NCBI GenBank assembly: GCA_013287205.1
Contig: JABDEE010000001.1
Location: 4,882-68,881 of the forward strand
Source of the DNA: Alphaproteobacteria bacterium
Lineage (GTDB): Bacteria > Pseudomonadota > Alphaproteobacteria > UBA9655
Direction of reading: 5' to 3'
DNA length: 64,000 nt
Shown here: positions 1 to 64,000 of the stretch, piece after piece
How positions within the stretch are numbered: the first letter of the stretch is position 1
How the letters are laid out: the number at the start of each line of letters is the position of its first letter
Position numbers and translations under genes: made by a program
The notes under the pieces: generated by a model
What the model was told of the DNA's origin: nothing
Seen by the model: the letters and a program-made list of their open reading frames with translations, nothing else
Databases searched by the model: none

Positions 1-1
1 G

Positions 2-316
2 GTGATGGTGGGACGCGGGTGTTATGGGCGCCCTTGGTTCCTGAACCAAGTGAGCCATTATTTGAAAACGGGCGAGAAACTCCCCGATCCCTCTTTGGAA
101 GAAAAAAAGACCCTCATTCTGAATCACCTCGAGGATATGCTCGTGCATCATGGGGAATACACAGGGCTTATGATGGGACGCAAGCATATTGGATGGTATA
201 GCCGCGGCCTCTTCAATTCGGCTGAGTTTCGGGTTGCGATCAATCGGGCGACGACACCTGGTGAGGTGCGGGGGTTGATTGAGGGGTTTTATGAGGAGAC
301 GTGTGAGAACGTTTAG
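2..316 (+). CDS. dusB: tRNA-dihydrouridine synthase, C-terminal fragment (5' end lies outside the window)
   Basis: ORF is open to the window edge. GRGxxGRPW and the helical C-terminal region look like DusB/NifR3. Confidence 0.75.
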   Translation: MMVGRGCYGRPWFLNQVSHYLKTGEKLPDPSLEEKKTLILNHLEDMLVHHGEYTGLMMGRKHIGWYSRGLFNSAEFRVAINRATTPGEVRGLIEGFYEETCENV

Positions 317-425
317 GGGGTGTCATCAAATAGATTGGTGGCCAAATATGAATTTTTTATAATTCTATCTCAATCAGCAGTTCTCCTTCTTAAAGAGAAC
401 GCGTTATTTTAAAAGGAATGAATAT

Positions 426-899
426 ATGACACAAAAAACTTTTTTATCCACAGTTTCGGCTTTTGTCTTAAGTGTATTCGTTTGCATTCCTTCTTTTCTT
501 TTGGCCAGTCATACTGATAGCAACTCACAAACTGCAGCAGCATCTAGTTCTGCGGCGGCCACTCGTGCAAGTGAACTTACAGACGCTCAAAGAATGTTAA
601 AAATGGCAAGAACAAGACAGCAGACTGCAAGAGTAAAGTTTGTAACGACAAATGGGGCCTTCGTAGCAGCAGAACAATCAGCACGAGATCACAATATCCC
701 CGCCAGCGCATTTTATAAGTCCACGAGACAAGCACAAGGCGCAACAGATGACGCATGGTTAGCATCCGTACAAGCATCAAGGGATGTGTTTTACTTCCAA
801 CTTAGGGCACAATGTGAAGAATTAAAAGAAGAAGCAAGAAAGGACATGCTTGCTGCACGATGCGCAGCATTAAAACAAGATAAAGACGATGTACAATGA
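426..899 (+). CDS. hypothetical secreted protein (157 aa)
   Basis: N-terminal hydrophobic signal-like segment (KTFLSTVSAFVLSVFVC), then an Ala/Gln-rich helical region. No family recognised. Sits between two copies of the dusB 3' end. Confidence 0.5.
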   Translation: MTQKTFLSTVSAFVLSVFVCIPSFLLASHTDSNSQTAAASSSAAATRASELTDAQRMLKMARTRQQTARVKFVTTNGAFVAAEQSARDHNIPASAFYKSTRQAQGATDDAWLASVQASRDVFYFQLRAQCEELKEEARKDMLAARCAALKQDKDDVQ

Positions 900-1006
900 A
901 TAGCTGCCCTATTAGGGCAGTAGTGTTTCGTGCCACGACGCCTGAAGAGGTGGTTTTATGAGAAATCCTGTGAGAACGTTTAGAGGGCGTTGTTAGGAAG
1001 AAAAGG

Positions 1007-1065
1007 GTGTCATCCTCTGCTGTAGCGGGGACCCAGACTTAAGCATTTTTGATAAAAAATATTTT
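1007..1065. repeat. palindromic-element family, left half only (copy A)
   Basis: GTGTCATCC...GCGGGGACCCAGACTTAAGCATTTTT matches the left arm of the full copy at 61751-61875. The right arm is missing. Confidence 0.8.
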
Positions 1066-1116
1066 TCTACACTTCTATACTGCTACACTATGTCCTGACA
1101 ACTTAGGAGTCCCACA

Positions 1117-1569
1117 ATGAGCGCCCTTTCCAAAACACTCTCTTTCCTCATCCTCACCCTCACAGCCCCGTGCATCGCAAGACCTATCCACCCCATTCTT
1201 CTGAAAACGGAGAAATGTGTCCAGGTCAGCAAAACAACCGTAGAAATCGCACGATGCCACACGGACGCGCAAAAGGACTGGCATAAAGAGCTCAATAGCG
1301 TGTACAAAAAACTGACAGGTACAGCTGAAAATCCAGAAACGAAGGCGGCCTTAAAAGAATCTCAACAGGCTTGGGAGGCCTTTCATAAGAAGGAATCTCT
1401 TTTCATAGCCCACTACTATGAGCGTCAAGGAACCGTGTGGGTCATTGTCGGGGCAGAGATGCAAGCGAATGTCGTGAAAGATCGGGTGAGGGAGCTGTAT
1501 AAAATTCTGGAGTCAACAAACATGGCAGGGAATCCCAACGAAGAATATCGATTTGATAAGGATGAATAA
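1117..1569 (+). CDS. DUF1311 / LprI-like (lysozyme-inhibitor family) periplasmic protein
   Basis: Signal peptide. Cys...ELNxVYKKL...QxAWxxF pattern is typical of DUF1311. Confidence 0.65.
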   Translation: MSALSKTLSFLILTLTAPCIARPIHPILLKTEKCVQVSKTTVEIARCHTDAQKDWHKELNSVYKKLTGTAENPETKAALKESQQAWEAFHKKESLFIAHYYERQGTVWVIVGAEMQANVVKDRVRELYKILESTNMAGNPNEEYRFDKDE

Positions 1570-1671
1570 CGAGACCATTTTCGAGTTAAGGCAAGATCAA
1601 AAAACTTGCCATCCCCGCAAAGGCGCACGGGAAAAAAGATGCTTAAAAATGAGCGTCTCTGAGTGCTCCAA

Positions 1672-1716
1672 TGTCACCCCTACAACCCAGGCTTCGCCTG
1701 GGTCGCGGGGATGACA
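1672..1716. repeat. palindromic-element family, 45-bp mini copy (copy B)
   Basis: TGTCACCCC...ACCCAGGCTTCGCCTGGGT...CGCGGGGATGACA lies between DUF1311 and the polA stop (convergent genes). Confidence 0.75.
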
Positions 1717-1741
1717 AATTGAAGCAACCAGGGACACCCCC

Positions 1742-4444
1742 CTAAATCTCCGCCCAATTTTTGCCCACATCTGCTTCCACGACAAGGGGCACGGACAGGG
1801 TTACAATTGTCTGCATGGTGTTCACCACAAGGGGTTTAACGATTTCGATCTCTCCTTCGGGAACCTCTAGGATGAGCTCGTCATGCACTTGGAGGAGAAG
1901 GGCCGCTTTCAGGTTTTTCTCTTTGAGCAACCGGTCGAGTTTCACCATGGCTTTCGTCACGATGTCTGCATTACCGCCTTGGAGGGGCGCGTTGATAGCC
2001 TGGCGTTCCGCAAAGTTGCGACGGTTGGGATCCCGGCTATGGATATCCGTAATAAAACACCGACGCCCCAAAAGGGTCGTAACGTAGCCGTGCTCTCGTG
2101 CCTCTGTCTTCATCCGCTCCATATAGGCGTGAACGCCCGGGTGGTGAGTGAAATAGGCTTGGATGTAGCTTGCCGCACTCTCTCTTGAAATCCCCAACTG
2201 ACGGGCGAGTCCAAAGGCACTGAGTCCATAGATGATGCCAAAGTTAATCGCTTTTGCCCGGTGGCGTAGCTCAGGTGTGACCTCCGCAAGAGGCACACCA
2301 AAGACTTGGGACGCGGTTTGCGCATGAATGTCCCGCCCTTCCACAAAAGCTTGCTGGAGCTCTGGAATGTTCGCCACATGGGCCAACAGACGAAGCTCGA
2401 TTTGGGAATAGTCGGCAGATAACAAAACCATCCCGGGAGGTGCGACAAAAGCCGAGCGAATCTCCCGTCCCGTTTCGGTTCGAATGGGGATATTCTGGAG
2501 ATTGGGGTCAGAGGAAGCCAACCGCCCCGTTGAGGTCACCGTCATCCCATAAGTCGTATGCACGCGATGGGTGTACGGGTTGATTTGAAGGGGAAGGCTA
2601 TCCGTATAGGTGCTCTTGAGTTTTGCTAATTGGCGCCACTCGAGGATCCTCTCCGCAATGGGAAATCCCGCTTCCGCGAGGGTATCTAAAACATCGGCGG
2701 CCGTGCCGTAAGCGCCCGTCTTGCCTTTCTTGCCCCCCGGTAATTTGAGGACATCAAAGAGGATCTCCCCGAGTTGTTTGGGGGAAGCGACGTTGAACGT
2801 TTGACCCGCTTCTTGCTGAATCTGCTGCTCAAGTTCGCTCAGCCTTTTCTCAAGGCTTGCGCTTAGTTTTTTGAGGATAAGCGGATCGACTTTGATGCCC
2901 TTATATTCCATCTCGAGGAGGATCGGGATCAGGGGGCGTTCCAGGGTTTCATAGACCGTACATTGATGCTCTTGGAACAGTCGAGCCTTCAGAAAGGTGT
3001 GGAGTTGCAGGGTGATGTCGGCATTCTGTGCCGCAAAGGGCAGAACTTTTTCGGGGGGTAGGGTCTCAAAAGACACTTTGCTCCGTCCTGCCCCCACCAG
3101 ATCTTGGTAGGTGAGGATCTCTTGGTTGAGATAAACCTTGGCCGCTTCTTCAAGGGCATGGCCGTGCTTCGTGCCCTCCAACACATAAGAGAGCACCATC
3201 GTATCATCGATGGCGGTGAGGTTCACGCCTTGTCTTTTGAGAAGCAGCCCATCACGTTTGGTGTAGTGGCTAATTTTTAAAATCCCGGGGTCTTCTGCCA
3301 GTGGCTTAAAAAAAGCGAGAACGTGGGCCAGGGAGATTTGAGGAGGTGTATGTCCTGGCGTCAAGAGATCCTGCACTTCTCCCTTATGACCGATGGGGAT
3401 GTAGCAAGCCTTTGAGGGCGTGACACTGAGGGACAGGCCAATGATCTCTGCCGTCATGGCGTCTTGAGAGGTCAGCTCGAGTTCAAAGGCCACCTGCCCT
3501 GTCTCTGTAATAGCTTGGGCCCATTTCTTTAAGGCATCTGCCTCTTGAACCAATTCATACTGAACCGCCGCGGGCCTCTGAGCCCCGGGAGTGGCTTTTT
3601 CAAGGCGACCGAGCAGGGTGTGAAAAGATTGAGCCTTGAGGAAAGTGCTGACTTTTTCGAAATCTAAAGGTTGGACCACAAAATCTTGAAGCAACTCCAG
3701 CATAGGGACTTGCGCATCAAGAGAGACGAGCTGTTTTGCGATGCGGGCATCTTCCTTGTGCGTGAGGAGGGCCTCACGACGTTTGGGCTGCTTGATGTCC
3801 TCTGCGTGGTCCAGGAGATTCTCTAATGTTCCATAGGTTTGGATGAGCTCAGCCGCCGTCTTAACGCCAATCCCTGGCACCCCGGGGATGTTGTCTGAGC
3901 TATCTCCTGCCAGGGCTTGTACATCCACAACTTGCGCAGGCGGGACGCCAAATTTTTCTTGCACCTCCTCAACCCCAATGGCCCGATTTTTCATGGGGTC
4001 AAACATGCGGATGGCGCCACCCACAAGCTGCATGAGATCTTTATCAGAAGATACAATCGTAATGTCGCCTTCCAAAGAACGCGCATAGGTTGCAATCAGA
4101 TCATCGGCCTCGAAACCTTCTTTTTCCACGAAGGGCACACTAAAGGCGGTGCAGGCCTCCCGCACGAGGGAAAATTGGGGAATGAGCTCCGGCGGGGTTT
4201 CCTTCCGGTTGGCCTTGTACTGAGGGTAGATGGCGTGGCGGTAGGTTTCCCGGCTGGCATCAAAGACCACCACCAGGTAATCAGGAGATTTCTCGCGGAG
4301 GAGCTTCATCAGCATGGTGGTAAAGCCCATCACCGCGCCCACAGGAACGCCATCAGCGCGGGTAAGGGGGGGCAAGGCATGGAAAGCCCTAAAGATGTAT
4401 CCTGATCCGTCTACGAGGTAGATTTGCGGCTTATTTTGCGTCAT
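1742..4444 (-). CDS. polA: DNA polymerase I
   Basis: 900 aa with 5'-3' exonuclease N-terminus (GSGYIFRAFHA), 3'-5' exonuclease domain and Pol A motifs (DYSQIELR, QVHDELI). Confidence 0.97.
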   Translation of the reverse strand: MTQNKPQIYLVDGSGYIFRAFHALPPLTRADGVPVGAVMGFTTMLMKLLREKSPDYLVVVFDASRETYRHAIYPQYKANRKETPPELIPQFSLVREACTAFSVPFVEKEGFEADDLIATYARSLEGDITIVSSDKDLMQLVGGAIRMFDPMKNRAIGVEEVQEKFGVPPAQVVDVQALAGDSSDNIPGVPGIGVKTAAELIQTYGTLENLLDHAEDIKQPKRREALLTHKEDARIAKQLVSLDAQVPMLELLQDFVVQPLDFEKVSTFLKAQSFHTLLGRLEKATPGAQRPAAVQYELVQEADALKKWAQAITETGQVAFELELTSQDAMTAEIIGLSLSVTPSKACYIPIGHKGEVQDLLTPGHTPPQISLAHVLAFFKPLAEDPGILKISHYTKRDGLLLKRQGVNLTAIDDTMVLSYVLEGTKHGHALEEAAKVYLNQEILTYQDLVGAGRSKVSFETLPPEKVLPFAAQNADITLQLHTFLKARLFQEHQCTVYETLERPLIPILLEMEYKGIKVDPLILKKLSASLEKRLSELEQQIQQEAGQTFNVASPKQLGEILFDVLKLPGGKKGKTGAYGTAADVLDTLAEAGFPIAERILEWRQLAKLKSTYTDSLPLQINPYTHRVHTTYGMTVTSTGRLASSDPNLQNIPIRTETGREIRSAFVAPPGMVLLSADYSQIELRLLAHVANIPELQQAFVEGRDIHAQTASQVFGVPLAEVTPELRHRAKAINFGIIYGLSAFGLARQLGISRESAASYIQAYFTHHPGVHAYMERMKTEAREHGYVTTLLGRRCFITDIHSRDPNRRNFAERQAINAPLQGGNADIVTKAMVKLDRLLKEKNLKAALLLQVHDELILEVPEGEIEIVKPLVVNTMQTIVTLSVPLVVEADVGKNWAEI

Positions 4445-4478
4445 TTAGAGTACTTCCTGTTTAAATGTTCACGCTTCA

Positions 4479-4528
4479 TTGTCATCCCCGTACTCTTCGT
4501 TGTCATCCCCGCCTTCGCGGGGGCGACA
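4479..4528. repeat. palindromic-element family: terminus fragment plus 28-bp hairpin (copy C)
   Basis: TTGTCATCCCCGTACT, then TGTCATCCCCGCCTTCGCGGGGGCGACA, between the ctaE stop and the polA start. Confidence 0.8.
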
Positions 4529-4536
4529 TCCTTGAT

Positions 4537-5310
4537 CTACACCCCCGACCCCCACCAGTAAATGCTGACAAAAAGAAAGAGCCACACGACGTCCACAAAA
4601 TGCCAATACCATGCGGCGGCCTCAAAGCCAATATGCCCTTCAGGGGTGAATTGCCCCAAACGCGCACGGACCCAACACAGGATGAGGAAAAGGGTGCCAA
4701 TGATCACATGAATCCCATGGAAGCCTGTGGCCATGTAAAAGGTCGAGGCATAGATGCCTTCCTTAAATCCAAATGACGCATGGGCGTATTCAAAAGCTTG
4801 AATGGCGGTAAACAGAAGCCCCAAGCAAATGGTGATGCCAATTCCCTTCGAAACGAGCTTTTGTTGGCCCTGCAACAAGGCATGGTGAGCCCAGGTTATC
4901 GTTGTTCCTGAAAGCAAGAGGAGGAGGGTGTTAAAGTAAGGGTAATCAAAAGGATCTATGGGATGAATCCCTTTGGGCGGCCACTGTCCTCCGGCAGGAA
5001 ACAAGCTCACATCAAAAAAGGCCGCAAAAAAAGCGACGAAAAACATGACTTCTGAGATGATGAAGCACACCATCCCTAAGCGAAGTCCTGTCTGTACAGG
5101 GGAGGTATAGGTTCCTTTGTGAGCTGCTTCCTTTAAGACATCATACCACCATCCCCCCATGGTAAAGAGGATTAACCCTAAGCCCATGAGAAGCACATAT
5201 GCACCGTGATTGTGCATCAAAAGAACGAGGCCGATCGCCGACACCAGCGCACCAATGGATCCCACAAAGGGCCACGGACTGGGAGAGACAAGGTGAAAGG
5301 GATGCTTCAT
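4537..5310 (-). CDS. ctaE: cytochrome c oxidase subunit III
   Basis: 257 aa. HPFHLVxPSPWP N-terminus and 7-TM layout with FYxATGFHGxHV and AAWYWHFVDVVW motifs. Confidence 0.93.
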   Translation of the reverse strand: MKHPFHLVSPSPWPFVGSIGALVSAIGLVLLMHNHGAYVLLMGLGLILFTMGGWWYDVLKEAAHKGTYTSPVQTGLRLGMVCFIISEVMFFVAFFAAFFDVSLFPAGGQWPPKGIHPIDPFDYPYFNTLLLLLSGTTITWAHHALLQGQQKLVSKGIGITICLGLLFTAIQAFEYAHASFGFKEGIYASTFYMATGFHGIHVIIGTLFLILCWVRARLGQFTPEGHIGFEAAAWYWHFVDVVWLFLFVSIYWWGSGV

Positions 5311-5315
5311 AGATC

Positions 5316-5346
5316 CAGTGTAGCAGTGTCGCAGACAACAGTGTAG
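5316..5346. repeat. degenerate octamer repeats (CAGTGTAG-like)
   Basis: CAGTGTAG CAGTGTCG CAGACAA CAGTGTAG lies immediately upstream of the ctaE start. Same unit family as the arrays at 47933 and 58851. Confidence 0.6.
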
Positions 5347-5400
5347 TCGTTTGTGAGGCGGGGCGCAGGAAAGGGTCCTGTCGCCTCCTCAATAAACTAA

Positions 5401-5463
5401 CAAATCAGCCATTTTTAAAAGAGAGGTTCTGTTTCACCCCTAGGGAATGAAACAGTGAAACAC
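5401..5463 (+). repeat. left copy of a ~65-bp direct repeat bracketing the Phd/PIN cassette
   Basis: CAAATCAGCCATTTTT...GTTTCACCCCTAGGGAATGAAACAGTGAAACAC is about 85% identical to 6304-6368 in the same orientation. Confidence 0.85.
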
Positions 5464-5516
5464 AATGCCTCCTTATGATCCCTGAGCCCACAAGATATTT
5501 TTGTTTACAGAATCAT

Positions 5517-5545
5517 TTGACTTTTTTGTCCAATTTGTCTATAAT
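5517..5545 (+). promoter_or_regulatory. sigma70-type promoter of the phd/PIN operon
   Basis: TTGACT (5517-5522), 17-bp spacer, TATAAT (5540-5545), about 30 bp upstream of the ATG at 5574. Confidence 0.6.
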
Positions 5546-5573
5546 GAGTCATACTCAATGGTTGGAGAGAGTT

Positions 5574-5831
5574 ATGCGTACAATTTCTGCGACAGAAGCA
5601 AAACAGTCTTTAGGGATGATGATTGACATCTCCCAGAGGGAGCCTGTTGTCATACAACGTCAACAGAGGGATATTGCCGTTCTCCTCTCTATGCATGACT
5701 ATGAACAATTAAAAGGGGGGCAAATTGAAGCCTTCACTGTTTTTTGTGAGCAGATGGCTCAAAAAGCCAAAGAAAGGGGTCTCACTGAAAAAAAATTGGA
5801 GGCGTTGTTAGAAGATGGCGCGGAAGAGTAG
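5574..5831 (+). CDS. type II antitoxin, Phd/YefM family
   Basis: MRTISATEAKQSLGxxID...EPVVIQR is the Phd/YefM N-terminal signature. GGAGAGA RBS precedes the ATG at 5574. The longer ORF from 5475 has no RBS. Overlaps the downstream PIN gene. Confidence 0.8.
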   Translation: MRTISATEAKQSLGMMIDISQREPVVIQRQQRDIAVLLSMHDYEQLKGGQIEAFTVFCEQMAQKAKERGLTEKKLEALLEDGAEE

Positions 5832-6237
5832 ATTTGTTGTTGATACAAATATCTTCATTAGCCAACTTCTCTTACCCTCTTCACTCCCAGGAAAAGCATT
5901 TCGGAAAGCCCTCTCTTGCGGAATCCTTTTATTTTCAGAAGACATCCTTCACGAACTCGCTGACGTTTTAGGAAGAAAGAAATTTGACCATTACCTTTCT
6001 CTTGAAGAACGGCAAGAATTTTTCCGTTACCTTTCTTTAATTGGCGAAGTTGTACACAATATCACGCCCTTAAAGGCGTGTCGGGATCCAAAAGATGATA
6101 AATTCCTAAGCCTCGCTGTTTGCGGTCAAGCAACCTTTCTTTTGACAGGGGACAATGATCTTCTTGTTCTTGATCCTTTTAGGGATGTACGTATCCTTTC
6201 TTGTGCGACATATTTGGGCGACCCCCCTTCCGAGTGA
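5815..6237 (+). CDS. PIN-domain toxin (type II TA)
   Basis: FVVDTNIFIS ... LTGDNDLLVL supply the acidic PIN residues. 17-nt overlap with the antitoxin gene. Confidence 0.85.
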   Translation: MARKSRFVVDTNIFISQLLLPSSLPGKAFRKALSCGILLFSEDILHELADVLGRKKFDHYLSLEERQEFFRYLSLIGEVVHNITPLKACRDPKDDKFLSLAVCGQATFLLTGDNDLLVLDPFRDVRILSCATYLGDPPSE

Positions 6238-6303
6238 GAGTGGCCCCCTCTCGATGAAACAAAACCTTTTTTCTCCAGGGAGACTCTCCTTCCAAAAAAC
6301 CAG

Positions 6304-6368
6304 CAAATCAGCCATTTTTTAGAGAGCGTGTTCTTGTTTCACCCCTAGGCAATGGAACAGTGGAACAC
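6304..6368 (+). repeat. right copy of the ~65-bp direct repeat bracketing the Phd/PIN cassette
   Basis: See 5401-5463. Confidence 0.85.
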
Positions 6369-6386
6369 GCCAACTGGGAGCTAAGC

Positions 6387-6682
6387 TTACACAGAAGATC
6401 TAGCAACTTTGTATACTTTATCACGGTGTCCTACGTGAACAGCCAGAATCAAAAATTCATGATCTTTTATGGCACAGATCAATCGATAATCCCCAATACG
6501 AAAGCGCCAGAAATCTTTCAGGTTTGCCGCAAGAGGCTTTGCAAGAATGCGGGGGTTTTATCCGCAACAATCACACGTTTGTGGATAAAATTAAGGATAC
6601 GTGCCTGAATAGCGGCATCCAGCCGATTCCAGTCTTTCTCGCATTCTGGGGAAAACTTAAAATTCCAAGTCGGCAGACCCAT
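6387..6682 (-). pseudogene. RelE/ParE-family toxin, interrupted by a single frameshift
   Basis: The N-terminal frame (MGLPTWNFKFSPECEKDWNRLDAAIQARILNFIHKRV) stops at 6515-6517. The C-terminal half (NPRILAKPLAANLKDFWRFRIGDYRLICAIKDHEFLILAVHVGHRDKVYK) continues in another frame. The shift falls in the homopolymer run at 6551-6559. Confidence 0.8.
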
Positions 6683-6902
6683 GTTTATCCCTGTATTTTT
6701 GTACAATTTCTTCTAGATCAACAGGTACATCCATTCCTTTATCAATGCGATCTAGCCGAGCAGACGCAATGAGAGCGTCTTCCTCATCCTCGAGAGACTG
6801 CTCTAGCAACTTTAAAGCATACGTTTTTTTTGAAAGATGGGCTCTGACTGCAAGAGCGCTTAAGCACTTATCCCTTTTCTCAGAAAGGGAAAGCGTAATC
6901 AT
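6657..6902 (-). CDS. RHH-type antitoxin (RelB/ParD-like) of the RelE module
   Basis: 81 aa starting at MITLSLSEKRDK. Acidic EDEEDALIA segment. Its 3' end overlaps the RelE start. The longer ORF to 7037 would overlap ftsI. Confidence 0.7.
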   Translation of the reverse strand: MITLSLSEKRDKCLSALAVRAHLSKKTYALKLLEQSLEDEEDALIASARLDRIDKGMDVPVDLEEIVQKYRDKHGSADLEF

Positions 6903-6978
6903 GATCCATCTCCGTATTTTATAAATCAATCCTACAATAAAACACGCAAAAAAAATCAATACTTTTGAAAACTCAACC

Positions 6979-8685
6979 CTAATGACGAAACGAAGCCGGA
7001 ATAAACTGGGGTGCATTTTCTCCAAAGGGAGCCTCATGGCGGGGGGCGACCTGAAGCAAGGGTGCTATGCGCGAAATGACTGTCCCTGCAATGGGGGCTG
7101 CATTCCACCCGCCGGCATTAAAGCCATAGGTTTCTTTGATCCCCTGGGGACGATCGACGAAGATCATCACGAGAAATTGCGGATTGCTGACGGGAAAGGT
7201 TGCCACAAATGACGTAATGTTCGTGCCCTTTTTATAAGTGCGCCCTGCGAGGGTATTAGCTGTTCCTGTCTTGCCGCCCACCTCATAACCGAGCACGCGC
7301 GCCTTTTTCCCTGTGCCTTCTGAGACCACTTTGTAGAGAAGCTCTCGCATAATTTGGGATGTTTGTTCAGAGACAATGCGCTTTCCCTTGAGTCCCTTGG
7401 TGGGATCCACCTTGCAGAGGGTAGGGGGCATCATAATGCCTTTATTCACGATGCCCCCGATGGCGCTCACAAGATGGAGAGGGCTCACGGCAACGCCGTA
7501 GCCATAAGAGGCCGTAATGGTTGTGGATTCGGTCCACTCTTTGGGATAGAGGGGATATCCAAGTTCTGGCAGTTGAAACGTAAGGGGCTTAAAAAACCCC
7601 AGTTTCTCAAAGAAGTTTTTCTGAGCGGTTCCCCCAAATTGCAACGCCATCTTGGCCATCCCAATGTTGGAAGATTCTGTGAAAATGGTGGAAATGGGCA
7701 TGGGCCCATAGGCCGGGTGAATATCTGTGATCCGAAAGCGCCCGATGCGTAGCGGGGGGGTGACATCAAAGGTATTCCTTACGTCTCCCCCCCTGTCCAA
7801 ATAGAGGGCGGTTGTGAAAATCTTAAAATTCGACCCTAATTCGTAAACACCAAGGGTGATGCGATTAAACAGAGCTTCTGCTTGCGAATCTATTTTGCCC
7901 ACTTGATTGGGGTCAAAGTCGGGCAAAGAGACGAGGGCCAAGACCTCCCCTGTCGTTACGTTCATCACCACCCCGGCACCGCCTTGGGCTTTAAATTTTT
8001 CGATGCCTGCGACAAGTTCATCCCGCAGCACATGTTGAACACGGGTATCGAGACTTAAGGCAAGGGCGCCGCCTTGGGCTCTTAAAAGCTCATCGAATTT
8101 CTGCTCAATGCCGCCCAAGCCTTTGTTGTCGATGTTGGTGTATCCTAGCACATGGGCAAAAAGTTCCCCGTGAGGATACACACGCCTCTCATCCTGTTGA
8201 AAGGACAGACCGGGAATGCCGAGGCGCATAATCGCCTCTTGTTTTTGGGGGGTCAGGTGACGGGCAAGCCAGATAAACCCCTTGCCTGAGAGGAGGCGGC
8301 GGAGGATATCCTCATACTTAAGCTCGGGCAAGGTTTGGCTAAGTTTCAGGGCTGCTTCCTTCGCATCCAAGACAACACGGGCATTGGCATAGAGGGAAAA
8401 AGTTTGCAGGCTGGTTGCGATAATTTCCCCATTCCGATCTGTGATATTGGCGCGGGCGGTCATGCCCATGGCGTGCCCCCTGCAGGTGTTGCCTGCACAT
8501 CTCCCTTGGAGGAGGCCAACGTCGATTAATCGTCCTGCAATAATAAGAAAGACAAGAATGAAGGCACACCCCACAACCAACAAACGGGAATGAGCAACGG
8601 CGAGGGCCTGATGAGGGCGATGAACCTTGTTCCAGCGGGGGAGGCGCAGGCTATCTTGAGGCACATAAAAAGCATGTTGCTTCAT
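6979..8685 (-). CDS. ftsI: peptidoglycan D,D-transpeptidase FtsI (PBP3)
   Basis: 568 aa with N-terminal TM anchor, PBP dimerisation domain and transpeptidase motifs (SNFK-like STxK, SSN, KTGT). Confidence 0.93.
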   Translation of the reverse strand: MKQHAFYVPQDSLRLPRWNKVHRPHQALAVAHSRLLVVGCAFILVFLIIAGRLIDVGLLQGRCAGNTCRGHAMGMTARANITDRNGEIIATSLQTFSLYANARVVLDAKEAALKLSQTLPELKYEDILRRLLSGKGFIWLARHLTPQKQEAIMRLGIPGLSFQQDERRVYPHGELFAHVLGYTNIDNKGLGGIEQKFDELLRAQGGALALSLDTRVQHVLRDELVAGIEKFKAQGGAGVVMNVTTGEVLALVSLPDFDPNQVGKIDSQAEALFNRITLGVYELGSNFKIFTTALYLDRGGDVRNTFDVTPPLRIGRFRITDIHPAYGPMPISTIFTESSNIGMAKMALQFGGTAQKNFFEKLGFFKPLTFQLPELGYPLYPKEWTESTTITASYGYGVAVSPLHLVSAIGGIVNKGIMMPPTLCKVDPTKGLKGKRIVSEQTSQIMRELLYKVVSEGTGKKARVLGYEVGGKTGTANTLAGRTYKKGTNITSFVATFPVSNPQFLVMIFVDRPQGIKETYGFNAGGWNAAPIAGTVISRIAPLLQVAPRHEAPFGENAPQFIPASFRH

Positions 8686-17765: not shown

Positions 17766-18308
17766 CTAAATGGGGATCTCTTTCAACGCTTGTTCTGCAG
17801 GGTCATTGATAGGCGGTGGTTCGTCTGTTTCAGGGGACGTCTTCTTTCCTGACCTTGCATTTTTCGCATTTTGCGTTACTGGATCTGAGGTAGTAAGGAC
17901 GGCTTCCTCTCCTTCTACATTTCCCTTCGCGTAGCCAACGGTCTCGAGGATTGAGGCCCCTCCGTCAGCGGCAATGATCATCAATGCGCATGTTAGGAGG
18001 TAGGCTTCCGTCCCATCAAAAATGAACTGACGAGCGTGACTCTCAGGAGTATTTTTCATAAGTCCCCATCGTGCACACGCCACCTGTGCGGGCCAGCATA
18101 CGGCGTAGGCCTGCGAATTGTTGAGGATAAAGTTTTGGTTGTCCCCAATGATACGGCACGTAAATTTCCTATCCTTCCCTACACCAAGAGGGACAAGTGA
18201 GGAAATATTAACTTCTGAGCCAAAAGAGGCCGCAGGGTCGATCTCTGACTTAGCGTGAGCTCCGGCAGAAACAAGAGAAAATAAGATGAGGAGGATAAAG
18301 GGGTTCAT
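17766..18308 (-). CDS. hypothetical secreted protein, paralog 1 (180 aa)
   Basis: Signal peptide. Shares GxGKDRxFTC...QVACxRW...ARxFIFxxTEAYLLxCAL...LETVGY...TSDPVTQ with the adjacent gene. Charged tail. Confidence 0.65.
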   Translation of the reverse strand: MNPFILLILFSLVSAGAHAKSEIDPAASFGSEVNISSLVPLGVGKDRKFTCRIIGDNQNFILNNSQAYAVCWPAQVACARWGLMKNTPESHARQFIFDGTEAYLLTCALMIIAADGGASILETVGYAKGNVEGEEAVLTTSDPVTQNAKNARSGKKTSPETDEPPPINDPAEQALKEIPI

Positions 18309-18859
18309 TGTTCACGAGGCGCTGATATCGCACCTTCATCTGTTTCCTCTTCTTCTTCGTCTGCCTCTTCTTCGTCTATGTCTTTTTTATGCCGCTTATG
18401 CTTGAGGATCTTTTCTTTTTGCGTTACTGGATCTGAGGTAACGAGAGTTGCGGCTTTCCCTGTGGTCTCTGTCGTTCCATACCCCACGGTCTCGAGGAGC
18501 GCGGAATTTTCGCCGGTCGATATGATCAGGGCGCACGCGAGCAGGTAAGCCTCTGTCTCCGCAAAAATGAACCGACGAGCACGACTGTCGGGGCCGTGTT
18601 TTACAAGCGCCCAACGTATACAAGCCACCTGTGTATTGTAGAAGAGGGAGTTGTCTTGCGCGTTGCTGGGTACAAAATTTTGGTTGGCCGCAACAGCGCA
18701 GGTAAATCTTCTATCCTTCCCAATACCAAGGGGGGTGAGGAGAGAAAGGGGGACTGCGGAACTGAAAGAGGCTGAGGGTTCTATGACGTTTTTCTCTAGC
18801 TTAGCATGGGCTTCTTGAGGAGCAAGAGCAAATAAGATGAGAAAAATAAAGGGGGTCAT
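18305..18859 (-). CDS. hypothetical secreted protein, paralog 2 (184 aa from MTPFIF)
   Basis: AAGAGGA RBS precedes the ATG at 18859. Paralogous to 17766-18308. Highly acidic C-terminal tail. Confidence 0.65.
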   Translation of the reverse strand: MTPFIFLILFALAPQEAHAKLEKNVIEPSASFSSAVPLSLLTPLGIGKDRRFTCAVAANQNFVPSNAQDNSLFYNTQVACIRWALVKHGPDSRARRFIFAETEAYLLACALIISTGENSALLETVGYGTTETTGKAATLVTSDPVTQKEKILKHKRHKKDIDEEEADEEEEETDEGAISAPREQ

Positions 18860-19103
18860 GGTTTCCTCTTGAAGGGTTGAATTTTTTTCATAATCCTCTG
18901 CCAAGAAGCATACTCCTTTATATGGATGAAGGGAATACTTGATCTTCTCAATTTTATGCGCTATATGATTGAGCCCCATGGACAAAGAGGCTTTGAAGAG
19001 GCATTTTTGCCTACTTTCATCACATGGTCCCATTTTTAAGGTTGTATACCTTCAGTATTTGGGTGATAAGATAGACATATTCATTAAAACGATAGGTAGT
19101 TAA

Positions 19104-19298
19104 ATGGCAGTTCCTAAGAAAAAAACATCCCCTTCCCGTCAGGGTATGCGACGCGCTCACCATGCTCTTAAGCCTGTACAGAGCGTGGAATGTCCTGCAT
19201 GTGGTGCAAGAAAACTCTCTCACCATCTCTGTCCTTCTTGTGGTCATTATAAGGGCCGCCAAGTCTTAGGACAGACGACCGATGAGTCTCCTGCTTAG
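19104..19298 (+). CDS. rpmF: 50S ribosomal protein L32
   Basis: [12 protein letters not shown]... with a CxxC...CxxC zinc ribbon. Confidence 0.95.
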
Positions 19299-19314
19299 TT
19301 TACGGATTATTTAA

Positions 19315-20346
19315 GTGAACGTCACCTTAGCTGTTGATGCAATGGGAGGGGACAAGGCCCCGGGTGTTGTCATCCAAGGCCTTGCAATTGCGGCGGAGCG
19401 GTACCCTTTTGTCCATTTTCTTCTTTTTGGAGACAGCCGGGTCGTTGAGCCTTTGCTTGCGCAAGAGAAGATCCTCGCTGATAAAGTCACCTTTACCCAT
19501 TGCAAAGAAATTATTACCTCTGAGACAAAACCCAGTGCAGCCATTCGTGGGTTTTTGGATTCCAGTATGCGTCAAGCCGTCAAAGCCGTTGCAGAGGGGC
19601 GTGCACAAGGTGTGGTCTCTGCTGGCAATACCGGCGCTTACATGGCGCTCGCGAAAATCATTCTCCGCACGATTCCAGGCATTGATCGTCCCGCTCTAGC
19701 AAGTCTTGCGCCCACCCTGAAAGGGGACGTCGTGTTCTTGGATCTGGGAGCGAACATGGAATGCACCGCTAAAAATCTGACCCAATTTGCGATTATGGGT
19801 GAGCTCTTTGCCCGTCATGTTCTCCACCTCCCCAAACCGACGGTCGGGCTTATTAACGTTGGATCTGAAGACATCAAGGGAAACCCTGTGGTGAAAGAGG
19901 CAGCAGAGCTCATTCGCGCGTCTTCGATTCGTGACAATTTTTATGGCTTTATTGAAGGGGATGACATTACGCGTGGCACGGTTGATGTTGTTGTCATGGA
20001 TGGATTTACTGGGAACGTCGTCCTCAAGGCAGGGGAAGGCGTGATGCACATGGCCCTTCACTCCTTTAAGACAGCCTTTAAGAGCTCGTGGATGGCCTCC
20101 CTAGGGTATTTGCTGGCAAAGCCTATGCTTAAGAAGCTCTCCATGCGTCTTGACTATCGGCGTTATAATGGGGGCCTTTGGTTGGGTCTGAATGGCGTTG
20201 CTGTGAAGAGCCATGGGGGAACGGATGCCCTTGGGTTTGCCCATGCCATTGATCTTGCCGTCGATATGGTGACGGGTCAAATCAACACCCATTTCGTCCG
20301 TGAATTTTCTTCGGAAGCGCCTTCCAAGGCAGCTGTAAATTCATGA
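19315..20346 (+). CDS. plsX: phosphate acyltransferase PlsX
   Basis: AVDAMGGD...SAGNTGA motifs. rpmF-plsX-fabH synteny. GTG start. Confidence 0.93.
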   Translation: MNVTLAVDAMGGDKAPGVVIQGLAIAAERYPFVHFLLFGDSRVVEPLLAQEKILADKVTFTHCKEIITSETKPSAAIRGFLDSSMRQAVKAVAEGRAQGVVSAGNTGAYMALAKIILRTIPGIDRPALASLAPTLKGDVVFLDLGANMECTAKNLTQFAIMGELFARHVLHLPKPTVGLINVGSEDIKGNPVVKEAAELIRASSIRDNFYGFIEGDDITRGTVDVVVMDGFTGNVVLKAGEGVMHMALHSFKTAFKSSWMASLGYLLAKPMLKKLSMRLDYRRYNGGLWLGLNGVAVKSHGGTDALGFAHAIDLAVDMVTGQINTHFVREFSSEAPSKAAVNS

Positions 20347-21287
20347 CGGTGCGCTCCGTTATCCTCGGCACGGGCAGTTACCTTCCGACCAAAGTTGTCA
20401 CAAACAACGACCTCTCTGAAAGCCTTGAGACCTCTCATGACTGGATTGTGGAGCGCACAGGCATTTGTGCCCGGCATATCGCAGCTCCCGATGAGCATAC
20501 GTCCGACATCGCGGTCAAAGCGGCCCAGCGCGCTTTAATTGCTGCAGGTCTCACGCCGCAAGATGTGGATATGATCGTCCTTGCGACCGCAACCCCTGAT
20601 CACGTTTTCCCGGCAACCGCTGTGCGGGTGCAAGCGAAGCTCGGCATGACCCATGGGTTTGCCTTTGATCAATCGGCGGTGTGCAGCGGCTTTATTTTTG
20701 CGTTGGCGACAGCGGATATGTACTTGAAACAAGGCATGGCAAAAACGGCCCTTGTCATTGGGGCAGAAACCATGAGCCGCCTTGTGGATTGGACCGATCG
20801 CTCAACGGCGGTTCTTTTTGGGGATGGCGCAGGAGCCGTTGTTTTGCAGGCTCAATCCCAGACAGATCGCGGCATCCTCGGCAATCTCCTCAGGACAGAT
20901 GGGGTGGGATACGAGCAAATGTATGTCCGGAAGGACACACCCGGGATCCACATGAATGGACGGGAGATCTTTCGGAATGCAGTGCATCGGCTCGATGAAG
21001 CGGTGGGGGAGATTCTGGAACGCTGCAACGTAACCCAAGACCAAATTGATTGGCTCGTGCCCCATCAAGCTAACAAACGCATCATTGATGCCACAGCGAA
21101 ACGTCTTGGACTTCCCGAATCTAAAGTCATTCATACAGGGGCTGTCCAAGCAAACACATCGGCGGCCTCCATCCCGCTTGCGTTGGATGCCGCGGTGAAA
21201 GACGGACGCATCAAACAAGGCGACCTTATCTTGTGTGAGGCCTTCGCGGCCGGCTATGCCTGGGGATCGACGCTCATTCGGATGTAA
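20343..21287 (+). CDS. fabH: 3-oxoacyl-ACP synthase III
   Basis: Active-site AVCSGF plus HQAN...N triad context. 314 aa. Confidence 0.95.
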   Translation: MTVRSVILGTGSYLPTKVVTNNDLSESLETSHDWIVERTGICARHIAAPDEHTSDIAVKAAQRALIAAGLTPQDVDMIVLATATPDHVFPATAVRVQAKLGMTHGFAFDQSAVCSGFIFALATADMYLKQGMAKTALVIGAETMSRLVDWTDRSTAVLFGDGAGAVVLQAQSQTDRGILGNLLRTDGVGYEQMYVRKDTPGIHMNGREIFRNAVHRLDEAVGEILERCNVTQDQIDWLVPHQANKRIIDATAKRLGLPESKVIHTGAVQANTSAASIPLALDAAVKDGRIKQGDLILCEAFAAGYAWGSTLIRM

Positions 21288-21435
21288 ATATCAGGGGTCA
21301 GAAGTCAGGAAACGGGATTCAGGAAATAGGATTTCTCTGTTCCTGTAGAAACGGACTTCTTTTTTCCCCTGCGCCCCTCAAAAGGGTGTGCTATAATTAG
21401 GGCGGTATCTCCCTTTAACTTTTAGGAGACTTCTC

Positions 21436-21588
21436 ATGCGACTTATCTTACTCGTTATTCTCATCATGATGTTGGTAGGCGCCTTGCCGACCTGGTCCCA
21501 TAGTGCGAACTGGGGCTATTTTCCCAGCGGCGGGGTGGGCCTTGTTCTTCTCATCCTTGTGATCTTGCTTCTGACGGGGCGATTGTAG
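21436..21588 (+). CDS. DUF3309-family small membrane protein (50 aa; not in the supplied ORF track)
   Basis: MRLILLVILIMMLVGALPTWSHSANWGYFPSGGVGLVLLILVILLLTGRL. TAGGAGA RBS 7 nt upstream. Confidence 0.7.
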   Translation: MRLILLVILIMMLVGALPTWSHSANWGYFPSGGVGLVLLILVILLLTGRL

Positions 21589-21723
21589 AGTCACGCCATA
21601 GCCCGCTTTCGGCCGCTATAGCCTTTGGCGGTAGCGGACTATAGCAGGCGACGGCCATTCGGAAACTTTGACTCTTTTCTAAAATCCTGTAGACTAGGCC
21701 CTGTGAACAAGATTCAACAACAC

Positions 21724-21900
21724 GTGTCATCCCCGACTTAGAAACTCTCGCCCCCGACTTAATCGGGGGCATAGAGTTTCTTGAGCGGGGACCCAGGGCC
21801 ACACAAAAATTCTTTCTTACCTTGGTTTCTGGGTCCCCGATCAAGACCTTCTAACCCCCCGCAGGGCGGGGGCTAAGAAGGCCTAAGTCGGGGATGACAC
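21724..21900. repeat. palindromic-element family, full-length copy D (177 bp core)
   Basis: 18-bp perfect termini GTGTCATCCCCGACTTAG/CTAAGTCGGGGATGACAC. Inner GGGGACCCAG...CTGGGTCCCC plus two side hairpins. Outer GTAGAC..GTGAACAA arms extend to about 21683-21928. Confidence 0.9.
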
Positions 21901-21952
21901 AGGTTTTTGTTCACGCAGTCTACAAAAACAATCATTTTTTCAGGAGGTTAGC

Positions 21953-22957
21953 ATGGGTTATCGGGTTGCTGTTGTGGGTGCGACGGGAGGTGTGGGACGG
22001 GAGATGATCTCTGTGTTGGCAGAGCGCAAGTTTCCCATTGATAAGGTTTATGCCCTTGCGTCTCAAGAGTCGGTCGGCCGACAGATTTCTTTTGGGGAGG
22101 AAGATGTCCTGGATGTGCAGGCCTTAAAAGGCTTCGATTTTACAGGCATTGATTTTGCTTTTTTCTCAGCAGGCAGCCGGGTGTCAGCAGAGTATGCGCC
22201 ACGCGCAGCCGCTGCTGGATGCACGGTCATTGATAATTCGTCCCAGTTTCGGACAGATCCAAATATTCCCCTCGTCGTGCCGGAGGTTAATCCGGAGGCT
22301 CTCGCGGCCTACAAAGACCGCAACATTATTGCCAATCCCAATTGCGTGGCCTTGCCGCTAACGATGGTTTTGAAGCCGTTACTCGATGAAGCGGGCTTGA
22401 AACGTGTTGTTGTTGCCACCTACCAATCCGTCTCAGGCGCAGGGCAAGCAACGATGGATGAGCTCTTCAACCAAACGCGAGCGATCTACATGAACCAACC
22501 CCTCGTGAAACAAGAAATGTCCAAGCAAATTGCCTTTAACGTTGTGCCTCATATTGGGCCTTTTCTCGATAGTGGCGACACGGGCGAAGAAGAAAAGGTA
22601 GCGCTTGAGACGCAAAAGATCCTCGGCACGAATGCGGGGGTTGCTGTCACTTGCGTTCGCGTGCCTGTGTTTATTGGGCACTCCATCGCCGTTGCTGTTG
22701 AGCTTCATAATCCCCTTTCCGTGGGGGAAGCCCGCGCCTTGTGGCGTGAATTTCCGGGGCTTTCCATTATCGATCATCGCCAAGATGAAGGGTTTGTGAC
22801 GCCTGTTGAAGTGGCAGGAGAAGATAATGTTTTCCTCAGTCGCATTCGCCGCGATCGATCCGTTGAGAACGGCCTTCTTTTTTGGGTCGTCAGCGATAAT
22901 TTGCGTAAAGGGGCGGCGTTGAACGCCATTCAGATTGCGGAGTGTTTGATTAGGTAG
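21953..22957 (+). CDS. asd: aspartate-semialdehyde dehydrogenase
   Basis: VAVVGATGxVG...NPNC(active-site Cys)...SGAG motifs. 334 aa. Confidence 0.95.
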   Translation: MGYRVAVVGATGGVGREMISVLAERKFPIDKVYALASQESVGRQISFGEEDVLDVQALKGFDFTGIDFAFFSAGSRVSAEYAPRAAAAGCTVIDNSSQFRTDPNIPLVVPEVNPEALAAYKDRNIIANPNCVALPLTMVLKPLLDEAGLKRVVVATYQSVSGAGQATMDELFNQTRAIYMNQPLVKQEMSKQIAFNVVPHIGPFLDSGDTGEEEKVALETQKILGTNAGVAVTCVRVPVFIGHSIAVAVELHNPLSVGEARALWREFPGLSIIDHRQDEGFVTPVEVAGEDNVFLSRIRRDRSVENGLLFWVVSDNLRKGAALNAIQIAECLIR

Positions 22958-22971
22958 GGGGCGTCTGAAAG

Positions 22972-23182
22972 GTGTCATCCCCGACTTAGACTTTCTTACC
23001 CCCGACTCGCCACGGCGTAGCCTTTGGCGTAGCTGGGCAAGTCGGGGAGTTAGAAAGACTTGATCGGGGACCCAGAAAGCCAAAGTATGAAAGAATTTTT
23101 GTGTTGCCCTGGGTCCCCGGTCAACAAGTCCTAACATCCCCAATAAATTGGGGACGAAGGACTTGTAAGCCGGGGATGACAC
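22972..23182. repeat. palindromic-element family, full-length copy E (211 bp)
   Basis: GTGTCATCCCCGACTTAG...GGGGACCCAG...CTGGGTCCCC...CCGGGGATGACAC, between the convergent genes asd and mutS. Confidence 0.9.
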
Positions 23183-23200
23183 CCTCTTCTGCTTACCTTA

Positions 23201-25768
23201 TTACCCCCCCACCTTCTTAAGCGCATAAAGTGTTTCAAGCGCCTCCTTAGGCGTGAGGGTATCTGGATCAAGGTCAGAGAGCATTTTCTCTAACGGCGAG
23301 GGGACGCGGTAGGACTCGGTGAAGAGAGGTAACGGATGGGCTGATAGCTTTGGTTTAGCGGCGGTCGTCTCAAGGGTCGCCAGAACCTCCTCTGCGCGTT
23401 TGACAACGGTTGGGGGGAGGCCCGCCAGTTTTCCGACGTGAATCCCATAGGATTTATCCGCCGTACCCTTCGCGATTTCGTGGAGGAAGATGATTTTATC
23501 CTCCCACTCCCGCACCTTCACCGTGTAGCAATGAACCTGCGGCAAACTTTTTTCTAAAGTTGTGAGCTCATGGTAATGGGTCGCAAAAAGGGCACGGGCT
23601 TGGACGGCATGGACCAGATACTCAACGCACGCCCAAGCAATGGAGAGGCCATCAAAGGTTGCGGTTCCTCGGCCAATTTCGTCGAGAATCACGAAACTCC
23701 GAGGGGTGGCTTGATTCAGAATGACAGCTGTTTCCGTCATCTCCACCATAAAAGTTGACCGCCCCCGGGCCAAGTCATCGGAGGCCCCCACGCGGCTAAA
23801 AATACGGTCAATGAGACCGATATGGGCGCGGGTTGCGGGCACGTACATGCCCATATGGGCCATAAGGGCGATGAGGGCATTTTGACGCAGGAAGGTGCTC
23901 TTTCCCGCCATATTAGGCCCGGTGAGAAGCCATAACCCTGTGAGGGCACAGGTGTTGGGAATGAAGGGCGTTCCTTGGGGCAGAAGCGCTTCCACAACGG
24001 GATGACGGCCGCCTTCGATCTCAAAGGCCAGGCTCTCATCCAAGAGAGGTTTCGTGTAGTGACGTTCATGGGCAAGGTGGGCGTGACTTGCACTCACATC
24101 CAAAGCCGCAAGGGCTTGGGAGGTTTCGATAATCGCTGACGTGTGGACCAAAACCTTTTCAACCAGATCTTGAAAGAGGCTGATCTCAAGGGAAAGCGCT
24201 TGCTCCACCGCTCCCACAATCTTTTTCTCAAGCTCAATCAGGGCCGGCGTTGTAAACCGCATGGCATTGGCCATGGTTTGACGGTGGATAAACCCAGGTC
24301 CGAGTTTATCTTTGTGGAGGCTCGTGATTTCAATGTGGTAGCCCACGATGTTGTTGTGTTTGATCTTAAGACTCGTCACACCTGTTTCTGTCACATATTG
24401 TTGTTGGAGGGCCTGGAGGGCTCCCTTACTATCTTCCCTTAAGGCGAGGAGTTCATCCAAGGGGGGGTGATAACCCGCACGGATAAAACCCCCGTCGTTG
24501 ATGGTGGGCGGCAACTCGTCTTTTAGAGCTTGGGTAAGAGTGGTTGTTAGGTCTGGATATTCTCCCAACTGAGAAAGATAGGCTGCCAAAGATGTCGGGT
24601 TCTGAAAGATCTTGTGAATGTCGGGAAGGAGGGCCAATCCGCGATGAAGCGCCGCCAGATCTCGCGGTCCCCCCCGTCCCCAACTGAGCCGGGAGAGCGG
24701 ACGTTCCAGATCCGGGCAACACGCCAGGACCGCCTGCAGCGCTTTTGTGAGCGCAAGGTTGTCGTAAAGAAAGGTCACACCGTCAAGACGCTTTTGAAGT
24801 TCCTCAAGATCGTTCAGGGGGGCTGCCAAATGATGGGACAGGAGACGGGCACCCATGGGCGTTTTTGTGTGGTCAATGACGCTGAGCAAACTGCCCCGCT
24901 TCTCACCGCTGAGAGAGGCGTGGAGCTCCAGATTACGACGGGTGGCCGCATCCAGTTCCAGACGGCCTCTTTCCTTGAGTCGTACGGGCGGTTTGAGGGA
25001 CGGAAGATCCCGTTTTTGTGTCAGACGCACGTAGTCGACGAGCGCCCCACAGGCTGCAATTTCAGCCGTCTTAAAGTCCCCAAACGCTTCTAAGCTTTCA
25101 ACACCATAAACTTCCTTCAATCGCTCGAGCCCATTTTGGGCATCGAACCGACTGGACGGCAACGGAGTGAGGCGTTTTTTGAGGTCTTGAAAAAGCTCAT
25201 ACAGCACAGGGGTTTGTAAAAACCCTTCGGGCAACAAAATTTCCCCTGGCCGCAAGCGGGCCAGGACGGTCTCGAGAAGGGCCAGCGAGGTTGATTCGGC
25301 AAAGCAATCCCCTGTGGAAATATCAATGGAGGCGAGACCAATGAGTCCTTCCTTGGTGGGAACGAGAGCCGTGAGGAAATTATTCTGCCCCGCTTCTAAC
25401 AGTTGTTCTTCCGTCAAGGTTCCTGGCGTGACAACACGGATCACATCCCGCGCGAGAGGTCCTTTTGTTTTTCGGCCCGCAGCTGCTTCCGTTTGTTCGC
25501 AAATGGCCACCCGATGGCCTTGGCGAATGAGGCGCGCCAGGTATTGCTCGCCCGCATGGGCCGGCACACCACACATAGGGATATCCTCCCCTTGGGGACC
25601 CTTTCCCCGGCGGGTGAGCGCAATATCAAGGGCTTTGGAGGCGATCACCGCATCGTCGAAAAAAAGCTCATAAAAATCCCCCATGCGGTAAAACAGGAGG
25701 CACGATGGGTATTGGCGTTTTATGTCCAAATACTGGACCATCATGGGCGTGGGAGAAGGAACTGACAT
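23201..25768 (-). CDS. mutS: DNA mismatch repair protein MutS
   Basis: 855 aa. TPMMxQY N-terminus, Walker [10 protein letters not shown], and a C-terminal dimerisation region. Confidence 0.97.
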
Positions 25769-25828
25769 ACACTATGACCGGTTGTGGACGGGGTTACTTG
25801 AGGCTCCGCAAACAAAATTCAAAAACAC

Positions 25829-25901
25829 GTGTCATCCCAGGCTTAGTGCCTCTTTTCCCCCGACTTGATCGGGGGCGAGAGTTTCTAGTCGGGGATGACA
25901 C
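25829..25901. repeat. palindromic-element family, short copy F (73 bp)
   Basis: GTGTCATCCCAGGCTTAG...CCCCCGACTTGATCGGGGG...CTAGTCGGGGATGACAC. Shares flanking AACAARATTCAAMAACAC and TTTGTTCACG..TCTAC arms with copy D. Confidence 0.85.
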
Positions 25902-25920
25902 AGGGCTTTGTTCACGTAAT

Positions 25921-26262
25921 CTACTCTTTACCCAGGGCGGATGATTTATCAAGTGTCAAGATCACGATATCATCGGGATGGGCATACCCCAAAACGAGGC
26001 GCACCTGTTGGTCCAAAAGGTCCCGATCAATATTTGCGGGGCGCAATAGGGCCACTTTTTCCTCCAGCTCTTGTCGTTGTTTGAGGACCTGGGCAAGGTG
26101 ATTTTCTGTTCGGACAAGCTGTGTTTGAAGCTGGAGCAAAGCGAGGATCCCTCGGTCCCCCTGCACAGAGTGATAGATGAAATAGCCAACGATGGTAAAG
26201 ATAATGACAGGAGCCATGGCCTGTTGGGCAAGCCGGCGAAAATGGCGCGTTTGTGAGTTCAT
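25921..26262 (-). CDS. ftsB: septum formation initiator (FtsB/DivIC family)
   Basis: 113 aa. Single TM then a coiled coil with LxxQxxxL heptads. Confidence 0.75.
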   Translation of the reverse strand: MNSQTRHFRRLAQQAMAPVIIFTIVGYFIYHSVQGDRGILALLQLQTQLVRTENHLAQVLKQRQELEEKVALLRPANIDRDLLDQQVRLVLGYAHPDDIVILTLDKSSALGKE

Positions 26263-26371
26263 TTCTACAAGCTAACGTTCTTAGTTTAAACATGCAAGAA
26301 AAAAACTTATCCTTGTGCAGTAAAAAATAGAGGTATATCATGAAGGGACGGAAACTCTCACTTGGGGATTT

Positions 26372-26653
26372 ATGACAAAATCAGAACTGATTAATGAATT
26401 AGGAAAAAAGGTTGGTACACTCACTAAACGAGATGCAGAGCGAGGTGTTAATATTATCTTTTCAAAAATAAGTGGTGCTCTTGAGGCGGGAGGGCGCGTC
26501 GAATTACGAGGATTTGGGATGTTCTCTCTTCGCTATCGCGCTCAACGGGTGGGGCGCAATCCTCGTACGGGAGAGCGGGTTGATGTGGTCGATAAATATG
26601 TTCCCTACTTTAAAGCCGCCAAGGCACTTCGGGATAAGCTTAATGAAGCGTGA
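26372..26653 (+). CDS. ihfB: integration host factor subunit beta
   Basis: HU/IHF fold with ELRGFGxF...RxGRNPRTGE...VPxFKxxK. 93 aa. Confidence 0.85.
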   Translation: MTKSELINELGKKVGTLTKRDAERGVNIIFSKISGALEAGGRVELRGFGMFSLRYRAQRVGRNPRTGERVDVVDKYVPYFKAAKALRDKLNEA

Positions 26654-26672
26654 TTACTATCTTGTCAGCCAT

Positions 26673-26719
26673 GGCTAGAAGTACTTGCGCTACATCGTAG
26701 CGCTTTAGGCCTTCTAGCC
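26673..26719. terminator. compound hairpin between the convergent ihfB and SH3 genes
   Basis: GGCTAGAAG (26673-81) pairs with CTTCTAGCC (26711-19), enclosing GCGCTA-CATCG-TAGCGC. A T-run follows. Confidence 0.5.
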
Positions 26720-26742
26720 AAGGACAACTTTTTGTCAGTTTA

Positions 26743-27222
26743 TTATTTTATACTCTCATGGGGGTAAACGCCCCACAGGGCGAGGCGTTTGATCCAACCC
26801 TTAAATTCGCGAAGACGCACTTGGCACCATTCGTCCTGGCAGCGGAGAATTTCCACAATGACACCCTTCTCAAGGCGTGCCAGAGGAGGGGCGTCCGCAC
26901 TCTTGTCCGTATAGAGCAGCACGATAGGCTCAAGGATAACGGCCCCTCGTTTGGGGCTAAGCATGGTTTGGTGAACCCACCCCGTTGTTCCGTGGACATC
27001 GCGGATCTTACGCCAGGTATCAAATTCAGCAATGACTTCGATCGGCAGCTTTGCTTTCACATAGGTCCATTCAATGGGATATTGGCGGCCGGGGCCTACC
27101 CTCACATTGACTTTGTCGGGTCGAAAAGAAGCGAATCGTGGAATCGGATTCTTGTCTTTGGCTACACTTGGCAGTGACGCCATAAGCAATATCACGAAAA
27201 AGCAGATCCCTCTGAGAAGCAT
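26743..27222 (-). CDS. bacterial SH3-domain protein (DUF1058-like), periplasmic
   Basis: Signal peptide. VNVRxGPGxxYPIxWxY...GWVHxxML motif. Confidence 0.7.
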   Translation of the reverse strand: MLLRGICFFVILLMASLPSVAKDKNPIPRFASFRPDKVNVRVGPGRQYPIEWTYVKAKLPIEVIAEFDTWRKIRDVHGTTGWVHQTMLSPKRGAVILEPIVLLYTDKSADAPPLARLEKGVIVEILRCQDEWCQVRLREFKGWIKRLALWGVYPHESIK

Positions 27223-27680
27223 TATTTCAGTCCTGTTGAGCCAAAGCCTCCCTTGCGCTCATTGTGCTCGAAATCTTCGTGTTGATCAATCTCTATCCAC
27301 TGAAGTTGTGTAAAGGGAGCCACAACAAGCTGGGCGATCCGTAATCCACGTTCAATGATAAAATCCTCTTGGCCGAGGTTAATGAGGATCACCAAGATTT
27401 CTCCCCGATAATCCGCATCAATGGTTCCCGGACTATTGAGAACTGTTATCCCATTTTTAAGCGCAAGGCCAGAACGCGGACGGATTTGCGCCTCATAGCC
27501 TGGGGGGATGGACAGAGAAATGCCCGTGGGGATCAGGGCACGGGTCAAGGGTCGCAAAATAACAGATTCCTCTACAGCGGCCATCAGGTCCACGCCTGCA
27601 CTCTGGGAAGTTGCATGGTGGGGAAGGGGGAGGCCCTCCCCATGAGGGTACCGGACAAGGGGGATGGCGATGGGTGTCAT
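27222..27680 (-). CDS. dut: dUTP diphosphatase
   Basis: SAGxDL...RPRSGLA...GTIDxDYRGE...GGFGSTG motifs. Start set at MTPIAIP. The upstream ORF extension lacks homology. Confidence 0.93.
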
Positions 27681-27801
27681 AAAGGCTTCCTTTTGATGAT
27701 CAAAGTCAGTTTCACGTGAAACATTTTTAGGGAAGAGTGTCAATGAATTTAGTGTCACTGCAGATGTTGAAATCAACCCAACATTGCTGTAGGCAGAGAG
27801 C

Positions 27802-29067
27802 ATGAAAAGAAATTTCATCCTCTTTGCCAATTTCTTGCTGGTTTTAAGTTTTTTCCTGATTGCCCCTGCGGATGCTGCGTCTTCAGGAGTGGCAGCTCAA
27901 AAGCCTCCTCCTGCCCAGAGGTCTCTCCATTATGTTTTTATGGGTGTTCCTTGTTATGGCCATATCAAGCCCACGCTTGAAATTGTCGACGCATTGACGA
28001 AACGCGGCCATCGCGTTACTTACTTCAACGTCCCCAAATTCAAAAACAAAATTGAAGAAGCGGGCGCTACATTTGTTGATTACAACACGATCTCTTTCAG
28101 AAATCCTCAACCCGTGAATGCGAAGAGCATGGACCTATTGTGGACGTACCAGGGATTGAACACTGTTATGAGGGAGTTATGGCCGACTCTCTTGGAATTC
28201 CAGAAATATAATCATATTGACGTGATCGTCTACGATCAATTTGCGGTATGGGGAAAATTGCTTGCGCGTCAACACAACATACCTTCCGTGTGTTCCAGCT
28301 CTATGCTGCTCCGTACGCCAGAAGAGTGGGGCATGCTCGCCACAAAAATTCCGAGCCATTTTTCGTACCAGGAAATGTTTAACTGTTTTTCTTATCAGGA
28401 AATGCTGAATTGTTTTTCATGTTTAGAGGCTGATAAGGTCTTAGCGTACACTTCTGCAGACTTTCAACCAGAAATTAAAGAACGTAATAATATCGTCTTT
28501 TTTGGCAATCGATTGAATAAAAAAACGGCGTCCTCTCCTCAGATGTTCGATCAAAATGCTCTCGTTTATATCTCGTTTGGGACGGAATACAATTGTGATG
28601 TGGCCACGCTAGGTACGTTAATCGATTTTTTTAAAAATACGCCTCATCAGGTCATCATCTCCACAGGAGGAAACGAAGACGTCTACAATATTTTATTAAA
28701 GAAGAATGCACCCAAAAATATACATATACATAAGTGGGTCGATCAAAAAGATGTTTTATCCAAAGCGTCATTATTTATTACACACGCTGGCATGAATAGC
28801 GTGTATGAAGCCATCAACTGGTCTGTGCCCATGATCATGATTCCCCAAATGGAAGAACAACGTTTTAATGCTCATAAAGTGAGAAAGCTGGGGCTTGGAT
28901 ACGTTTTGGATTCAAAGGATCCTTCACAAGAAAACATAAAAGAAGCAATGGAAACTATCACTCAAAATTGGCAAAAATACAGGGACGCATCTTCTCACCT
29001 CAACAAAACTTTTCTAAATTCATTCAATGCTGAAGCCGCAAGCCATGCGATTGAGGTCGATGAGTAA
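27802..29067 (+). CDS. UDP-glycosyltransferase (GT1, UGT/MGT-like) with an N-terminal signal or anchor sequence
   Basis: [12 protein letters not shown] donor-fold N-domain. C-terminal UDPGT-signature-like [42 protein letters not shown]. Hydrophobic leader ending APADA. Confidence 0.8.
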
Positions 29068-29121
29068 CGCGTGTCCCCGCAAGACATTGAAATGAACTCA
29101 AAGGTGTTGTAGGCAGAGGGT

Positions 29122-29778
29122 ATGAAAAATAATTTTGCCCTTCTAGCCAGGTCCTTGCTGGTTTTATGTGTACTCCTGATTTCCCCTGCAGATGCTATGG
29201 AGCATGAGGGAGAGGGGAAGGCCGTGTTTGCGCGTTTTGTGCAAGAGCGAGAGGCAAAGACAGCTGCACTTCGAGGAGCAAAAAACTTCCGAGTCTGGGC
29301 AACACATGAAGTAGAAAGAGCCCATAAATCAGCTGCGTTCGGAGCTTACGCAAATTTACCATGGCGACTTGTGGCCAGCAGATTGCAAATGTACGAAGAC
29401 GCAATAAACATACTAACAGACGCAGAAAACAAAGAAGACGAAGCAGAAGACAAACTGCTGATCGCAGAAGCTGCATATACAGAAAAAGTACCCCATCACA
29501 TAAGACTAGAGCGAGCCGAAGAAGCATTGAAAAAAGCAGAAGAATTTCGAGCAGAAAGTGCAGAGCGCGCAGAAAGAGCGGTGACCCTATACGAACGGGC
29601 AGTAACGAGAAACTTTACAGAAAAAGCACTGAAAGCAGCAGAAGCAGCCTTAGCAGAAGAAGACGAAGCAGAAGCAGCCTTAGAACGAGCCATAGATGAA
29701 TTACAAGCCATAGAAGAAGAACTTCTTGAAGAAGAAGCTCCTCCGCAGACCCAAGGGCTGGGACTTACCATTCCCTAG
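29122..29778 (+). CDS. hypothetical secreted Ala/Glu-rich coiled-coil protein
   Basis: Its leader is nearly identical to that of the GT gene. The remainder is low-complexity, AEEALKKAEEFRAESAERAERA-type. Confidence 0.6.
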   Translation: MKNNFALLARSLLVLCVLLISPADAMEHEGEGKAVFARFVQEREAKTAALRGAKNFRVWATHEVERAHKSAAFGAYANLPWRLVASRLQMYEDAINILTDAENKEDEAEDKLLIAEAAYTEKVPHHIRLERAEEALKKAEEFRAESAERAERAVTLYERAVTRNFTEKALKAAEAALAEEDEAEAALERAIDELQAIEEELLEEEAPPQTQGLGLTIP

Positions 29779-29790
29779 TTTCCCCCATTT

Positions 29791-29818
29791 TGTCATCCTC
29801 GCGCAGGCGGGGATGACA
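29791..29818. repeat. palindromic-element family, 28-bp hairpin (copy G)
   Basis: TGTCATCCTCGCGCAGGCGGGGATGACA lies 13 bp after the stop of 29122-29778. Confidence 0.8.
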
Positions 29819-29931
29819 GGGGGAAATGAGTATGACACGGAGGGCGCTCGAATTTACACACACTTTCCCCTTGCCCCTCTCTTGGAAAATATCCTATGGT
29901 TTCCTCATCTATAGATAGAAAAGGAAACACC

Positions 29932-31329
29932 ATGGCAGACTATGATCTCATTGTTGTTGGCGGAGGCCCTGGAGGGTATGTTGCGGCGATTCGTGCAAGT
30001 CAACTGGGGCTGAAGACAGCCGTGATTGAGAAGGCGCATTTGGGAGGGATTTGTCTGAATTGGGGATGTATCCCGACAAAATCTTTATTGCGCACAGCGG
30101 AAATTAACCACCTCCTCCATTCTCTTGAGGCTTACGGCTTTAAGGCGGACAATATTTCTTTTGATTTTAAGAAAATTATTGAGCGTTCCCGCGGTGTCGC
30201 GGACCGGCTTGCGAAGGGTGTGGCCCATCTCATGCGTACCAATAAGGTGACGGTGATTGAAGGGGAAGCCCAACTCAAAGGTCGTCAGGGAAAAGATATT
30301 CAAATTACGGTTAACGGGCAACAAGAGGTGACCGCCTCCCATGTGATCCTCGCCACCGGGGCCCGGGCGCGCCCTCTCCCGAACCTTGAAGCGGATGGGA
30401 AATTGGTGTGGACCTATAAGGAAGCCATGACACCCGAAGCATTGCCTAAATCTATTCTCGTCCTTGGATCAGGTGCCATTGGCATTGAGTTTGCGAGCTT
30501 CTATTCCATGATGGGGTCATCGGTCACAGTTATCGAAATGCAGGATCAAATCTTACCCGTTGAGGATAAAGAAATTTCAGCCCTCGCGCGTAAATCCTTT
30601 GAGAAGCAGGGCATCACAATTCATACGCGTTCAACGGTCACAGCTTTAAAGCGCAACGCGGATTCGGTGACGGTGAGTCTTGATGTGGAAGGGACATCCC
30701 AGGAAGTGACGGTGGATCGTGTGATCTTAGCCGTTGGCATTGTGGGCAATACGGAAAACTTAGGATTGGAAAATACAAAGATCGTTGTTGAAAAAGGCCA
30801 CATCAAAACGAACGAGATGTGTCAAACAAATGAGCCCGGGATTTATGCCATTGGCGACGTGGCGGGGGCCCCCTGGCTCGCCCATAAGGCAAGCCATGAG
30901 GGGGTCTTGTGTGTTGAACATATGAAGGGGCTGTCTTCAGCCCATCCTCTCAAAAAGACAGATATTCCCGGGTGCACCTATAGCACCCCCCAAATTGCAA
31001 GTGTCGGCCTCACAGAGGACGCGGCAAGGGCTGCGGGCAAGTATGACGTGAAGGTGGGCAAATTCCCCTTCCTCGCGAATGGCAAAGCCTTGGCCATGGG
31101 GGAACCGGAGGGACTTGTCAAAACCATCTTTGATGGGAAAACGGGGGAGCTTTTAGGGGCTCATATGATTGGGGCAGAAGTGACGGAGCTCATCCAAGGA
31201 TTTTGCCTTGCCAAGACCCTTGAAGCCACCGAGCAAGACATTATCAAAACGATTTTCCCTCATCCCACGCTTTCTGAGATGATGCACGAATCCGTACTGA
31301 ATGCCTTTGGCCACTCGATACATTTTTAA
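29932..31329 (+). CDS. lpdA: dihydrolipoyl dehydrogenase
   Basis: DLIVVGGGPGGYVAA, redox CLNWGCIPTK, and C-terminal HPTLSE. Start at 29932 after an AAAGGAAA RBS. Confidence 0.95.
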   Translation: MADYDLIVVGGGPGGYVAAIRASQLGLKTAVIEKAHLGGICLNWGCIPTKSLLRTAEINHLLHSLEAYGFKADNISFDFKKIIERSRGVADRLAKGVAHLMRTNKVTVIEGEAQLKGRQGKDIQITVNGQQEVTASHVILATGARARPLPNLEADGKLVWTYKEAMTPEALPKSILVLGSGAIGIEFASFYSMMGSSVTVIEMQDQILPVEDKEISALARKSFEKQGITIHTRSTVTALKRNADSVTVSLDVEGTSQEVTVDRVILAVGIVGNTENLGLENTKIVVEKGHIKTNEMCQTNEPGIYAIGDVAGAPWLAHKASHEGVLCVEHMKGLSSAHPLKKTDIPGCTYSTPQIASVGLTEDAARAAGKYDVKVGKFPFLANGKALAMGEPEGLVKTIFDGKTGELLGAHMIGAEVTELIQGFCLAKTLEATEQDIIKTIFPHPTLSEMMHESVLNAFGHSIHF

Positions 31330-31339
31330 GGATAGAACA

Positions 31340-31963
31340 ATGATGCTCAAGAAATCTGCTCTCTTTTTACCCTTTCTGCTTTCGGGATGCGTGGCTCCTC
31401 TTGTTGTGGGGGGCGCAGGAGCGCTGTTGACGACCCATGCGGCACAGGAGCGGGGACTCAGCGGCTCTGTGAGCGATCAAGTCCTTCGCTATCAACTCAA
31501 TCAAGCTTTGGATGGTGGTTTGGCAGATGCGAGCGGTCTTGAGCTGACTGTCTTTAAAGGCCGCGTCCTTCTTGCCGGTATTGTTGCGAATGAACAGGTC
31601 AAACAACAAGCTGTTTGTATTGCCGGTAAGGTAGAGGGTGTGCGAGATATCATCAATGGGATGGATACGCATGGGGAATACAACCTCGCTGATTATTCAC
31701 GAGATGGATGGATTACGACAAAGCTGAAGACGATTCTCTTTGCGGATGAAGATGTGAGAGCGCCAGACTATATCATTCGCACTTTTGGGGGGACGGTTTA
31801 TATTTTTGGAACGGCCCAAAATCAGCAGGAGATCCAAAAAGTCATTGGCCATGCGTCGGAGATTAGCGGTGTGAAACGGGTTCTTCCGTTGATTGAACTC
31901 TGTGGGGCACCGCCGGTGAGTGGGGGGCCGGGAATGCCTCCAAAAATGTCATCCCCGAGTTAG
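31340..31963 (+). CDS. BON-domain lipoprotein (OsmY-like)
   Basis: LLSGC lipobox and two BON-like segments. The last 6 codons and the stop lie in a palindromic-element fragment (31946-31965). Confidence 0.7.
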   Translation: MMLKKSALFLPFLLSGCVAPLVVGGAGALLTTHAAQERGLSGSVSDQVLRYQLNQALDGGLADASGLELTVFKGRVLLAGIVANEQVKQQAVCIAGKVEGVRDIINGMDTHGEYNLADYSRDGWITTKLKTILFADEDVRAPDYIIRTFGGTVYIFGTAQNQQEIQKVIGHASEISGVKRVLPLIELCGAPPVSGGPGMPPKMSSPS

Positions 31964-31974
31964 AATATAAAAAA

Positions 31975-32165
31975 TGTCATCCCCGCGACCCGGCTACGCC
32001 AAAGGCTTCGCCGTGGCGAGAGGCGGGGACCCAGCCTTAAAACCTTTTTTATTTTGCGTAACACAAAAATATGTGTATTGAGTTGTAGAAGAAAAACTAT
32101 CAAGTCTGGGTCCCCGCCTCTCGCCACGGCGAAGCCTTTGGCGTAGCCGGGTCGCGGGGATGACA
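31975..32165. repeat. palindromic-element family, full-length copy H (191 bp), preceded by a terminus fragment at 31946-31965
   Basis: TGTCATCCCCGCGACCCGGCTACGCCAAAGGCTTCGCC...GGGGACCCAG...CTGGGTCCCC...CGCGGGGATGACA. Confidence 0.9.
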
Positions 32166-32196
32166 AACTAGAGCAGTTGAAAAACAGGGAGGATCT

Positions 32197-33708
32197 ATGT
32201 TTTCACGTCTCAATACGGTTTCCTTTCAGGGCGTTGATGTCATTACCATCGATGTCCAGGCGCAGCTTTCCTCAGGGCAGAATCGCTTTATGATCGTAGG
32301 CCTTCCTGACAAGGCGGTTGCTGAATCTCGGGAACGGGTGCAGGCGGCCTTTCATGCCCTTGGTCTTGCCTTTCCTTATCAAAGGATCACGATCAACTTA
32401 GCCCCTGCGGATGTGCAAAAAGAGGGAAGTCATTATGATTTGCCCATTGCCCTCGGCCTGCTCGCAGCTTTGGGCCTTGTTCCCCCTGAAGAGCTTTCCA
32501 GCTATATTGCGCTGGGGGAGCTTGCCCTTGATGGGCGGGTGGCGAGTGTTTCAGGTGTCTTACCCGCAGCGCTTCATGCGGCCTCCCTTGATCTGGGGAT
32601 CATCTGCCCAAAAGCTTGCGGGAGCGAAGCAGCATGGGCGGGGGATATTCGGATCCTCGCCCCCGATACGCTCCTTGCGCTGATCAATCACTTCAAAGGG
32701 GTGCAGGTTCTGTCGCCGCCTCTCCCCCTCATAGAGGACTCTGAGACCCACCGCATTCCAGACTTACGGGATGTTAAAGGCCAGGAAACAGCCAAACGCG
32801 CTCTCGAGGTGGCAGCCTCAGGAGGGCACAATCTCTTGATGCTGGGACCTCCAGGAGCGGGGAAATCCATGTTGGCGGCGCGTCTTCCCGGCATCCTCCC
32901 TCCCTTAACGCCCGCGGAATCCCTTGAGGTGACCATGATTCACAGCTTGGCGGGTAAGCTCACTGACGGAAAGCTGATCCGCACCCGCCCTTTTCGGGAT
33001 CCTCATCATTCGGCCTCCATGCCGGCTCTCGTGGGCGGAGGATTGCGGGCTCACCCCGGAGAAATTTCCATTGCCCATCATGGCGTTCTCTTCCTCGATG
33101 AACTTCCAGAGTTTTCACGCCCCGCCCTTGAAGCTTTGCGACAACCGCTTGAGTCGGGTAAAACAACTGTGGCGCGCGCCAATGCCCATGTGACCTATCC
33201 CTCGCAGGTTCAGCTCATCGCCGCCATGAACCCTTGCCGCTGTGGGTATGTAGCAGATCCCAGTCGCGCCTGCTCCCGCGCGCCCCGCTGCGCCCAAGAT
33301 TACCAGTCGAAAATCTCAGGGCCCCTCTTTGATCGCATTGATATGCATGTGGAGGTTCAGGAAGTCCCCGCCGAAGCGTTGACACTCCCTGCAAGCGGAG
33401 ACGCAAGTGCGGTTGTTTCGGAGCGCGTTCAGAAGGTGCGTCTATTGCAAGAGGTGCGTTACCAACACTTAGGCGTGACGATTCGCCTGAATGCCCACGC
33501 GGATGGTGAACTCCTCGATCAAATCGCCGCCCCGGATGAGGCAGGGCTTGCGCTTTTGAAGAAGGCGGCGGCTTCTTTCAAACTCTCTGCCCGCGGGTAC
33601 CGGCGCGTCTTGCGCGTTGCCCGAACTCTGGCAGACATGGCAGGATCAGAGGCTGTTCTCAGTTCTCATATTGCTGAGGCTTTGGGGTATCGGCGGTTAC
33701 AGGCGTAA
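32197..33708 (+). CDS. yifB: YifB/ComM-family Mg-chelatase-like AAA+ ATPase
   Basis: Lon-protease-like N-domain, Walker A GPPGAGKS, FLDELPEF, and a C-terminal ChlI-like helical domain. Confidence 0.9.
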   Translation: MFSRLNTVSFQGVDVITIDVQAQLSSGQNRFMIVGLPDKAVAESRERVQAAFHALGLAFPYQRITINLAPADVQKEGSHYDLPIALGLLAALGLVPPEELSSYIALGELALDGRVASVSGVLPAALHAASLDLGIICPKACGSEAAWAGDIRILAPDTLLALINHFKGVQVLSPPLPLIEDSETHRIPDLRDVKGQETAKRALEVAASGGHNLLMLGPPGAGKSMLAARLPGILPPLTPAESLEVTMIHSLAGKLTDGKLIRTRPFRDPHHSASMPALVGGGLRAHPGEISIAHHGVLFLDELPEFSRPALEALRQPLESGKTTVARANAHVTYPSQVQLIAAMNPCRCGYVADPSRACSRAPRCAQDYQSKISGPLFDRIDMHVEVQEVPAEALTLPASGDASAVVSERVQKVRLLQEVRYQHLGVTIRLNAHADGELLDQIAAPDEAGLALLKKAAASFKLSARGYRRVLRVARTLADMAGSEAVLSSHIAEALGYRRLQA

Positions 33709-33737
33709 CAGGAGTCAGGAGTCAGGAGTCAGGAAAC
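33709..33737. repeat. tandem heptamer (GGAGTCA)x3 cluster
   Basis: CAGGAGTCAGGAGTCAGGAGTCAGGAAACA lies directly after the yifB stop and contains the stop codon of the convergent SBP gene. Confidence 0.85.
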
Positions 33738-34687
33738 ACCTTATCCGCTGTTTTCCTCACGGCGTCTGGAATCGACACGCCCACTTTCTGGGCCGTTCCT
33801 TCATTTACGTGCAGATGAAGGGTTGTGGGGTGTTGGATGGGAACGTCCTTGATCGTCTTTCCCTTCAAAAGTTTGCCAACCATATCGCCAAGGGCCAAGC
33901 CCGATTGATGCCAATCCACCCCATAGGCGGCCAGTGCGCCTCTGCGAACAATATCAACGTCACTACCAAAGACGGGCACCTTGTACTGGTTGGCCACTTT
34001 GAGAATCGCCTCAAGCCCTGAGATCACCGTATTATCCGTCGGCAACAAAAAGGCATCTACCTTCCCCACGCTCGCCTTTGCGACCATGAGCACATCACTT
34101 GTTTTTGTGACAGGGGCTTCATGCACTGTGATCCCTTCTAGGGCACAGAGGGCCTTTATTTCCTCAACTTGCTTACGAGAATTCGCTTCCCCTGTATTAA
34201 AAATAAGACCAAGGGACTTGAGGTGGGGCAGAAACATTTTGATGAGGGCAATCTGTTTCTGAGGGGGCACAAAGTCTGTTAGGCCCGTCACATTCGGGCA
34301 GGTTGTTAGTTTTGCGGCACTCGGATCCGTGACGGCGCCGAAGACAAGGGGGGTGGTCGAGGTTGATGCCGCCACCGCTTGGGTCATGGGCGTTGACAAG
34401 GTCACAATCACAGCCGGCTCAAGGCTCACAAGCTTATGGCCAATTTGAACCGCCGTTGAGGGGTTCCCTTGTGCGTTTTCGTAGACCCAGTTCAGGGTTT
34501 TCCCTTCTGTGTACCCTTGCTTCTCGAGGCCTTCTTTGAGACCAAGGCGCAGCGTATCCAGAGCAGGGTGCTCCACGATCTGGCCGACAGCTACAAGAGG
34601 CATGGCCTCGTGAGCATTCACGGATGTACACCAGCTTAAGAAGAGGAGGCCTCGGAAAAAGTGTCTCATGTTAATTCTCCCTCGCAA
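33722..34687 (-). CDS. ABC-transporter substrate-binding protein (COG2984-like), paralog 1
   Basis: Signal peptide. IVEHPALD...ENAQGNPSTA...PVFGSD motifs shared with the neighbouring gene. Start may be 34669. Confidence 0.8.
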   Translation of the reverse strand: MRGRINMRHFFRGLLFLSWCTSVNAHEAMPLVAVGQIVEHPALDTLRLGLKEGLEKQGYTEGKTLNWVYENAQGNPSTAVQIGHKLVSLEPAVIVTLSTPMTQAVAASTSTTPLVFGAVTDPSAAKLTTCPNVTGLTDFVPPQKQIALIKMFLPHLKSLGLIFNTGEANSRKQVEEIKALCALEGITVHEAPVTKTSDVLMVAKASVGKVDAFLLPTDNTVISGLEAILKVANQYKVPVFGSDVDIVRRGALAAYGVDWHQSGLALGDMVGKLLKGKTIKDVPIQHPTTLHLHVNEGTAQKVGVSIPDAVRKTADKVFPDS

Positions 34688-35597
34688 TATGAAAGTTGAG
34701 TGTTTTGGCTGTTTTATCGTTCACGTAAATCTTATGCCCTGTGGGGGTTTCAACGGGCATGCTTTTTGGGGTTTCCCCCCTCAACACCTTGGCAACGATT
34801 TTCCCCACCTGATGCCCCATCTCCCGTTGATCATAGGCATAAGCTGCCAGTGCCCCTCTGTCAACGGAATCGGGGTCGCTTACAAAGAGGGGCGTCTTCG
34901 CCTCAAGGCACGTCTTCACAAGGGGTTCAAGCCCAGACACAACCGTATTATCATTGCTAATAAAGATGGCATCGACCTGCCCCATCAAGTAGCGGGCAGC
35001 GGTTTGTACATCCGCAGATTTAGGGGCAGGCGCTTCTATGATCTTAATCTTCCGGGCGCGTGCGAGGATGTGCAATTCTTTGAGGAAAGATTCACTATTG
35101 GCTTCCCCAGGATTATAGACCGTCCCAAGCGTCTTGAGGTGGGGTAGATGTTTTTGAATAAAATCAAGCTGCTTTGCGATAGGCGGGGTATCGGCAACGC
35201 CCGTAATATTCTCTCCTACAAGCTTTGCCCCCGCGGGGTCACTAATCGCTGCAAACACAATAGGTGTTTTCTTGATATGCTGGACCACGCTTTGAGCGGA
35301 GGGGGTCGTAATGGGGACGACCACATCTAAGGGCAGGCCTGCAAATTTCTGGGCAATTTGAGTGGCGATGCTGGGATTCCCTTGGGCATTTTCAAAAATG
35401 ATCTCAAGGTTTTTTCCTTCCTCAAACCCCTCGGCTGTTAATTGAGCCAGGATCCCTTCGCGAATGGCATTCAAAGAAGGGTGATCAACAATTTGGGTGA
35501 TCCCAATCGTGTGCGCTTGAAGCGAAAAGGGTGAAAAAAGAGCTAGGAAAAGCCCAAGTGCTTTAAGAGAAAGTCGAACTGTGTGTTTCTGTGTCAT
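34671..35597 (-). CDS. ABC-transporter substrate-binding protein (COG2984-like), paralog 2
   Basis: IVDHPSLN...ENAQGNPSIA...PLFVSD. No permease or ATPase gene is adjacent. Confidence 0.8.
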   Translation of the reverse strand: MTQKHTVRLSLKALGLFLALFSPFSLQAHTIGITQIVDHPSLNAIREGILAQLTAEGFEEGKNLEIIFENAQGNPSIATQIAQKFAGLPLDVVVPITTPSAQSVVQHIKKTPIVFAAISDPAGAKLVGENITGVADTPPIAKQLDFIQKHLPHLKTLGTVYNPGEANSESFLKELHILARARKIKIIEAPAPKSADVQTAARYLMGQVDAIFISNDNTVVSGLEPLVKTCLEAKTPLFVSDPDSVDRGALAAYAYDQREMGHQVGKIVAKVLRGETPKSMPVETPTGHKIYVNDKTAKTLNFHIAREN

Positions 35598-35838
35598 GGT
35601 GTCCTCGCGTTCGCAAAAATGAAGGGGAAAGAGAAAAAGGGTTCAGTTTCCGCCAACGCCAATAGGAGGATACAGGATATACATCAGCATAAATGATACG
35701 ATTGATCATGGCGTCCTCCTTTGTTTGTCCCAATGACTGGCTTGAGTGTGCCTGAGGGGGAGGAAATATGTCAAGAAAAATGATAGGCCATTTGGGGCTC
35801 GTATGAGAGCGATGCCAAAAGAAAGGAAAAGATAACAC

Positions 35839-35876
35839 AAAAAAAGAGGATGCAGGGGGTTTAGCCTTGCATCCTC
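35839..35876 (-). terminator. Rho-independent terminator of 35899-36465
   Basis: On the minus strand, GAGGATGCA-13 nt loop-TGCATCCTC is followed by T7. Confidence 0.75.
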
Positions 35877-35898
35877 ATGACGGCTTTAAATTTAAACT

Positions 35899-36465
35899 TT
35901 AAATTGCGCCGAGATTAATAAGTTCGATGCCACCTTCAATCTCTGGAACGCGCTTACGCAATGAAGTCCATGTAGATTTAATCCATGAAGCGCTTGCTTG
36001 AGCAAGATATACAGTTGGTTTAAGGGCTACACCTAGCGCGAATTTGCTGGCGGTTGTTGTCAAACGCCCAAAAGTGTAGGCACTTTCCCGCAGTAAATTG
36101 TCTCCGCTCTGAGAATAAGCCTTCATGTACGTCTTTTCAGTGTCAGCATCATTAGCTATTTTGGCTATTTTGGCTGCAATGCGATTACCCCCAGCACATC
36201 CGCCATAAAGAACCGACTTACCAAAGTGAACAAAAGCTTTTTTAAGATCCCCTGCGCTGTCTTGAAGGTTCGTTAAAGCAGAGTCTTCCCACACAACTGT
36301 TTTTGCACCATACGCCTTCTCTTTTGCCCATTCAAAGCAAGTTTTGGAGGCTTTAGCAGGAACACTTTTAGGTGCATTTGCTTCATTATCCTGAGCTGCT
36401 AACACGCCACTGGGGAGCAGGGAGACAAGCGCAGAAACAAGAACAATTTTCTTAAAATTAATCAT
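35899..36465 (-). CDS. hypothetical secreted protein (188 aa)
   Basis: Signal peptide (LPSGVLAAQD). No family recognised. Has its own terminator. Confidence 0.55.
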   Translation of the reverse strand: MINFKKIVLVSALVSLLPSGVLAAQDNEANAPKSVPAKASKTCFEWAKEKAYGAKTVVWEDSALTNLQDSAGDLKKAFVHFGKSVLYGGCAGGNRIAAKIAKIANDADTEKTYMKAYSQSGDNLLRESAYTFGRLTTTASKFALGVALKPTVYLAQASASWIKSTWTSLRKRVPEIEGGIELINLGAI

Positions 36466-36693
36466 AAAAATACCTCAACTTTCAATCTATTCATACACAA
36501 TATATGTATCACTCAGATCATTACAGATATATATAATGAGAAAAATTTAAAAAGCAACAAAAAATTTGTTTATGTGCGAAATATGAGCGGCCTCGGAAAG
36601 GGAGGGCTCTCCATGGGCAAGAAAATGTTTCACCTGGCCCCTCTTTCCCTCTATGATGCCGGCATTGAGATTAACCGTTATGGAAATATATAT

Positions 36694-37554
36694 ATGAGCT
36701 GGCTTACCACTTTCGTCCGTCCGAAAATCAATGCGTTGATGCATAAGCGGGAGATCCCCGATAATCTTTGGGATCAATGTACCCACTGTGAGCAAATGAT
36801 TTTCCACAGGGATCTGGTGGCCCATCAGCATGTGTGCCACCATTGCGGCCATCATATGCGTATTCCTTTGACGCTTCGCTTTGAGACGCTTTTTGACGAC
36901 GGGCGCTTTCTCCGAGTTCCCGTACCGCCTGTTCCTGTTGATCCGCTTCATTTCAAAGATTCAAAAAAATATACGGACCGGCTCAAGGCTGCCCGTGCGG
37001 CGACAGGAGAAGATGACGCGCTTGTTGTTGTGGAGGGGCATATGGGAGGCCATCCCGTTGTCATTGCTGCTTTCGACTTTGCCTTTATTGGAGGATCCAT
37101 GGGGGCTGCGGTTGGGGAGGGTCTTGTGCGGGGTGCCCAGCGGGCGTGCGAATTGAAAGCTGCTTACATCGTTCTTCCTGCGTCAGGGGGGGCCCGCATG
37201 CAGGAAGGTATTTTTTCCCTCATGCAAATGCCCCGTTCTGTGATCGCGATTGAGCAAGTCAAAGAAGCAGGGCTTCCCTACATTACGCTTCTCACCAATC
37301 CCACCATGGGCGGGGTGGCTGCTTCTTTTGCCATGCTCGGGGATATTGCCATTGCGGAGCCTGGGGCACTCATTGGTTTTACGGGGGCTCGTGTTCTTCA
37401 AGAAACGATCCGCCAAGCGCTGCCTGCTGGGTTTCAAGAAGCGGAGTTTCAGTTCTCCCATGGGATGGTGGATATGGTCACACCCCGTTCAGAGCTTCGT
37501 CAAAAACTCATCGATATTTTGGGGATGCTGTTACCAGGAAACAGGGAACAGTAA
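36694..37554 (+). CDS. accD: acetyl-CoA carboxylase carboxyltransferase subunit beta
   Basis: Zinc ribbon CxxC...CxxC (CTHCEQ...CHHCGH) and GGSMG. Start at MSWLTTF. Confidence 0.93.
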   Translation: MSWLTTFVRPKINALMHKREIPDNLWDQCTHCEQMIFHRDLVAHQHVCHHCGHHMRIPLTLRFETLFDDGRFLRVPVPPVPVDPLHFKDSKKYTDRLKAARAATGEDDALVVVEGHMGGHPVVIAAFDFAFIGGSMGAAVGEGLVRGAQRACELKAAYIVLPASGGARMQEGIFSLMQMPRSVIAIEQVKEAGLPYITLLTNPTMGGVAASFAMLGDIAIAEPGALIGFTGARVLQETIRQALPAGFQEAEFQFSHGMVDMVTPRSELRQKLIDILGMLLPGNREQ

Positions 37555-37567
37555 TCAGGAAATAAAC

Positions 37568-37618
37568 GTGTCATCCCCGATCGTCCTCTTGTCCTCGGAC
37601 TAGAAAAGACTTGTGACA
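37568..37618. repeat. palindromic-element family, degenerate copy I
   Basis: GTGTCATCCCCGATCG...GACTTGTGACAAA lies just after the accD stop. The right terminus is eroded. Confidence 0.55.
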
Positions 37619-37705
37619 AAATTATGCAGGGTTGCTACTTTTTGTCATATTTCGTGACAGCCTGCCCAATTGACCTCCTTCTTCTCTCTTTCTAGAATCC
37701 GCCTC

Positions 37706-38695
37706 ATGATAGATTTAAAAAAAGAAGGCATCCCAAGGGTTGCCGTTATTGGGTGTGGCGCCTGGGGACGCAACCTCATTCGCAATTTTTCAGAACTCGG
37801 TGCGCTTGCGGCTGTGTGCGATGAGGATGGGGCAAGGGCCGTTGCACTTGCGTCTCAATTCGGCGTGTCCGCTCTCTCAGAGGATCAGATTATTCATGAC
37901 CCCGCGATTGATGCGGTTGTCTTTGCGACCCATGCGCCGGCTCATGCTCCTCAAGCCGAGCGAGCTCTGAAAGCCGGCAAGCACGTCTATCTTGAGAAAC
38001 CGATGGTGCTTTCTGTAGCAGATGCTGAAAACCTTTGTGCCCTCGCAAAAGCCCAGGAACGGATCCTGATGGTGGGCCATATTCTCCACTATCATCCTGC
38101 TTTTATTGCGCTTAAAGAGCATCTCCCTGCGCTTGGCCCTCTCAAACATATTTATGCCAACCGCCTTGGACTTGGACGGTTTCGTCACCACGAAAACGTG
38201 TTTTGGGATCTGTCCAGTCATGATATTTCCCTCATTCTTTCTCTGACAAAAGAGAGGCCTCTCTCTGTCGAAGCTCAGGGCCAAGCCTATATCGCCACCG
38301 ATAAACCTGCGAGCGCGTTGATGACACTTACTTTTTCGAATCATCTTACAGCGCACCTTCACGCATCGTGGCTTTCTCCTTTTAAGGAACAAAAATTTGT
38401 TGTGATCGGAGACTATGGCATTGCTGTCTTTGATGATTGTAAGCCTTGGGCAGAAAAGCTCCATATTTCAACCCAATGCTTGACGTGGAAAGGGGACCTC
38501 CCGCACGCCAATGATGATTTCCAAACCCGTGCGATTGTGCTTGACGCCGGTGAGCCTCTCAAAAATGAGTGCCTCCATTTCCTCGCTTGTATTGAAAATG
38601 GGGAGACGCCTTTGACCTCCGGTGAGGAAGGGTTAGGGGTTACAGATGTTCTCGAAAGAGCCGAAAAAGCCTTATGTTTGAGGAGGGCCTCATGA
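37706..38695 (+). CDS. Gfo/Idh/MocA-family NAD(P)-dependent oxidoreductase
   Basis: VAVIGCGAWG Rossmann motif and EKP motif. 329 aa from the ATG at 37706. Confidence 0.8.
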   Translation: MIDLKKEGIPRVAVIGCGAWGRNLIRNFSELGALAAVCDEDGARAVALASQFGVSALSEDQIIHDPAIDAVVFATHAPAHAPQAERALKAGKHVYLEKPMVLSVADAENLCALAKAQERILMVGHILHYHPAFIALKEHLPALGPLKHIYANRLGLGRFRHHENVFWDLSSHDISLILSLTKERPLSVEAQGQAYIATDKPASALMTLTFSNHLTAHLHASWLSPFKEQKFVVIGDYGIAVFDDCKPWAEKLHISTQCLTWKGDLPHANDDFQTRAIVLDAGEPLKNECLHFLACIENGETPLTSGEEGLGVTDVLERAEKALCLRRAS

Positions 38696-39828
38696 TCCCC
38701 TTTATCGACCTTGCCGCACAGCAAAAGCGGATTCGTCCCCAAATTGAGGCCGCCATGCTGCGCGTTCTTGACCATGGGGGCTATATTATGGGGCCTGAGG
38801 TGCAGGCTCTTGAGGATCAGCTCTCTGCTTTTTGTGGGGCCCCCCATACCTTGAGTTGTGCAAATGGGACAGATGCCCTTGCCCTGATCCTTATGGCGAA
38901 ACAGGTAGGACCGGGGGATGCTGTTTTTGTGCCCTCCTTTACTTTTGCAGCCACCGCTGAAGTTGTCGCCTGGATGGGGGCAACTGTTGTCTTTATTGAC
39001 GTTCTCCCCGATACGTTCAATATGGATCCAGCCAGTCTTGAGGCAGGGGTCCAGAAAGCGAAAAAATTAGGTTTGCGTCCCTCTGGCGTCATCCCGGTGG
39101 ATTTGTTTGGACAACCGGCTGATTATGATGCAATTGCGTCTCTGGCTCAAGCCCACGGCCTCTGGGTGATGGCTGATGCCGCCCAAAGCTTTGGTGGAAC
39201 TTACAAGGGACGAAAAGTGGGCACCCTCGCTGAATCGACAACAACAAGTTTTTTTCCTGCAAAACCTTTGGGATGTTATGGAGATGGGGGCGCTGTTTTC
39301 ACAGAAAGCAACGATCTTTTTGAAGTCCTCAAATCCCTTCGTGTCCACGGACAATGTGCAGATGGGGATAAATACAAAAATATCCGCATTGGGATGAATG
39401 GGCGTTTGGATACCTTGCAAGCAGCCATTTTAATTGAAAAACTGGAGATTTTTCCTGGTGAGATTATCATGCGACAGTCCATTGCAGATCGTTATACGAA
39501 AGGGCTTCAGGACGTTGCGACCGTTCCTTTTGTCCGAAAGGACTGCCAATCGACCTGGGCGATCTATACCCTTAAAGTGGATCCGTTGAAGAGGGTGGCC
39601 ATTATGGAAGGGCTGAAGGAAAAAGGAGTTCCCTCCGTTATTTACTACCCCCTTCCTCTCCATCGCCAAGAAGCCTACTGCGCTTACCCTTGTGCGACCG
39701 ACTCCCTTCCTGTGAGTGAGGCCCTTTCCCAGACCGTGTTGAGCCTTCCCATGCATCCGTATTTAGAACCAGAAACTCAAGATTTCATCATTCAGACTTT
39801 TCGGGATGTCGTGAAGCAGATTGGGTAG
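38692..39828 (+). CDS. DegT/DnrJ/EryC1/StrS-family PLP aminotransferase
   Basis: IPFIDL...NGTDAL...SFFPAKPLG (PLP Lys). ATGA overlap with the upstream oxidoreductase gene. Confidence 0.88.
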   Translation: MIPFIDLAAQQKRIRPQIEAAMLRVLDHGGYIMGPEVQALEDQLSAFCGAPHTLSCANGTDALALILMAKQVGPGDAVFVPSFTFAATAEVVAWMGATVVFIDVLPDTFNMDPASLEAGVQKAKKLGLRPSGVIPVDLFGQPADYDAIASLAQAHGLWVMADAAQSFGGTYKGRKVGTLAESTTTSFFPAKPLGCYGDGGAVFTESNDLFEVLKSLRVHGQCADGDKYKNIRIGMNGRLDTLQAAILIEKLEIFPGEIIMRQSIADRYTKGLQDVATVPFVRKDCQSTWAIYTLKVDPLKRVAIMEGLKEKGVPSVIYYPLPLHRQEAYCAYPCATDSLPVSEALSQTVLSLPMHPYLEPETQDFIIQTFRDVVKQIG

Positions 39829-39933
39829 ACGTGCTATCAAATAACTATTCTGAAAATTTGACTCCCCAAAAAATTTCCGTATAATGGGGGCAGCAAACAA
39901 GGGGAGGATTGTATCTTGGAAAAAATTGAACCT

Positions 39934-40773
39934 ATGGGTACCCGTTATTTAGATCCAACAAATGATGTTGCTTTTAAGCGGCTCTTTAGCGATAAACCGC
40001 GTCTCAAAGATTTTCTGAATGCGATTTTTCCTGCAGACTGGGCGCCGATTGCTGATCTTGACTTTATTCCCCTTGAAGAAATGCCTGCCGTTTTTTTGGG
40101 GCGCCGGAGTGTTTTTGATCTCAGATGTACGGATGAGACGGGGAAAGTCTACATTGTTGAAATGCAAAATCGCTCCCAAGATGCCTTTTTAAATCGCATC
40201 CAATGTTATGCGTCTCATGCCTATGTTGCTCAAGCCGTTAAGGGAGGGGATCATAGGAACCTCATGCCGGTGATCGTGCTCTCCCTTACCTCCGACAAAC
40301 TTTTTGAGGACGATGTCCCATGCGTGAGTTACCATTGGGATGTGGAACAAACGACGAAGAAGCGCCTTTTGATGGCGATTTCCTATATTTTTGTGGAGCT
40401 TCCCAAATTTAAAAAGACAGAAGCAGAACTCCAGGATATTCGGGACGAATGGCTCTATTTCTTTGCCAATTGGGAACATCTGAAAGCCCCGCCCGAGGAT
40501 CTCAAAGACCCGCTCGTTTTAAGCGCTTACGAGACCATGGAACAATTTAATTGGACCCCGGGGCAATATGATGCCTACTTCAGAATGCGCCTCGCCATAG
40601 AAGCTGACCAGCATGAGATCGAGAGGTCTGAGGAGAAAGGAAGGGCAGAAGGAAGAGTGGAAGAAAAAAAAGAAATTGCTCACAATCTACTTGCAAGAGG
40701 TATGAATCCTGAGGAAATTGCGCGTGTGACCAATCTCCCAGTGGAAGAAATTCGGAAATTTCAGGAGGTTTAA
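39934..40773 (+). CDS. Rpn-family recombination-promoting nuclease / putative transposase (PD-(D/E)XK)
   Basis: LDPTNDVAFKRLF...VYIVEMQ motifs. C-terminal helical EKGRAEGRVEEKKEIA region. Confidence 0.75.
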   Translation: MGTRYLDPTNDVAFKRLFSDKPRLKDFLNAIFPADWAPIADLDFIPLEEMPAVFLGRRSVFDLRCTDETGKVYIVEMQNRSQDAFLNRIQCYASHAYVAQAVKGGDHRNLMPVIVLSLTSDKLFEDDVPCVSYHWDVEQTTKKRLLMAISYIFVELPKFKKTEAELQDIRDEWLYFFANWEHLKAPPEDLKDPLVLSAYETMEQFNWTPGQYDAYFRMRLAIEADQHEIERSEEKGRAEGRVEEKKEIAHNLLARGMNPEEIARVTNLPVEEIRKFQEV

Positions 40774-40866
40774 TCATGAGTGTCCATTTTTTCTGATTAA
40801 ACCCTAGACAGCCCCGCCCTATTTGTGGGACATACAATTCTTAGCTTCCTAAATTTCATAACGTAT

Positions 40867-42084
40867 ATGACATCTAAAAAACATTCGATTCCTTACAGCA
40901 TTTGGGCCCTTGGCGCCGCCTCTCTTCTGCTGAATTCCTCCTCTGTTATTGTGTTCAGCCTCAGCCCCTTATTCGCCAAGAACGTACTTGGAATCAGTGT
41001 CGCCATTGTCGGAATACTGGAGGGGTCGATTGAATTCCTCTCCTTCTTCACCCGCATTTTTTCAGGTACGTTGAGCGATTTCCTGAAAAAAAGGAAAGGG
41101 ATTATTGCGTTTGGGTATGGCCTCTGCTTTTTGTCGCGTCCTCTTCTCGCTATGGCAACAACCATAGGCAGTGTCCTCATTGCAAGATGTTTTGACCGAG
41201 TCGGAAACGGACTTATTGCTCCCCCGCGCGATGCCCTTATTGGCGACCTTTCCCCTCCTGAAATCAAGGGGGCCAGCTATGGTCTCAGGGAATCCTTGTC
41301 CAGAGCGGGCGCTTTTCTTGGATCTCTCGTCGCCATGTACCTTTTGTGGGTCACAGCCCTCAATTACGCGCTTGTTTTCTGGATTGCAGCGGTTCCCACA
41401 GCTCTTGCCTTGTTGACTCTTGTGATGTTTGTTAAAGATCCGACAAAGAGTTCTCAAAAAGCGCCAGAAACTGTCGTTCCGTATACAAAAAAGGAACGCA
41501 TTCAAAAGATATGCACAGAAATTCTGCACCTTCCCTCCGCCTTTTGGCTGATTGTCTTTTTAAGCGGTGTTTTTATGTTTTCCAGTTTTTCTGGCGCTTT
41601 TTTATTTTACAGAGCTGAACAAATGGGGGTCTCCGCCCACTTGTCTCCCCTTGTCATGGTTATTCAAAATATTGGAACCGTAGCCAGCGCCTACCCCATT
41701 GGGTATCTCTCGGATCGGATCGGAAGACGCTCTCTCTTGGGTCTTGGCATTCTATGTGTGATTGCCTCCAATATCCTTTTGTCCCTTGATGGGTCTATCG
41801 CTCTCTTTTTCTTTGGCATCCTTCTGTGGGGAGTTGAGATCGGCATCACGATCAGCATCCTTTCTGTCTTACTTGCAGATGCGTGCCCTGGCCGCTTACG
41901 CGGGACAGGGTTCGGACTCTTTCACTTCGTCAATGGAATCTGCCTTTTTCTGACGAACTGGTTGGCAGGTTGGATCTGGGAGAATTTGGGATCTGCCTTT
42001 TTATTCTATGAAAGCGCTGCCTTTGCGGCTCTTTCTGGCGTGGTTCTCCTCTTTGTGAAACCTTCTCGGCCGTCACACAGTTAA
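40867..42084 (+). CDS. MFS transporter
   Basis: About 12 predicted TM segments with DRVGNG-like and DRIGRR loop motifs. Confidence 0.8.
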   Translation: MTSKKHSIPYSIWALGAASLLLNSSSVIVFSLSPLFAKNVLGISVAIVGILEGSIEFLSFFTRIFSGTLSDFLKKRKGIIAFGYGLCFLSRPLLAMATTIGSVLIARCFDRVGNGLIAPPRDALIGDLSPPEIKGASYGLRESLSRAGAFLGSLVAMYLLWVTALNYALVFWIAAVPTALALLTLVMFVKDPTKSSQKAPETVVPYTKKERIQKICTEILHLPSAFWLIVFLSGVFMFSSFSGAFLFYRAEQMGVSAHLSPLVMVIQNIGTVASAYPIGYLSDRIGRRSLLGLGILCVIASNILLSLDGSIALFFFGILLWGVEIGITISILSVLLADACPGRLRGTGFGLFHFVNGICLFLTNWLAGWIWENLGSAFLFYESAAFAALSGVVLLFVKPSRPSHS

Positions 42085-42726
42085 TCTTGCGAGAAGCGCC
42101 TGGTGAAGGGCGATTTCTTCATCGGTTGGGGCAAAGGACCGGGGCTCCCTTACTTTTCGCTGAAGGGCATCCTCTCCTTTGTTAAGAGACGCAAAATTTA
42201 AAACGAGTTCTCTTTGTTTGCCCCCTAAAAGCTCGATATAAACCTGCGCGAGTAACTCAGCATCAATAAGGGCGCCATGCTTGTCACGCGCCTTATTGTC
42301 AATGCCAAAGCGTTTGCACAAAGCATCTAAGCTCGCTGGAGATCCGGGGAATTTTTTCCGCGCAATGGCAAGGGTGTCAATGGCTCTGTGGAAGGGGATC
42401 TCTAGGCGGCCATCTTTTTTGAGCTCTGCGTTAAGAAACTTCATGTCAAATTTTGCGTTGTGAATGACCAGAGGCTCTTCCTGAATAAATTCCAGGAAAA
42501 GAGAACTCACTTCGGGAAAAGTAGGATGAGCTTTTAAAAAATCATAGGAAAGCCCATGGACGTTGTAGGCCCCTTCGGGAACCTCCCGTTCTGGGTTGAT
42601 GTAGGTGTGAAACACGCGGCCTGTGGGGACTTGGTTGATCAGTTCAAGGCATCCAATTTCAACAAGGCGGTCCCCCGTTGAGGGATCAAAGCCTGTTGTT
42701 TCCGTATCTAAAACGATTTCTCTCAT
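42073..42726 (-). CDS. dnaQ: DNA polymerase III subunit epsilon
   Basis: Exo motifs DTETTG, HNAKFD and HGALIDAELL. ATGA overlap with coaE. Confidence 0.93.
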   Translation of the reverse strand: MREIVLDTETTGFDPSTGDRLVEIGCLELINQVPTGRVFHTYINPEREVPEGAYNVHGLSYDFLKAHPTFPEVSSLFLEFIQEEPLVIHNAKFDMKFLNAELKKDGRLEIPFHRAIDTLAIARKKFPGSPASLDALCKRFGIDNKARDKHGALIDAELLAQVYIELLGGKQRELVLNFASLNKGEDALQRKVREPRSFAPTDEEIALHQALLARLTV

Positions 42727-43358
42727 CACATATGTCTCGCTAATGTCTGGGGCCACTCCCCCGACCAGGCAGGGGATTTTTCTTTCGAAAAGGTTTCAAA
42801 AACCTTTTCTAGCTCTCTTAAGGAATTGGGTCCAGTTGAAATCACCGTATGCGCCAGAGGAAGTCGCGCCTCATCAAGCATGCGATGGGTTTCAAAGAAC
42901 TCAAATTTTTCTTTACTCATTCCTGGACGGCTAAGAACCCTCTCTTCTCGTAAAGATCGAGGGGCTGTTGCAAGAATAACCGAATGACAGTAGGGAGCCA
43001 ATCCAACCTCGAACAATAAAGGAACGTCTAGAACCACAAGGGAAGCCCTTTGCTTATTTTGATCCTCTAAAAACTGCTTCTGAAGAGGTGCGAGCTTCGG
43101 ATAGAGGATGCCTTCAAGGGTGGAAAGGGCTCCGGGTGAAGAAAACATCACCTCCCCTAACAAAGCACGCTCTATTTTCCCGTGAACAATAGACTCAGGC
43201 CAGAACTCTTGAATCTTTTTGAAAACATCTTTATCGGTTGCAAGAAGCGCATGGATGGCTTTGTCCGCGCAATGGACGGGAATCCCCAAACCCTGACAAT
43301 GTCTTGAGAGGGTCGTTTTTCCGGCTCCAAGAGCGCCTGTGAGTCCGATGATCCACAT
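42726..43358 (-). CDS. coaE: dephospho-CoA kinase
   Basis: IGLTGxxGAGKT P-loop. 210 aa. Confidence 0.9.
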   Translation of the reverse strand: MWIIGLTGALGAGKTTLSRHCQGLGIPVHCADKAIHALLATDKDVFKKIQEFWPESIVHGKIERALLGEVMFSSPGALSTLEGILYPKLAPLQKQFLEDQNKQRASLVVLDVPLLFEVGLAPYCHSVILATAPRSLREERVLSRPGMSKEKFEFFETHRMLDEARLPLAHTVISTGPNSLRELEKVFETFSKEKSPAWSGEWPQTLARHM

Positions 43359-43419
43359 TTCAGGGGTCAGGAGGTAGGAAAGCAGAAGGCGGGACTCACT
43401 TCTATGTCATTCCCAAATA

Positions 43420-43705
43420 TTCCTTCATAAGGATGTGGATAAGATAAGCGTATCTTGTGGATAAAATGGGAATAAACCAATAGCGCGCCTCCTTCTGTGG
43501 ATAAACGTAAGATATCAGACAATTCATCCCACGGGAAATAAAGTTTTAGCTCCTCTGTGGATGAGTAAGAGATTATTCTGCTATACCTAAGGATCAGAAA
43601 ATGTATAACCTTGTGGATAATTCAGAGATAAACACTTATCCCCATAATGCACTGGGCCAACGACAACTACAAAATTATATAAATATATAAGATAAGAAAG
43701 GGACC
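43420..43705. other. putative chromosomal replication origin (oriC)
   Basis: Four perfect TGTGGATAA DnaA boxes (43434, 43456, 43496, 43612). One-mismatch boxes at 43556 (TGTGGATGA) and 43636 (TTATCCCCA). AT-rich stretch at 43665-43700. Lies directly upstream of hemE with divergent gene orientation. Confidence 0.75.
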
Positions 43706-43713
43706 TTCGGGAT

Positions 43714-44733
43714 ATGTCCAAGTTTTTAGATCTTTTTCAGGGAAGACAGTCGTCTTCTCCGCCCATCTGGTTCATGCGACAAGCCGGTCGATCTCTCCCA
43801 GAGTATCGCGAGGTTCGAAAGCAATATCCCAATTTCTTAGATCTTTGTTATACCCCAGAGCTTACCGCTCAGGTGACCCTGCAGCCTGTTGAACGGTTTG
43901 GCTTAGATGCGGCCATCCTTTTCTCAGATATCCTTGTTGTTCCGCAAGCGCTTGGGCTGGAGCTGTCTTTTGAAGAGGGAGCGGGACCGAAGCTCTCTCC
44001 TCTTTTCCTCTCTTCGTTGGATGGTGCGGTTTCCGACGATGGTTTTTCAGAAACGCTGGCGCCTATTTACGAAGCCATTCGGTTAATAAAGGAAAAGCGC
44101 CCCTTTCTTCCCCTTATCGGGTTCGCAGGAGCACCCTGGACCCTGGCCCTTTATATGCTGGAGGGGCAAGGGAGCCGAGATTTCGCCAACGCCAAAACCC
44201 AAGCATTTCAGAATGAAGAAAGGTTTGAGGACCTCTTAGAGGTTCTTGTCTTTGCTTCTGCATTGCATCTCATTGAGCAAGTCAAGGCTGGTGCTGATGT
44301 TGTTCAGCTTTTTGATACTTGGGCCGGACTCTGTCCTGCCACTCACTTTGAGAGGTGGATCGTGGAGCCTCACAGGGCCATTGTGCGCGTGTTGCGAAGA
44401 GAATTTCCTGATCTTCCTATCATTGGTTTCCCCAAAGGGATCGGAGCGAACCTTGTCATCTATGCTCATGAAGTTGGTGTGTCAGCTTTAAGCCTTGATG
44501 CGGGGGTGCCGCTTCCTTGGGTGGTCGAATTTCCCAAGAAATTGATCTTTCAGGGAAATCTGGATCCTCTTCTTCTGGTTGCAGGAGGAGATTCCCTCAA
44601 ACAGGCGATTCAAATGATTCATGAAGACATGGAGGGCAGGCCTTACATTTTCAATCTGGGCCATGGGGTCCTTCCCCAAACCCCTCTTCAGAACATTGAG
44701 GACTGTGTGAAATGGGTGCGGGCTTTGGCGTGA
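43714..44733 (+). CDS. hemE: uroporphyrinogen decarboxylase
   Basis: PIWFMRQAGR...FSDILV motifs. 339 aa. Confidence 0.95.
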   Translation: MSKFLDLFQGRQSSSPPIWFMRQAGRSLPEYREVRKQYPNFLDLCYTPELTAQVTLQPVERFGLDAAILFSDILVVPQALGLELSFEEGAGPKLSPLFLSSLDGAVSDDGFSETLAPIYEAIRLIKEKRPFLPLIGFAGAPWTLALYMLEGQGSRDFANAKTQAFQNEERFEDLLEVLVFASALHLIEQVKAGADVVQLFDTWAGLCPATHFERWIVEPHRAIVRVLRREFPDLPIIGFPKGIGANLVIYAHEVGVSALSLDAGVPLPWVVEFPKKLIFQGNLDPLLLVAGGDSLKQAIQMIHEDMEGRPYIFNLGHGVLPQTPLQNIEDCVKWVRALA

Positions 44734-45818
44734 AAAAGACTGCTGTTGTTCTCCTCAACTTAGGAGGTCCTCTTTCCCCCGAAGGTGTCTATCCTTTTCT
44801 CTTTAGCCTCTTTTACGATCCGTTGATTCTCACGCTTCCGAATCCTTTTCGGTATCTGCTCGCAAAGCTTATTGCGCGCGTGCGCCTTCCCAAAGCGCGA
44901 GCGATTTATGCTGTGTTGGGGGGGGCGTCTCCTCTTCTTGAAAACACGCAAGCCCAGGCAATGGCTTTGGAAAAGGAGTTGGGGACGGGATATCGTGTCT
45001 TTGTGGCCATGCGTCATGCCCCGCCTGTTTCACGTGAAACAGTTGCGAAGGTGAGGGCGTATAACCCAGATCAAGTTGTCCTCCTTCCTCTCTATCCTCA
45101 GTATTCGACCACCACCACAGAATCGTCTTTGCGAGCATGGAAGGAGGCCGCGAAGGGGTGGGAGGTGCCAACACACGTGATCGAGTCCTACCCCGCCCAG
45201 GAGGGGTTCCTAGAGGCCATGAAGGAGCTGATTGGTGAGCAGGTGGAAAATCCCAGCATCCTTTTTGTGGCCCATGGATTACCAGAGAAAACAATTAAAA
45301 GGGGAGATCCTTATCAGGCACAGGTGGAGGAGACGGCGAGGGCGCTGGAGAGGAAGCTTCTAAACAACTGGAATCAAACAGGGTGTCATCCCCGCGCAGG
45401 CGGGGACCCAGACTTGAATTCTTTTTGTGCAACACAAAAAGAATGTGTTGAGAGTAAAGAAAAACTGTCAGGTCTGGGTCCCCGCCTGCGCGGGGATGAC
45501 ACTGATGCTTTGGTAACCGGTCATCAATTCCTGATGACTATTTGTTACCAAAGCCGTGTGGGTCCTCTCAAGTGGATCGGCCCCTCTCTGGAGGAAGAAA
45601 TTTTAAAGACCGCTGCCGAAAAACGCCCCCTTGTGGTTGTTCCGATTTCTTTTGTTTCTGAGCATTCGGAAACGTTGGTGGAGCTTGATGTGATGATGCG
45701 GGATCTCGCCTTAAGCCACGGGTGCCCTTCCTATATCCGGATTTCGACTGTTCAGACCCACCCCTTGTTTATCAAGGGGTTGGCTTCTCTTGTTGTCACC
45801 TCTATAAAGGCCTTATGA
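44712..45818 (+). CDS. hemH: ferrochelatase carrying a 40-codon in-frame repeat-element insertion
   Basis: LLNLGGP...HGLPEK...YQSRVGPLKW...SEHSETLVELD motifs. Residues CHPRAGGDPDL...GPRLRGDDT are encoded by element copy J. An alternative GTG start lies at 44730. Confidence 0.9.
   Translation: MGAGFGVKKTAVVLLNLGGPLSPEGVYPFLFSLFYDPLILTLPNPFRYLLAKLIARVRLPKARAIYAVLGGASPLLENTQAQAMALEKELGTGYRVFVAMRHAPPVSRETVAKVRAYNPDQVVLLPLYPQYSTTTTESSLRAWKEAAKGWEVPTHVIESYPAQEGFLEAMKELIGEQVENPSILFVAHGLPEKTIKRGDPYQAQVEETARALERKLLNNWNQTGCHPRAGGDPDLNSFCATQKECVESKEKLSGLGPRLRGDDTDALVTGHQFLMTICYQSRVGPLKWIGPSLEEEILKTAAEKRPLVVVPISFVSEHSETLVELDVMMRDLALSHGCPSYIRISTVQTHPLFIKGLASLVVTSIKAL
45383..45502. repeat. palindromic-element family, copy J (120 bp) inside the hemH coding sequence
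   Basis: GTGTCATCCCCGCGCAGGCGGGGACCCAGACTTGAA...GGTCTGGGTCCCCGCCTGCGCGGGGATGACAC. Length is a multiple of 3 with no stop in the hemH frame. Confidence 0.92.
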
Positions 45819-46261
45819 TGCTCTCCTCCTACATCCCCCATCTCCTCGCTCTTCATCTCTTGGCTGTCATTGCGTGGATGGCGGGGCTTTTGTACTTGCC
45901 GCGCCTCTTTATTTATCATCTGGAATTTGAGCCAGGGGAAAAGGCCTACCAAGTCTTTTGCACCATGGAGCGGCGTTTGCTAAAAATCATCATGTTGCCA
46001 GCGATCCTTCTCACCTTTCTCTTTGGTGGTCTCCTTGCGTTTGCGACCCACGCCTGGGTGTCACCGTGGTTTCATGGGAAGCTTTTTCTCGTTTTGTTGC
46101 TGGCCGCCTTTCATGGATATCTCTCTCGTATTTACAAAGGGTATCTCGCAGGGAAGCGGCCCTCTCTCTCTCGGAAGGCCCTTGTGATTCTGAATGAGAT
46201 CCCTTTTTTATTGGCGATTCTCATTGTGTTTTTGGCGGTGTTGAAGCCTTCTCATCTTTGA
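45815..46261 (+). CDS. hemJ: protoporphyrinogen IX oxidase HemJ (UPF0093)
   Basis: WMAGLLYLPRLFIYH...MERRLLKIIMxPA...HGKLxLV motifs. ATGA overlap with hemH. Confidence 0.85.
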   Translation: MMLSSYIPHLLALHLLAVIAWMAGLLYLPRLFIYHLEFEPGEKAYQVFCTMERRLLKIIMLPAILLTFLFGGLLAFATHAWVSPWFHGKLFLVLLLAAFHGYLSRIYKGYLAGKRPSLSRKALVILNEIPFLLAILIVFLAVLKPSHL

Positions 46262-46325
46262 ACTTCATCTTGACAGAGATGGATTTCACCCTGAGTGTTA
46301 TGCAGAATTTTTAAGGAGAAAGAAA

Positions 46326-47345
46326 ATGACCGTCACCTGGAAAACCTTTTTAATAACTGCATCTCTGGCCCTGATATTTTCTGCATCCGTTAAGGCAGCG
46401 GATTCAGATGCCTCCTCCATCCCTCAAAAGTCTATTGCCATAAAAAAAGAAGATGTCCTACAGGGGGAAGGGGACAGGGGGCCTTCCTCGGAAGAAGACA
46501 GACGTGTCGTAGCCCCTCCAGGAGCTGATTCTTTCGAAGAAAAATCAGTGGTGTTGGAATTCTTGCAAACGCATGTTGATAAGGAAGCAAACGAAGAAAA
46601 TATAAAAAATATTTCTGAACTGAGTTTTTCACTCGATTCAGAATCTTTGAACGATGAAGAAGCAAAACAACTCGGATTGATCTTGGGCTCAGGCATCCTT
46701 CCGGTTAAAAATTTGGATTTAGAGTACTCGGGCATAAGCGAAAAAGGGATGGTGTCCATATGGGAAGGTGTAGAAAGAGGAAAGTCCCCTTCAACTCTCA
46801 CCAGTTTGTCATTGAGTATGTTTGAGAAGCAAGAAGGAACGATTGCGGCTTTGTGTAAGACGATGAGATCTGGGAATCTCTCTTTTCTTCAAATTTTGGA
46901 TTTGAGGGAAACACACATGGGAAATAAAGGGGCAATGGATCTGGCGCACGTATTTACATTAAAAAAACTTCAAGCTCTAATATGTTTATCCCTGGGAGAA
47001 ATAGACGATGGAGGGGACAAGATAGAATTTGCAGGAGCACAGGCTATAGGGAAAGCTTTAGAGTTAAGCAAACCCTCATTTCTTGAAGAGTTTACGTTTT
47101 ATGGCGGAAATATATTGGGTAAAGGCCTAATGTTACTACATGAAACAGTAAATGTAATTCCGTCTTTGAAATATTTTGACCTAGGCAAGACACGTGTAAC
47201 AAATAATATGGTTTGGGATATTTTCCGAACAAAGATGGAGCGACTTGGGTGGAAGAGAAGTGACAATCTAGAGATCTGGAAAAAAAAGGAAGATAAAGAA
47301 CAAGTTTCCTCCCCTTGTGAGGGGAACGCTGATAGCTTAGAGTAA
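46326..47345 (+). CDS. secreted leucine-rich-repeat protein (ribonuclease-inhibitor / RNI-like LRR type)
   Basis: Signal peptide. Repeats of about 28 aa (LxxLDLxxxxIxxxGxxxLxxxL), for example [24 protein letters not shown]+T-rich gene. Confidence 0.7.
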
Positions 47346-47379
47346 ACCATCGTTTCTCTCTTTTTTGGATGTATCGCCC

Positions 47380-47949
47380 ATGTCAATTTTGTCAGATATT
47401 TGGATTCGTGAGCAGGCCCAGAAGGGCATGATTGAGCCCTTTGTGGAGCGTCAGCATAAGGAGGGGGTCATTTCCTATGGTCTATCTTCCTATGGGTATG
47501 ATGCGCGCGTCGCTGAGGATTTTAAGATTTTTACCAATGTGGATAACGCCTTGGTGGATCCAAAGGATTTCTCGCCCTCAAGTTTTGTCGATCGGACGGG
47601 GCCGATTTGCATCATTCCCCCCAATAGTTTCGTGCTCGGGCGGACGGTTGAATATTTTCGGATTCCCCGAGATGTGCTCGTGATTTGCCTCGGAAAATCT
47701 ACGTATGCCCGGTGTGGGATCATCGTCAATGTGACACCTCTCGAGCCCGAGTGGGAGGGGCATGTGACCTTGGAATTTTCGAATACAACGCCTTTGCCGG
47801 CAAAGCTCTATGCGAATGAAGGCGCTTGCCAGTTCCTGTTTCTCAAAGGGGACCAGGCGTGTGAGACGTCCTACAAAGATCGCGCGGGAAAATACATGGG
47901 GCAGCGAGGGGTGACGTTGCCGAAGATGGCCAGCAGTGTAGCAGTGTAG
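47380..47949 (+). CDS. dcd: dCTP deaminase
   Basis: SYGYDxR...EPxWxGxxTLEFSN...GKYxGQxGVT motifs. The last 6 codons and the TAG lie in the octamer array. Confidence 0.92.
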
Positions 47950-47976
47950 CAGTGTAGCAGTGTAGCAGTGTAGCAG
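47933..47976 (+). repeat. tandem octamer array (GCAGTGTA) x5.5
   Basis: Five perfect 8-bp units plus GCAG. Contains TAG in all three plus-strand frames. Confidence 0.95.
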
Positions 47977-48036
47977 GAGGGGGCCGCTTGTAAAAATGAG
48001 TGTCAATACAAAATATGTTAAAAAGATGAAAATGAA

Positions 48037-51000
48037 ATGATGAAAAAGAACAGTTCGACATCTGCTCCACCGCTCCACCGCTCCACCGCTCCACTGTCTT
48101 CTTTCATTCCCCTCCGCGTTCACACCGCCTACTCTCTCCTGGAAGGGGCGATTCCGGTTAAAAAGCTCATAGGGCTTGCCAAGAAGTTCAATATGCCGGC
48201 CGTTGCGATGACGGATACGAACAATCTGTTTGGGGCGTTTGAGTTTTCGAAGGAAGCCAAAAGTGCAGGGATTCAGCCTCTCTTAGGATGCCAAGTACAT
48301 GTTGGTCCTGAGAAAGATGTCCTTATTCTTCTGGTCCAAAATCAGCAGGGGTACGAAAATCTTCTTAAAATTGTGTCTTATCCTTACCTACAAGGAGAGC
48401 TGACTTTTGAGGTTCTGGCGCCGTTGACAAAAGGTCTCATTGCTCTGACAGGCGGATCTCAAGGGGCGCTTGCGCGTCAGCTTGCCAAGGGACTTGATGG
48501 GGAGGCCACGCTCAAAACCCTTCAGATGCTTTTTGAAGATCGTCTTTACATAGAGATCTCCCGTCAAGGGTCTCAGACGGCTCAGGAGCTGCGGGTAGAG
48601 GAAGGTCTCATCGATCTGGCCTACGCTCACAACGTTCCGCTTGTCGCGACCAATGAGGCCTTTTTCCCCGATCCCTCTTTTTATGAAGCCCACGATGCGC
48701 TGCTCTGTATTGCAGGGGGCACCTACGTTTCGACAGATGACAGGCGGCGGGTCACCCCCGACCACTGCTTTAAGTCGCCGGAGGAGATGGCCTCTCTCTT
48801 TGCAGATCTTCCTGAAGCGATCCTCAATACCCAGGTGATTGCTCAAAGGTGCAGCTTTTTGCTGGAGCCGATTGATCCCATCCTTCCTTCTTTTCCTTGT
48901 GAAGGGGGGGAGGATGAAGAGCTGCGCAAACAGGCTCACTTAGGTCTTGAAGACAGGCTCACACGCTATGTGTTCACGCCCTCTCTATCGGAGGAGGAAA
49001 AGCAAGAAACCCGTGAAAAATACACTGAAAAACTCGACTATGAGTTAGGCGTGATTCAGGGCATGAAGTTCTCAGGCTACTTCCTCATTGTGGCTGACTT
49101 CATCAAATGGGCAAAGGCCAACGGCATCCCTGTGGGGCCAGGGCGAGGATCTGGAGCGGGGTCCGTTGTGGCGTGGTCCCTTACCATTACTGATCTTGAT
49201 CCTATCAAGTTTGACCTGGTGTTTGAGCGCTTCTTGAACCCAGAGCGTGTCAGCATGCCGGACTTTGATATCGACTTTTGCCAGGAGCGTCGGGACGAGG
49301 TTATTCATTATGTGCAGCAAAAATATGGGGCTGATCGGGTGGCCCATATTATCACTTTTGGAAAGCTTCAGGCGCGTGCGGTACTGCGCGATGTAGGGCG
49401 TGTTCTTCAAATGCCTTACATGCAAGTGGATAAAATTTGCAAATTGATTCCGAACAATCCGGCACACCCTGTCACCCTCGAAGAAGCCCTCGAGATGGAA
49501 CCTCAGCTCAAGGAAATGGTGGAGAAAGAGGCGGAAGTGAAACATCTCATGGCCCTTGCCCAGCAGTTGGAGGGACTCTATCGTCATGCGTCAACCCATG
49601 CGGCGGGTGTTGTGATTGGGAATAAACCACTTGATGAAATGGTGCCTCTCTATCGTGATCCAGGATCCGCCCTTCCTGCTACCCAATACAATATGAAGTT
49701 TGTGGAAAGTGCGGGGTTGGTGAAATTTGACTTTCTGGGTCTGAACAACCTGACGGTCATCCAAACAGCGGTTGCCTACCTCAAAGACCAAGGGATTGAT
49801 TTGGATATCTCCAGTCTTCCTTTGGATGATGAGAAGACCTATGAGCTTCTTCGGCGGGCTGAAACCATTGGTATTTTCCAAATTGAAAGTGGGGGGATGA
49901 CCGACCTCACGCGCAAACTCAAGCCAAATCAGATTGAAGATCTTATTACCATCAGTGCGATCTATCGTCCGGGGCCGATGGATAATATTCCGCGCTTTTT
50001 GGCCTGCCGGAATGGGGAGGAAAAACCCCTCTACCTTTATCCCGAGCTCGAAGCGATTTTAGGGAACACCTATGGCATCATGGTGTATCAAGAGCAGGTT
50101 ATGCAGATTGCCCGAAGCCTGGCTGGCTACTCGATGGGAGGAGCGGATCTCCTTCGAAGAGCCATGGGAAAGAAGGTAAAATCCGAAATGGAGGCGCAGC
50201 GGAAGCAATTTATTGAGGGGCTCCTAACCCATACAGGGGGTACACCTGCCCTTGCAAAAGAGCTCTTCGCCCAAGCTGAAAAGTTTGCAAGTTACGCCTT
50301 CCCGCGGGCTCACGCGGCGGCCTATGCCCTCATTACCTATCAAACGGCCTACTTGAAGGCGCATCATCCCGTGGAGTACATGGCAGCCCTCATGACCCAT
50401 GCCCTTACCAATACGGATAAGTTGACGTTGTTTGCTCGGGAAACAACTCGGTTGGGTATTGAGCTTCTCCCGCCCGATGTGAATCAATCTGACGCCCTCT
50501 TTAAAGTAGAAGGGGGAAAGATTCGCTACGCCCTTGCGGCGTTGAAAAATGTGGGTGTTGCGGCGATGGAATCTCTTGTGAATGAGCGCACGCAAAAGGG
50601 TCCGTTTAAAGATATCTTTGACTTTGTGGAACGCTTGGATGGGCGAGTCATTAACAAGCGTCAAATGGAGCACATGATTATGGCGGGCGCTTTTGACAGC
50701 CTTTCCCCAAACCGCAGGCAGTTGATGGACAATCTGGAAATGTTGCTGCGATATGGGAATGAGGATAGGCGCGCCCCCGGCCTCTTTGGTGCTGAGGTTA
50801 TTCGTCCCAAACTTACATCTGTTGAGGATTGGGGGTCGCTTGAGAAGCTCCGTCATGAATTTTCAGCGGTGGGTTTTTACCTGACGGCTCATCCTCTGGA
50901 TGCCTATGCGGATAGCTTGTCTGGCCTTTATGTGCAACCATCTTCTGATCTTCATAAGGTGGAGGAGGGGGAGTCGCGCACATTCCGATTGGCGGGGATT

Positions 51001-51432
51001 GTCCTTGCTAAGCAGGAGAAAATTGCGAAAAGTGGCCAACGCTATGCCTTTATGACGCTCTCTGATTCTTCAGGAGTTTTTGAAGTGACCCTTTTTTCCG
51101 AAACCCTGAATCACCATCGGGACCTTCTCGAACCGGGCACTGCCCTTATTCTTACCCTCACGGCTCAGCTTTCTCATGAGAACTTGCGGCTGACATGCCA
51201 AAGCCTTGAAAGTCTGAATGCCCTCATCGAAGGAGAGCCCTTGACTGTTTCGATTCATACCCAGGCGCAAGCAGCGACTCTCATCCGCCTTCTTGAAAAA
51301 GCACCGCGGGGGACGGGGAGGGTGATGGTGCAAGTCGATACGAACGAAGGAAAAGGAACGGTGATTCTCCAGCCCACCTACGGGCTTACCCCTGAGGTTA
51401 GGGATCGGTTAAGCGCGCTTGCCGTTTGTTAG
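48037..51432 (+). CDS. dnaE: DNA polymerase III subunit alpha
   Basis: 1131 aa with PHP domain (LRVHTAYSLLEGA), polymerase core and OB-fold. The N-terminal tail contains the octamer array at 48064-48095. Confidence 0.96.
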   Translation: MMKKNSSTSAPPLHRSTAPLSSFIPLRVHTAYSLLEGAIPVKKLIGLAKKFNMPAVAMTDTNNLFGAFEFSKEAKSAGIQPLLGCQVHVGPEKDVLILLVQNQQGYENLLKIVSYPYLQGELTFEVLAPLTKGLIALTGGSQGALARQLAKGLDGEATLKTLQMLFEDRLYIEISRQGSQTAQELRVEEGLIDLAYAHNVPLVATNEAFFPDPSFYEAHDALLCIAGGTYVSTDDRRRVTPDHCFKSPEEMASLFADLPEAILNTQVIAQRCSFLLEPIDPILPSFPCEGGEDEELRKQAHLGLEDRLTRYVFTPSLSEEEKQETREKYTEKLDYELGVIQGMKFSGYFLIVADFIKWAKANGIPVGPGRGSGAGSVVAWSLTITDLDPIKFDLVFERFLNPERVSMPDFDIDFCQERRDEVIHYVQQKYGADRVAHIITFGKLQARAVLRDVGRVLQMPYMQVDKICKLIPNNPAHPVTLEEALEMEPQLKEMVEKEAEVKHLMALAQQLEGLYRHASTHAAGVVIGNKPLDEMVPLYRDPGSALPATQYNMKFVESAGLVKFDFLGLNNLTVIQTAVAYLKDQGIDLDISSLPLDDEKTYELLRRAETIGIFQIESGGMTDLTRKLKPNQIEDLITISAIYRPGPMDNIPRFLACRNGEEKPLYLYPELEAILGNTYGIMVYQEQVMQIARSLAGYSMGGADLLRRAMGKKVKSEMEAQRKQFIEGLLTHTGGTPALAKELFAQAEKFASYAFPRAHAAAYALITYQTAYLKAHHPVEYMAALMTHALTNTDKLTLFARETTRLGIELLPPDVNQSDALFKVEGGKIRYALAALKNVGVAAMESLVNERTQKGPFKDIFDFVERLDGRVINKRQMEHMIMAGAFDSLSPNRRQLMDNLEMLLRYGNEDRRAPGLFGAEVIRPKLTSVEDWGSLEKLRHEFSAVGFYLTAHPLDAYADSLSGLYVQPSSDLHKVEEGESRTFRLAGIVLAKQEKIAKSGQRYAFMTLSDSSGVFEVTLFSETLNHHRDLLEPGTALILTLTAQLSHENLRLTCQSLESLNALIEGEPLTVSIHTQAQAATLIRLLEKAPRGTGRVMVQVDTNEGKGTVILQPTYGLTPEVRDRLSALAVC
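48064..48095 (-). repeat. tandem octamer array (GCTCCACC x3 plus GCTCCACT), inverted relative to 47933-47976
   Basis: The reverse complement GGTGGAGC differs by one or two nucleotides from the other unit phases (AGTGTAGC, GGTGTAGC). Confidence 0.9.
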
Positions 51433-51466
51433 GGTGTGTTTGATTTAAGTGGGGACATAAATTAAA

Positions 51467-51675
51467 GTGTCATCCCCGACTTAGACCTTCTTAGCTCCCG
51501 CCTTGTGCGGGAGGTTAGAAGGTCTTGACCCGGCTACGCCAGAGGCTACGCCGCGGCGAGTCGGGGCCCCAGAGTTGCAGAAAAATTCTTTCATACCTTG
51601 GCTCCTGGGTCCCAGGTCAAGTGCCTCTAGCCCCCGACTCGTCGGGGGGGAAGAGGCACTAAGCCTGGGATGACA
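51467..51675. repeat. palindromic-element family, full-length copy K (209 bp)
   Basis: GTGTCATCCCCGACTTAGACC...CGGGGCCCCAG...CTGGGTCCCAGG...CCTGGGATGACA, between the convergent genes dnaE and chaB. Confidence 0.88.
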
Positions 51676-51717
51676 AAGTATACGAACTTAAACAGAAAAC
51701 CCTCTAGAGAAGGAAGC

Positions 51718-51948
51718 TCACTTCTCTTCCCACATATCCCCCTTCTTAACATATTTTTTCTTAACCGCTGCCCAGGCGACTTTGTGGGCTACTTCTTCCT
51801 GAGTCTCTGAGCCGCCGCCTCGTCTTTTTTGCGGGTCTTTGTACTCTTCCCACGCATGATTAAAAGTAGCGAGATATATCTTTTGCGCGCCAATAGGCAG
51901 CACATGTCTCACGGCGTCTGGAAGAAGCTTGATTGTGTCGTAGGGCAT
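51718..51948 (-). CDS. chaB: ChaB-family protein
   Basis: LPxxVRxxLPxxAQxIYxxxFNxAWEEY...AHKVAWAAVKKKY signature. Confidence 0.8.
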   Translation of the reverse strand: MPYDTIKLLPDAVRHVLPIGAQKIYLATFNHAWEEYKDPQKRRGGGSETQEEVAHKVAWAAVKKKYVKKGDMWEEK

Positions 51949-52126
51949 GATGTCTCCTTTACCTAAATGCCTAAATTTTCATCATGCTAGGAATTCAGTG
52001 GACAGGGGTCAACGTGCAATTGTCGCCTTTTTTCAACTGGGGGAGGAAGCTTATTCAACGTACAGTGGAACCGTAAGCAGCCACTGAGACAGGCAGCTTA
52101 GGAAATTAAAATAAAGGAGAATGACG

Positions 52127-52507
52127 ATGAAACGAGAAAAGAGAATGACCCTGTCTGGCATTGGGCTGGCGCTGATTCTGGGAGCCACACCGGTTGAGGC
52201 AGGCAGCGTTAAAATCATAAGCACGGCTGAAAGTGGACTTTTCGTTCGCGTTGTGCCGGGAGCTGCTGATGTCAACACCACCTATTGCAAGACCTGCTTC
52301 TCCCCTGCGTCGGGAAATCCTGGATGCCGAAGTAAAGTGCTTCGCATTCTGGCTGAAAATATAGGCGCCAGTACCTTTACGCTTGTGGGAACGGAAGGTG
52401 GTCTTTTGTTCAATGGAACCTGTTCTAATCTCAGTACTTCTAAAGATTATGAAGTGGTGTTTTTTGATACATGTAAAGGTATAGGATGCAAGTACAGAGA
52501 GATCTAA
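52127..52507 (+). CDS. hypothetical secreted protein (126 aa)
   Basis: GGAGA RBS and signal peptide ending VEAGS. Six Cys. No family recognised. Confidence 0.5.
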   Translation: MKREKRMTLSGIGLALILGATPVEAGSVKIISTAESGLFVRVVPGAADVNTTYCKTCFSPASGNPGCRSKVLRILAENIGASTFTLVGTEGGLLFNGTCSNLSTSKDYEVVFFDTCKGIGCKYREI

Positions 52508-52542
52508 AATTTATTAATAACAAAAATATAAAGGAACATAAA

Positions 52543-52785
52543 ATGAAGAAATTCAATCAACCAAAAGCAAAATTAATGGGCGTCGTGGTTGGGCTCCCTC
52601 TTGTGCTCTGGGGATGCCACACCGTCGAAGGGGTGGGCACGGATATTAGTCATGCAGGTCACGCTCTTGAGCATGCGTCGGAAGATGCCCGACAGCCCTG
52701 TACGCCTACTGAGCCTTGCCCGCCTGTTATGAACCGAACGCATGTTCAAACGACGCGTGTTCAAACGCGAACACAGACTTATTAA
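52543..52785 (+). CDS. entericidin A/B-like lipoprotein with a C-terminal extension
   Basis: Lipobox LWGC followed by HTVEGVGTDISHAGHALEHAS, which resembles the entericidin core. Confidence 0.6.
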   Translation: MKKFNQPKAKLMGVVVGLPLVLWGCHTVEGVGTDISHAGHALEHASEDARQPCTPTEPCPPVMNRTHVQTTRVQTRTQTY

Positions 52786-52820
52786 GAACGTATTGTTAAA
52801 TTTAAAAAAGGAGAATAGCC

Positions 52821-53264
52821 ATGTCAAAACGAGATACTTATATCAATCAAGCGCAAAAAAATCTTGAGAACTATAAAAATAAAATTTCGAAAATCGAGGA
52901 TCTTTTAGAGAGTTATAAGGGGAATAATAAAAGAGATTTATTAGATCAAAAAGACGTATTGCAAGAAAAATACGAGGAAGGAAAAAATATGCTTAAACAA
53001 ATTCAAAGTGCTTCTGAAAAAGAATATGAAAACATGAAAGAAGGGGCGGTCAATATCTTTGAGGGCATTAAAGACGCTTTCTACGATTTCTCTCACTACC
53101 TTACCCTTGATCAATTCTCTCGTACGAAGAAGGAGCTGATGCAGTTAGGGAATCAAACTCTGGATGAAGCCCAGGATGTGATTAAGCATCATCCTCTCAC
53201 GATCGCTGCTGGAGCCTTGAGCCTGGGTTTTATTGTTGGAACGCTCTTTGCGCGTTCCAAATGA
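52821..53264 (+). CDS. ElaB/YqjD-like (DUF883) membrane-anchored stress protein
   Basis: Coiled-coil N-region and a C-terminal HPLTIAAGALSLGFIVGTLFARSK anchor. Confidence 0.65.
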   Translation: MSKRDTYINQAQKNLENYKNKISKIEDLLESYKGNNKRDLLDQKDVLQEKYEEGKNMLKQIQSASEKEYENMKEGAVNIFEGIKDAFYDFSHYLTLDQFSRTKKELMQLGNQTLDEAQDVIKHHPLTIAAGALSLGFIVGTLFARSK

Positions 53265-53674
53265 GGAGGCTCGCCATGATCCTTTATGATTTATTAGCCC
53301 CCAAAAGAAGGGAGGCTTTAGGAACCAAGGTTTTAGGCTACGGTTTCTTGTCCGCTGCCGCCTTAGGGGGGACATACTTCCTTTTTCAGGAGCTTGTTCC
53401 CCTCCTCGGATATGCTGAAAGTGGGACTCTTGTGTCTTTACTTCTCGGTCTTATCGGCGGCAGTTTACTGTTCATGGCAAGGGAAAGACAGCCCCTCCCT
53501 CAGGCGGATCTTCCGCATCAGGCTCTCAGCTTTTTTAGAGGCCTGGATGTGGAAAGCACGCTTAAGGAAAATGCTGTTCCTCTCGCCCTCACCGCTCTTG
53601 TGGCAGGCCTTGCGCTCTCACAGGTGAATAAAGCCTCTAAGCTGTTAGATATTTGTAAAATCTTCATGAAATAG
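53261..53674 (+). CDS. putative membrane protein (YqjE / phage-holin-like), translationally coupled to the ElaB-like gene
   Basis: ATGA overlap. Two to three hydrophobic segments. Assignment rests on the analogy to E. coli yqjD-yqjE gene order. Confidence 0.4.
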   Translation: MRRLAMILYDLLAPKRREALGTKVLGYGFLSAAALGGTYFLFQELVPLLGYAESGTLVSLLLGLIGGSLLFMARERQPLPQADLPHQALSFFRGLDVESTLKENAVPLALTALVAGLALSQVNKASKLLDICKIFMK

Positions 53675-53704
53675 AGGAGAAAAACAAGGAGACAGGAGGA
53701 AAGC

Positions 53705-53914
53705 ATGACTAAAAATACCAAAGATAAAGAGGAGAAGGACTTTAAAATTTACGAAGACCTTCTCATCGAGAAGATGAAAGCTGCCTATTCTCAGATGGGG
53801 AAGCTCGGTGGATTGGCGCGAGCGAAGCAAATGGCAGAACAGGGTTTTAAAATGAAATCCGAAAGAAAAGAAAAGAAATTGATTTCTAAAAAAAACATTA
53901 ACAAAGGAGATTAA
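53705..53914 (+). CDS. hypothetical small Lys-rich protein (69 aa)
   Basis: GGAGGA RBS and highly charged sequence. No family recognised. Confidence 0.4.
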   Translation: MTKNTKDKEEKDFKIYEDLLIEKMKAAYSQMGKLGGLARAKQMAEQGFKMKSERKEKKLISKKNINKGD

Positions 53915-53915
53915 A

Positions 53916-54422
53916 ATGAAGAAAATAACGCTCATGGTTGTGACAGCCTGTCTTATGAGTCCGTTCTCGGCCCTTAAGGCTGATGTTGCGAAGAAAACCA
54001 TCCCAAATGCGGATGTTATCAAAGGCCAATGGCACATTATTAAAGGAGAAATAAAATCTAAGTGGGGTGAGCTTACCCATGATGAAATTACCCAAACGGA
54101 GGGTGACCTTGAAAAACTCTCTGGAAAATTACAGAAAAAGTATGGCTGGAACAAGGCTAGGGCTGATAAAGAAATAAAAGCTTTTATGAAACACCATCAA
54201 TCTTGCCACGTATCCTCAAATGCAGAGATTATCAAAGGAAAGTGGCATAGTGTGAAAGGAAAGTTAAAAGCGCAATGGGGTAAGCTCACGCATAACGACA
54301 TTACTCGCATGGAGGGTAACTTCGAGGAGCTCTCTGGAAAATTACAAGAAAAGTACGGTTGGGAGAAAGCCAGAGCTGATAAAGAAATAAATGCCTTTAT
54401 CGCGCGCAATAAATGGAGCTAA
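53916..54422 (+). CDS. tandem CsbD-domain stress protein with a signal peptide
   Basis: Two copies of IKGxWHxxKGxxKxxWGxLTHxxITxxEGxxEKLSGKLQxKYGWxKARADKEI. Hydrophobic leader ending ALKA. Confidence 0.8.
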   Translation: MKKITLMVVTACLMSPFSALKADVAKKTIPNADVIKGQWHIIKGEIKSKWGELTHDEITQTEGDLEKLSGKLQKKYGWNKARADKEIKAFMKHHQSCHVSSNAEIIKGKWHSVKGKLKAQWGKLTHNDITRMEGNFEELSGKLQEKYGWEKARADKEINAFIARNKWS

Positions 54423-54518
54423 TGTAGGTATCATGTCTTCCCTTGGAGCCCTCTGCAAAAGATATTTTGCTAGAAGGTTTCAGGGGTCACATAAAATTAT
54501 AAAAAGGAGGTATAGGAC

Positions 54519-54782
54519 ATGTTTAAGAAATGGTTTGTAAAAAATATGGGAATCATCGGTTCCTTTGGGCAGCTTCTGTTTTTCTTTCAAGCTTTTAGGA
54601 TATTTATGAATAAAAACGCAGGCGAAGTTTCTCTGCCAGGATTCGCTATTGCGCTCACATCGTTGAGCTGCTGGTTAGCCTATGGATTAATTGTTAAAGA
54701 CAGGCCCATCATCATTGCGAATATCACAGGCGTCATTGGTGCTTTTTGTGTCGTCTTGGGTATTCTTATCTATGGATCGTAG
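54519..54782 (+). CDS. SemiSWEET (PQ-loop/MtN3) transporter
   Basis: 87 aa, 3 TM, QxFRI...VSLxxF...WLxYGL...PIIIAN pattern. Confidence 0.7.
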   Translation: MFKKWFVKNMGIIGSFGQLLFFFQAFRIFMNKNAGEVSLPGFAIALTSLSCWLAYGLIVKDRPIIIANITGVIGAFCVVLGILIYGS

Positions 54783-56231
54783 CTTTCTTGGTGTTAAGGG
54801 GAAGGGGCGTTCTTGGTATTTGGTATAAGGGGTATTGTTTTCTTTTGTGTCTACTAAAGGAAACCTTAATGTTACGGTGGCCCCGACCCCTTCTTGTCCT
54901 TCTGCCAAGATTTCACCCCCTGATTCTTGCATAATTCTTTGGCAGATTGTTAAACCGATTCCGTTTCCTTCGTACTCTAAAGAAGAATGCAACCGCCGAA
55001 AGGGACGGAAAATTTGTGTATTATAACGCGCATTAAAACCTTGGCCATTATCCGTAATTTTAACATCGATTTTATCTGGATGGGTCATTGCTGTTTCTAT
55101 TGTTATCACCAAGGGGACATCTTTTTTTCTATATTTTATGCTGTTTCCAATGATGTTTGAGAACAGTTGGGAAAAGTAAACCTCGTTTACCTGTGCATGG
55201 GCCTCAAGCGCTGGGTTATAAACGATTTTTCCCTTCACTTCTTTGAGCTGTTTTTCATACTCTTTCACATTTTGTAAGATCGCTTTGTCTAACGCCAGCA
55301 GTGTATTATGCGCGTTTTTAGACTGGGTATTCAGTTCTTTCAACCCTTCTACGCGGCTGTGCGCTTCTTGCAATGCTTTCGAGACTCTCGTGACGAGATC
55401 TTGCGTGGCTTCAGGGAGTTCTTTTTGGTGTTCAAGTAAGATGATATCATTAAGCATGTTTGCAAGTCTGACAGGTTCTTTAATATCATGGGCAATCATA
55501 TGACTGAATTGATCGAGTTCTTCTATTTTTTTATAGAGCCTAACAAATTCTTCATCAATTTTTCTTCTTTCTTTTATCTCATGCGATCTCTGTTTAAACA
55601 GCTTTTCTTCTTTATCGGGAGCAAGGTATTCTTTGGGGGAGATAAAATAGGGATTCGGGTAAATATTGTTTTCATATTTACAGAAGGGGTGGGACTCAAT
55701 TGCTTTATTAAGAAAACCCTGGGGTAGAAGGGAGGCATCATAGAGGCACACAAACATGACTTGAGGGTTTTGACTGATATTTTCAGCAATTGTCGCTTCG
55801 TATTGAATGACATCTTCAAGCGTTACGAAGGTGTCTAAGGACCAATCCATATCAATAATCGCCCGGAGTGCTGTGGATTGAGAATCCTCAAGTTGTTGTT
55901 GCCAAAATCTTCGTACAGCTTCTAAAGAAAAAACGCCTTTGTGTGTGTAGACCTCTGAGGCTGAAAAAAAAGAAAGTTGCCTATTTTTGGTCCATACGGC
56001 GGGGTCGATGTGCTCTTTTTGCAAAAAGCGTATCACTTTCCCCTTTTTTTCTTCGGACGCAATATAAATTATTTTGTGACCCTCTTTTACCTCCGACAAG
56101 ACAAACTCTTGGTCTGTTTGTAAGGAAAAGGCAGGTTCATTCGAAAAGCAGCACATATGAAGCCCTGTGCGCGTGGCATAGGTATCGTGAATGTTGTGAT
56201 AGTAGATGTCAGAGACGGTGTTTTTTTTCAT
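54687..56231 (-). CDS. sensor histidine kinase with an N-terminal MEDS-like domain
   Basis: MEDS-like N-domain (KIIYIASEE...VCLYD), coiled coil, H-box SHMIAHDIKEP, N and G boxes (NSIKY, DNGQGF, GNGIGL). No response regulator gene nearby. Confidence 0.8.
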   Translation of the reverse strand: MKKNTVSDIYYHNIHDTYATRTGLHMCCFSNEPAFSLQTDQEFVLSEVKEGHKIIYIASEEKKGKVIRFLQKEHIDPAVWTKNRQLSFFSASEVYTHKGVFSLEAVRRFWQQQLEDSQSTALRAIIDMDWSLDTFVTLEDVIQYEATIAENISQNPQVMFVCLYDASLLPQGFLNKAIESHPFCKYENNIYPNPYFISPKEYLAPDKEEKLFKQRSHEIKERRKIDEEFVRLYKKIEELDQFSHMIAHDIKEPVRLANMLNDIILLEHQKELPEATQDLVTRVSKALQEAHSRVEGLKELNTQSKNAHNTLLALDKAILQNVKEYEKQLKEVKGKIVYNPALEAHAQVNEVYFSQLFSNIIGNSIKYRKKDVPLVITIETAMTHPDKIDVKITDNGQGFNARYNTQIFRPFRRLHSSLEYEGNGIGLTICQRIMQESGGEILAEGQEGVGATVTLRFPLVDTKENNTPYTKYQERPFPLTPRKLRSIDKNTQDDTKSTNDACDIRNDDGPVFNN

Positions 56232-56399
56232 TTATTATCTATCCAATTCCCACTTCTTATTTTTTACAAAAGTTTAAGTTGATCAAAAAAATCAACTTGA
56301 GTGGGATAATAGATACTAACGTATTCTCACATAAAAAGTCCACCCTCGGGCTTCTAAGTCCGGGAGGAGGCAGGAAGAAACGGAAGTAAGCGCGCTAAT

Positions 56400-56642
56400 C
56401 TAAAACGCGCAGGTTTTGAGGCACGCTTGTGCTTCCCTAGTGGACACCATGAGAAGGGTTTCACGTTCCGGGTTGCCGTCAACCACAAAGACATTCTGAT
56501 CTAGATTTAAAGAGTCACGAAGGTTCTGTTCAACGGATGCAAGACACGCTTCTTTGGTGGGAAAGCCTGGGCATTCTGGAGCAATCGCTACCGCTTGGTG
56601 AGATATCAGAACGGAAATCATAAAGGAGATAAGTGTGCGCAT
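56400..56642 (-). CDS. hypothetical small secreted protein (80 aa, 4 Cys)
   Basis: Signal peptide ending AVAIA. No family recognised. Confidence 0.4.
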   Translation of the reverse strand: MRTLISFMISVLISHQAVAIAPECPGFPTKEACLASVEQNLRDSLNLDQNVFVVDGNPERETLLMVSTREAQACLKTCAF

Positions 56643-56708
56643 AGGGTCTCTCTTTCTATCTTTGTTTTGAGAAAGATAGCAGAGGGGTCTTAAGAAAAAG
56701 TAAATTAT

Positions 56709-56767
56709 CAGGAGTCAGAAACCAGGAATCAGGAGGACAGGAAAAATTTCCTGACCCCTGACTCCTG
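56709..56767 (-). terminator. groESL terminator hairpin built from GTCAGGA-type repeats
   Basis: CAGGAGTCAG (56709-18) pairs with CTGACTCCTG (56758-67), with an inner CAGGAAA/TTTCCTG stem. A T-rich tail follows on the minus strand. Confidence 0.6.
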
Positions 56768-56783
56768 TCTTCTGATTTCTGGC

Positions 56784-58430
<1,647 letters not shown>

Positions 58431-58444
58431 TTAATCTCCTTCTT

Positions 58445-58732
58445 TTATGCGATGATTCCCATGATGTCTGACTCTTTCATGACGAGGTAGTCTTTGCCAT
58501 CCAGTTTGATTTCCGTGCCGGACCATTTGCCGAACAAGATCCGATCGCCTGCTTTGACATCCAGAGGGGTCACTTTGCCATCCTCTGAGCGTGTGCCTGA
58601 TCCGATTGCGATCACTTCCCCTTCCATCGGCTTTTCTTTCGCCGTATCTGGGATAATAATTCCTCCGGCCGTCTTTTCTTCTTGTTCGATGCGACAGACA
58701 AGAACGCGATCATGTAGGGGTCTAAATTTCAT
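58445..58732 (-). CDS. groS: co-chaperonin GroES
   Basis: [12 protein letters not shown]...[13 protein letters not shown] signature. Confidence 0.97.
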
Positions 58733-58772
58733 CTTTTCCTCCTCCGATGGTGGATCCTAATAAGTAGTTGAT

Positions 58773-58799
58773 CTAGCACTCTTTGTACGAGAGTGCCAA
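58773..58799 (-). promoter_or_regulatory. CIRCE element (HrcA operator)
   Basis: CTAGCACTC-N9-GAGTGCCAA compared with consensus TTAGCACTC-N9-GAGTGCTAA. Lies between the promoter and the groES ATG. Confidence 0.85.
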
Positions 58800-58800
58800 A

Positions 58801-58829
58801 TATATAGCGCGTCCCCTTTTTTTTGTCAA
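58801..58829 (-). promoter_or_regulatory. groESL sigma70-type promoter
   Basis: On the minus strand: TTGACA (58829-58824), 17 bp, TATATA (58806-58801), immediately upstream of CIRCE. Confidence 0.7.
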
Positions 58830-58850
58830 GAAAGGCGGATGGCCATTTCG

Positions 58851-58930
58851 GTGTAGCGGTGTAGCGGTGTAGCGGTGTAGCGGTGTAGCGGTGTAGCGGT
58901 GTAGCGGTGTAGCGGTGTAGCGGTGTAGCG
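58851..58930 (+). repeat. tandem octamer array (GTGTAGCG) x10, perfect
   Basis: 80 bp with no mismatches. Starts 21 bp upstream of the groESL -35 hexamer. Confidence 0.97.
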
Positions 58931-58999
58931 GAAGGAAAAAGAATACGAAAAAACATGTCAATTCTTTTCTCCTCTTATTTCTTACTTTTCTGACTAACT

Positions 59000-59023
59000 G
59001 CTCCACCGCTAAACTGCTATACC
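59000..59023 (-). repeat. three degenerate octamers (GCTCCACC GCTAAACT GCTATACC), inverted relative to 58851-58930
   Basis: Same unit as 48064-48095. Separated from the 10x array by a 69-bp A+T-rich spacer. Confidence 0.6.
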
Positions 59024-59119
59024 GTGTTGTAATAAATCGTCATGATCAGTGAGAGGGAGATACACGGAATTTGTAGTATGCTGTGCTTCATAAAAGAACC
59101 TTTAAAGGCAAATGTATCC

Positions 59120-60052
59120 ATGACGCCTCCTTATTCAGCTTCTGTGAGAAAACCCAAGTTCCCTGTCGCCCCTTTGTCGCGTCCTGCGGTGCAGCACCTT
59201 CAAAAAACCCTTGCGACCTCTGTGCGTTGCCAAGGCGTTGGCGTACATTCAGGCAATACGGTGACCATGACGCTTTCGCCTGCGCCTGCAGGAAGTGGGA
59301 TGACGTTTGTTCGCACAGATCTTGGAAATATTGCTCTTAAAGCCTCCTGGAAAACAGTCGTTGATACACAGTTTTGTACGACCATTGGTGATCACAAGGG
59401 TGTCACTGTTTCGACGGTTGAACATCTTCTCGCGGCTCTGGCAGCCAATGGTATTGACAATATTCGCGTGGAGCTTGATGGCCCAGAGCTTCCCATTATG
59501 GATGGGTGCTCTCATTTCTTCTCGACTCTTCTCGAGCAAGCAGGTACCCGGGATCAGCAAGCGCCGCGCCGGATCCTCCGGGTGTTGAAAACGGTTTCCG
59601 TTGCAGAGGGCAGCCGAACGGCGACCCTCTCTCCCTCTCCTTTTTACGAACTCTCTGTTGAGTTTGACTTTGGGGAGCGGGCGTCGATTGAAACACAGCA
59701 TCTCACTTTTCGCCCTTCACGAGACAACTTCCTTAATCTCATTGCACCTGCGCGTACCTTTGGGTTGCTGGCGGATGCGGAAAAATTGCGTGCCGTAGGC
59801 TTAGCAAAGGGAGCCTCCCTTGAGAATACGGTGGTCTATGATGGGTCCAAGGTTTTGAATGAAGAAGGTTTGCGCTACACGGATGAATGTGCCCGCCACA
59901 AGATCCTCGATGCCATGGGAGACCTTCACCTGGCTGGAGGGCTCATCCTTGGTAAGTTCCACGGTGTGCGTGCAGGCCATGGTCTGCATTATAAGCTCCT
60001 TCAGGCTCTTTTTGCGGATCCAACGCAGTATTCAGTAACGAGTGGTCAGTGA
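59120..60052 (+). CDS. lpxC: UDP-3-O-acyl-N-acetylglucosamine deacetylase
   Basis: QKTLxxxVxxxGVGVHSG...TFVRTD...VEHLLAAL...HKxLDxxGDL motifs. Start uncertain (59042 or 59120). Confidence 0.92.
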   Translation: MTPPYSASVRKPKFPVAPLSRPAVQHLQKTLATSVRCQGVGVHSGNTVTMTLSPAPAGSGMTFVRTDLGNIALKASWKTVVDTQFCTTIGDHKGVTVSTVEHLLAALAANGIDNIRVELDGPELPIMDGCSHFFSTLLEQAGTRDQQAPRRILRVLKTVSVAEGSRTATLSPSPFYELSVEFDFGERASIETQHLTFRPSRDNFLNLIAPARTFGLLADAEKLRAVGLAKGASLENTVVYDGSKVLNEEGLRYTDECARHKILDAMGDLHLAGGLILGKFHGVRAGHGLHYKLLQALFADPTQYSVTSGQ

Positions 60053-60156
60053 TCAGATCTTTTGGCTGAGTCGTTATCAAATTCTCATATGCTAAGAGTT
60101 TGTTAAACCATTTTCTCTAGACTCATTCTCATCAATAGGAATAATGGAGAGAACAT

Positions 60157-60360
60157 ATGTCTAAACCATCTCTTAAAATAGTGGCGCTCGCCCTTACTTT
60201 TTTTGCCTGCACAGGTGAACAAGTCAGTGCTGACTTTATAGGGTGTAGAGAGTTTCCATCCGAATGCATTTGTTCTTCAGGCGCTCGTGCCTATGCGGAG
60301 TGGGGCAGAGAGTGTCGGAACAATAGGATAAACCCATTTAGTTGCTATTGCGAAGACTAA
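60157..60360 (+). CDS. hypothetical small secreted Cys-rich protein (67 aa)
   Basis: GGAGAGA RBS and signal peptide. Six Cys in the ~42-aa mature part. Confidence 0.45.
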   Translation: MSKPSLKIVALALTFFACTGEQVSADFIGCREFPSECICSSGARAYAEWGRECRNNRINPFSCYCED

Positions 60361-60382
60361 GTAGAGGAGATATTTCCGTTCC

Positions 60383-61756
60383 TTATCTCCCAAACATCCC
60401 CCAGGACAGCAGCACAAACAACGGTAAGAGGACGGCCAAGGACCAGGCCATGTATCCAAAGAAGCTGGGCATTTTGACGCCATAGCTTTCAGCTACGGTT
60501 TTGACCATGAAGTTCGGGGCATTGCCGATATAAGTCATGGCGCCCATAAAGACGGATCCTAAGGAAATCGCCACCAGTGTCTGAGAGAGGGTCGACATCA
60601 AGATGTTTGCGTCTCCCCCCGCCATGTGGAAAAACACAAGGTAGGTCGGTGCATTATCCAGGAAGGAAGACAGGGTCCCGGAGAGCCAAAAGTACATGCT
60701 ATTTTGAGGCTGTCCATTGGCGCTTACAAGGGCAATGAGGGAGGAGAGGGCGCCATTCTTTCCTGCATCTAAAATGGCTGTGACGGGGAGCACGGTCATA
60801 AAAATGCCAAAGAAGAGTTTGACGACCTCCTGAAGTGGTTCCCAAGAAAAGTGATTCACTTGCCGAATATGGGGGGCGGTAAAGTGGTAGGAAATGAAGC
60901 TCAAGAGAATGAGGCCGCCATCCCTCACAAGATTCTGAAGATCAAGGGAGGTTCCGCTAATCGTAAAGGTAATCTCAGGTTCCCACACGCCACTGAGAAT
61001 CACAAGTCCCATGACACCGAGGAAGAGAAGCGCGTTATCGCCTCCCTTCATCGTCACGAGAGGGGTGGAGCGTAACGGTGAAATTTTCTCCACCTCACGC
61101 ATCACAAAGCGATCCACGCCATAAAAAATGAGGAGAATGGCCGCGGCGGTGCAGAGCATGGGGAGGGCCAAGGATTGCATTGTCCACAAGAAATCGACGC
61201 CATTTAGAAATCCGAGGAAGAGGGGAGGGTCGCCCAGAGGCGTGAGGGCGCCTCCCACATTTCCCACCATAAAAATGAAGAAGATCATGTGGTAGGCTTG
61301 ATGTTTGCGCGTCGCGTTCATCTTGAGAAAGGGGCGGACGAGGAGCATGGCGGCACCTGTGGTGCCTACCCATCCGGCTAGCAAAGTGCCGACCGCTAAA
61401 AAGCATGTGTTCATAAAGGGGGTTGCTGGGGACCTTACGGAAATTTGGATGCCGCTGGCAATGGTGTAGAGTGTGCTCATCATGATGATGAAGGGGAGAT
61501 AATGGTGGAGGAGCATTCCTAAAATCGCCTGATGAGTCAGGGACCATCCAAATTCTGTGCTGAGACTGAGAACAGTGATCATGGCCCAGGCCATTGCCAC
61601 TTTCCCGTAGTGTTTTTCCCAAAACCGCATGGAGATCAGGGGGAGGAACGCAAGAGACAGAAGCATGCCGAGAAAGGGGATGACCCAGGTGAGCTCCAAG
61701 GTGTGGCCTGGGAGGATGCTTGGGTTTGCGGAGAGGGGGGAGTTCCAACTTGTCAT
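60383..61756 (-). CDS. ArsB/NhaD-superfamily ion transporter (putative Na+/H+ antiporter)
   Basis: Polytopic membrane protein (WVIPFLGMLLSLAFLP...FWEKHYGKV...GNAPNFMVK). Only the C-terminal 457 codons of the 806-aa ORF are credible. The proposed ATG lies in the terminus of element copy L. Confidence 0.75.
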   Translation of the reverse strand: MTSWNSPLSANPSILPGHTLELTWVIPFLGMLLSLAFLPLISMRFWEKHYGKVAMAWAMITVLSLSTEFGWSLTHQAILGMLLHHYLPFIIMMSTLYTIASGIQISVRSPATPFMNTCFLAVGTLLAGWVGTTGAAMLLVRPFLKMNATRKHQAYHMIFFIFMVGNVGGALTPLGDPPLFLGFLNGVDFLWTMQSLALPMLCTAAAILLIFYGVDRFVMREVEKISPLRSTPLVTMKGGDNALLFLGVMGLVILSGVWEPEITFTISGTSLDLQNLVRDGGLILLSFISYHFTAPHIRQVNHFSWEPLQEVVKLFFGIFMTVLPVTAILDAGKNGALSSLIALVSANGQPQNSMYFWLSGTLSSFLDNAPTYLVFFHMAGGDANILMSTLSQTLVAISLGSVFMGAMTYIGNAPNFMVKTVAESYGVKMPSFFGYMAWSLAVLLPLFVLLSWGMFGR

Positions 61757-61875
61757 CCCCGCGAAGGCGGGGACCCAGACTTGAGCATTTTTTAAAAAGT
61801 TCCTAACAAAAAAATTTTTTGAAATCAGAGACAAAAAGAATTTAAGTCTGGGTCCCCGCCTTCGCGGGGATGACA
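61751..61875. repeat. palindromic-element family, copy L (125 bp)
   Basis: TGTCATCCCCGCGAAGGCGGGGACCCAGACTTGAGC...TTTAAGTCTGGGTCCCCGCCTTCGCGGGGATGACA. Confidence 0.92.
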
Positions 61876-62047
61876 AGTGGGGGTGCGGAGATGACAATTT
61901 ACGTATGGCCTGCACTCCACGAGATAGTTTGAGATGCTGCCTCCCGACCCCTGATCCTTGACTCCTGACTCCTGACAGACTTGACATCTTCCCCCCTTCC
62001 CTCCATGGTTCCTCGATAAAATCAGTATAGGGGATAAGGGTGAATTC

Positions 62048-62986
62048 ATGAAAGCGTTTCTTTTTCCAGGACAGGGATCTCAGCACATCGGGATGGGGCG
62101 TGAGCTCTATGACACCTTCGCGTGTGCGCGGGAGGTATTTCAAGAAGTGGATGAGGCTTTGAGCCAAAATCTCACACAGGTGATGTTTGAAGGACCCGAC
62201 GACGAACTTGTCCGCACCGAAAATGCGCAGCCCGCACTCATGACTGTGAGCATGGCCGTGATGCGGGTGCTTGAAAAGGAAGGAGGACATACGCTTCCTC
62301 AGATGGCGTCTTATGTGGCTGGTCATTCCTTGGGCCAGTATGCGGCTCTGTGTGCCGCCCAGTCTTTGACATTGTCTGAGACGGCGCGTCTTTTGAAGCT
62401 GCGGGGCCAGGCGATGCAGCAGGCTGTGCCGCTCGGGGAAGGGGCGATGGCGGCTGTCCTTGGGTTGGAGCTCGAGGTGGTTGAGGACATTGTGAAACAA
62501 GCGGGCATGGGGGAAGTGTGCGACGTTGCCAATGACAATAGCCCCGGTCAGGTGGTCATCAGTGGTCACGCCCACGCCATCGACCGTGCGATTGAGCTTT
62601 CCAAAGAGCGAGGCGCGAAGCGGAGTCTTTTGCTTAACGTGAGTGCCCCTTTTCATTGTTCCTTGATGATGCCAGCGCAAGCGCGCATGGCGGAAGCTCT
62701 TGGTGAAGCCGTTATTTCTGACCCTCGTGTTCCCGTGATGGATAACGTTACGGCAACGGTGGTGACAAGTGGGGATGCGTTGCGGGATCTTCTCGTGCAG
62801 CAAATGACAGGGCGCATTCGGTGGCGGGAGAGTCTGATGGCCTTAGCAGATCTCGGTGTCACCACCGCCGTTGAGGTGGGGGCGGGCAAAGTTCTCACGG
62901 GTCTTGCAAAGCGGACGGTTCCGACCTTTGAAACGGTGACCTTGAACACGCCCGCTGATATTGAAGCCTTTTTGAAATCAATTTAA
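62048..62986 (+). CDS. fabD: malonyl-CoA:ACP transacylase
   Basis: FPGQGSQ...GHSLGQY(A) active site. 312 aa. Confidence 0.95.
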   Translation: MKAFLFPGQGSQHIGMGRELYDTFACAREVFQEVDEALSQNLTQVMFEGPDDELVRTENAQPALMTVSMAVMRVLEKEGGHTLPQMASYVAGHSLGQYAALCAAQSLTLSETARLLKLRGQAMQQAVPLGEGAMAAVLGLELEVVEDIVKQAGMGEVCDVANDNSPGQVVISGHAHAIDRAIELSKERGAKRSLLLNVSAPFHCSLMMPAQARMAEALGEAVISDPRVPVMDNVTATVVTSGDALRDLLVQQMTGRIRWRESLMALADLGVTTAVEVGAGKVLTGLAKRTVPTFETVTLNTPADIEAFLKSI

Positions 62987-62997
62987 AGGAGAAACCC

Positions 62998-63735
62998 ATG
63001 TTCGATTTATCTGGAAAAAAAGCACTTGTCACAGGCGCTACCGGAGGCTTAGGTGCAGAAATTGTCCGCGCCCTTCATGGCCAAGGGGCCCATGTGGCCA
63101 TCTCTGGCACACGCCAAGAAAAATTGAGTGCTTTTGCGAGTGAGTTCAAAGATCGTGTCACAACCCTGCCTTGTGATTTATCTAATCCGGAGGCCACCGC
63201 TCGGTTGATTCCGGATGCAGAGGCGGCTCTTGGCGGGCTTGATATTCTTGTGAATAATGCAGGTCTCACTCAAGATGGCCTCATGATGCGCATGAGTGAT
63301 GAGCAATGGGCCAAAGTGATTGAGGTGAATCTCACGGCGTGTTTTCGCATCATGCGGGATGCCATCAAGGGTATGATGAAACAGCGCAGCGGGCGCATTG
63401 TGAATATGACCTCGATCGTCGGTGTGACAGGAAATGCAGGTCAGGTGAACTATTCTGCCGCAAAAGCCGGCCTGATTGGCCTCTCAAAGTCTTTAGCTCT
63501 CGAGGTCGCCACGCGCGGCATTACAGTCAACTGTATTGCTCCTGGATTCATTGAATCCCCCATGACGGACGTGTTGAATGAGAAGCAGCGGGAGGGGATT
63601 TTGGCTTCCATTCCGCAACGGGCGATAGGATCGCCAAAAGATATCGCTGCGGGCGTGGTGTATTTGGCCAGCGATGAAGCATCCTATGTGACAGGGCAGA
63701 CGCTGCATATTAATGGCGGCATGGTGATGGTGTAA
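62998..63735 (+). CDS. fabG: 3-oxoacyl-ACP reductase
   Basis: SDR motifs TGATGGLG, NNAG and YxxxK (YSAAK). 245 aa. Confidence 0.95.
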   Translation: MFDLSGKKALVTGATGGLGAEIVRALHGQGAHVAISGTRQEKLSAFASEFKDRVTTLPCDLSNPEATARLIPDAEAALGGLDILVNNAGLTQDGLMMRMSDEQWAKVIEVNLTACFRIMRDAIKGMMKQRSGRIVNMTSIVGVTGNAGQVNYSAAKAGLIGLSKSLALEVATRGITVNCIAPGFIESPMTDVLNEKQREGILASIPQRAIGSPKDIAAGVVYLASDEASYVTGQTLHINGGMVMV

Positions 63736-63863
63736 GTCAGGAGACGGGAGTCAGGGGGCAGGACAGTTTTCCTGCTGTTGCCTAAAATTCTTGACATATT
63801 TTTCATAAATAAGCGATGGTGTGCACAACAAAGCTAAGCCTTAAAAAGAACGGAGAAGTCTTC

Positions 63864-64000
63864 ATGGGTCGGAAAGAGCCATCAAAGGGGTGTCGTAGAT
63901 TTCTGAGAACGATCCTCTGTCTTATCGGGGGAATGGTCGTCGGGGCGTCTGGATGGGCGACGACTTATACGGTCGATAGCACAACGGCTACCGATCCAAC
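63864..64000 (+). CDS. hypothetical protein, N-terminal fragment (continues beyond the window)
   Basis: GGAGAAG RBS. MGRKEPSK..LCLIGGMVVGASGWA leader-like segment. Occupies the position where acpP usually follows fabG. Confidence 0.35.
   Translation, partial: MGRKEPSKGCRRFLRTILCLIGGMVVGASGWATTYTVDSTTATDP

Follow-up and report, generated by a model that had tools for sequence, protein, structure and literature searches.

Among the tagged REPs, the described class that lies closest to the repeats analysed here is CGTC-1, the subject of a study by Di Nocera, De Gregorio & Rocco (2013, BMC Genomics 14:522; PMC3733652). According to the available text of that study, the unit comprises a CGTC tag or its TGTC and CCTC variants, an 8-bp stem in which A,T come first, a 4-nt loop (4-5 nt across the described REPs) and a short unpaired CCA tail, and is present mostly as head-to-head dimers. 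The same text places the class mainly in Alphaproteobacteria, downstream of ORFs and between convergent or unidirectional genes with some copies intragenic, reports it to be without a linked transposase, describes dimers that in H. neapolitanus are in some cases embedded in outer palindromes, and equates CGTC-1 with dRS3 of Neisseria and RPE-6 of Rickettsia. The neisserial dRS3 is a 20-bp inverted repeat of the form ATTCCC-N8-GGGAAT (Parkhill 2000; Bentley 2007, PMC1797815).

Here we describe the repeats of a 64,000-nt stretch of DNA (hereafter the window) from the uncultured Alphaproteobacteria bacterium (UBA9655), contig JABDEE010000001.1. We conclude, with a probability of roughly 80%, that they constitute a lineage-specific family of REP/REPIN-like composite palindromes within the CGTC-1 class of tagged REPs. 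As the building block belongs to a described class, the family represents a new lineage-specific member and not a new kind of element.

A dense family of composite palindromes

The terminus TGTCATCCCCG, with at most one mismatch allowed, matches the window 24 times, compared with 1.1 ± 1.1 matches in shuffled sequence, and none of 100 shuffled windows reached this number. The window contains 12 repeat loci that sum to ~1.45 kb (Table 1), all of which had been listed in an earlier sequence-only reading of this DNA, with several start coordinates one base low (1007 for 1008, 4479 for 4480 and 21724 for 21725, among others). Half of the loci (6/12; D, E, H, J, K and L) are head-to-head pairs of units around an A+T-rich core, five consist of one symmetric unit (28-71 bp) that retains the termini (C and G, 28 bp; B, 45 bp; I, 50 bp; F, 71 bp), and the remaining locus, copy A, is a truncated dimer. 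The tags point outward in all of these dimers, the six complete and the one truncated, and some 25 further head-to-head dimers are present in genome Ga0207148. Only isolated dimers or single units, and no arrays, occur in the window. The dimer core is asymmetric, conserved and of two length classes, 32 nt or ~62-71 nt, with a G+C content of 22-38% against ~49% for the window, while the units lie above the window value.

In the complete copies, the terminal inverted repeats are perfect over 11-31 bp, start with TG and end with CA; many copies are truncated, chimeric or degenerate. The view that all copies have the same inverted termini needs qualification for A, where the right side is truncated and degenerate, for I, which has the right terminus TGTGACA, and for C, which ends in GGGGGCGACA. 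The matches at 4480, 31947 and 61886 are not elements; each consists of one terminus and its flank, partially duplicated in tandem. The description of the family as modular, non-coding and palindromic is upheld, as are the inner palindrome of the long copies (CGGGGACCCAG / CTGGGTCCCCG), found in all six complete dimers and in truncated A, and the outer arms common to D and F (GTGAACAAGATTCAACAACACG ... CAGGTTTTTGTTCACG). The short forms were said to keep only the termini; they do keep them, and three of the five (B, F and I) contain, in addition, inserted hairpin modules or what is left of them.

Table 1. Repeat copies and associated features in the window (z, predicted folding relative to shuffled sequence; model E, E-value with the covariance model described in the text).
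Feature	Position	Strand	Structure	Setting
Copy A	1008..1113	.	Truncated, degenerate dimer; model E 0.011	Degenerate right REP runs into LprI start codon
Copy A left REP variant TGTCATCCTCTGCTGTAGCGGGGACCCAG	1008-1036		Followed by long A+T-rich core	
Degenerate REP remnant (TGCCATCCCCGCAAAGGCGCACGGG)	1607..1631	+		
Copy B	1672..1716	.	45-bp single symmetric unit; loop holds small hairpin CCCAGGC-TTCG-CCTGGG; z -4.4 (DNA)	Between convergent LprI and polA; polA stop 25 nt away
Tandem partial duplication, terminus + flank	4480..4500	+	21-nt unit	Adjoins copy C
Copy C	4501..4528	.	28-bp single unit, right terminus GGGGGCGACA	Between same-strand ctaE and polA; 8 nt 3' of ctaE stop
Copy D	21703..21915; core element 21725-21899 (175 bp)	.	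Short-core head-to-head dimer; side hairpin in each REP loop (cloverleaf); z -12	Embedded in outer palindrome, 21703-21724 / 21900-21915
Copy E	22973..23181	.	209-bp heterodimer, short core in reverse orientation; M3 at 23006-23037 (reverse) within left side hairpin; z -11	Occupies convergent asd-mutS spacer
Copy F	25808..25916; unit 25830-25900 (71 bp)	.	Single unit; chimeric side hairpin (left half like K-right, right half like D-left)	20 nt 3' of ftsB/DivIC stop
Copy G	29779..29826; palindrome 29791-29818	.	Minimal, 28 bp; z -6.1; model E 9e-6	Apex of host hairpin TTTCCCCC...GGGGGAAA; 12 nt 3' of stop codon
Tandem partial duplication, terminus + flank	31947..31974	+		Provides final codons and TAG stop of dolP-like gene 31301-31963
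Copy H	31975..32165	.	191-bp near-perfect palindrome, long core; M3 in both REP loops, 31989-32020 (forward) and 32120-32151 (reverse); z -17 DNA, -24 RNA	
Copy I	37569..37618	.	Degenerate 50-bp single unit (TGTCATCCCCG...CTTGTGACA)	14 nt 3' of accD stop
Copy J	45384..45501	+	118-bp simple dimer, long core; z -17; model E 2e-12	In frame in hemH (44712-45818)
Copy K	51468..51675	.	208-bp cloverleaf dimer, short core; M3 at 51529-51560; z -8	Between convergent dnaE and chaB
Copy L	61751..61896; dimer 61751-61875 (125 bp)	.	Simple, long core; then partial terminus duplication 61876-61896; z -12; model E 3e-13	Between divergent CitMHS_2 transporter gene (minus strand) and fabD; ATG within left terminus in frame with CitMHS_2 ORF

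Unit anatomy, nested modules and folding

The unit from which the elements are built is a hairpin of 28 nt that consists of the unpaired tag TGTC, the stem ATCCCCGC, a loop and the tail CCAG, and this anatomy was consistent over 60 units drawn from the window and from two related genomes. Every clear unit has TGTC ahead of its stem, both at the 24 terminus matches and among these 60, and CCAG lies 3' of the stem in the window units. The stem is of 8 bp and starts with AT, ATCCCCGC being paired with GCGGGGA(C/T), and with GCGGGGAT in single units. In the dimers the inner arm is GCGGGGAC, and 15 of 16 units have A.C as the first pair, which leaves an effective stem of 7 bp in the inner arms of this lineage; pairing at positions 2-7 is 94-100%. 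The loop follows the pattern G-N-A-G, and is GAAG, GCAG or GGAG in the 26 simple units of the window and relatives, with a 9-nt variant in seven units and nested modules of 32-75 nt in its place in ~25. It is these extra hairpin modules within the unit loop that generate the cloverleaf noticed in the sequence-only reading. The modules nested at hairpin apices include a side hairpin of ~45 nt and a discrete 32-nt sequence, M3 (CCCRGCTACGCCARAGGCTWCGCCGYGGCGAG), which is present in three different host hairpins and for which a clean pair of filled and empty sites was found (L190 2737 versus L181 13165).

Predicted folding is far stronger than that of shuffled sequences; z ranges from -8 to -24 in the long copies and, among the short forms, from -3.5 to -6 in B, C, F and G. 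Copies A and I, which are degenerate, are no different from shuffles (z -0.4 and +0.9, respectively, with DNA parameters). The stem of the side hairpin is 97.9% paired. Double changes are seen at six of its nine pairs, where as many as four Watson-Crick pair types occur. Among the mismatches of this stem G-U pairs are no commoner than expected.

Genomic setting and host function

Placement at gene ends, which had been proposed for most copies, applies to eight of the 12 loci, where a stop codon lies 8-42 nt away, and the three convergent gene pairs named at the outset, LprI (DUF1311)-polA, asd-mutS and dnaE-chaB, do hold copies; the exceptions include L, between divergent genes, and J, inside hemH. 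The elements could in principle be host-selected cis-acting signals that terminate transcripts or stabilise their 3' ends, or that serve for binding and recombination as has been proposed for dRS3/NIME of Neisseria. Such a function would be consistent with the position of these eight copies past stop codons, three of them in convergent spacers, with the very stable predicted folding and covarying stems, with the frequent location of the unit past capsid genes in viral contigs, and with the proposal that dRS3 repeats are recombinase sites (Bentley et al., PMC1797815). We regard it as unlikely, since one copy is in frame within a gene and another in a divergent 5' region, truncated, chimeric and degenerate copies are numerous, none of the hairpins of the window copies is followed by a T-run, and the orthologous spacers in relatives lack elements. 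It should be emphasized, moreover, that covariation without an excess of G-U pairs is equally expected from the copying of palindromes at the DNA level.

The insertion in hemH leaves the ORF intact at 368 aa and encodes CHPRAGGDPDL...LGPRLRGDD. That the elements can be translated in either orientation had been recognized, and copy J is an actual in-frame example. Alignment with seven homologues placed the insertion, which adds ~52 aa that are missing from all 119 other homologues among the matches listed and also from solved ferrochelatases. The homologues, which lack the segment, are 297-354 aa long, with one exception of 257 aa (81% query coverage), and the conserved residues of the protein resume past the inserted segment. 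The gene-end copies, two-way translatability and in-frame hemH insertion together bear out the RPE-like behaviour suggested previously.

The sequence-only reading had also proposed a search for empty sites, and two were found in relatives. The gap between fabH and asd is 10 bp, without an element, in relative L122, compared with 665 bp here, and in relative L121 ctaE and polA overlap and thus have no spacer where copy C lies here. In flanking genes, DNA identity with the relatives compared is only 71-76%, and no filled and empty alleles of one site were seen in closely related strains. Related copies are, in addition, present in L121 and at unrelated loci of genome Ga0207148. Together with the hemH insertion and the occurrence of M3 in different hairpins, we take the empty junctions and these dispersed copies as signs of mobility.

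Mobility

The term MITE had been applied to these repeats, and in its classical sense would denote a deletion derivative of a DDE-type IS with TG...CA ends that is moved by the transposase of that IS. The perfect terminal inverted repeats of the complete copies, and the size of the copies (109-210 bp) with their conserved internal core of two length classes, are indeed MITE-like. We consider this origin very improbable, as a target-site duplication of at least 4 bp was found in none of 33 complete copies, and the apparent terminal inverted repeat is a hairpin unit in its own right, present also as single units and in many phyla. Furthermore, no IS or transposase with the ends TGTCATCCCCG...CGGGGATGACA was detected in the window or among 254 ORFs adjoining units elsewhere, nor a parent IS with the same ends in the window or ~1.6 Mb of unit-bearing loci elsewhere, and the available text on the CGTC-1 class reports no IS either (PMC3733652).

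Annotation of ~55 window ORFs revealed no Y1, IS110 or DDE transposase, and no RAYT gene is present in the 64-kb window. The earlier statement that the window lacks a transposase requires amendment for a PD-(D/E)XK 'transposase'-family gene (PF12784, PDDEXK_2) at 39916-40773, which has no flanking repeat units and for which no link to the repeats was found. No recurrent neighbouring protein family emerged from the 150 and 104 ORFs adjoining units elsewhere. The element core is oriented without bias with respect to GC skew, and so provides no support for lagging-strand targeting of the IS200/IS605 kind.

Distribution of the unit and its relationship to described families

Exact copies of the 28-nt unit are present at at least 120 loci, in genomes from many phyla. 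Positions that were left free in the search are conserved nonetheless, the loop G in 135 and the loop A in 130 of 136 cross-phylum loci, and the tail positions C, C and A in 124, 82 and 82 of 136, respectively. In viral contigs the unit often lies 3' of capsid genes. A covariance model trained solely on 130 units of other genomes, and then run on the window, recovered both arms of J and L (E 3e-13 to 2e-12), G and A at the values in Table 1, and C at 2.6e-4; units with loop inserts scored poorly.

The sequence-only reading saw a resemblance in sequence to neither RPEs nor Correia elements, but a described family does match. The 28-nt terminal unit fits the defining features of CGTC-1, with 4-nt loops in the simple units, an assignment at superfamily level that was made by the described features of the family, and a match of the consensus to a described family was what the sequence-only reading itself had named as counting against its claim. 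As CGTC-1 is equated with dRS3, the relevant relative in Neisseria is dRS3/NIME and not the Correia element to which the repeats had been likened.

An Rfam scan of the window in gathering mode returned only tRNA. The comparison with Rfam that had been advised nevertheless identified RF02625, WsnRNA46, which aligns with copy J over all 151 model positions (51.7 bits, E 2e-10) and with copy L at 38.0 bits, both below the gathering threshold of 65.3 bits. Although WsnRNA-46 has been reported to be expressed in Wolbachia as a multi-copy RNA, it is highly improbable that the repeats are small-RNA genes of this type, expressed and acting in trans, because the scores are sub-threshold, the better match (J) lies inside a protein-coding gene, a near-perfect palindrome matches on either strand, and a simpler explanation is that WsnRNA46 is itself a CGTC-type repeat.

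A model for the spread of the elements

If the repeats are REP/REPIN-like composites of the CGTC-1 class, they may be viewed as non-autonomous selfish DNA, in which the replicating element would be the head-to-head unit pair, tags outward, that encloses the asymmetric A+T-rich core. Such an element could spread by means of single-stranded hairpin DNA that a trans-supplied enzyme copies into new sites, and would insert without target-site duplication. As no mobilising enzyme was found, the transposition step is one that we purely infer; the window covers only 64 kb of the genome, and the partner gene could thus lie elsewhere. Copies would be kept mainly where they are tolerated, just past stop codons and in convergent spacers, with occasional in-frame retention in a surface-tolerant part of a protein. 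Inserted copies are probably co-transcribed and would fold into very stable stem-loops, which may help to stabilise mRNA 3' ends or take part in their processing. The perfection of the palindromes may be upheld at the DNA level, either by copying through a hairpin intermediate or by arm-to-arm correction.

Comparison with known systems

The elements differ from the REPIN/RAYT system in their tag, which is TGTC and not GTAG, and in that no RAYT or Y1 transposase was found near any copy. They share with the RAYT-mobilised REPINs and GTAG REPs (Nunvar 2010; Bertels & Rainey 2011) an inverted pair of tagged hairpins with a short spacer as the replicating unit, the lack of target duplication and the high copy number, a likeness on paper. 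Like the RPEs of Rickettsia, they are alphaproteobacterial palindromic repeats with an in-frame site in a functional gene (copy J, ferrochelatase), whereas only one of the 12 copies is intragenic here; the link to RPEs is made through the equation of RPE-6 with CGTC-1 in the available text of PMC3733652.

The dRS3 consensus is not matched, as the window units read ATCCCC-N8-GGGGA(T/C), one base off per arm. The arrangement of G+C-rich repeats around A+T-rich segments is common to the two (50-150 bp in Neisseria), but Neisseria has long alternating dRS3 arrays and >100 RS families, in contrast with the isolated dimers and two core types seen here, and phage integration into the repeat is known for neisserial dRS3 only. 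WsnRNA46 (Wolbachia sRNA 46) has the same layout, TGTCATCC...GGGATCCAG - spacer - CTGGAUUCC...GGATGACA with a short outer stem, and differs in the arm interior (GAGUGGCUGACACUGG versus GCGCAGGCGG) as well as in the scores given above. The cyanobacterial small dispersed repeats (Elhai et al. 2008) reportedly comprise very small modules, of ~21-32 nt, that lie nested within hairpins and other repeats; sequences and phylum are different, and the resemblance is a lead only.

With respect to CGTC-1 itself, the simple units have 4-nt loops and many other loops here carry nested hairpin modules of 32-75 nt, the asymmetric core is conserved in two length classes, and the first pair of the inner arm is A.C. 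The repeats are like those of CGTC-1 in the TGTC tag, the 8-bp stem starting with AT, the CCA tail, dimers with outward tags that in the window have no flanking transposase, the gene-end and convergent sites with one intragenic copy, and the outer palindrome that encloses copy D.

Results

The 11-mer TGTCATCCCCG has 24 matches on the two strands of the 64-kb window when at most one mismatch is allowed, compared with a chance level of 1.1 +/- 1.1, and none of 100 dinucleotide-preserving shuffles reached that count. The window holds 12 repeat loci, which together occupy ~1.45 kb, or 2.3% of its length (see table). The sequence-only reading had described an inner palindrome, CGGGGACCCAG / CTGGGTCCCCG, which is indeed present in every long copy, and outer arms common to copies D and F, which are real.

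Positions of repeat copies, arrays and associated features
Feature	Sequence	Position	Description
Copy A	window	1008-1113	long, truncated
Repeat remnant	window	1607-1631	
Copy B	window	1672-1716	short single
Copy C	window	4501-4528	short single
Copy D	window	21725-21899	complete long
Copy E	window	22973-23181	complete long
Copy F	window	25830-25900	short single
Copy G	window	29791-29818	short single
Copy H	window	31975-32165	complete long
Copy I	window	37569-37618	short single, degenerate
Copy J	window	45384-45501	complete long
Copy K	window	51468-51675	complete long
Copy L	window	61751-61875	complete long
Partial duplications of one terminus (n=3)	window	4480, 31947, 61886	
Half-copy arrays	window	4480-4500, 31947-31974, 61876-61896	
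Half-copy array	L192	6361-6480	
Half-copy arrays	L006, L011, L038, L101, L046, others		
Common-flank dimer	L182	132-254	
Common-flank dimer	L187	1279-1402	
Common-flank dimer	L193	5535-5658	
Common-flank dimer	L185	5259-5382	reverse
Island ORF	window	13213-15045	610 aa, no Pfam match
Island AbiEi antitoxin gene	window	15304-15921	

To describe the anatomy of the family, 60 units were extracted from the window, the related contig L121 and 12 stretches of the related JGI genome Ga0207148, and all 60 contain one building block, TGTC-ATCCCCGC-G-N-A-G-GCGGGGAC-CCAG, in which a tag leads into an 8-bp stem with a 4-nt loop, followed by a tail. The unit apex is GCGAAAGC / GCGAAGGC, the former of which we take to belong to the DNA mini-hairpins of unusual stability described by Hirao and colleagues. 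A complete element is a head-to-head pair of units with the tags facing outward and an A+T-rich (22-38% G+C), non-palindromic core between them; the core occurs in two homologous classes, of 32-33 nt (D, E, K and L121) and of 62-71 nt (H, J and L), that of copy A being of the long type. The arms of the simple dimers J, L and H pair with each other to give a single hairpin of 31-60 bp. In copies D, E and K a side hairpin of ~45 nt, with the pattern RCTTAG-stem-(CCCCC..GGGGG)-stem'-CTTGAY, takes the place of each unit's loop, and the predicted fold is a four-way cloverleaf: the outer and the inner stem are each 17 bp long, the core closes the inner one, and the two side hairpins form the other arms. 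This is the arrangement that the sequence-only reading had described as termini, inner palindrome and side hairpins. The short forms are single units that carry the tag on both feet (TGTCAT...ATGACA), and copy F is a chimera in which two types of side hairpin are combined.

A further, discrete module of 32 nt, CCCRGCTACGCCARAGGCTWCGCCGYGGCGAG, has hosts of three kinds. It lies in the loop of plain units (both arms of H; L194 6224), at the tip of an inner CCCCG..CGGGG hairpin (E; L190 2737) or at the junction past the side hairpin (K; L187 8722; L181; L185). The near-identical units at L190 2737-2840 and L181 13165-13235, with and without the module, form a clean filled/empty pair. The elements are nested in layers, with the unit at a host hairpin's apex, the side hairpin in the loop of the unit and the 32-nt module in three different hairpin apices. 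Insertion into host hairpins as a general rule was rejected, as the two flanks are no more complementary to each other than permuted flanks (3.58 versus 3.67 matches of 12). Only some copies have a genuine outer palindrome, namely D, F, G and a four-copy subfamily of Ga0207148. The four members of the latter are simple dimers with common flanks of ~20 nt, AGTGGTGTTCTCCTCCCGAT ... GCATAGGGAGTTTTGCAGAG, which include a CTCCC/GGGAG outer stem; they constitute a subfamily with one extra outer layer and not a longer repeat. The layered architecture, the conserved core of two sizes, the nested 32-nt module and the hemH insertion described below are particular to this lineage.

On the tag side of some units there are tandem arrays of half-copies, each made up of a few flank bases followed by TGTCATCCCCG(CG..), which recur every 16-28 nt, with as many as five copies ahead of the full unit (L192). 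Such arrays accompany ~17 of 144 cross-phylum units. A CRISPR-like reading was discarded, since the 'spacers' repeat the flank exactly and are not distinct sequences; the arrays are therefore tandem duplications. Array junctions in the genome locus L046 and in L192 display flank/loop microhomology, as replication slippage at a hairpin would produce. No mention of half-copy arrays was found in Di Nocera et al. (2013; PMC3733652). Longer tandem arrays of units, with periods of ~54, 186, 182 and 298 nt, occur in other genomes and viral contigs (L033 1995-2126; L142 7502-8006; L053; L118), in contrast to the isolated dimers of the window.

The window (~49% G+C) has the gene content of an uncultured alphaproteobacterium (polA, ctaE, plsX-fabH, asd, mutS, ftsB, lpdA, accD, hemE-hemH, dnaE, chaB, groEL, lpxC and fabD-fabG), and the best named relatives of its Asd are entered as 'MAG: Alphaproteobacteria bacterium'. 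At eight of the 12 repeat loci a stop codon is 8-42 nt away, and three of the eight fall in convergent spacers (LprI|polA, asd|mutS and dnaE|chaB). A role as intrinsic terminator was rejected, as the hairpins are followed by the CCAG tail and by no T-run. Copy L is located between a divergent transporter gene and fabD; its terminus CGGGGATGACA contains an ATG (61754-61756), a possible start of the CitMHS_2 transporter ORF, with which it is in frame, 18 codons ahead of the Pfam domain. The partial copy at 31947-31963 provides the last codons and the stop of a dolP-like gene (...MSSPS-stop).

Copy J is located within hemH (44712-45818), in an insert at ~45360-45540. Both Pfam and PDB alignments split the ferrochelatase match into residues 9-214 and 277-366, and an alignment with seven homologues (316-324 aa) identified a segment of ~52 aa found only here, which is also missing from the solved structures and the listed homologues. 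At 368 aa the window HemH is longer than all 119 of the other listed homologues. The element encodes 39 of the extra residues (CHPRAGGDPDL...LGPRLRGDD); the reading frame is undisturbed and the conserved C-terminal residues are in place. In view of the weak pairing of the flanks and their match to the outer stem in the WsnRNA46 model (see below), the other ~13 aa may come from an outer layer of the element. The same insertion is present in a second assembly.

Two other features of the window were observed. A Phd/YefM antitoxin and PIN-domain toxin pair lies beside ctaE (5475-6237), and L121 has another toxin-antitoxin pair (YoeB/ParE and SocA) at the corresponding ctaE-adjacent place. An exact 57-bp direct repeat (12899-12955 and 17030-17086), the second copy of which is the 3' part of tRNA-Ser(GCT) (17029-17120, minus strand), brackets a low-G+C island of ~4.1 kb, apparently what is left of an element that had integrated at the tRNA; no integrase was found.

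It had been proposed that empty sites be sought in related strains, and two junctions without the element were found. The fabH-asd gap is 10 bp in the relative L122 (78% Asd identity) but 665 bp, with copy D inside, in the window, while ctaE and polA overlap in L121 (80% identity) and are separated in the window by 92 bp that include copy C. In relatives at 86% Asd identity no element was present within the 70-290 bp available on either side of asd, where synteny is not kept. A metagenome scan located the lineage-specific arm in 20 stretches, 12 of them from Ga0207148; these 12 contain ~25 further dimers, at loci that have no gene in common with the window. Target-site duplications of at least 4 bp were seen at none of 33 copies.

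The predicted folding energy of the long copies is 8-24 SD below that of shuffles with either RNA or DNA parameters; the short forms B, C, F and G gave z values of -3.5 to -6, and the degenerate copies A and I were indistinguishable from shuffles. Covariation was assessed by counting pairs in an alignment of 16 units bearing side hairpins. Of the nine pairs in the side-hairpin stem, which is 97.9% paired, six have changed in both partners, and a position can show as many as four Watson-Crick pair types. The covariation observed was matched by none of 500 shuffles and by no slid register. The unit stem contains one position with a CG to AU exchange. G-U accounts for only 6 of ~33 non-Watson-Crick cells, in a tally without the A.C position, which is the level of random mismatches; as G-U is no commoner than this, complementarity is kept symmetrically for both strands. 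Maintenance of the palindrome at the DNA level accounts for the covariation no less well than selection on an RNA would.

The pattern TGTCATCCCCGC-N4-GCGGGGA was scanned over 185,579 species genomes and matched at least 120 loci, compared with a chance estimate of ~4. The taxa among the matches listed include Alpha-, Beta-, Gamma- and Deltaproteobacteria, Patescibacteria, Planctomycetota, Fibrobacterota, Bacteroidota, Chloroflexota, Gemmatimonadota, Omnitrophota and others. Among these same matches, which span many phyla, the 28-nt unit hardly varies. The positions that the pattern leaves free are conserved, the loop as G-N-A-R (G in 135 and A in 130 of 136) and the tail as (T/C)CCA, and most units have an inverted partner at 20-100 nt. 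The conservation of the free positions, together with the inverted partners, indicates that the cross-phylum loci are true relatives. The unit also occurs in 51 IMG/VR contigs, often directly past capsid genes. A covariance model trained on 130 units from outside this lineage, all taken from other genomes, recovered both arms of J and L (E 3e-13 to 2e-12) and, with lower significance, G (E 9e-6), C (2.6e-4) and A (0.011); large loop inserts led to poor scores, as expected. The sequence-only reading had interpreted the repeats as an unknown family. This interpretation fails, as the unit belongs to a described and very widespread class. A literature search for the letters TGTCATCCCCG / CGGGGATGACA returned only primers and unrelated matches.

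At the gathering threshold, Rfam contains no family for the repeats in the window. In E-value mode WsnRNA46 (RF02625; gathering score 65.3) aligned with J over its full length (51.7 bits, E 2e-10) and with L at 38 bits, both below that score.

A partner enzyme was sought among the neighbours of the units and the annotated window ORFs, and none was found. The 150 unit-adjacent ORFs at the 120 genome loci are housekeeping genes, with no Pfam family occurring more than twice, and the 104 ORFs at the 51 viral loci are phage structural neighbours (capsid six times) with one rve integrase domain and no IS110 or Y1. The sole transposase-named gene among the ~55 annotated window ORFs encodes a PD-(D/E)XK family protein (PF12784, E 5e-37; 39916-40773, plus strand), which was rejected as the partner since its ends lack repeats and 197 loci (1.6 Mb) contain no homologue. 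Locus L084, in which inverted units are 1.4 kb apart, was considered as a possible insertion sequence; its ORF gave no recurrent transposase signal. The orientation of the core relative to GC skew revealed no replication-strand bias; the long cores of the relative are too diverged to orient.

Discussion

We conclude, with a probability of about 0.8, that the window family is a member of the CGTC-1 tagged REP family and, overall, a selfish palindromic repeat, the assignment being made by the features described for CGTC-1 rather than by its printed consensus. In the defining paper (Di Nocera et al. 2013; PMC3733652) CGTC-1 repeats are mostly head-to-head dimers, mainly alphaproteobacterial, located mostly downstream of ORFs with some intragenic, and have no associated transposase. 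An apparently new element is thereby re-filed under a described class.

By analogy with REPINs, the family would consist of selfish, non-autonomous hairpin DNA that is copied by a trans-acting enzyme through a single-stranded intermediate. The single-strand transposition step, which draws on the same analogy, is a tentative proposal with the odds somewhat against it. Copies would be tolerated mostly directly past genes, where the transcribed stem-loop may influence mRNA 3' ends, and perfect complementarity would be renewed at the DNA level. An unlikely extension is that the nesting, together with the half-copy arrays on the tag side, records the insertion mechanism, such that modules as small as 32 nt enter specifically at the apices of single-stranded DNA hairpins without target duplication. 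If this were true, the near-identity of the 28-nt unit across phyla and phage contigs would point to one widespread trans-acting enzyme, and this lineage, with its many layered variants, would be a good place in which to find it. The layered variants, the filled/empty pair for the 32-nt module and the Watson-Crick-only covariation provide raw material for, and not an answer to, the question of how CGTC-type repeats spread.

For the annotation of this lineage, 2-3% of the DNA is palindromic repeat, contig breaks at copies are possible, and the repeat can form parts of ORFs, as in the ~52 aa of HemH, the stop of the dolP-like gene and the in-frame ATG of the transporter.

The paper by Di Nocera et al. 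(2013; PMC3733652) equates CGTC-1 with Neisseria dRS3 and Rickettsia conorii RPE-6, and the dRS3 consensus ATTCCC-N8-GGGAAT differs from the ATCCCC-N8-GGGGAY of the window by one base per arm. The same source places the CGTC-1 dimers of H. neapolitanus within an outer palindrome, as is the case for copies D and F. WsnRNA-46 has been reported to be an expressed, multi-copy RNA of Wolbachia, and the WsnRNA46 consensus follows the plan of the window repeats, TGTCATCC..GGGATCCAG - spacer - CTGGAUUCC..GGATGACA with a short outer stem; the simplest reading of this likeness is that WsnRNA46 would itself be a CGTC-type repeat.

Follow-up and report, generated by a model that had tools for sequence, protein, structure and literature searches.

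Rickettsia palindromic elements (RPEs) in protein-coding genes were reportedly described by Ogata et al. in 2000 and 2002. RPE-1, the classic protein-coding RPE, is 100-150 bp long and differs in sequence from the element analysed below, and some RPEs are retained in the mRNA and in the protein. Other short non-coding repeats, such as Correia/NEMIS, RUP and ERIC, have inverted ends, fold into hairpins and are occasionally found in genes or overlapping them.

REPs of the CGTC-1 family are defined by a CGTC tag (the variants TGTC and CCTC being accepted), an 8-bp stem whose positions 1 and 2 are complementary A/T, a loop of 4 nt and a tail, short and unpaired, that fits CCA (PMC3733652). The family includes RPE-6 of R. 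conorii and dRS3 of Neisseria (PMC3733652). HH dimers, in which the tags are outside, are the predominant CGTC arrangement, with spacers of 20-100 bp; CGTC-1 dimers are mostly found in Alphaproteobacteria and are mostly intergenic, yet in-frame ORF cases are listed (PMC3733652). Thus, an intragenic dimer in truB of E. litoralis (RHPREGGDPANLGDHDESQLDPRLRGG) encodes the peptides RHPREGGDP...DPRLRGG (supplementary file 4, PMC3733652), and the intragenic peptides of R. conorii are CHSRESGNP and DSRLRGND or DSRFRGND (PMC3733652). In addition, a role as RNA elements, exerted downstream of ORFs, is attributed to REPs (PMC3733652). In Neisseria, REPINs are pairs of opposite orientation less than 130 bp apart, and a Group 2 RAYT gene has been assigned to them (bioRxiv 10.1101/2021.07.10.451892). 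For CGTC REPs, the literature is split on the existence of a dedicated transposase.

In-frame palindromic insertion is a phenomenon known since 2000 and catalogued in 2013, with cases from Rickettsia and from other alphaproteobacteria. The instance in hemH reported here is a fresh example of it and opens no new question. On the basis of the sequence, the 120-bp segment in this gene is probably an HH dimer of two CGTC-1-type REPs, which would have landed in the hemH linker; its translation would give a loop of 40 residues, probably disordered, on a ferrochelatase that is normal in other respects and probably active.

Anatomy of a palindromic element within hemH

The hemH gene is part of an overlapping hemE-hemH-hemJ arrangement in the window (the whole 64-kb stretch of DNA that was analysed). 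The ORF list and Pfam agreed with the original prediction on this point and on hemH being otherwise intact. The genes are as follows:

43714..44733, + strand: hemE (uroporphyrinogen decarboxylase; Pfam URO-D, E 5e-103), overlapping the start of hemH
44712..45818, + strand: hemH (ferrochelatase), ORF of 368 aa from the ORF list, the insert being residues ~224-264
45815..46261, + strand: hemJ-type UPF0093 gene (Pfam PF03653, E 1e-44), the ATG of which overlaps the hemH stop codon

Pfam Ferrochelatase (PF00762) matched the hemH ORF with an E value of 8e-92 in two stretches, 9-216 and 277-366, with the insert between them. The same pattern was obtained with the ferrochelatases of the PDB (E 4e-37, stretches 9-214 and 277-366). 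The stop/start overlap of hemH and hemJ was intact. The parts of the element are listed here:

45383..45502, no strand: palindromic element (inverted repeat), HH dimer of two CGTC-1-type REPs (REPIN-like), 40 codons in frame
45383..45413, + strand: left REP arm, from the sequence
45384-45387: tag TGTC of the left arm
45388-45395: stem ATCCCCGC of the left arm
45396-45399: loop GCAG of the left arm
45400-45407: stem GCGGGGAC of the left arm
45408-45410: tail CCA of the left arm
45414..45471, no strand: A+T-rich spacer of 58 nt with its own 12-bp stem-loop (45418-45429 / 45433-45444)
45472..45502, - strand: right REP arm, matching the reverse complement of the left one with 0 mismatches

The arms of the inverted repeat extended over 35 nt (45383-45417 and 45468-45502) with a complementarity of 97%, and their outer 31 nt were perfect. 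When the window was shuffled, zero matches to the 31-nt arm were obtained in any shuffle. The left arm alone folded into a 7-bp stem with a 4-nt loop: the two halves of the stem form 7 Watson-Crick pairs, with T-A at position 2 and an A-C mismatch at position 1. The complement of the tag was located at 45498-45501, and both TGTC tags face outward. The loops matched within a copy, GCAG being present in both arms of the hemH copy and GAAG in both arms of the copy at 61750.

The RNA hairpin of the 120-bp element, a nearly perfect helix of 48 bp, had a folding energy of -91.8 kcal/mol (z -16.3), and that of the DNA fold was -57.7 kcal/mol. A 48-bp RNA helix in the mRNA could invite RNase III cutting or hinder ribosomes. 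No T-run was observed after the 120-bp element, which is thus not an intrinsic terminator. No target-site duplication was found at the flanks of the hemH copy (...CAAACAGG before the element and TGATGC... after it) or at the other copies in the window.

Sequence and translation bore out a 120-bp palindrome at 45383-45502 with 40 stop-free codons in the hemH frame, as the original prediction had stated. The translation reads G-CHPRAGGDPDLNSFCATQKECVESKEKLSGLGPRLRGDD-T, and the encoded segment is flanked in HemH by AHGLPEKTIKRGDPYQ and CYQSRVGPLKW. The alignment confirmed that the insertion falls between the HGLPEK...GDPY block and the YQSRVGP block; the AHGLPEK/GDPYQ residues stand on one side of the site and CYQSRVGP on the other. 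Two of the six combinations of frame and orientation of the 120-bp element were free of stops. For a copy of such a length (3n) inserted at random, the odds of an open frame are one in three, so that the open frame is by itself a weak argument for selection.

Related repeats in the window and in other genomes

The hemH element carries the CGTC-1 tag, the 4-nt loop and the CCA tail, and these are repeated in an HH dimer with a 58-nt spacer. At the level of sequence, it belongs to the CGTC-1 family. It shares with the CGTC-1 HH dimers (Di Nocera, De Gregorio & Rocco 2013, BMC Genomics 14:522) the tag, the 8-nt stem, the loop, the tail, the outward tags and a spacer with its own small stem-loop, and the encoded peptides are nearly the same. 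It differs from them by the A-C mismatch at the first stem position and by the 40 aa added to HemH, where the intragenic dimers are typically of 20-30 aa. Furthermore, hemH does not appear in the target-gene list of that survey, and the host is an uncultured alphaproteobacterium that the survey does not include.

As in the case of the Rickettsia RPEs, which are palindromes in frame in housekeeping genes that apparently still function, the hemH element was found in frame in a conserved gene, was absent from the orthologs, and left the frame and the motifs in place. The peptides of R. conorii (CHSRESGNP and DSRFRGND) resemble those of HemH (CHPRAGGDP and GPRLRGDD) in the same frame. The original prediction had drawn the parallel with RPEs and had added that the element was a different one. 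The parallel held, but the second part did not, because the arms fit CGTC-1, the REP family of R. conorii RPE-6 and Neisseria dRS3. The hemH element nevertheless has a G+C-richer stem, an unrelated spacer and a different host.

The REP core of Neisseria dRS3 (ATTCCCGCGCAGGCGGGAATC) was identical to the hemH arm at 18 of 21 nt, and the REPIN trait of two inverted REPs in a single hairpin was present in the hemH element. Unlike in the Neisseria dRS3/REPIN-RAYT system (Bertels & Rainey), where a RAYT is assigned, none was found in the window or at the fetched loci. The Neisseria copies are said to be extragenic or to cluster in mosaic elements, whereas the hemH copy is located in an ORF.

Another related repeat is WsnRNA46 of Wolbachia (Rfam RF02625). 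Its consensus starts with GGUGUCAUCC, continues with ...GGAUCCAGA and ends with ...GGAUGACAC, and it has in common with the hemH element a single long hairpin, the tag, the tail and the HH layout. The RF02625 model matched the element over its full length with 51.7 bits (E 2e-10), below the gathering score of 65.3, and the scan of the window at the Rfam gathering threshold accordingly did not report WsnRNA46, only sub-threshold matches being obtained for the element. WsnRNA46 differs in its inner stem-loop (9 bp with a 5-nt loop, CGTC-4-like) and has been recorded as the gene of a small RNA rather than as an insert in a coding sequence. The matches to Rfam miRNA precursors were dismissed as generic long-hairpin matches.

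The same ends were found at no fewer than 11 other loci of the window, none of them in confirmed coding sequence, which brings the total to at least 12 loci. Most of these are paired, with the tags outside. Pairs of GTCATC...GATGAC numbered 14 in the window, versus 1.1 in shuffles. Other copies in the window had part of their spacer in common with the hemH element; the spacer of the copy at 31975-32165 matched positions 75-105 of the hemH element with 93.5% identity. The copy at 61750-61876, located in an 806-aa ORF (60383..62803, - strand), was considered as a second intragenic case and rejected, since the CitMHS_2 domain begins after the element and the upstream part of the ORF overlaps another ORF. 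The element family is dense in the source genome and normally intergenic.

Outside the window, the exact 28-nt core of the arm was found at at least 114 loci in Alpha-, Beta- and Gammaproteobacteria and in other lineages, a count that is a lower bound and that comes from a set of scanned genomes to which the source genome does not belong. Fifteen of these loci had paired arms, 82-160 bp apart, with unrelated spacers. The identical arm was present in frame in MnmE (L070, VIPAKAGTQ) and in Lhr (L098, LGPRLRGDD). The protein-coding palindromes of Rickettsia, the dRS3 of Neisseria and the hemH element share a single REP architecture that is very widespread, with a 28-nt core identical across distant lineages.

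Orthologs, predicted fold and the adjacent hairpin

The original prediction held that only a short linker occupies the insertion site in the E. coli ferrochelatase and proposed a comparison with orthologs. The segment was absent from 27 of 27 aligned orthologs, the syntenic one included; the linker was of about 9 aa in all of them, and none carried a homologous 40-aa segment. At the syntenic locus (L115), the hemE-hemH order was kept, the ortholog was without insert and no such repeats were present. The expected clean 40-aa indel had to be given up. The HemH linker is of 60 residues versus 9 in the orthologs, an excess of about 51, of which the 120-bp element accounts for 40; 11 are left over, and about 9 of these come from a second hairpin located immediately downstream:

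45507..45554, no strand: second hairpin, 4 nt downstream of the element, an 11-bp perfect inverted repeat (GCTTTGGTAAC / GTTACCAAAGC)

The insert was found in two records, on contigs of 70,727 bp and 4,033 bp. Upon comparison of the insert peptide with 1.84 billion representative proteins, the sole match was P0001, a 100%-identical fragment of the same HemH that comes from the 4,033-bp contig. Judged by these searches, the whole 41-aa insert peptide is unique and its two ends are common. A metagenome scan with a 23-nt hemH flank, aimed at filled or empty alleles, gave no match.

The residues that match the human catalytic His and the H-x-E motif (H188, H318 and E320) were invariant in the alignment, and the mean identity to the orthologs was 0.71 after the insert and 0.64 before it. 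HemH looks functional as a ferrochelatase, given that it retains the catalytic residues and that conservation is as high downstream of the insert as upstream. The AlphaFold2 model of HemH had a pLDDT of 84.2, with a core of 233 residues at a pLDDT of at least 90, and Foldseek aligned it with the human and yeast ferrochelatases with TM scores of 0.77-0.80 (human, 0.77). Residues 228-269, between the helix 201-223 and the strand 274-280, had a pLDDT below 50. The insert is therefore predicted to be unstructured and to protrude from a ferrochelatase fold of high confidence. As the original prediction proposed, the loop may lie at the surface, away from the active site. Readings of the segment as an intein, an intron or a bypass element were rejected: Pfam found Ferrochelatase only, no Rfam intron or ribozyme match was obtained, and the insert is stop-free with a 3n length, so that a bypass would be superfluous.

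The right arm of the second hairpin corresponds to the native C-Y-Q-S codons, and its interior is GGTCATCA-ATTCC-TGATGACT. The extra residues that it adds to HemH are TGHQFLMTI. Only four perfect inverted repeats of at least 11 nt (spacer of at most 40 nt) were present in the window, the other three being inside REP elements. Together, the element and the second hairpin gave an RNA fold of -123.8 kcal/mol over 212 nt (z -13.6). A weak terminator-like match at 45519-45539 was at chance level, 9 such matches being found in the scan versus 4.8 +/- 1.8 expected. A direct duplication was considered as the source of the extra residues beside the element and was rejected, because the similarity stems from the palindromic GGTAACC/GGTTACC core.

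Two palindrome events in succession may have left their mark on the hemH linker. The second hairpin would then be what is left of an older REP dimer after its collapse; template switching (quasi-palindrome correction) would have extended it, so that its left arm would now be a reverse-complement copy of the invariant C-Y-Q-S codons. We regard this possibility as speculative and distinctly doubtful. If it were true, REP insertion would actively rewrite the adjacent coding sequence besides adding a loop, and the pair of hairpins might also serve as a signal for RNA processing or pausing within the operon.

Origin of the insert in ferrochelatase

For the insertion of a REP dimer, the following course may be proposed. 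A REPIN-like pair of inverted REPs would move as one unit, by the action of a RAYT-like single-strand HUH transposase or of a different function, host-encoded or mobile, that acts on the hairpin. A copy would have landed in the variable hemH linker, which is preceded by the helix after the catalytic His motif (AHGLP...GDPYQ) and followed by the strand ICYQSRVGP. The insertion would have survived because its length was a multiple of three and because it took one of only two stop-free frames out of six; for the same reasons, it would be translated as the 40-residue loop CHPRAGGDP...LGPRLRGDD.

A mobilisation of this kind found no support in the search for a transposase gene. No Pfam match to Y1_Tnp (PF01797) was obtained among about 54 ORFs of the window, some of them concatenated, and tblastn with an E. 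coli RAYT query of approximate sequence found nothing in the window or among the at least 114 loci. Likewise, a cognate RAYT gene flanked by REPs was not found within the window, in which the sole transposase-like gene was a PDDEXK_2 (Rpn-like) ORF at 39916-40773.

It is unlikely that the insertion was a recent and disruptive one, by which hemH would be a young pseudogene or a crippled allele with a frame kept open by luck, heme being supplied by another ferrochelatase or by the host. The second hairpin also keeps the frame, so that two separate length changes would both have to be multiples of three. All the invariant ferrochelatase residues are kept, the C-terminal part is conserved like the N-terminal one and the stop/start overlap with hemJ is intact. 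In addition, cytochrome c oxidase subunit III is encoded in the window, which implies that heme is needed, and the same repeat is commonly documented in housekeeping genes. On the other side, the hairpin is highly stable (-91.8 kcal/mol), a 2/6 chance of an open frame is not small, and arms that are 100% complementary over 31 nt suggest little time since insertion or homogenisation; as the perfect arms mean that the insertion could be recent, the lack of downstream decay then says little. Still less probable is that the element and the second hairpin were kept for an RNA role in the operon, the coding of the loop being incidental. By offering a site to RNase III, stabilising the hemE segment upstream of them or slowing translation, they could set the hemE : hemH/hemJ ratio. 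The presence of two adjacent and very stable hairpins, the role attributed to REPs downstream of ORFs (PMC3733652) and the inclusion in Rfam, as an sRNA, of the related Wolbachia repeat dimer WsnRNA46, with its sub-threshold match here, are in favour of such a role. However, cleavage would destroy the mRNA of a needed enzyme, the syntenic relative shows no such conserved structure, no T-run follows the 120-bp element, the match at 45519-45539 is within chance, and neutral tolerance explains the arrangement well enough.

Inverted repeats of 31-35 nt at the ends, a size of 120 bp, the lack of coding capacity and the multiple copies would also fit a classical MITE, that is, a deletion derivative of an IS moved by the DDE transposase of that IS and not a REP dimer. 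We judge this highly improbable. In MITEs of the Correia/NEMIS, RUP and ERIC kind, target-site duplications accompany terminal inverted repeats that resemble those of an IS, whereas no duplication is present at the hemH copy or at the other copies, and the arms are autonomous REP stem-loops, each of REP type on its own and occurring singly in many genomes. Moreover, the spacers are wholly different between genomes while the arms are identical, and no IS with these ends was seen. It is hardly conceivable that the segment is a chimera produced by assembly or amplification, or that it is a native ferrochelatase loop, ancestral and lineage-specific, without relation to repeats. Amplification can create chimeric palindromes and the sequence is in two records only, but these are two contigs of different length, the segment belongs to a repeat family with many copies in the window and in other genomes, none of the 27 orthologs has it, and its peptide matches P0001 only among the 1.84 billion proteins.

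With the insertion of a REP dimer as the preferred explanation, ferrochelatase, a well-studied enzyme with many solved structures, would join the housekeeping proteins in which inserted peptides derived from REPs or RPEs are tolerated, and this in an uncultured alphaproteobacterium, outside Rickettsia. For annotation, the peptides HPRAGGDP, GPRLRGDD, VIPAKAGTQ and IPAFAGMT inside proteins flag REP insertions, and hairpins of the REP-dimer type can split domain matches or break assemblies.

The palindromic element in the hemH reading frame

The element lies within the ferrochelatase gene (hemH), in the following arrangement.

43714-44733: hemE, overlapping the start of hemH
44712..45818, + strand: hemH ORF, 368 aa (Pfam PF00762, E 8e-92; human FECH structure, E 4e-37)
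45383-45502: palindromic element within hemH, 120 bp
45383-45417 and 45468-45502: arms of the element, 35 nt, 97% complementary, 31 nt perfect (GTGTCATCCCCGCGCAGGCGGGGACCCAGAC)
45507-45554: second hairpin, 4 nt downstream of the 120-bp element (-24 kcal/mol, z -8)
45815-46261: UPF0093/hemJ-type gene, its ATG overlapping the hemH stop

The length and position of the palindrome, the overlapping hemE-hemH-hemJ order and the absence of stop codons from the element in the hemH frame were all as originally predicted; the encoded peptide is G-CHPRAGGDPDLNSFCATQKECVESKEKLSGLGPRLRGDD-T. No match to the 31-nt arm was found in any shuffle of the window. When folded, the segment formed a single hairpin both as RNA (-91.8 kcal/mol, z -16.3) and as DNA (-57.7 kcal/mol), and every arm, of structure TGTC-ATCCCCGC-GCAG-GCGGGGAC-CCA, formed a small stem-loop by itself.

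In a search of 5.8 billion proteins, the only closer relative was a 269-aa fragment (P0001), 100% identical and with the insert included; it comes from a 4,033-bp contig, and the record of the full HemH is from a contig of 70,727 bp. The remaining homologs, of 297-354 aa, did not exceed 61% identity, and 27 of them were aligned with HemH. Between the helix end (...L-x-E-K-L) and the invariant CYQSRVGP, the linker counts about 9 residues in 27/27 orthologs and 60 in the window HemH. The locus of the best ortholog, P0002 (MFS, dnaQ, coaE, hemE, hemH, ..., hemJ, dcd, dnaE), is syntenic with the window; its linker is short (RLSEEDLVL) and no repeat copy is present there. Because the orthologs have a short linker and this locus is without the repeat, a homologous 40-aa segment shared with orthologs does not account for the insert. 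The predicted clean 40-aa indel was, however, larger, with an excess of about 51 residues, 40 of them from the 120-bp element. Among 1.84 billion representative proteins, the 41-aa insert peptide matched P0001 alone, a result that fits conserved arms combined with a private spacer.

The second hairpin, GCTTTGGTAAC-C-GGTCATCA-ATTCC-TGATGACT-ATTT-GTTACCAAAGC, contributes about 9 further extra in-frame residues: orthologs read D-x-x-[LIV]-CYQS, whereas the window HemH reads D-ALV-TGHQFLMTI-CYQS. The invariant C-Y-Q-S codons form its right arm, and the 11 nt of its left arm are an exact reverse complement of these codons; the core (GGTCATCA-ATTCC-TGATGACT) has the GTCATC...GATGAC ends of the REP family. 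With spacers of at most 40 nt, the window has only four perfect inverted repeats of at least 11 nt: this hairpin and three within REP elements. No further copies of this hairpin were found in the sequences searched. It may be a collapsed older dimer lengthened by template switching, which would be a plausible origin.

Integrity and predicted structure of HemH

Ferrochelatase matches, to Pfam as well as to solved structures, were interrupted and fell into two stretches, about 9-216 and 277-366. In the alignment with the 27 orthologs, all family-invariant columns were retained, including H188 (AHGLP) and H318/E320 (SEHSETL), the counterparts of the human catalytic His and H-x-E motif. Since the mean identity to these orthologs was 0.71 for residues 277-366 versus 0.64 for residues 9-216, there is no sign of decay 3' of the insert.

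The AlphaFold2 model (28-sequence alignment) had a mean pLDDT of 84.2 and a pTM of 0.83, and superposed on human and yeast ferrochelatase with a TM of 0.77-0.80. In this model, 233 residues reached a pLDDT of at least 90 and residues 228-232 and 234-269 were below 50, a stretch which is flanked by helix 201-223 and strand 274-280. In terms of topology, the insert would precede a beta-strand of the second Rossmann-like domain, entering at its N-terminal end, with the catalytic His at the C-terminal end of the strand before it; the loop would therefore be expected on the face remote from the porphyrin pocket.

At window 45231-45250 (HemH about 174-180), HemH reads ELI------GEQVENPS and the orthologs ELTLPxYxxAxKxGxP. 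All 27 orthologs have the roughly 6 residues missing here, which means that hemH has also undergone a lineage-specific deletion, located upstream of the catalytic His. Between hemJ and dcd, a leucine-rich-repeat-looking secreted protein without a Pfam match is encoded at 46326-47345; this gene is missing from the syntenic P0002 locus.

The REP family and its in-frame copies in other genes

In the survey of CGTC-tagged REPs by Di Nocera et al. (PMC3733652), the CGTC-1 REP is defined by a CGTC tag at its end (TGTC in many cases), a stem of 8 bp with a loop of 4 nt, and the tail CCA; it is commonest in Alphaproteobacteria, occurs mostly as HH dimers (tags outside) with spacers of 20-100 bp, and was equated with Neisseria dRS3 and R. 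conorii RPE-6. On sequence grounds, the arms of the hemH element appear to fit this definition, departing from it only in the first position of the stem, an A-C mismatch. Furthermore, the Neisseria REP ATTCCCGCGCAGGCGGGAATC quoted by Bertels and Rainey is the same as the arm at 18/21 nt. The element, first taken to be different from the Rickettsia ones, is thus assigned instead to a known, very widespread REP family, one of whose members is a Rickettsia RPE.

When the 28-nt arm core was scanned against 185,579 species genomes, exact matches were obtained at no fewer than 114 loci, in Alpha-, Beta- and Gammaproteobacteria and in MAGs assigned to other phyla; among the matches listed, 15 came as inverted pairs, at a distance of 82-160 bp, and their spacers were unrelated. 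The labels of these loci also include Planctomycetota, Eisenbacteria, Bdellovibrionales and one Nomurabacteria MAG. Some of the distant-lineage labels may be binning errors; these aside, it is striking that a repeat without an assigned transposase should be conserved exactly over 28 nt in such distant lineages.

In Rfam, the element matched the Wolbachia WsnRNA46 (RF02625) at 51.7 bits (E 2e-10), significant but below the gathering score of 65.3. The WsnRNA46 consensus shares the TGTC tag, the CCA tail and the head-head dimer layout, but differs by a 9-bp stem and a 5-nt loop, which make it CGTC-4-like. In view of this anatomy of a CGTC-4-type head-head dimer, the published sRNA may be a transcribed repeat element.

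REPs wholly inside ORFs have been described in several species; dimers or groups, which encode 20-30 aa, make up more than half of them. Some ORFs contain two insertions, and CGTC cases are most numerous in R. conorii (PMC3733652). The supplementary table of that survey, from which ferrochelatase is absent, gives the peptides RHPREGGDPANLGDHDESQLDPRLRGG for E. litoralis truB, CHSRESGNP, CHSRESGDP and DSRFRGND for R. conorii, and DSRLRGND for R. conorii 5-aminolevulinate synthase. Compared with CHPRAGGDP...LGPRLRGDD of HemH, they correspond to the same arms in the same frame. Among the fetched loci, the identical 28-nt arm lies in frame in two Pfam-confirmed genes: a Burkholderiales MnmE GTPase (L070, about 2785-2812), as VIPAKAGTQ within the G domain between the NKVD and SAK motifs, and an Lhr helicase (L098, about 2761-2788), as LGPRLRGDD. 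The core of the original prediction, an in-frame palindrome in hemH, stands, but the kind of element was already described: in-frame dimers of its REP family are catalogued, and what is new is the host gene and organism for a known REP-in-ORF phenomenon.

Probable mode of insertion and other copies in the window

The most probable course is that a copy of a REP dimer was inserted into the variable linker of hemH, the one part of the gene that would tolerate a change of length. Its length of 3n and its reading in one of the 2/6 stop-free frames would explain why the insert persisted, as a probably disordered loop of 40 residues. Views differ on how such dimers move: Di Nocera et al. described CGTC REPs as without a dedicated transposase (PMC3733652), whereas for the Neisseria repeats Bertels and Rainey named a Group 2 RAYT, a REP-associated transposase. 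No RAYT gene was found in the 64-kb window or the fetched loci. With low probability, the hemH hairpins may have a role at the RNA level, for example by being cut by RNase III or by pausing ribosomes; the 212-nt region containing them is very stable (-123.8 kcal/mol, z -13.6), but nothing observed requires such a role.

At least 11 further loci in the window have the same ends (TGTCATCCCCG ... CGGGGATGACA), including the following REP copies.

1607-1716
4480-4530
21724-21900
22972-23182
25829-25901
29791-29818, collapsed 28-nt perfect palindrome
31947/31975-32165
37568 onward (to about 37600)
51467-51675
61750-61876 (to 61896 at most)

These copies lie between housekeeping genes or 5' of a gene start, none in confirmed coding sequence. 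GTCATC...GATGAC pairs up to 260 nt apart numbered 14, versus 1.1 in shuffles. Spacers vary among the copies, some have further palindromes nested in the arm loop, and the two arms of each dimer share one variant (the hemH copy, for example, has loop GCAG in both arms, the 61750 copy GAAG).

A second palindromic module (~GGCTACGCCAAAGGCTTCGCCGTGGCGAG) is nested in arm loops at 22990-23040, 31990-32030, 32120-32160 and 51530-51570, and a different one (ACTTAGA...CCCCCGACTTAATCGGGGG...) in other arms; with such differing modules, the window elements are mosaics of several repeat types. The window also contains a PDDEXK_2 (Rpn-like) transposase-family gene (39916-40773) and an AbiEi/AbiEii toxin-antitoxin pair (15304-16189).

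The dimer at 61750-61876 lies immediately upstream of a CitMHS_2 transporter domain, and the mechanically called minus-strand ORF 60383..62803 reads through it (SSPRRRGPR...WVPAFAGMT). The REP end GGGATGACA of this copy supplies an in-frame ATG, an arrangement resembling the N-terminal cases treated in PMC3733652.

Follow-up and report, generated by a model that had tools for sequence, protein, structure and literature searches.

Inverted octamer arrays between dcd and dnaE in an alphaproteobacterium probably mark a copy of a gene-less dispersed repeat element

Paired inverted arrays of 7-8-nt units between aligned genes are a class of repeats already known from Xanthomonas, Geobacter and cyanobacteria. 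Rehm et al. 2015 (PMC4692102) reported convergent arrays of the heptamer GGGAATC in Xanthomonas and GGGGAYT arrays in Nostoc, in which 2 to 26 copies of one short unit are found genome-wide. For example, Xanthomonas campestris pv. campestris (Xcc) has 186 arrays, among which are 70 pairs of nearby arrays on opposite strands (PMC4692102). The Xanthomonas arrays lie mostly between aligned ORFs, show no association with IS elements and have no known function (PMC4692102). They also follow an orientation rule: the purine-rich strand is the sense strand within 50 bp of a stop codon, or over it, and becomes the antisense strand immediately ahead of the following ORF (PMC4692102). In Geobacter metallireducens, Aklujkar et al. 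2009 (PMC2700814) described 'class 1' paired sites made of four tandem octamers GTTGCTYN on opposite strands. These octamers occur mostly in pairs, at variable distances and in dozens of copies per genome, and they are accompanied by a heptamer class, MTYCTGA (PMC2700814). The sites were annotated as predicted regulator sites, and PMC2700814 does not relate them to insertion or to the stop and start codons of genes.

The arrays analysed here lie in a stretch of 64 kb from an alphaproteobacterium, hereafter the window. They have the features of the class: a multi-copy unit of 7-8 nt, pairs on opposite strands, and the same orientation rule with respect to stop and start codons as the GGGAATC arrays of Xanthomonas. 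Three aspects are particular to the window and are not reported in PMC4692102, namely a conserved core, a comparison with an empty site and an arm that is apparently translated into an essential protein. The unit in the window differs from those of Xanthomonas and Nostoc in having 8 nt and no G-tracts. It also differs in sequence from the Geobacter metallireducens octamer; CTCCTGA heptamers in the window do fit the MTYCTGA consensus of that species. The STRR heptamer repeats of heterocystous cyanobacteria, which Mazel and colleagues are said to have described in 1990, are reportedly lineage-specific, perfect 7-nt tandem arrays that are scattered in non-coding DNA and have no known function. 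Their unit is a heptamer, and inverted pairs and the use of element codons are not among their defining features. The mycobacterial interspersed repetitive units (MIRUs), reportedly described by Supply and colleagues in 1997, are said to be intercistronic operon repeats whose small frames overlap the upstream stop and the downstream start, and whose insertion is not polar. As non-polar intercistronic repeats they work like the window element, but they consist of 40-100-bp units in direct tandem, have no arrays around a core and show no sequence relationship to it. A literature search for the literal repeat strings returned no match.

The first pair of arrays spans the junction between dcd and dnaE (all features given below are on the plus strand). 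Its 5' arm (47932-47976) consists of 5.6 perfect copies of AGCAGTGT in the GTGTAGC orientation and has TAG in all three plus-strand frames. The 3' arm (48064-48094), 3.9 perfect copies of GCTCCACC, has the inverted orientation of the octamer family (GCTCCAC), contains no stop in any of the six frames and is read as APPLHRSTAP in the N-terminal leader of DnaE. The reverse complement of GCTCCACC is GGTGGAGC, and the units of both arms fit RGTGKAGC. The first-pass annotation had proposed an inverted pair of arrays around an 87-nt spacer, built from variants of one octamer; both points hold, with the extents given here. The spacer is an A+T-rich core (47977-48063; 33% G+C vs 49% for the window). 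At its left end lies a conserved box, GGAGGGGGCCGCTTGTAAAAATGAGTGTCAATA (47976-48008), with the pattern GGAGGGGGC-N3-TTGTAAAAA-N3-GTGTCAA and a Shine-Dalgarno-like GGAGG 7 nt ahead of TTG-TAA. The box is shared with an element of a related species (L207, see below), and at least three more copies stand beside arms as loose contig ends in SRR8433316 / SRR8435197. The core also holds a speculative mini-ORF of 14 codons (47996-48040; MSVNTKYVKKMKMK followed by a stop), whose TGA overlaps the dnaE ATG (ATGA). Its reading frame is not kept in the other copies of the element, and we rejected small-ORF coding by the core box because the frame differs among copies.

This pattern is far beyond chance. 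The motif GTGKAGCNGTGKAGC has 18 matches in the window, where 0.03 are expected. With a minimum length of 20 nt, perfect period-8 arrays are found three times in the window, which also has two degenerate arrays, and not once in 845 kb of control bacterial loci. An earlier caveat was that the arrays might be randomly distributed low-complexity sequence, with no inverted pairs elsewhere. It is contradicted by these controls and by the presence of a second pair in the window.

The 5' arm supplies the end of dcd (dCTP deaminase, 47365-47949), i.e. its last five codons (SSVAV) and its TAG stop (47947-47949), as had been noticed before. Dcd ends in ...GVTLPK plus 1-2 residues in the PDB homologues 4dhk and 3km3, and in ...LPKMAI in a relative (L202). 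On the other side of the core, the ORF of dnaE (DNA polymerase III alpha, 1131 aa, 48037-51432) bears out the claim that the second array lies within the 5' coding region of this gene, ahead of FIPLRVH. The conserved part starts at FIPLRVH (48103), and the first 22 residues are derived from the element. They begin with an ATG ATG (48037-48042) that comes from the core and is aligned with the ATG of the L207 element. The ATG codons at 48037 and 48040 are the only ATG, GTG or TTG in the dnaE frame upstream of FIPLRVH. The two other frames leading toward dnaE are closed by TGA codons, and the dnaE frame has no canonical start codon downstream of the 3' arm. We saw no Shine-Dalgarno sequence ahead of ATG 48037. 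Among the 13 relatives compared, such a 22-residue leader is unique to the window: their DnaE starts with M-FI[HP]LRVH or has a short leader, and the alignments begin at window residue 23.

The frame arithmetic of the first-pass annotation, by which slippage of one unit frameshifts dnaE, is right. Each octamer shifts the frame by 2, and DnaE is therefore made only when the unit number is congruent to 1 mod 3: the gene stays in frame with 1, 4 or 7 units, and 2, 3, 5 or 6 units lead to a stop within ~40 codons. It had been concluded that either the copy number is constrained or the real start is non-canonical and downstream. The evidence favours the former, with the array translated into DnaE, and disfavours the latter: there is no canonical start past the array, the ancestral GTG is gone, and read-through from an element ATG recurs at ctaD in L207. 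We infer that ATG 48037 is used as the start of DnaE.

The comparison with relatives reveals the empty site. In the closest array-free relative (L202-L205, four assemblies), whose DnaE is 78% identical across the N-terminal region, only 3 nt separate the dcd stop from the dnaE start (...AAA ATG GCT ATA TAG AAG GTG TCC ACT...). Hence, the window carries an insertion of ~165 nt. No arrays occur across 20 kb at the dcd/dnaE locus of this relative, and the 87-nt core is missing from L202. The ancestral GTG start of dnaE, present in the nearest relative, is the one lost in the window. When filled and empty sites are aligned, no direct repeat flanks the insert as a target-site duplication would, which is weak evidence since the two species have diverged. 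We saw no transposase or other mobility gene for the element.

A second full pair lies in the window between groES and lpxC (58849-59023). Its 5' arm (58849-58931) consists of 10.4 perfect copies of CGGTGTAG and faces the groES promoter and CIRCE. Its spacer (58932-58999; 68 nt, 28% G+C) has a weak core box (..GAAAAAACATGTCAAT), and its 3' arm (59000-59023) is degenerate (GCTCCACC GCTAAACT GCTATACC). Homology to the lpxC upstream region of array-free relatives begins right after 59023, the right end of this second element. The two spacers of the window, of 87 and 68 nt, show no significant overall likeness. A degenerate octamer copy had also been noticed near ctaE, and it is real: a solo arm (5316-5346; CAGTGTAG CAGTGTCG CAGACAA CAGTGTAG) stands 5 nt from the ctaE start and is followed by a stretch that resembles a GAGGCGGGGC box.

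In a related species (L207), the junction of a hisS-like gene with ctaD holds a homologous element. The upstream gene ends in an SSVAV tail, as does dcd, and the core box is identical to that of the window at 34 of 38 bases (~90%). An ATG and A-rich codons follow, and the degenerate opposite arm is read in frame into the conserved part of CtaD. The Logan contig L208 matches this element at 100%, and the layout is thus present in the output of two assemblers. That a related species has a homologous copy at another gene junction means that the unit spreads. Within the lineage, arms are also translated in other genes, at the N-terminus of CtaB and in the signal peptide of a substrate-binding protein, and a solo arm follows coxB (L105). 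Stop-side arms are thus found at dcd, the hisS-like gene and coxB, and start-side arms at dnaE, ctaD, ctaB, ctaE, the groES upstream region and the gene of the substrate-binding protein. The core box is common to at least six copies. The insertion with its conserved core, the second full pair and the match to an already described repeat class were not part of the first-pass annotation.

We also collected 119 array-bearing metagenome loci, mostly from unrelated organisms that share only the searched octamer. Fourteen of them have a partner array within 300 nt (the gaps in the window pairs are 87 and 68 nt), and no homologue of the spacers was found among the 119. One low-G+C group of these loci is a phage-like region beside a terminase-small-subunit-like gene. 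In a metagenome contig of another organism (L129), a gene for a PF05635 protein, i.e. a 23S rRNA intervening-sequence protein (E 4.8e-23), is bracketed by inverted GGTGGAGC arrays, i.e. by the octamer of the dnaE arm; the motif scan found a PF05635 gene in this one of the 119 loci. That cassette bears a gene, whereas the window spacers are gene-less: there is no PF05635 (23S_rRNA_IVP) ORF in the 87-nt or 68-nt spacer, and the 10 window ORFs tested were all negative.

These results suggest, with a probability that we put at roughly two in three, that the block 47932-48094 is a copy of a lineage-specific, gene-less dispersed repeat element that inserted at the 3-nt dcd/dnaE junction. The ends of the element would be inverted tandem arrays of the octamer GTGKAGCN, and its anatomy would spare the operon any damage from the insertion. 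Since every one of the three frames of the 5' arm, (GTGTAGCN)n, contains TAG, any gene that enters it would be stopped; Dcd would gain five residues and then end. The A+T-rich core would bring the conserved box and an ATG with A-rich codons. All frames are free of stops in the 3' arm, (GCTMCACN)m, so that translation from the core ATG would pass through it into the downstream gene. DnaE, starting at ATG 48037, would have exchanged an ancestral 6-residue leader that started with GTG for one of 22 residues that the element provides. Purifying selection on the essential dnaE would keep four units in the 3' arm. Replication slippage could freely lengthen the 5' arms, which are untranslated, and they have 5.6, 10.4 and 12.6 perfect units in three elements. 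We infer both these slippage dynamics and the way in which the element spreads. Most likely, the element has no host function beyond being tolerated, and nothing supports a switch function for dnaE.

Some of these observations are those expected if the arrays had grown where they stand, from short local seeds multiplied by replication slippage under a lineage-specific mutational bias, with no insertion. Arrays are uniform within a locus and different between loci (AGCAGTGT, CGGTGTAG, GCTCCACC), which is a signature of slippage, and solo arms exist, after coxB in L105 and at ctaE. The empty site of the relative (..TATAG AAG GTGTCCACT..) also bears a faint likeness to a single unit of either arm, so that some of the arm sequence could have arisen there. 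However, a 3-nt junction cannot yield an 87-nt core, the core box is ~90% identical at a non-orthologous site in another species and has several more copies, and a single octamer family is present at all loci. This makes growth in place an unlikely account of the whole block.

The arrays might also be tandem sites for a global regulator or a nucleoid protein, which would organise promoter regions such as those of groES/lpxC and dnaE. Such a role is compatible with insertion. The ten-unit arm of the second pair ends ~21 bp upstream of the groES -35 region, the paired opposite-strand layout is that of the predicted global-regulator sites of Geobacter metallireducens (PMC2700814), and GTGTAGCA reads on the reverse strand as TGCTACACT, which resembles an extended -10 box. 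We nevertheless regard it as quite unlikely. Arms are found inside coding regions and over stop codons, their unit number ranges from 3 to 12.6, the housekeeping genes beside them are unrelated (dcd, dnaE, hisS-like, ctaD, ctaB, coxB, the substrate-binding protein), and no candidate binding protein was identified. Scans for promoters and terminators gave nothing at pair 2; their only hits, at pair 1, were a TTTACA-16-TACACT match on the reverse strand and one terminator-like hairpin, both weak.

It is conceivable that the assembly is wrong at the first pair: all copies of the element share arms, and the assembler could therefore have joined the contigs of dcd and dnaE through the spacer of another copy. 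Both flanks of this pair are present, at 100% identity and a depth of 73-118 and running into the arrays, in two independent Logan assemblies (SRR8433316 and SRR8435197). Their contigs break in every array because k=31, and the unit numbers given here are those of the window assembly. The pair-1 spacer was not found in either of them or in the run index, for which bubble-popping among parallel copies could be the reason, and many of their contigs enter the same arms with other flanks. Look-ups of the exact DnaE and of the substrate-binding protein (L124) returned no record, and those of Dcd and GroES returned Logan contigs only. Yet an error of this kind is very improbable: in the relative, dcd and dnaE are neighbours, the two flank contigs each end in the correct arm, and the spacer ATG is exactly in the dnaE frame through a 31-nt arm, with no other start. 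Moreover, the L207 element has the same layout in two assemblies, and pair 2 is confirmed in Logan data at its flanks and spacer, with a 94-nt contig (depth 113) that matches 58906-58999 at 100%.

It is scarcely credible that the dnaE arm is an ON/OFF contingency switch, or that DnaE starts non-canonically downstream (CTG 48094 / ATT 48106): a perfect array of 8-nt units, which are not a multiple of 3, and the missing Shine-Dalgarno sequence before ATG 48037 would fit, but dnaE is an essential gene, slipped variants reach a stop within ~40 codons with no open start in the other two frames to rescue them (for which we rejected a phase-variable locus), CTG and ATT also lack a ribosome-binding site and are not aligned with the GTG start of the relative, and ctaD in L207 seems to depend likewise on an element ATG.

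Other repeat families and signals were considered. RNA pairing between the arms is poor in pair 1 (z -0.9 to -1.25), and pair 2 (z -3.6 to -4.1) and the L207 element (z -8.8) fold well. An RNA hairpin between arms is thus possible in some copies, and we rejected it as a general role because of pair 1. There was no family match in Rfam 15, where weak look-alikes of miRNA hairpins scored far below the thresholds. With regard to MITEs (miniature inverted-repeat transposable elements), the arms are inverted and at least six copies share the core box; outside the box, the cores of the two window copies show no conservation. We rejected REP/BIME elements, which have imperfect palindromes of 20-40 nt with a GTAG-type head, as the units are non-palindromic octamers in direct tandem. 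The G-quadruplex reading of the Xanthomonas/Nostoc subtype does not apply because the 8-nt units, GTGTAGCA and GGTGGAGC, have no G-tracts or GGG runs. Readings of the octamer or core box as a Chi site, DnaA box, IHF site or Rho-utilisation site were dropped for lack of a good match.

The dispersed-element reading can be taken one step further, although we regard this extension as doubtful. The element may be a self-fitting intercistronic mobile cassette, which lands between essential genes, or in their first codons, without polar damage. One arm would stop all three frames, and the core would restart translation through the Shine-Dalgarno-like GGAGG, the TTG-TAA start-stop and the ATG with its A-rich leader. 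The all-frame-open arm would act as an adaptor, in which 8-nt units (2 mod 3) let slippage find an in-frame unit number. If true, selfish cassettes would use this class of arrays as adaptors for frame and stop, the arrays would not be regulator sites or quadruplexes, and the cassettes would possibly be gene-less derivatives of PF05635 cassettes. Catalogues of paired inverted heptamer and octamer arrays in Xanthomonas, Nostoc and Geobacter go back more than 15 years and have come with no explanation. Relative to PMC4692102, PMC2700814 and our full-text literature search, three points are new: the filled and empty sites indicating that pair and core are an insertion, the homologous copy at another junction in a related species, and the observation that dnaE and ctaD have lost their own start and apparently depend on an element ATG. 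Translation of both genes would then cross a repeat arm that has to keep a unit number congruent to 1 mod 3. This offers a testable idea for arrays that hug stop and start codons. It would also be a warning for annotation, since N-terminal leaders such as APPLHRST or ATLLHCYT would be repeat-derived.

The first-pass annotation placed inverted octamer arrays, variants of RGTGKAGC, at the dcd stop and the dnaE start. We recovered the pair and found both arms perfect: the 5' arm is (AGCAGTGT)x5.6 (47932-47976, plus strand) and the 3' arm (GCTCCACC)x3.9 (48064-48094, plus strand). Reverse-complemented, the 3'-arm unit reads GGTGGAGC, which makes both units RGTGKAGC variants, as noted. The 87-nt spacer between them has 33% G+C, against 49% for the window. 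The reported TAG in all three plus-strand frames of the first array was borne out by the frame check (none on the opposite strand), and the 3' arm is stop-free in 6/6 frames. The dcd TAG stop falls within the 5' arm; solved Dcd homologues stop 1-2 residues past ...GVTLPK. The long dnaE ORF begins at ATG 48037/48040, and the 3' arm is translated as APPLHRSTAP ahead of the conserved DnaE FIPLRVHTAYSLLEGA. The TGA of a 14-codon mini-ORF (47996-48040) overlaps the dnaE ATG (ATGA). The dnaE arm is also flanked by a 15-nt inverted repeat, ATGAAAAAGAACAGT / ACTGTCTTCTTTCAT (48040-48054 and 48093-48107, 80% complementary). In RNA, it would base-pair the earliest conserved codons of dnaE with the start-codon region.

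Of the DnaE proteins in the collection, the closest (P0002; N-terminal 160 residues 78% identical) has its locus on four Logan contigs (L202-L205). Their dcd/dnaE junction reads ...CCC AAA ATG GCT ATA TAG AAG GTG TCC ACT TCC CTG CCT TTC ATT CCT, i.e. Dcd ends MAI* and DnaE begins 3 nt on, with a GTG start, as MSTSLPFIPLRVH. There are no octamer arrays in the 20 kb of sequence at this locus, and the DnaE of other relatives opens directly with M-FI[HP]LRVH. Hence, the window has an insert of ~165 nt exactly at the junction. Neither the ancestral dcd stop nor the 3-nt gap nor the GTG start of dnaE survives there, and no target duplication is visible when compared with the relative's site.

The octamer pattern is neither due to chance nor confined to one locus. 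The pattern GTGKAGCNGTGKAGC has 18 matches in the window against 0.03 expected, and perfect period-8 arrays of at least 20 nt, present three times in the window, number 0 in the dnaE loci of 80 other bacteria (845 kb in total). A second pair, between groES and lpxC, consists of a 5' arm (CGGTGTAG)x10.4 (58849-58931), a 68-nt spacer (28% G+C) and a degenerate inverted triplet GCTCCACC GCTAAACT GCTATACC (59000-59023). Homology upstream of lpxC to array-free relatives (TGTTGTAAYAAT.CGTCAT.ATCAGTGA; window 59024-59060 versus contigs L209 575-610 and L207 ~5915-5950) begins precisely where this arm ends. The upstream neighbour of lpxC in relatives is ctaB, not groES, and therefore a synteny breakpoint coincides with the element. 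The degenerate motif copy noted at ctaE is present as a solo arm, 5 nt from the ctaE start. On the sense strand (5308-5330, minus) it reads ..TGCTACACTGGATCTATG, with an extended -10-like TGnTACACT 6 nt before the ATG and no Shine-Dalgarno at the start; this box could yield a leaderless ctaE transcript. The window also holds a heptamer family, CAGGAGT/CAGGAAA. A degenerate inverted pair at 56707-56790 (CAGGAGT CAGAAAC CAGGAAT CAGGAGG ... / ... CCTGAC CCCTGAC TCCTGTC TTCTGAT) forms a long hairpin immediately beyond the groEL stop. On the groEL strand a T-rich run comes next, and the whole looks like a groESL terminator made from this second repeat family. Further heptamer arrays at gene ends (33709-33736, 37535-37562 and 61937-61976) have TGA in 3/3 frames when oriented ACTCCTG.

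Contig Ga0207078_1009 (L105, L207), from a related species (76% nucleotide identity to window 36693-37487; LpxC 77% identical), carries an element between a hisS-like gene and ctaD. Its 5' arm is (AGCAGTGT)x12.6, and the upstream gene ends ...EDALSSVAV*, a tail shared with the window Dcd. The arm is followed by GGAGGGGGCACCTTGTAAAAAAAAGTGTCAAGAGGAAACTGAAAAA and then ATG ACA GAA AAA AAT ACT, the first 38 nt past the arm being identical to the window at 34 positions. The core box (47976-47993; L207 2689-2706) contains GGAGG, a strong Shine-Dalgarno-like sequence, 7 nt 5' of a TTG followed at once by TAA, a minimal start-stop. The opposite arm is degenerate (GCTAAACC ACTAAACT GCTACACT ... GCTCCACT GCTCCACT GCTACACC) and in frame with CtaD, where it is translated as MTEKNTAKPLNCYTAKPAAKPLHCSTATPSGWRRWILSTNHKDIG. 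An independent Logan assembly (L208) matches the core and arm at 100%. The box ..CTTGTAAAAA-N4-TGTCAATA adjoining the arms has at least three more copies at loose contig ends in two public soil runs, SRR8433316 and SRR8435197, and a weak version in the groES/lpxC pair. Octamer arms are translated at other N-termini too: at that of CtaB (L207 4560-4625), where a palindromic repeat supplies the start ATG within its terminus GGGGATGACA and the arm is then read through (MSSSGMTKKRRTTLLNCYTATL...), and at that of a substrate-binding protein (L124), within the signal peptide. The flanks of the L124 array match two loose ends in SRR8435197. In L105, a solo arm lies immediately 3' of the coxB stop codon. 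Judging from these sequence likenesses, the dcd/dnaE insert appears to be a copy of a dispersed element.

Both soil runs contain both flanks of the dcd/dnaE pair at 100% identity. Because of k=31, their Logan contigs end within the arrays, where unit number is unreadable. Numerous other contigs run into these arrays with different flanks, so the octamer family is multi-copy. The groES/lpxC spacer is backed by a 94-nt Logan contig (depth 113), and searches of both runs and the run index returned nothing at ≥85% likeness to the dcd/dnaE spacer. Parallel spacers between shared arms resemble assembly bubbles, and the latter spacer may have been popped by the assembler. A low-depth (2.2) contig of SRR8435197 links the first array straight to the second (47966/48061), skipping the spacer; either a copy at another site that has no spacer or a variant with a deletion could account for it.

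Frame 1 is the only one in which a start 5' of the 3' arm stays open (ATG 48037/48040), and starts in the other two frames meet TGA at 48027 and 48038. When the arm was rebuilt with one to seven units, 1, 4 and 7 led into DnaE and 2, 3, 5 and 6 met a stop within ~40 codons, in line with the earlier arithmetic that slippage by one unit frameshifts dnaE. A role as a switch is implausible for this arm, because dnaE is essential and has no rescue frame. The first-pass annotation proposed either a constrained copy number or a non-canonical start downstream. The downstream start is unlikely: the stretch from the 3' arm to FIPLRVH lacks ATG, GTG and TTG and offers only CTG 48094 and ATT 48106, and these have no ribosome-binding site and do not align with the relative's GTG. 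The constrained copy number is supported. In the alignment with the L207 element, ATG 48037 falls on that element's ATG, and we infer that DnaE starts there, with a 22-residue leader made by the element and an arm held at four units by selection.

Scanning metagenome contigs for three GTGKAGCN units gave at least 119 loci, with G+C from 0.34 to 0.73; 14 among the 119 matches listed have an inverted partner at most 300 nt away. Where codon-position G+C marks genes, pairs tightly occupy the gap between neighbours, most genes being co-oriented or convergent. On one metagenome contig (L129 380-1020, 68% G+C), composite inverted repeats containing GGTGGAGC arrays bracket a gene for a PF05635 '23S rRNA intervening-sequence protein' (E 4.8e-23). 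A motif scan gave no second case among the matches listed, and the 10 window ORFs tested for PF05635 were all negative; Rfam gave no family match. Eight low-G+C contigs (0.34-0.40; L088, L163, L185, L191, L199, L097, L102 and L165) share a layout in which (GTGTAGCG)x3 is followed by an A+T-rich stretch, inverted copies of CCGCTAC and then a gene whose N-terminus resembles a phage terminase small subunit. A phage packaging or origin region is one possibility for this group, which probably has nothing to do with the window element.

The nearest functional analogue of the window element is the mycobacterial MIRUs, intercistronic repeats with small frames overlapping their neighbours' stop and start. 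The paired-array class is already known. Xanthomonas campestris has 186 GGGAATC arrays, including 70 nearby pairs in convergent orientation; they favour gaps between aligned ORFs, lying on the sense strand where they overlap the stop codon or come within 50 bp of it and on the antisense strand just upstream of the next ORF, and have no link to IS elements (Rehm et al. 2015, PMC4692102). Geobacter metallireducens has paired sites of four tandem GTTGCTYN octamers on opposite strands, and a heptamer 'class 3', MTYCTGA, whose consensus is fitted by the CTCCTGA heptamers of the window (Aklujkar et al. 2009, PMC2700814). The best explanation, to which we give odds of roughly two in three, is that a copy of a lineage-specific element with octamer arms, non-polar by virtue of its anatomy, was inserted here. 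What is new here is the conserved core, the insertion supported by an empty site, the homologous element at a different gene junction in a second species, and essential genes whose start apparently lies within the element.

Follow-up and report, generated by a model that had tools for sequence, protein, structure and literature searches.

Why should ten perfect copies of an octamer stand directly beside a heat-shock promoter? In the window, the whole 64,000-nt (64-kb) stretch of DNA analysed here, which comes from a soil alphaproteobacterium, such an array adjoins the CIRCE-controlled groESL promoter within the divergent region shared by groES and lpxC, as an earlier note on this DNA had recognised. 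That note had suggested a role directed at groESL, with the array acting as an UP element, as an activator array or as a copy-number-dependent tuner of expression. The evidence set out below favours a different reading, to which we assign a probability of roughly 0.75: the ten-unit array is the expanded left arm of one copy of a dispersed, hairpin-forming, non-coding repeat and not a dedicated heat-shock control device.

Architecture of the groES/lpxC element

The array consists of ten mismatch-free CGGTGTAG units, read from the sequence at positions 58849–58928 on the plus strand. Tandem Repeats Finder delimits it at 58849–58931, with a period of 8, 10.4 copies, 100% matches and a score of 166, and the ten octamers previously described as GTGTAGCG units at 58851–58930 are the same array in another phase. 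The figure of ten is the assembly's own count, and the k=31 contigs of both public runs with the organism end within the array. This groES-side arm is entirely non-coding. ORFs of 75 and 77 codons that cross it on the minus strand (58729–58956 and 58773–59006) owe their existence solely to the lack of stops in the array's complement, and were rejected as genes.

Beyond the array lies a 72-bp A+T-rich core (58929–59000, plus strand; 69 bp in the earlier phase), which is self-palindromic (GGAAGGAAAAAGAAT ... ATTCTTTTCTCC) and belongs to subfamily B of the repeat family described below. This core is recognised by nhmmer with E=2e-23, also matches its own reverse, and carries a conserved TGTCAAT at 58955–58961, close to the hairpin apex of this copy. 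The element closes with a right arm at 59001–59024, which holds the degenerate inverted triplet reported before and reads on the minus strand as the three octamers CGGTATAG CAGTTTAG CGGTGGAG. The whole element thus spans 176 bp (58849–59024).

Read in the groES direction, the inverted octamers (59024–59001) are followed by the 72-bp A+T-rich stretch, the array, a gap of 19 bp (21 bp in the earlier phase), the promoter TTGACA-17-TATATA, CIRCE and the groES ATG at 58732, in the order originally proposed. Specifically, the groESL promoter occupies 58801–58829 on the minus strand, with the -35 hexamer TTGACA at 58829–58824, the -10 hexamer TATATA at 58806–58801 and a 17-bp spacer between them. A consensus promoter scanner missed it, its rule demanding a T at the last -10 position. 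The CIRCE operator, TTGGCACTC-N9-GAGTGCTAG, lies at 58773–58799, followed by groES (Cpn10, 58445–58732) and, downstream of it, groEL (58427–56784), all on the minus strand. On the other side, the lpxC upstream region (59025–59119, plus strand) leads to the lpxC ATG at 59120. The identities of groES, groEL and lpxC are supported by Pfam assignment and homology.

Being G+C-rich, the array is no UP element. Its position is outside the -35/-10 spacer, where the spacing is fixed at 17 bp, and within neither groES nor lpxC; it is therefore not placed where its length would alter promoter geometry or a reading frame in the manner of a phase-variable SSR.

The orthologous promoter and the synteny breakpoint

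A close relative, represented by the metagenome scaffolds L135–L137 and 97% identical in GroEL, conserves the -35 hexamer, the spacing and the -10 region as TTGACA-17-TATATC, together with CIRCE and groES. No octamer array occurs there across the 333 bp of groES upstream sequence that lead to a divergent OPT transporter gene. The array is therefore missing at an orthologous promoter and is not a conserved part of the CIRCE/HrcA groESL control region.

Homology between the window and this relative begins, on the groES side, at the -35 hexamer. On the lpxC side, the informative sequence is L122, whose LpxC is 80% identical to that of the window; it shares its source sample with scaffold L136 and probably represents the same relative as the GroEL-97% organism. 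In L122, ctaB lies immediately upstream of lpxC, the region is element-free, and homology with the window starts at TGTTGTAA, the first bases past the right arm. The gene order in L120, a JGI metagenome contig with an LpxC 77% identical to the window's, is ctaB-orf-lpxC. Gene order at groES/lpxC has thus changed in the lineage of the window, and these comparisons show the 176-bp element filling exactly the unconserved interval that separates the two conserved promoter regions, of groES and of lpxC; this interval is a synteny breakpoint.

A position exactly at a breakpoint is one of the features that would suit arms acting as Chi-like hotspot arrays aimed at a fragile core, with breaks in the core leading to RecA-dependent repair and making the copies hotspots of rearrangement. 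The inward polarity of the arms, found in all 13 full copies, would suit it as well, and each CGGTGTAG unit contains AGCGG, which we take to be the Chi sequence of Bacillus subtilis AddAB. However, many arms are built of CAGTGTAG units, which lack AGCGG, a single breakpoint is an anecdote, and the Chi sequence of B. subtilis may not be that of this lineage, so that a Chi-like function appears extremely improbable.

A dispersed family with inward-pointing arms

The earlier note had also drawn attention to a likeness with the dcd/dnaE locus, and the two loci do match in array, A+T core and inverted array. The dcd/dnaE copy, a member of subfamily A, is 163 bp long (47934–48096, plus strand) and comprises a left arm of (CAGTGTAG)x5 at 47934–47973, a core beginning with CAGGAGGGGGCCGCTTGTAAAAATGAGTGTCAAT, and a right arm at 48065–48096 that reads (CTCCACCG)x3 followed by CTCCACTG, approximately (CGGTGGAG)x4 on the minus strand. 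The full copies number 13, a small sample obtained in part with a pattern demanding both arms: two lie in the window and the others in related uncultured alphaproteobacteria (L120, L094 and L127–L134). L094 is the closed 1.46-Mb chromosome of an uncultured alphaproteobacterium whose LpxC is 64% identical to that of the window, and L126–L134 are nine further metagenome stretches found by the two-arm pattern.

All members follow one plan, in which inward-pointing CRGTNNAG arrays flank an A/T-rich core of 55–95 bp. The CRGTGTAG units of the left arm face the core, and the right arm carries inverted units that read CTNNACYG on the same strand, an arrangement present in 13/13 copies. The unit is mostly C[AG]GTGTAG, and six of its eight positions (C-R-G-T-..-A-G) are conserved in both arms of every copy; this consensus and the polarity are kept across genomes in which LpxC identity falls to 64%. 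The core motif TGTCAA(T/G) is present throughout the full copies, taking the form AGTCAAT in L094. Candidate roles for this motif were examined and rejected. TGTCAA corresponds to TTGACA on the opposite strand, yet no usable -10 lies 16–18 bp away on either strand to complete an element-borne sigma-70 promoter, and comparison by eye found no match to the IHF consensus WATCAANNNNTTR at the conserved TGTCAA of the copies.

Two subfamilies differ in their cores. Subfamily A (dcd/dnaE, L120a, L127, L130, L132 and L134) has a core of the form CAGGAGGGGG..C-TTGTAAAAATG.GTGTCAAGAGGAAA... with an A-rich stretch in which an SD-like motif and an ATG are frequent. Subfamily B (groES/lpxC, L129, L133 and L128) has a self-palindromic core, and its paralogous copies share the fixed right-arm sequence of the groES/lpxC copy. 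Across arms and core, L133 and L129 are 86% and 88% identical, respectively, to the groES/lpxC copy, with unrelated flanks, and it follows that whole elements, not octamers alone, have been dispersed. The CAGTGTAG unit additionally borders unrelated cores in two unrelated contigs (L131 and L126). The conservation of the consensus and its polarity, together with the recurrence of CAGTGTAG around unrelated cores, suggests that something reads the arms.

The window is strongly enriched in these units, with 18 in-phase CRGTNNAG pairs against 0.01 expected and five arms against 0.06 in shuffled sequence. Besides the two full copies, it contains two solo degenerate arms. One, TAGTGTAG CAGTATAG AAGTGTAG (1067–1090, minus strand), lies 26 nt upstream of the start of a gene for an LprI-domain secreted protein. 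Another, CAGTGTAG CAGTGTCG ... CAGTGTAG (5316–5350, plus strand), precedes the start of coxC (4537–5310, minus strand) by 5 nt, and no partner arm for it is found beyond the adjacent toxin-antitoxin cassette. Searches for arm-less cores with nhmmer profiles of the subfamily A and B cores returned known copies only. A heptamer sister family is also present in the window.

Relatives differ in their content of arms: four lie in the 21 kb of L120, a stretch sampled without bias, and none in 29.5 kb of the GROS21 relative or in 9.4 kb of the DnaE-81% relative. In the source sample, the summed word depth of Logan contigs rises from about 73–118 in the flanks to 760–5100 in the arms, which roughly suggests that there are dozens of copies, a part of them from other organisms in the sample. 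Loose ends in Logan, such as CGCTTGTAAAAATGGATGTCAATA, reveal further copies with a groES-type core. No CRGTGTAG x3 arrays occur in viral contigs. Within Rfam, no family matched the groES/lpxC or the dcd/dnaE element; weak miRNA-like hits fall only on a heptamer hairpin after groEL. The arrays were not found as text in the collection of papers searched, and a keyword search yielded nothing relevant.

This recurrence bears on whether the array could be no more than an isolated microsatellite or a product of faulty assembly, as its perfection and the breaking of short-read contigs inside it might suggest. The same arrays, core and inverted arm are present in independent assemblies (JGI, ENA, Logan and the closed chromosome), which argues against an artefact. 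For comparison, a control set of 123 unrelated octamer SSRs from other phyla was taken from the matches listed for the loose pattern CRGTNNAG x4 across many phyla; among these 123 only three have a convergent partner. Pairing therefore belongs to the family and not to octamer repeats generally, and the probability of a microsatellite or an artefact is practically negligible.

Genomic contexts and the groESL promoter

Full copies occupy tandem, divergent and convergent gene contexts. Copies lie within the likely operons nuoE/nuoF, dcd/dnaE and rplT/lipA, between the tandem genes hisS-like/cox1 and mlaD/DUF2155-like, and between the divergent genes ctaG and addB. The L133 copy lies between convergent genes, both of whose stop codons fall within the arms. 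Additionally, the cox1 and ctaB frames of L120 and the DUF2155-like gene of L094 read through inverted arms. Judged from these gene arrangements, the spread of contexts does not fit a promoter-specific function.

These contexts also bear on the possibility that the arrays offer repeated binding sites to a DNA-binding protein of the chromosome, for example a global regulator or a nucleoid-associated protein, with occupancy scaling with the number of units and the ten-unit arm modulating the groESL promoter and perhaps also that of lpxC. The six conserved unit positions could be read in this way, and their maintenance at 64% LpxC identity could also mean that a host protein reads the octamer, which would allow for regulation as a side effect. 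No more than 19 bp separate the array from the -35 hexamer, a distance at which an effect on groESL transcription is possible; Pfam identifies an HU/IHF-family gene in the window (26372–26653), and the paired octanucleotide sites of Geobacter metallireducens have been proposed to bind a global regulator or IHF/HU (PMC2700814). Against such a function stand the absence of any promoter preference, with copies in operons, convergent gaps and translated 5' ends, the patchy distribution among relatives, and the orthologous groESL promoter of the close relative, which retains the same -35/-10/CIRCE arrangement without the array. The Geobacter binding proposal, moreover, comes from a catalogue of sites. 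A protein-binding array that modulates these promoters is accordingly considered distinctly unlikely, and the groESL-tuning role suggested by the earlier note, which is confronted by the same contexts and the same array-free promoter, is not supported. The octamers may still bind a protein in some more general role.

Predicted hairpin

Folding as single-stranded DNA predicts strong structure in the elements, with z = -6.6 for the groES/lpxC copy and z = -7.4, -9.9 and -8.2 for other copies. Subfamily B elements are predicted to form a long hairpin (z = -6.6 to -8.2) with TGTCA at its apex, and the consensus structure contains 19 arm pairs. Variants in the right arm are often C-to-T changes, which preserve G-U pairs. 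No compensatory covariation is detected in the hairpin because the left arm is homogeneous.

The same hairpin could in principle act at the RNA level, where the arms of an element transcribed within an mRNA would form a long stem, either making the cistron upstream more stable or serving as a target of RNase III, and so uncouple expression of the flanking genes as REP/BIME and Correia elements do. Such action would be consistent with the strong predicted folding, with the G-U-preserving variants and with the intercistronic copies in the likely operons named above. The groES/lpxC copy, however, lies upstream of both the groES promoter and the conserved lpxC block and is probably in neither mRNA, and the missing compensatory changes and the lack of an Rfam match also count against an RNA function, which is thus very improbable as an account of the array.

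Reading-frame polarity and arm length

The fixed polarity of the arms has a marked consequence for translation. Read inward, CRGTGTAG arrays present TAG in all three frames within 24 nt; read outward, their complement is stop-free in all three frames. Genes running into an element therefore end quickly, and genes leaving it can start in the core, so that copies can overlap gene ends harmlessly and even put their own codons in place of the native stop and start, as at dcd/dnaE. This stop-in, open-out polarity may explain how copies survive tight against, or over, the ends of genes.

Arm length varies widely, with 2–12 units in the left arms of the copies and 2–13 units when all arms are considered. 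In subfamily B, left arms of 2, 4, 9 and 10 units surround a conserved core and a fixed right arm, which is the pattern expected if unit number changes after copying and which makes the recent expansion proposed for the ten-unit array plausible. Arms with at least five perfect units are never translated past their first units, and translated arms are degenerate or contain at most three perfect units. Under the dispersed-repeat reading, an untranslated arm would be free to grow and shrink by replication slippage, and the ten mismatch-free units at groES would be one outcome; translated arms would be kept short or degenerate, since a change of one unit shifts the frame.

Remodelling of gene ends at dcd/dnaE

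The dcd/dnaE copy provides a direct comparison between a filled and an empty site. At the orthologous empty site (L141/L142, DnaE 81% identical), dcd and dnaE are separated by 3 nt (...ATGGCTATAG AAG GTG TCC...); in the window, about 25 nt have been replaced by the 163-bp element. No direct repeat is found at the borders of the filled site relative to the empty one, and the target-site duplication that would mark a MITE is absent at dcd/dnaE.

Both neighbouring genes have been altered. The dcd stop codon is now a TAG inside the left arm, and the first canonical dnaE start past the upstream stop is an ATG in the element core (48037/48040), from which the frame continues through the right arm. 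In nearly all relatives the DnaE N-terminus reads MF[IV][PH]LRVH, and the window has ...SSFIPLRVH, with the native ATG lost. The next in-frame canonical start would delete this conserved N-terminus. From these reading frames, the predicted sole usable start codon of dnaE is supplied by the element core.

Comparison with known repeat systems

REPINs and BIMEs are the closest well-studied systems to the octamer-armed family. In these, paired REPs in opposite orientation enclose a spacer and form a hairpin, and RAYT tyrosine transposases are presumed to move them (Bertels & Rainey 2011; PMC3116915, PMC3337134); the REP itself is a unit of about 20 nt with its own imperfect palindromic core (PMC3337134). 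The likeness extends to inverted short repeats, a less conserved spacer of tens of base pairs, a hairpin predicted for ssDNA or RNA, many lineage-specific copies, gene-border sites and families with distinct cores, and predicted folding indicates that the inverted repeats and spacer studied here are likewise able to form a hairpin. The arms, in contrast, are built of tandem, non-palindromic 8-nt units in variable number, and neither the CRGTNNAG unit nor its concatenations are self-complementary as the roughly 20-nt palindromic REP is. The octamer-armed copies further differ in reaching into the ends of coding sequences and supplying stop and start codons, and no RAYT is found among the 50 window ORFs scanned.

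The nearest architectural parallel comes from Geobacter metallireducens, where 'predicted global regulator binding sites' have been described as opposite-strand pairs in which each site is a tandem run of about four octanucleotides (class 1) or of five heptanucleotides (class 3) (Aklujkar et al. 2009, PMC2700814). These fall into classes 1–3, have variable spacing and occur at 8–24 places, for example between proB and proA; the sites were catalogued, and binding of IHF/HU was proposed (PMC2700814). The family studied here shares the essential features, namely dispersed opposite-strand pairs of tandem octanucleotides with variable spacing (13 copies with 55–95 bp between the arms). The units differ, being GTTGCTYN (class 1), TCTCCGTS (class 2) and MTYCTGA in Geobacter, a member of another phylum, and CRGTNNAG here, and neither a long perfect arm nor start or stop donation is reported there (PMC2700814). 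By architecture, the octamer-armed family would be the same kind of object as the Geobacter sites but a different family, and those sites appear to be its closest published counterpart.

Other systems share single features with the family. Like palindromic elements of Rickettsia and other in-frame palindromic repeats of alphaproteobacteria, it comprises small palindromic repeats of intracellular-type alphaproteobacteria that are tolerated within coding frames and lengthen essential proteins by peptide segments. The Rickettsia elements, which Ogata and colleagues reportedly described in 2000, are said to be 100–150 bp palindromes of unique sequence inserted inside genes; they lack arms of tandem units and do not remodel gene termini. 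Contingency SSRs of Haemophilus and Neisseria are locus-specific and lie in the -35/-10 spacer, in a regulator site or in an ORF. The groES array resembles them as a perfect, slippage-prone short tandem repeat near a promoter, whose copy number could in principle alter expression, but it belongs to a dispersed element as one of its arms, does not reach into the core promoter and is missing from the orthologous promoter. The Ssn/NTS system, in which a small GIY-YIG nuclease recognises a dispersed repeat (PMC11893778), is similar in having short dispersed repeats at gene borders; it differs in that no gene lies between the arms in the 13 copies and no GIY-YIG gene is present among the 50 window ORFs.

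Proposed origin and spread

In the reading that we prefer, each copy would be a pair of inward octamer arrays around a TGTCAA(T/G) core, placed exactly at a gene border, and the closeness of one such copy to the CIRCE-controlled promoter would be a by-product of insertion or of an element-associated rearrangement. Spread would depend on a trans-acting enzyme for which either the hairpin or the octamers serve as the recognition signal, on the model of REPIN/RAYT systems. No candidate is evident in the neighbourhood: Pfam searches of the 50 window ORFs returned no hit to RAYT (Y1_Tnp), PF13366 (GxxExxY) or GIY-YIG, the cores of 55–95 bp hold no ORF between the arms (0/13 copies), and no IS sharing the element ends was found in the sequences examined. 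The sole nuclease-like gene in the window among these ORFs, a PDDEXK_2 gene (Rpn/YhgA-like, 39916–40773), has no arms nearby.

A bolder proposal, which we regard as having an outside chance of being correct, is that a dedicated trans-acting protein, for example a hairpin- or ssDNA-specific nuclease or transposase, reads the C-R-G-T-..-A-G unit and copies unit-armed hairpins to gene borders. The elements would then be the alphaproteobacterial branch of a cross-phylum and essentially undescribed class of modular repeats, built into essential genes (the start of dnaE and the N-termini of cox1 and ctaB), and slippage-prone arms beside promoters such as that of groESL would give heritable, reversible variation in local DNA structure or expression.

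Significance

For groESL, the striking repeat beside a regulated promoter is best regarded as a passenger from a dispersed family, and its annotation as operator or UP element should be avoided. Short-read assemblies break at these elements, which also give rise to spurious long ORFs and spurious N-terminal extensions; genomes of uncultured alphaproteobacteria are better annotated once the elements are recognised. A cognate enzyme, should there be one, would be new both as a sequence-specific tool and as a type of mobile DNA. One arm of the element behaves like a hypervariable microsatellite, and the family as a whole illustrates how a small palindromic repeat can be built to do no harm at gene borders, closing every frame that enters and leaving open those that exit. 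Most useful is the evidence for gene-end remodelling: a repeat of this kind can come to provide the stop and start codons of neighbouring genes, including, as the dcd/dnaE copy indicates, the start of dnaE, the gene for the essential replicative polymerase.

Heptamer-armed palindrome downstream of groEL

Directly 3' of the groEL stop codon, the window carries a heptamer palindrome (56706-56783) in which five NCAGGAN units and five NTCCTGN units flank an AAAATTT center, with a T-rich run lying beyond the palindrome in the groEL direction. This palindrome, probably the terminator hairpin of the groESL operon, belongs to a sister, heptamer-armed family. The only Rfam matches obtained, which are weak and miRNA-like, came from this same palindrome. 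Together with the octamer element upstream, it leaves groESL bordered on both sides by two different unit-armed palindromes.

The same heptamer family also occurs as solo arrays, each adjoining a gene end: CAGGAGT repeated 3.7 times at 33709-33736, four CAGGAAA-like units at 37535-37562, and five units of the inverted form CCTGACT at 61937-61976. Additionally, a loose end in X2, one of two public sequencing runs containing the organism, shows that, at a different locus, heptamers of this family directly adjoin an octamer array.

Octamer arms in the coding frames of neighboring genes

At the dcd/dnaE copy of the octamer repeat, the window's dnaE no longer has the start codon of its relatives (MF[IV][PH]LRVH; region 48037-48105), and an ATG inside the repeat core is the only possible dnaE start in the window. 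A start at this position adds about 22 residues (MMKKNSSTSAPPLHRSTAPLSS) to DnaE, part of them encoded by inverted octamers. The core itself (47994-48056) has zero depth in the Logan contigs of both runs, while the flanks on both sides are covered 73-118x in the other run, X1; this gap may be an artefact of filtering that affects the A-rich stretch, or the assemblies may truly differ here.

A comparable arrangement is observed in L120, a JGI metagenome contig from a relative with 77% LpxC identity, where the called cox1 and ctaB frames both pass through inverted octamer arms (6734-6860 and 8560-8625), the cox1 ATG lying within the element core with a GAGGAAA motif ahead of it. In the closed 1.46-Mb chromosome L094 of a related uncultured alphaproteobacterium, the hydrophobic N-terminal segment of a DUF2155-like protein (2117-2758) is the translation of twelve degenerate inverted octamers, and the repeat may serve as a signal-peptide-like region of this protein. 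At groES/lpxC, two overlapping minus-strand ORFs of 75 and 77 codons (58729-58956 and 58773-59006) cross the octamer array and encode TPLHRYTA as a repeating peptide. Both owe their existence solely to the absence of stops from every frame of the array complement and are likely to be spurious gene calls.

Genomic surroundings and distribution of the arm unit

Different repeat families cluster together in shared intergenic gaps of the window. A solo octamer arm (1067-1090) lies about 30 bp from a copy end (1005-1040) of the genome's other palindromic repeat family, the GTCATCC...GGGGACCCAG type, which is also present at about 61750-62050. Among 50 window ORFs scanned, the sole nuclease- or transposase-like gene is a 285-aa PDDEXK_2 gene (39916-40773; E = 5e-37) of the Rpn/YhgA-like "nuclease family transposase" type, and no octamer arms are found around it.

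Convergent arms of the same CAGTGTAG unit enclose quite different cores in two metagenome stretches, namely L131 (1268-1400), a G+C-rich contig in which a reverse transcriptase ORF of the group II intron type lies next to the arms, and L126 (860-1000), a very A+T-rich contig. This points either to an arm unit that also occurs outside the alphaproteobacterial clade or to convergence.
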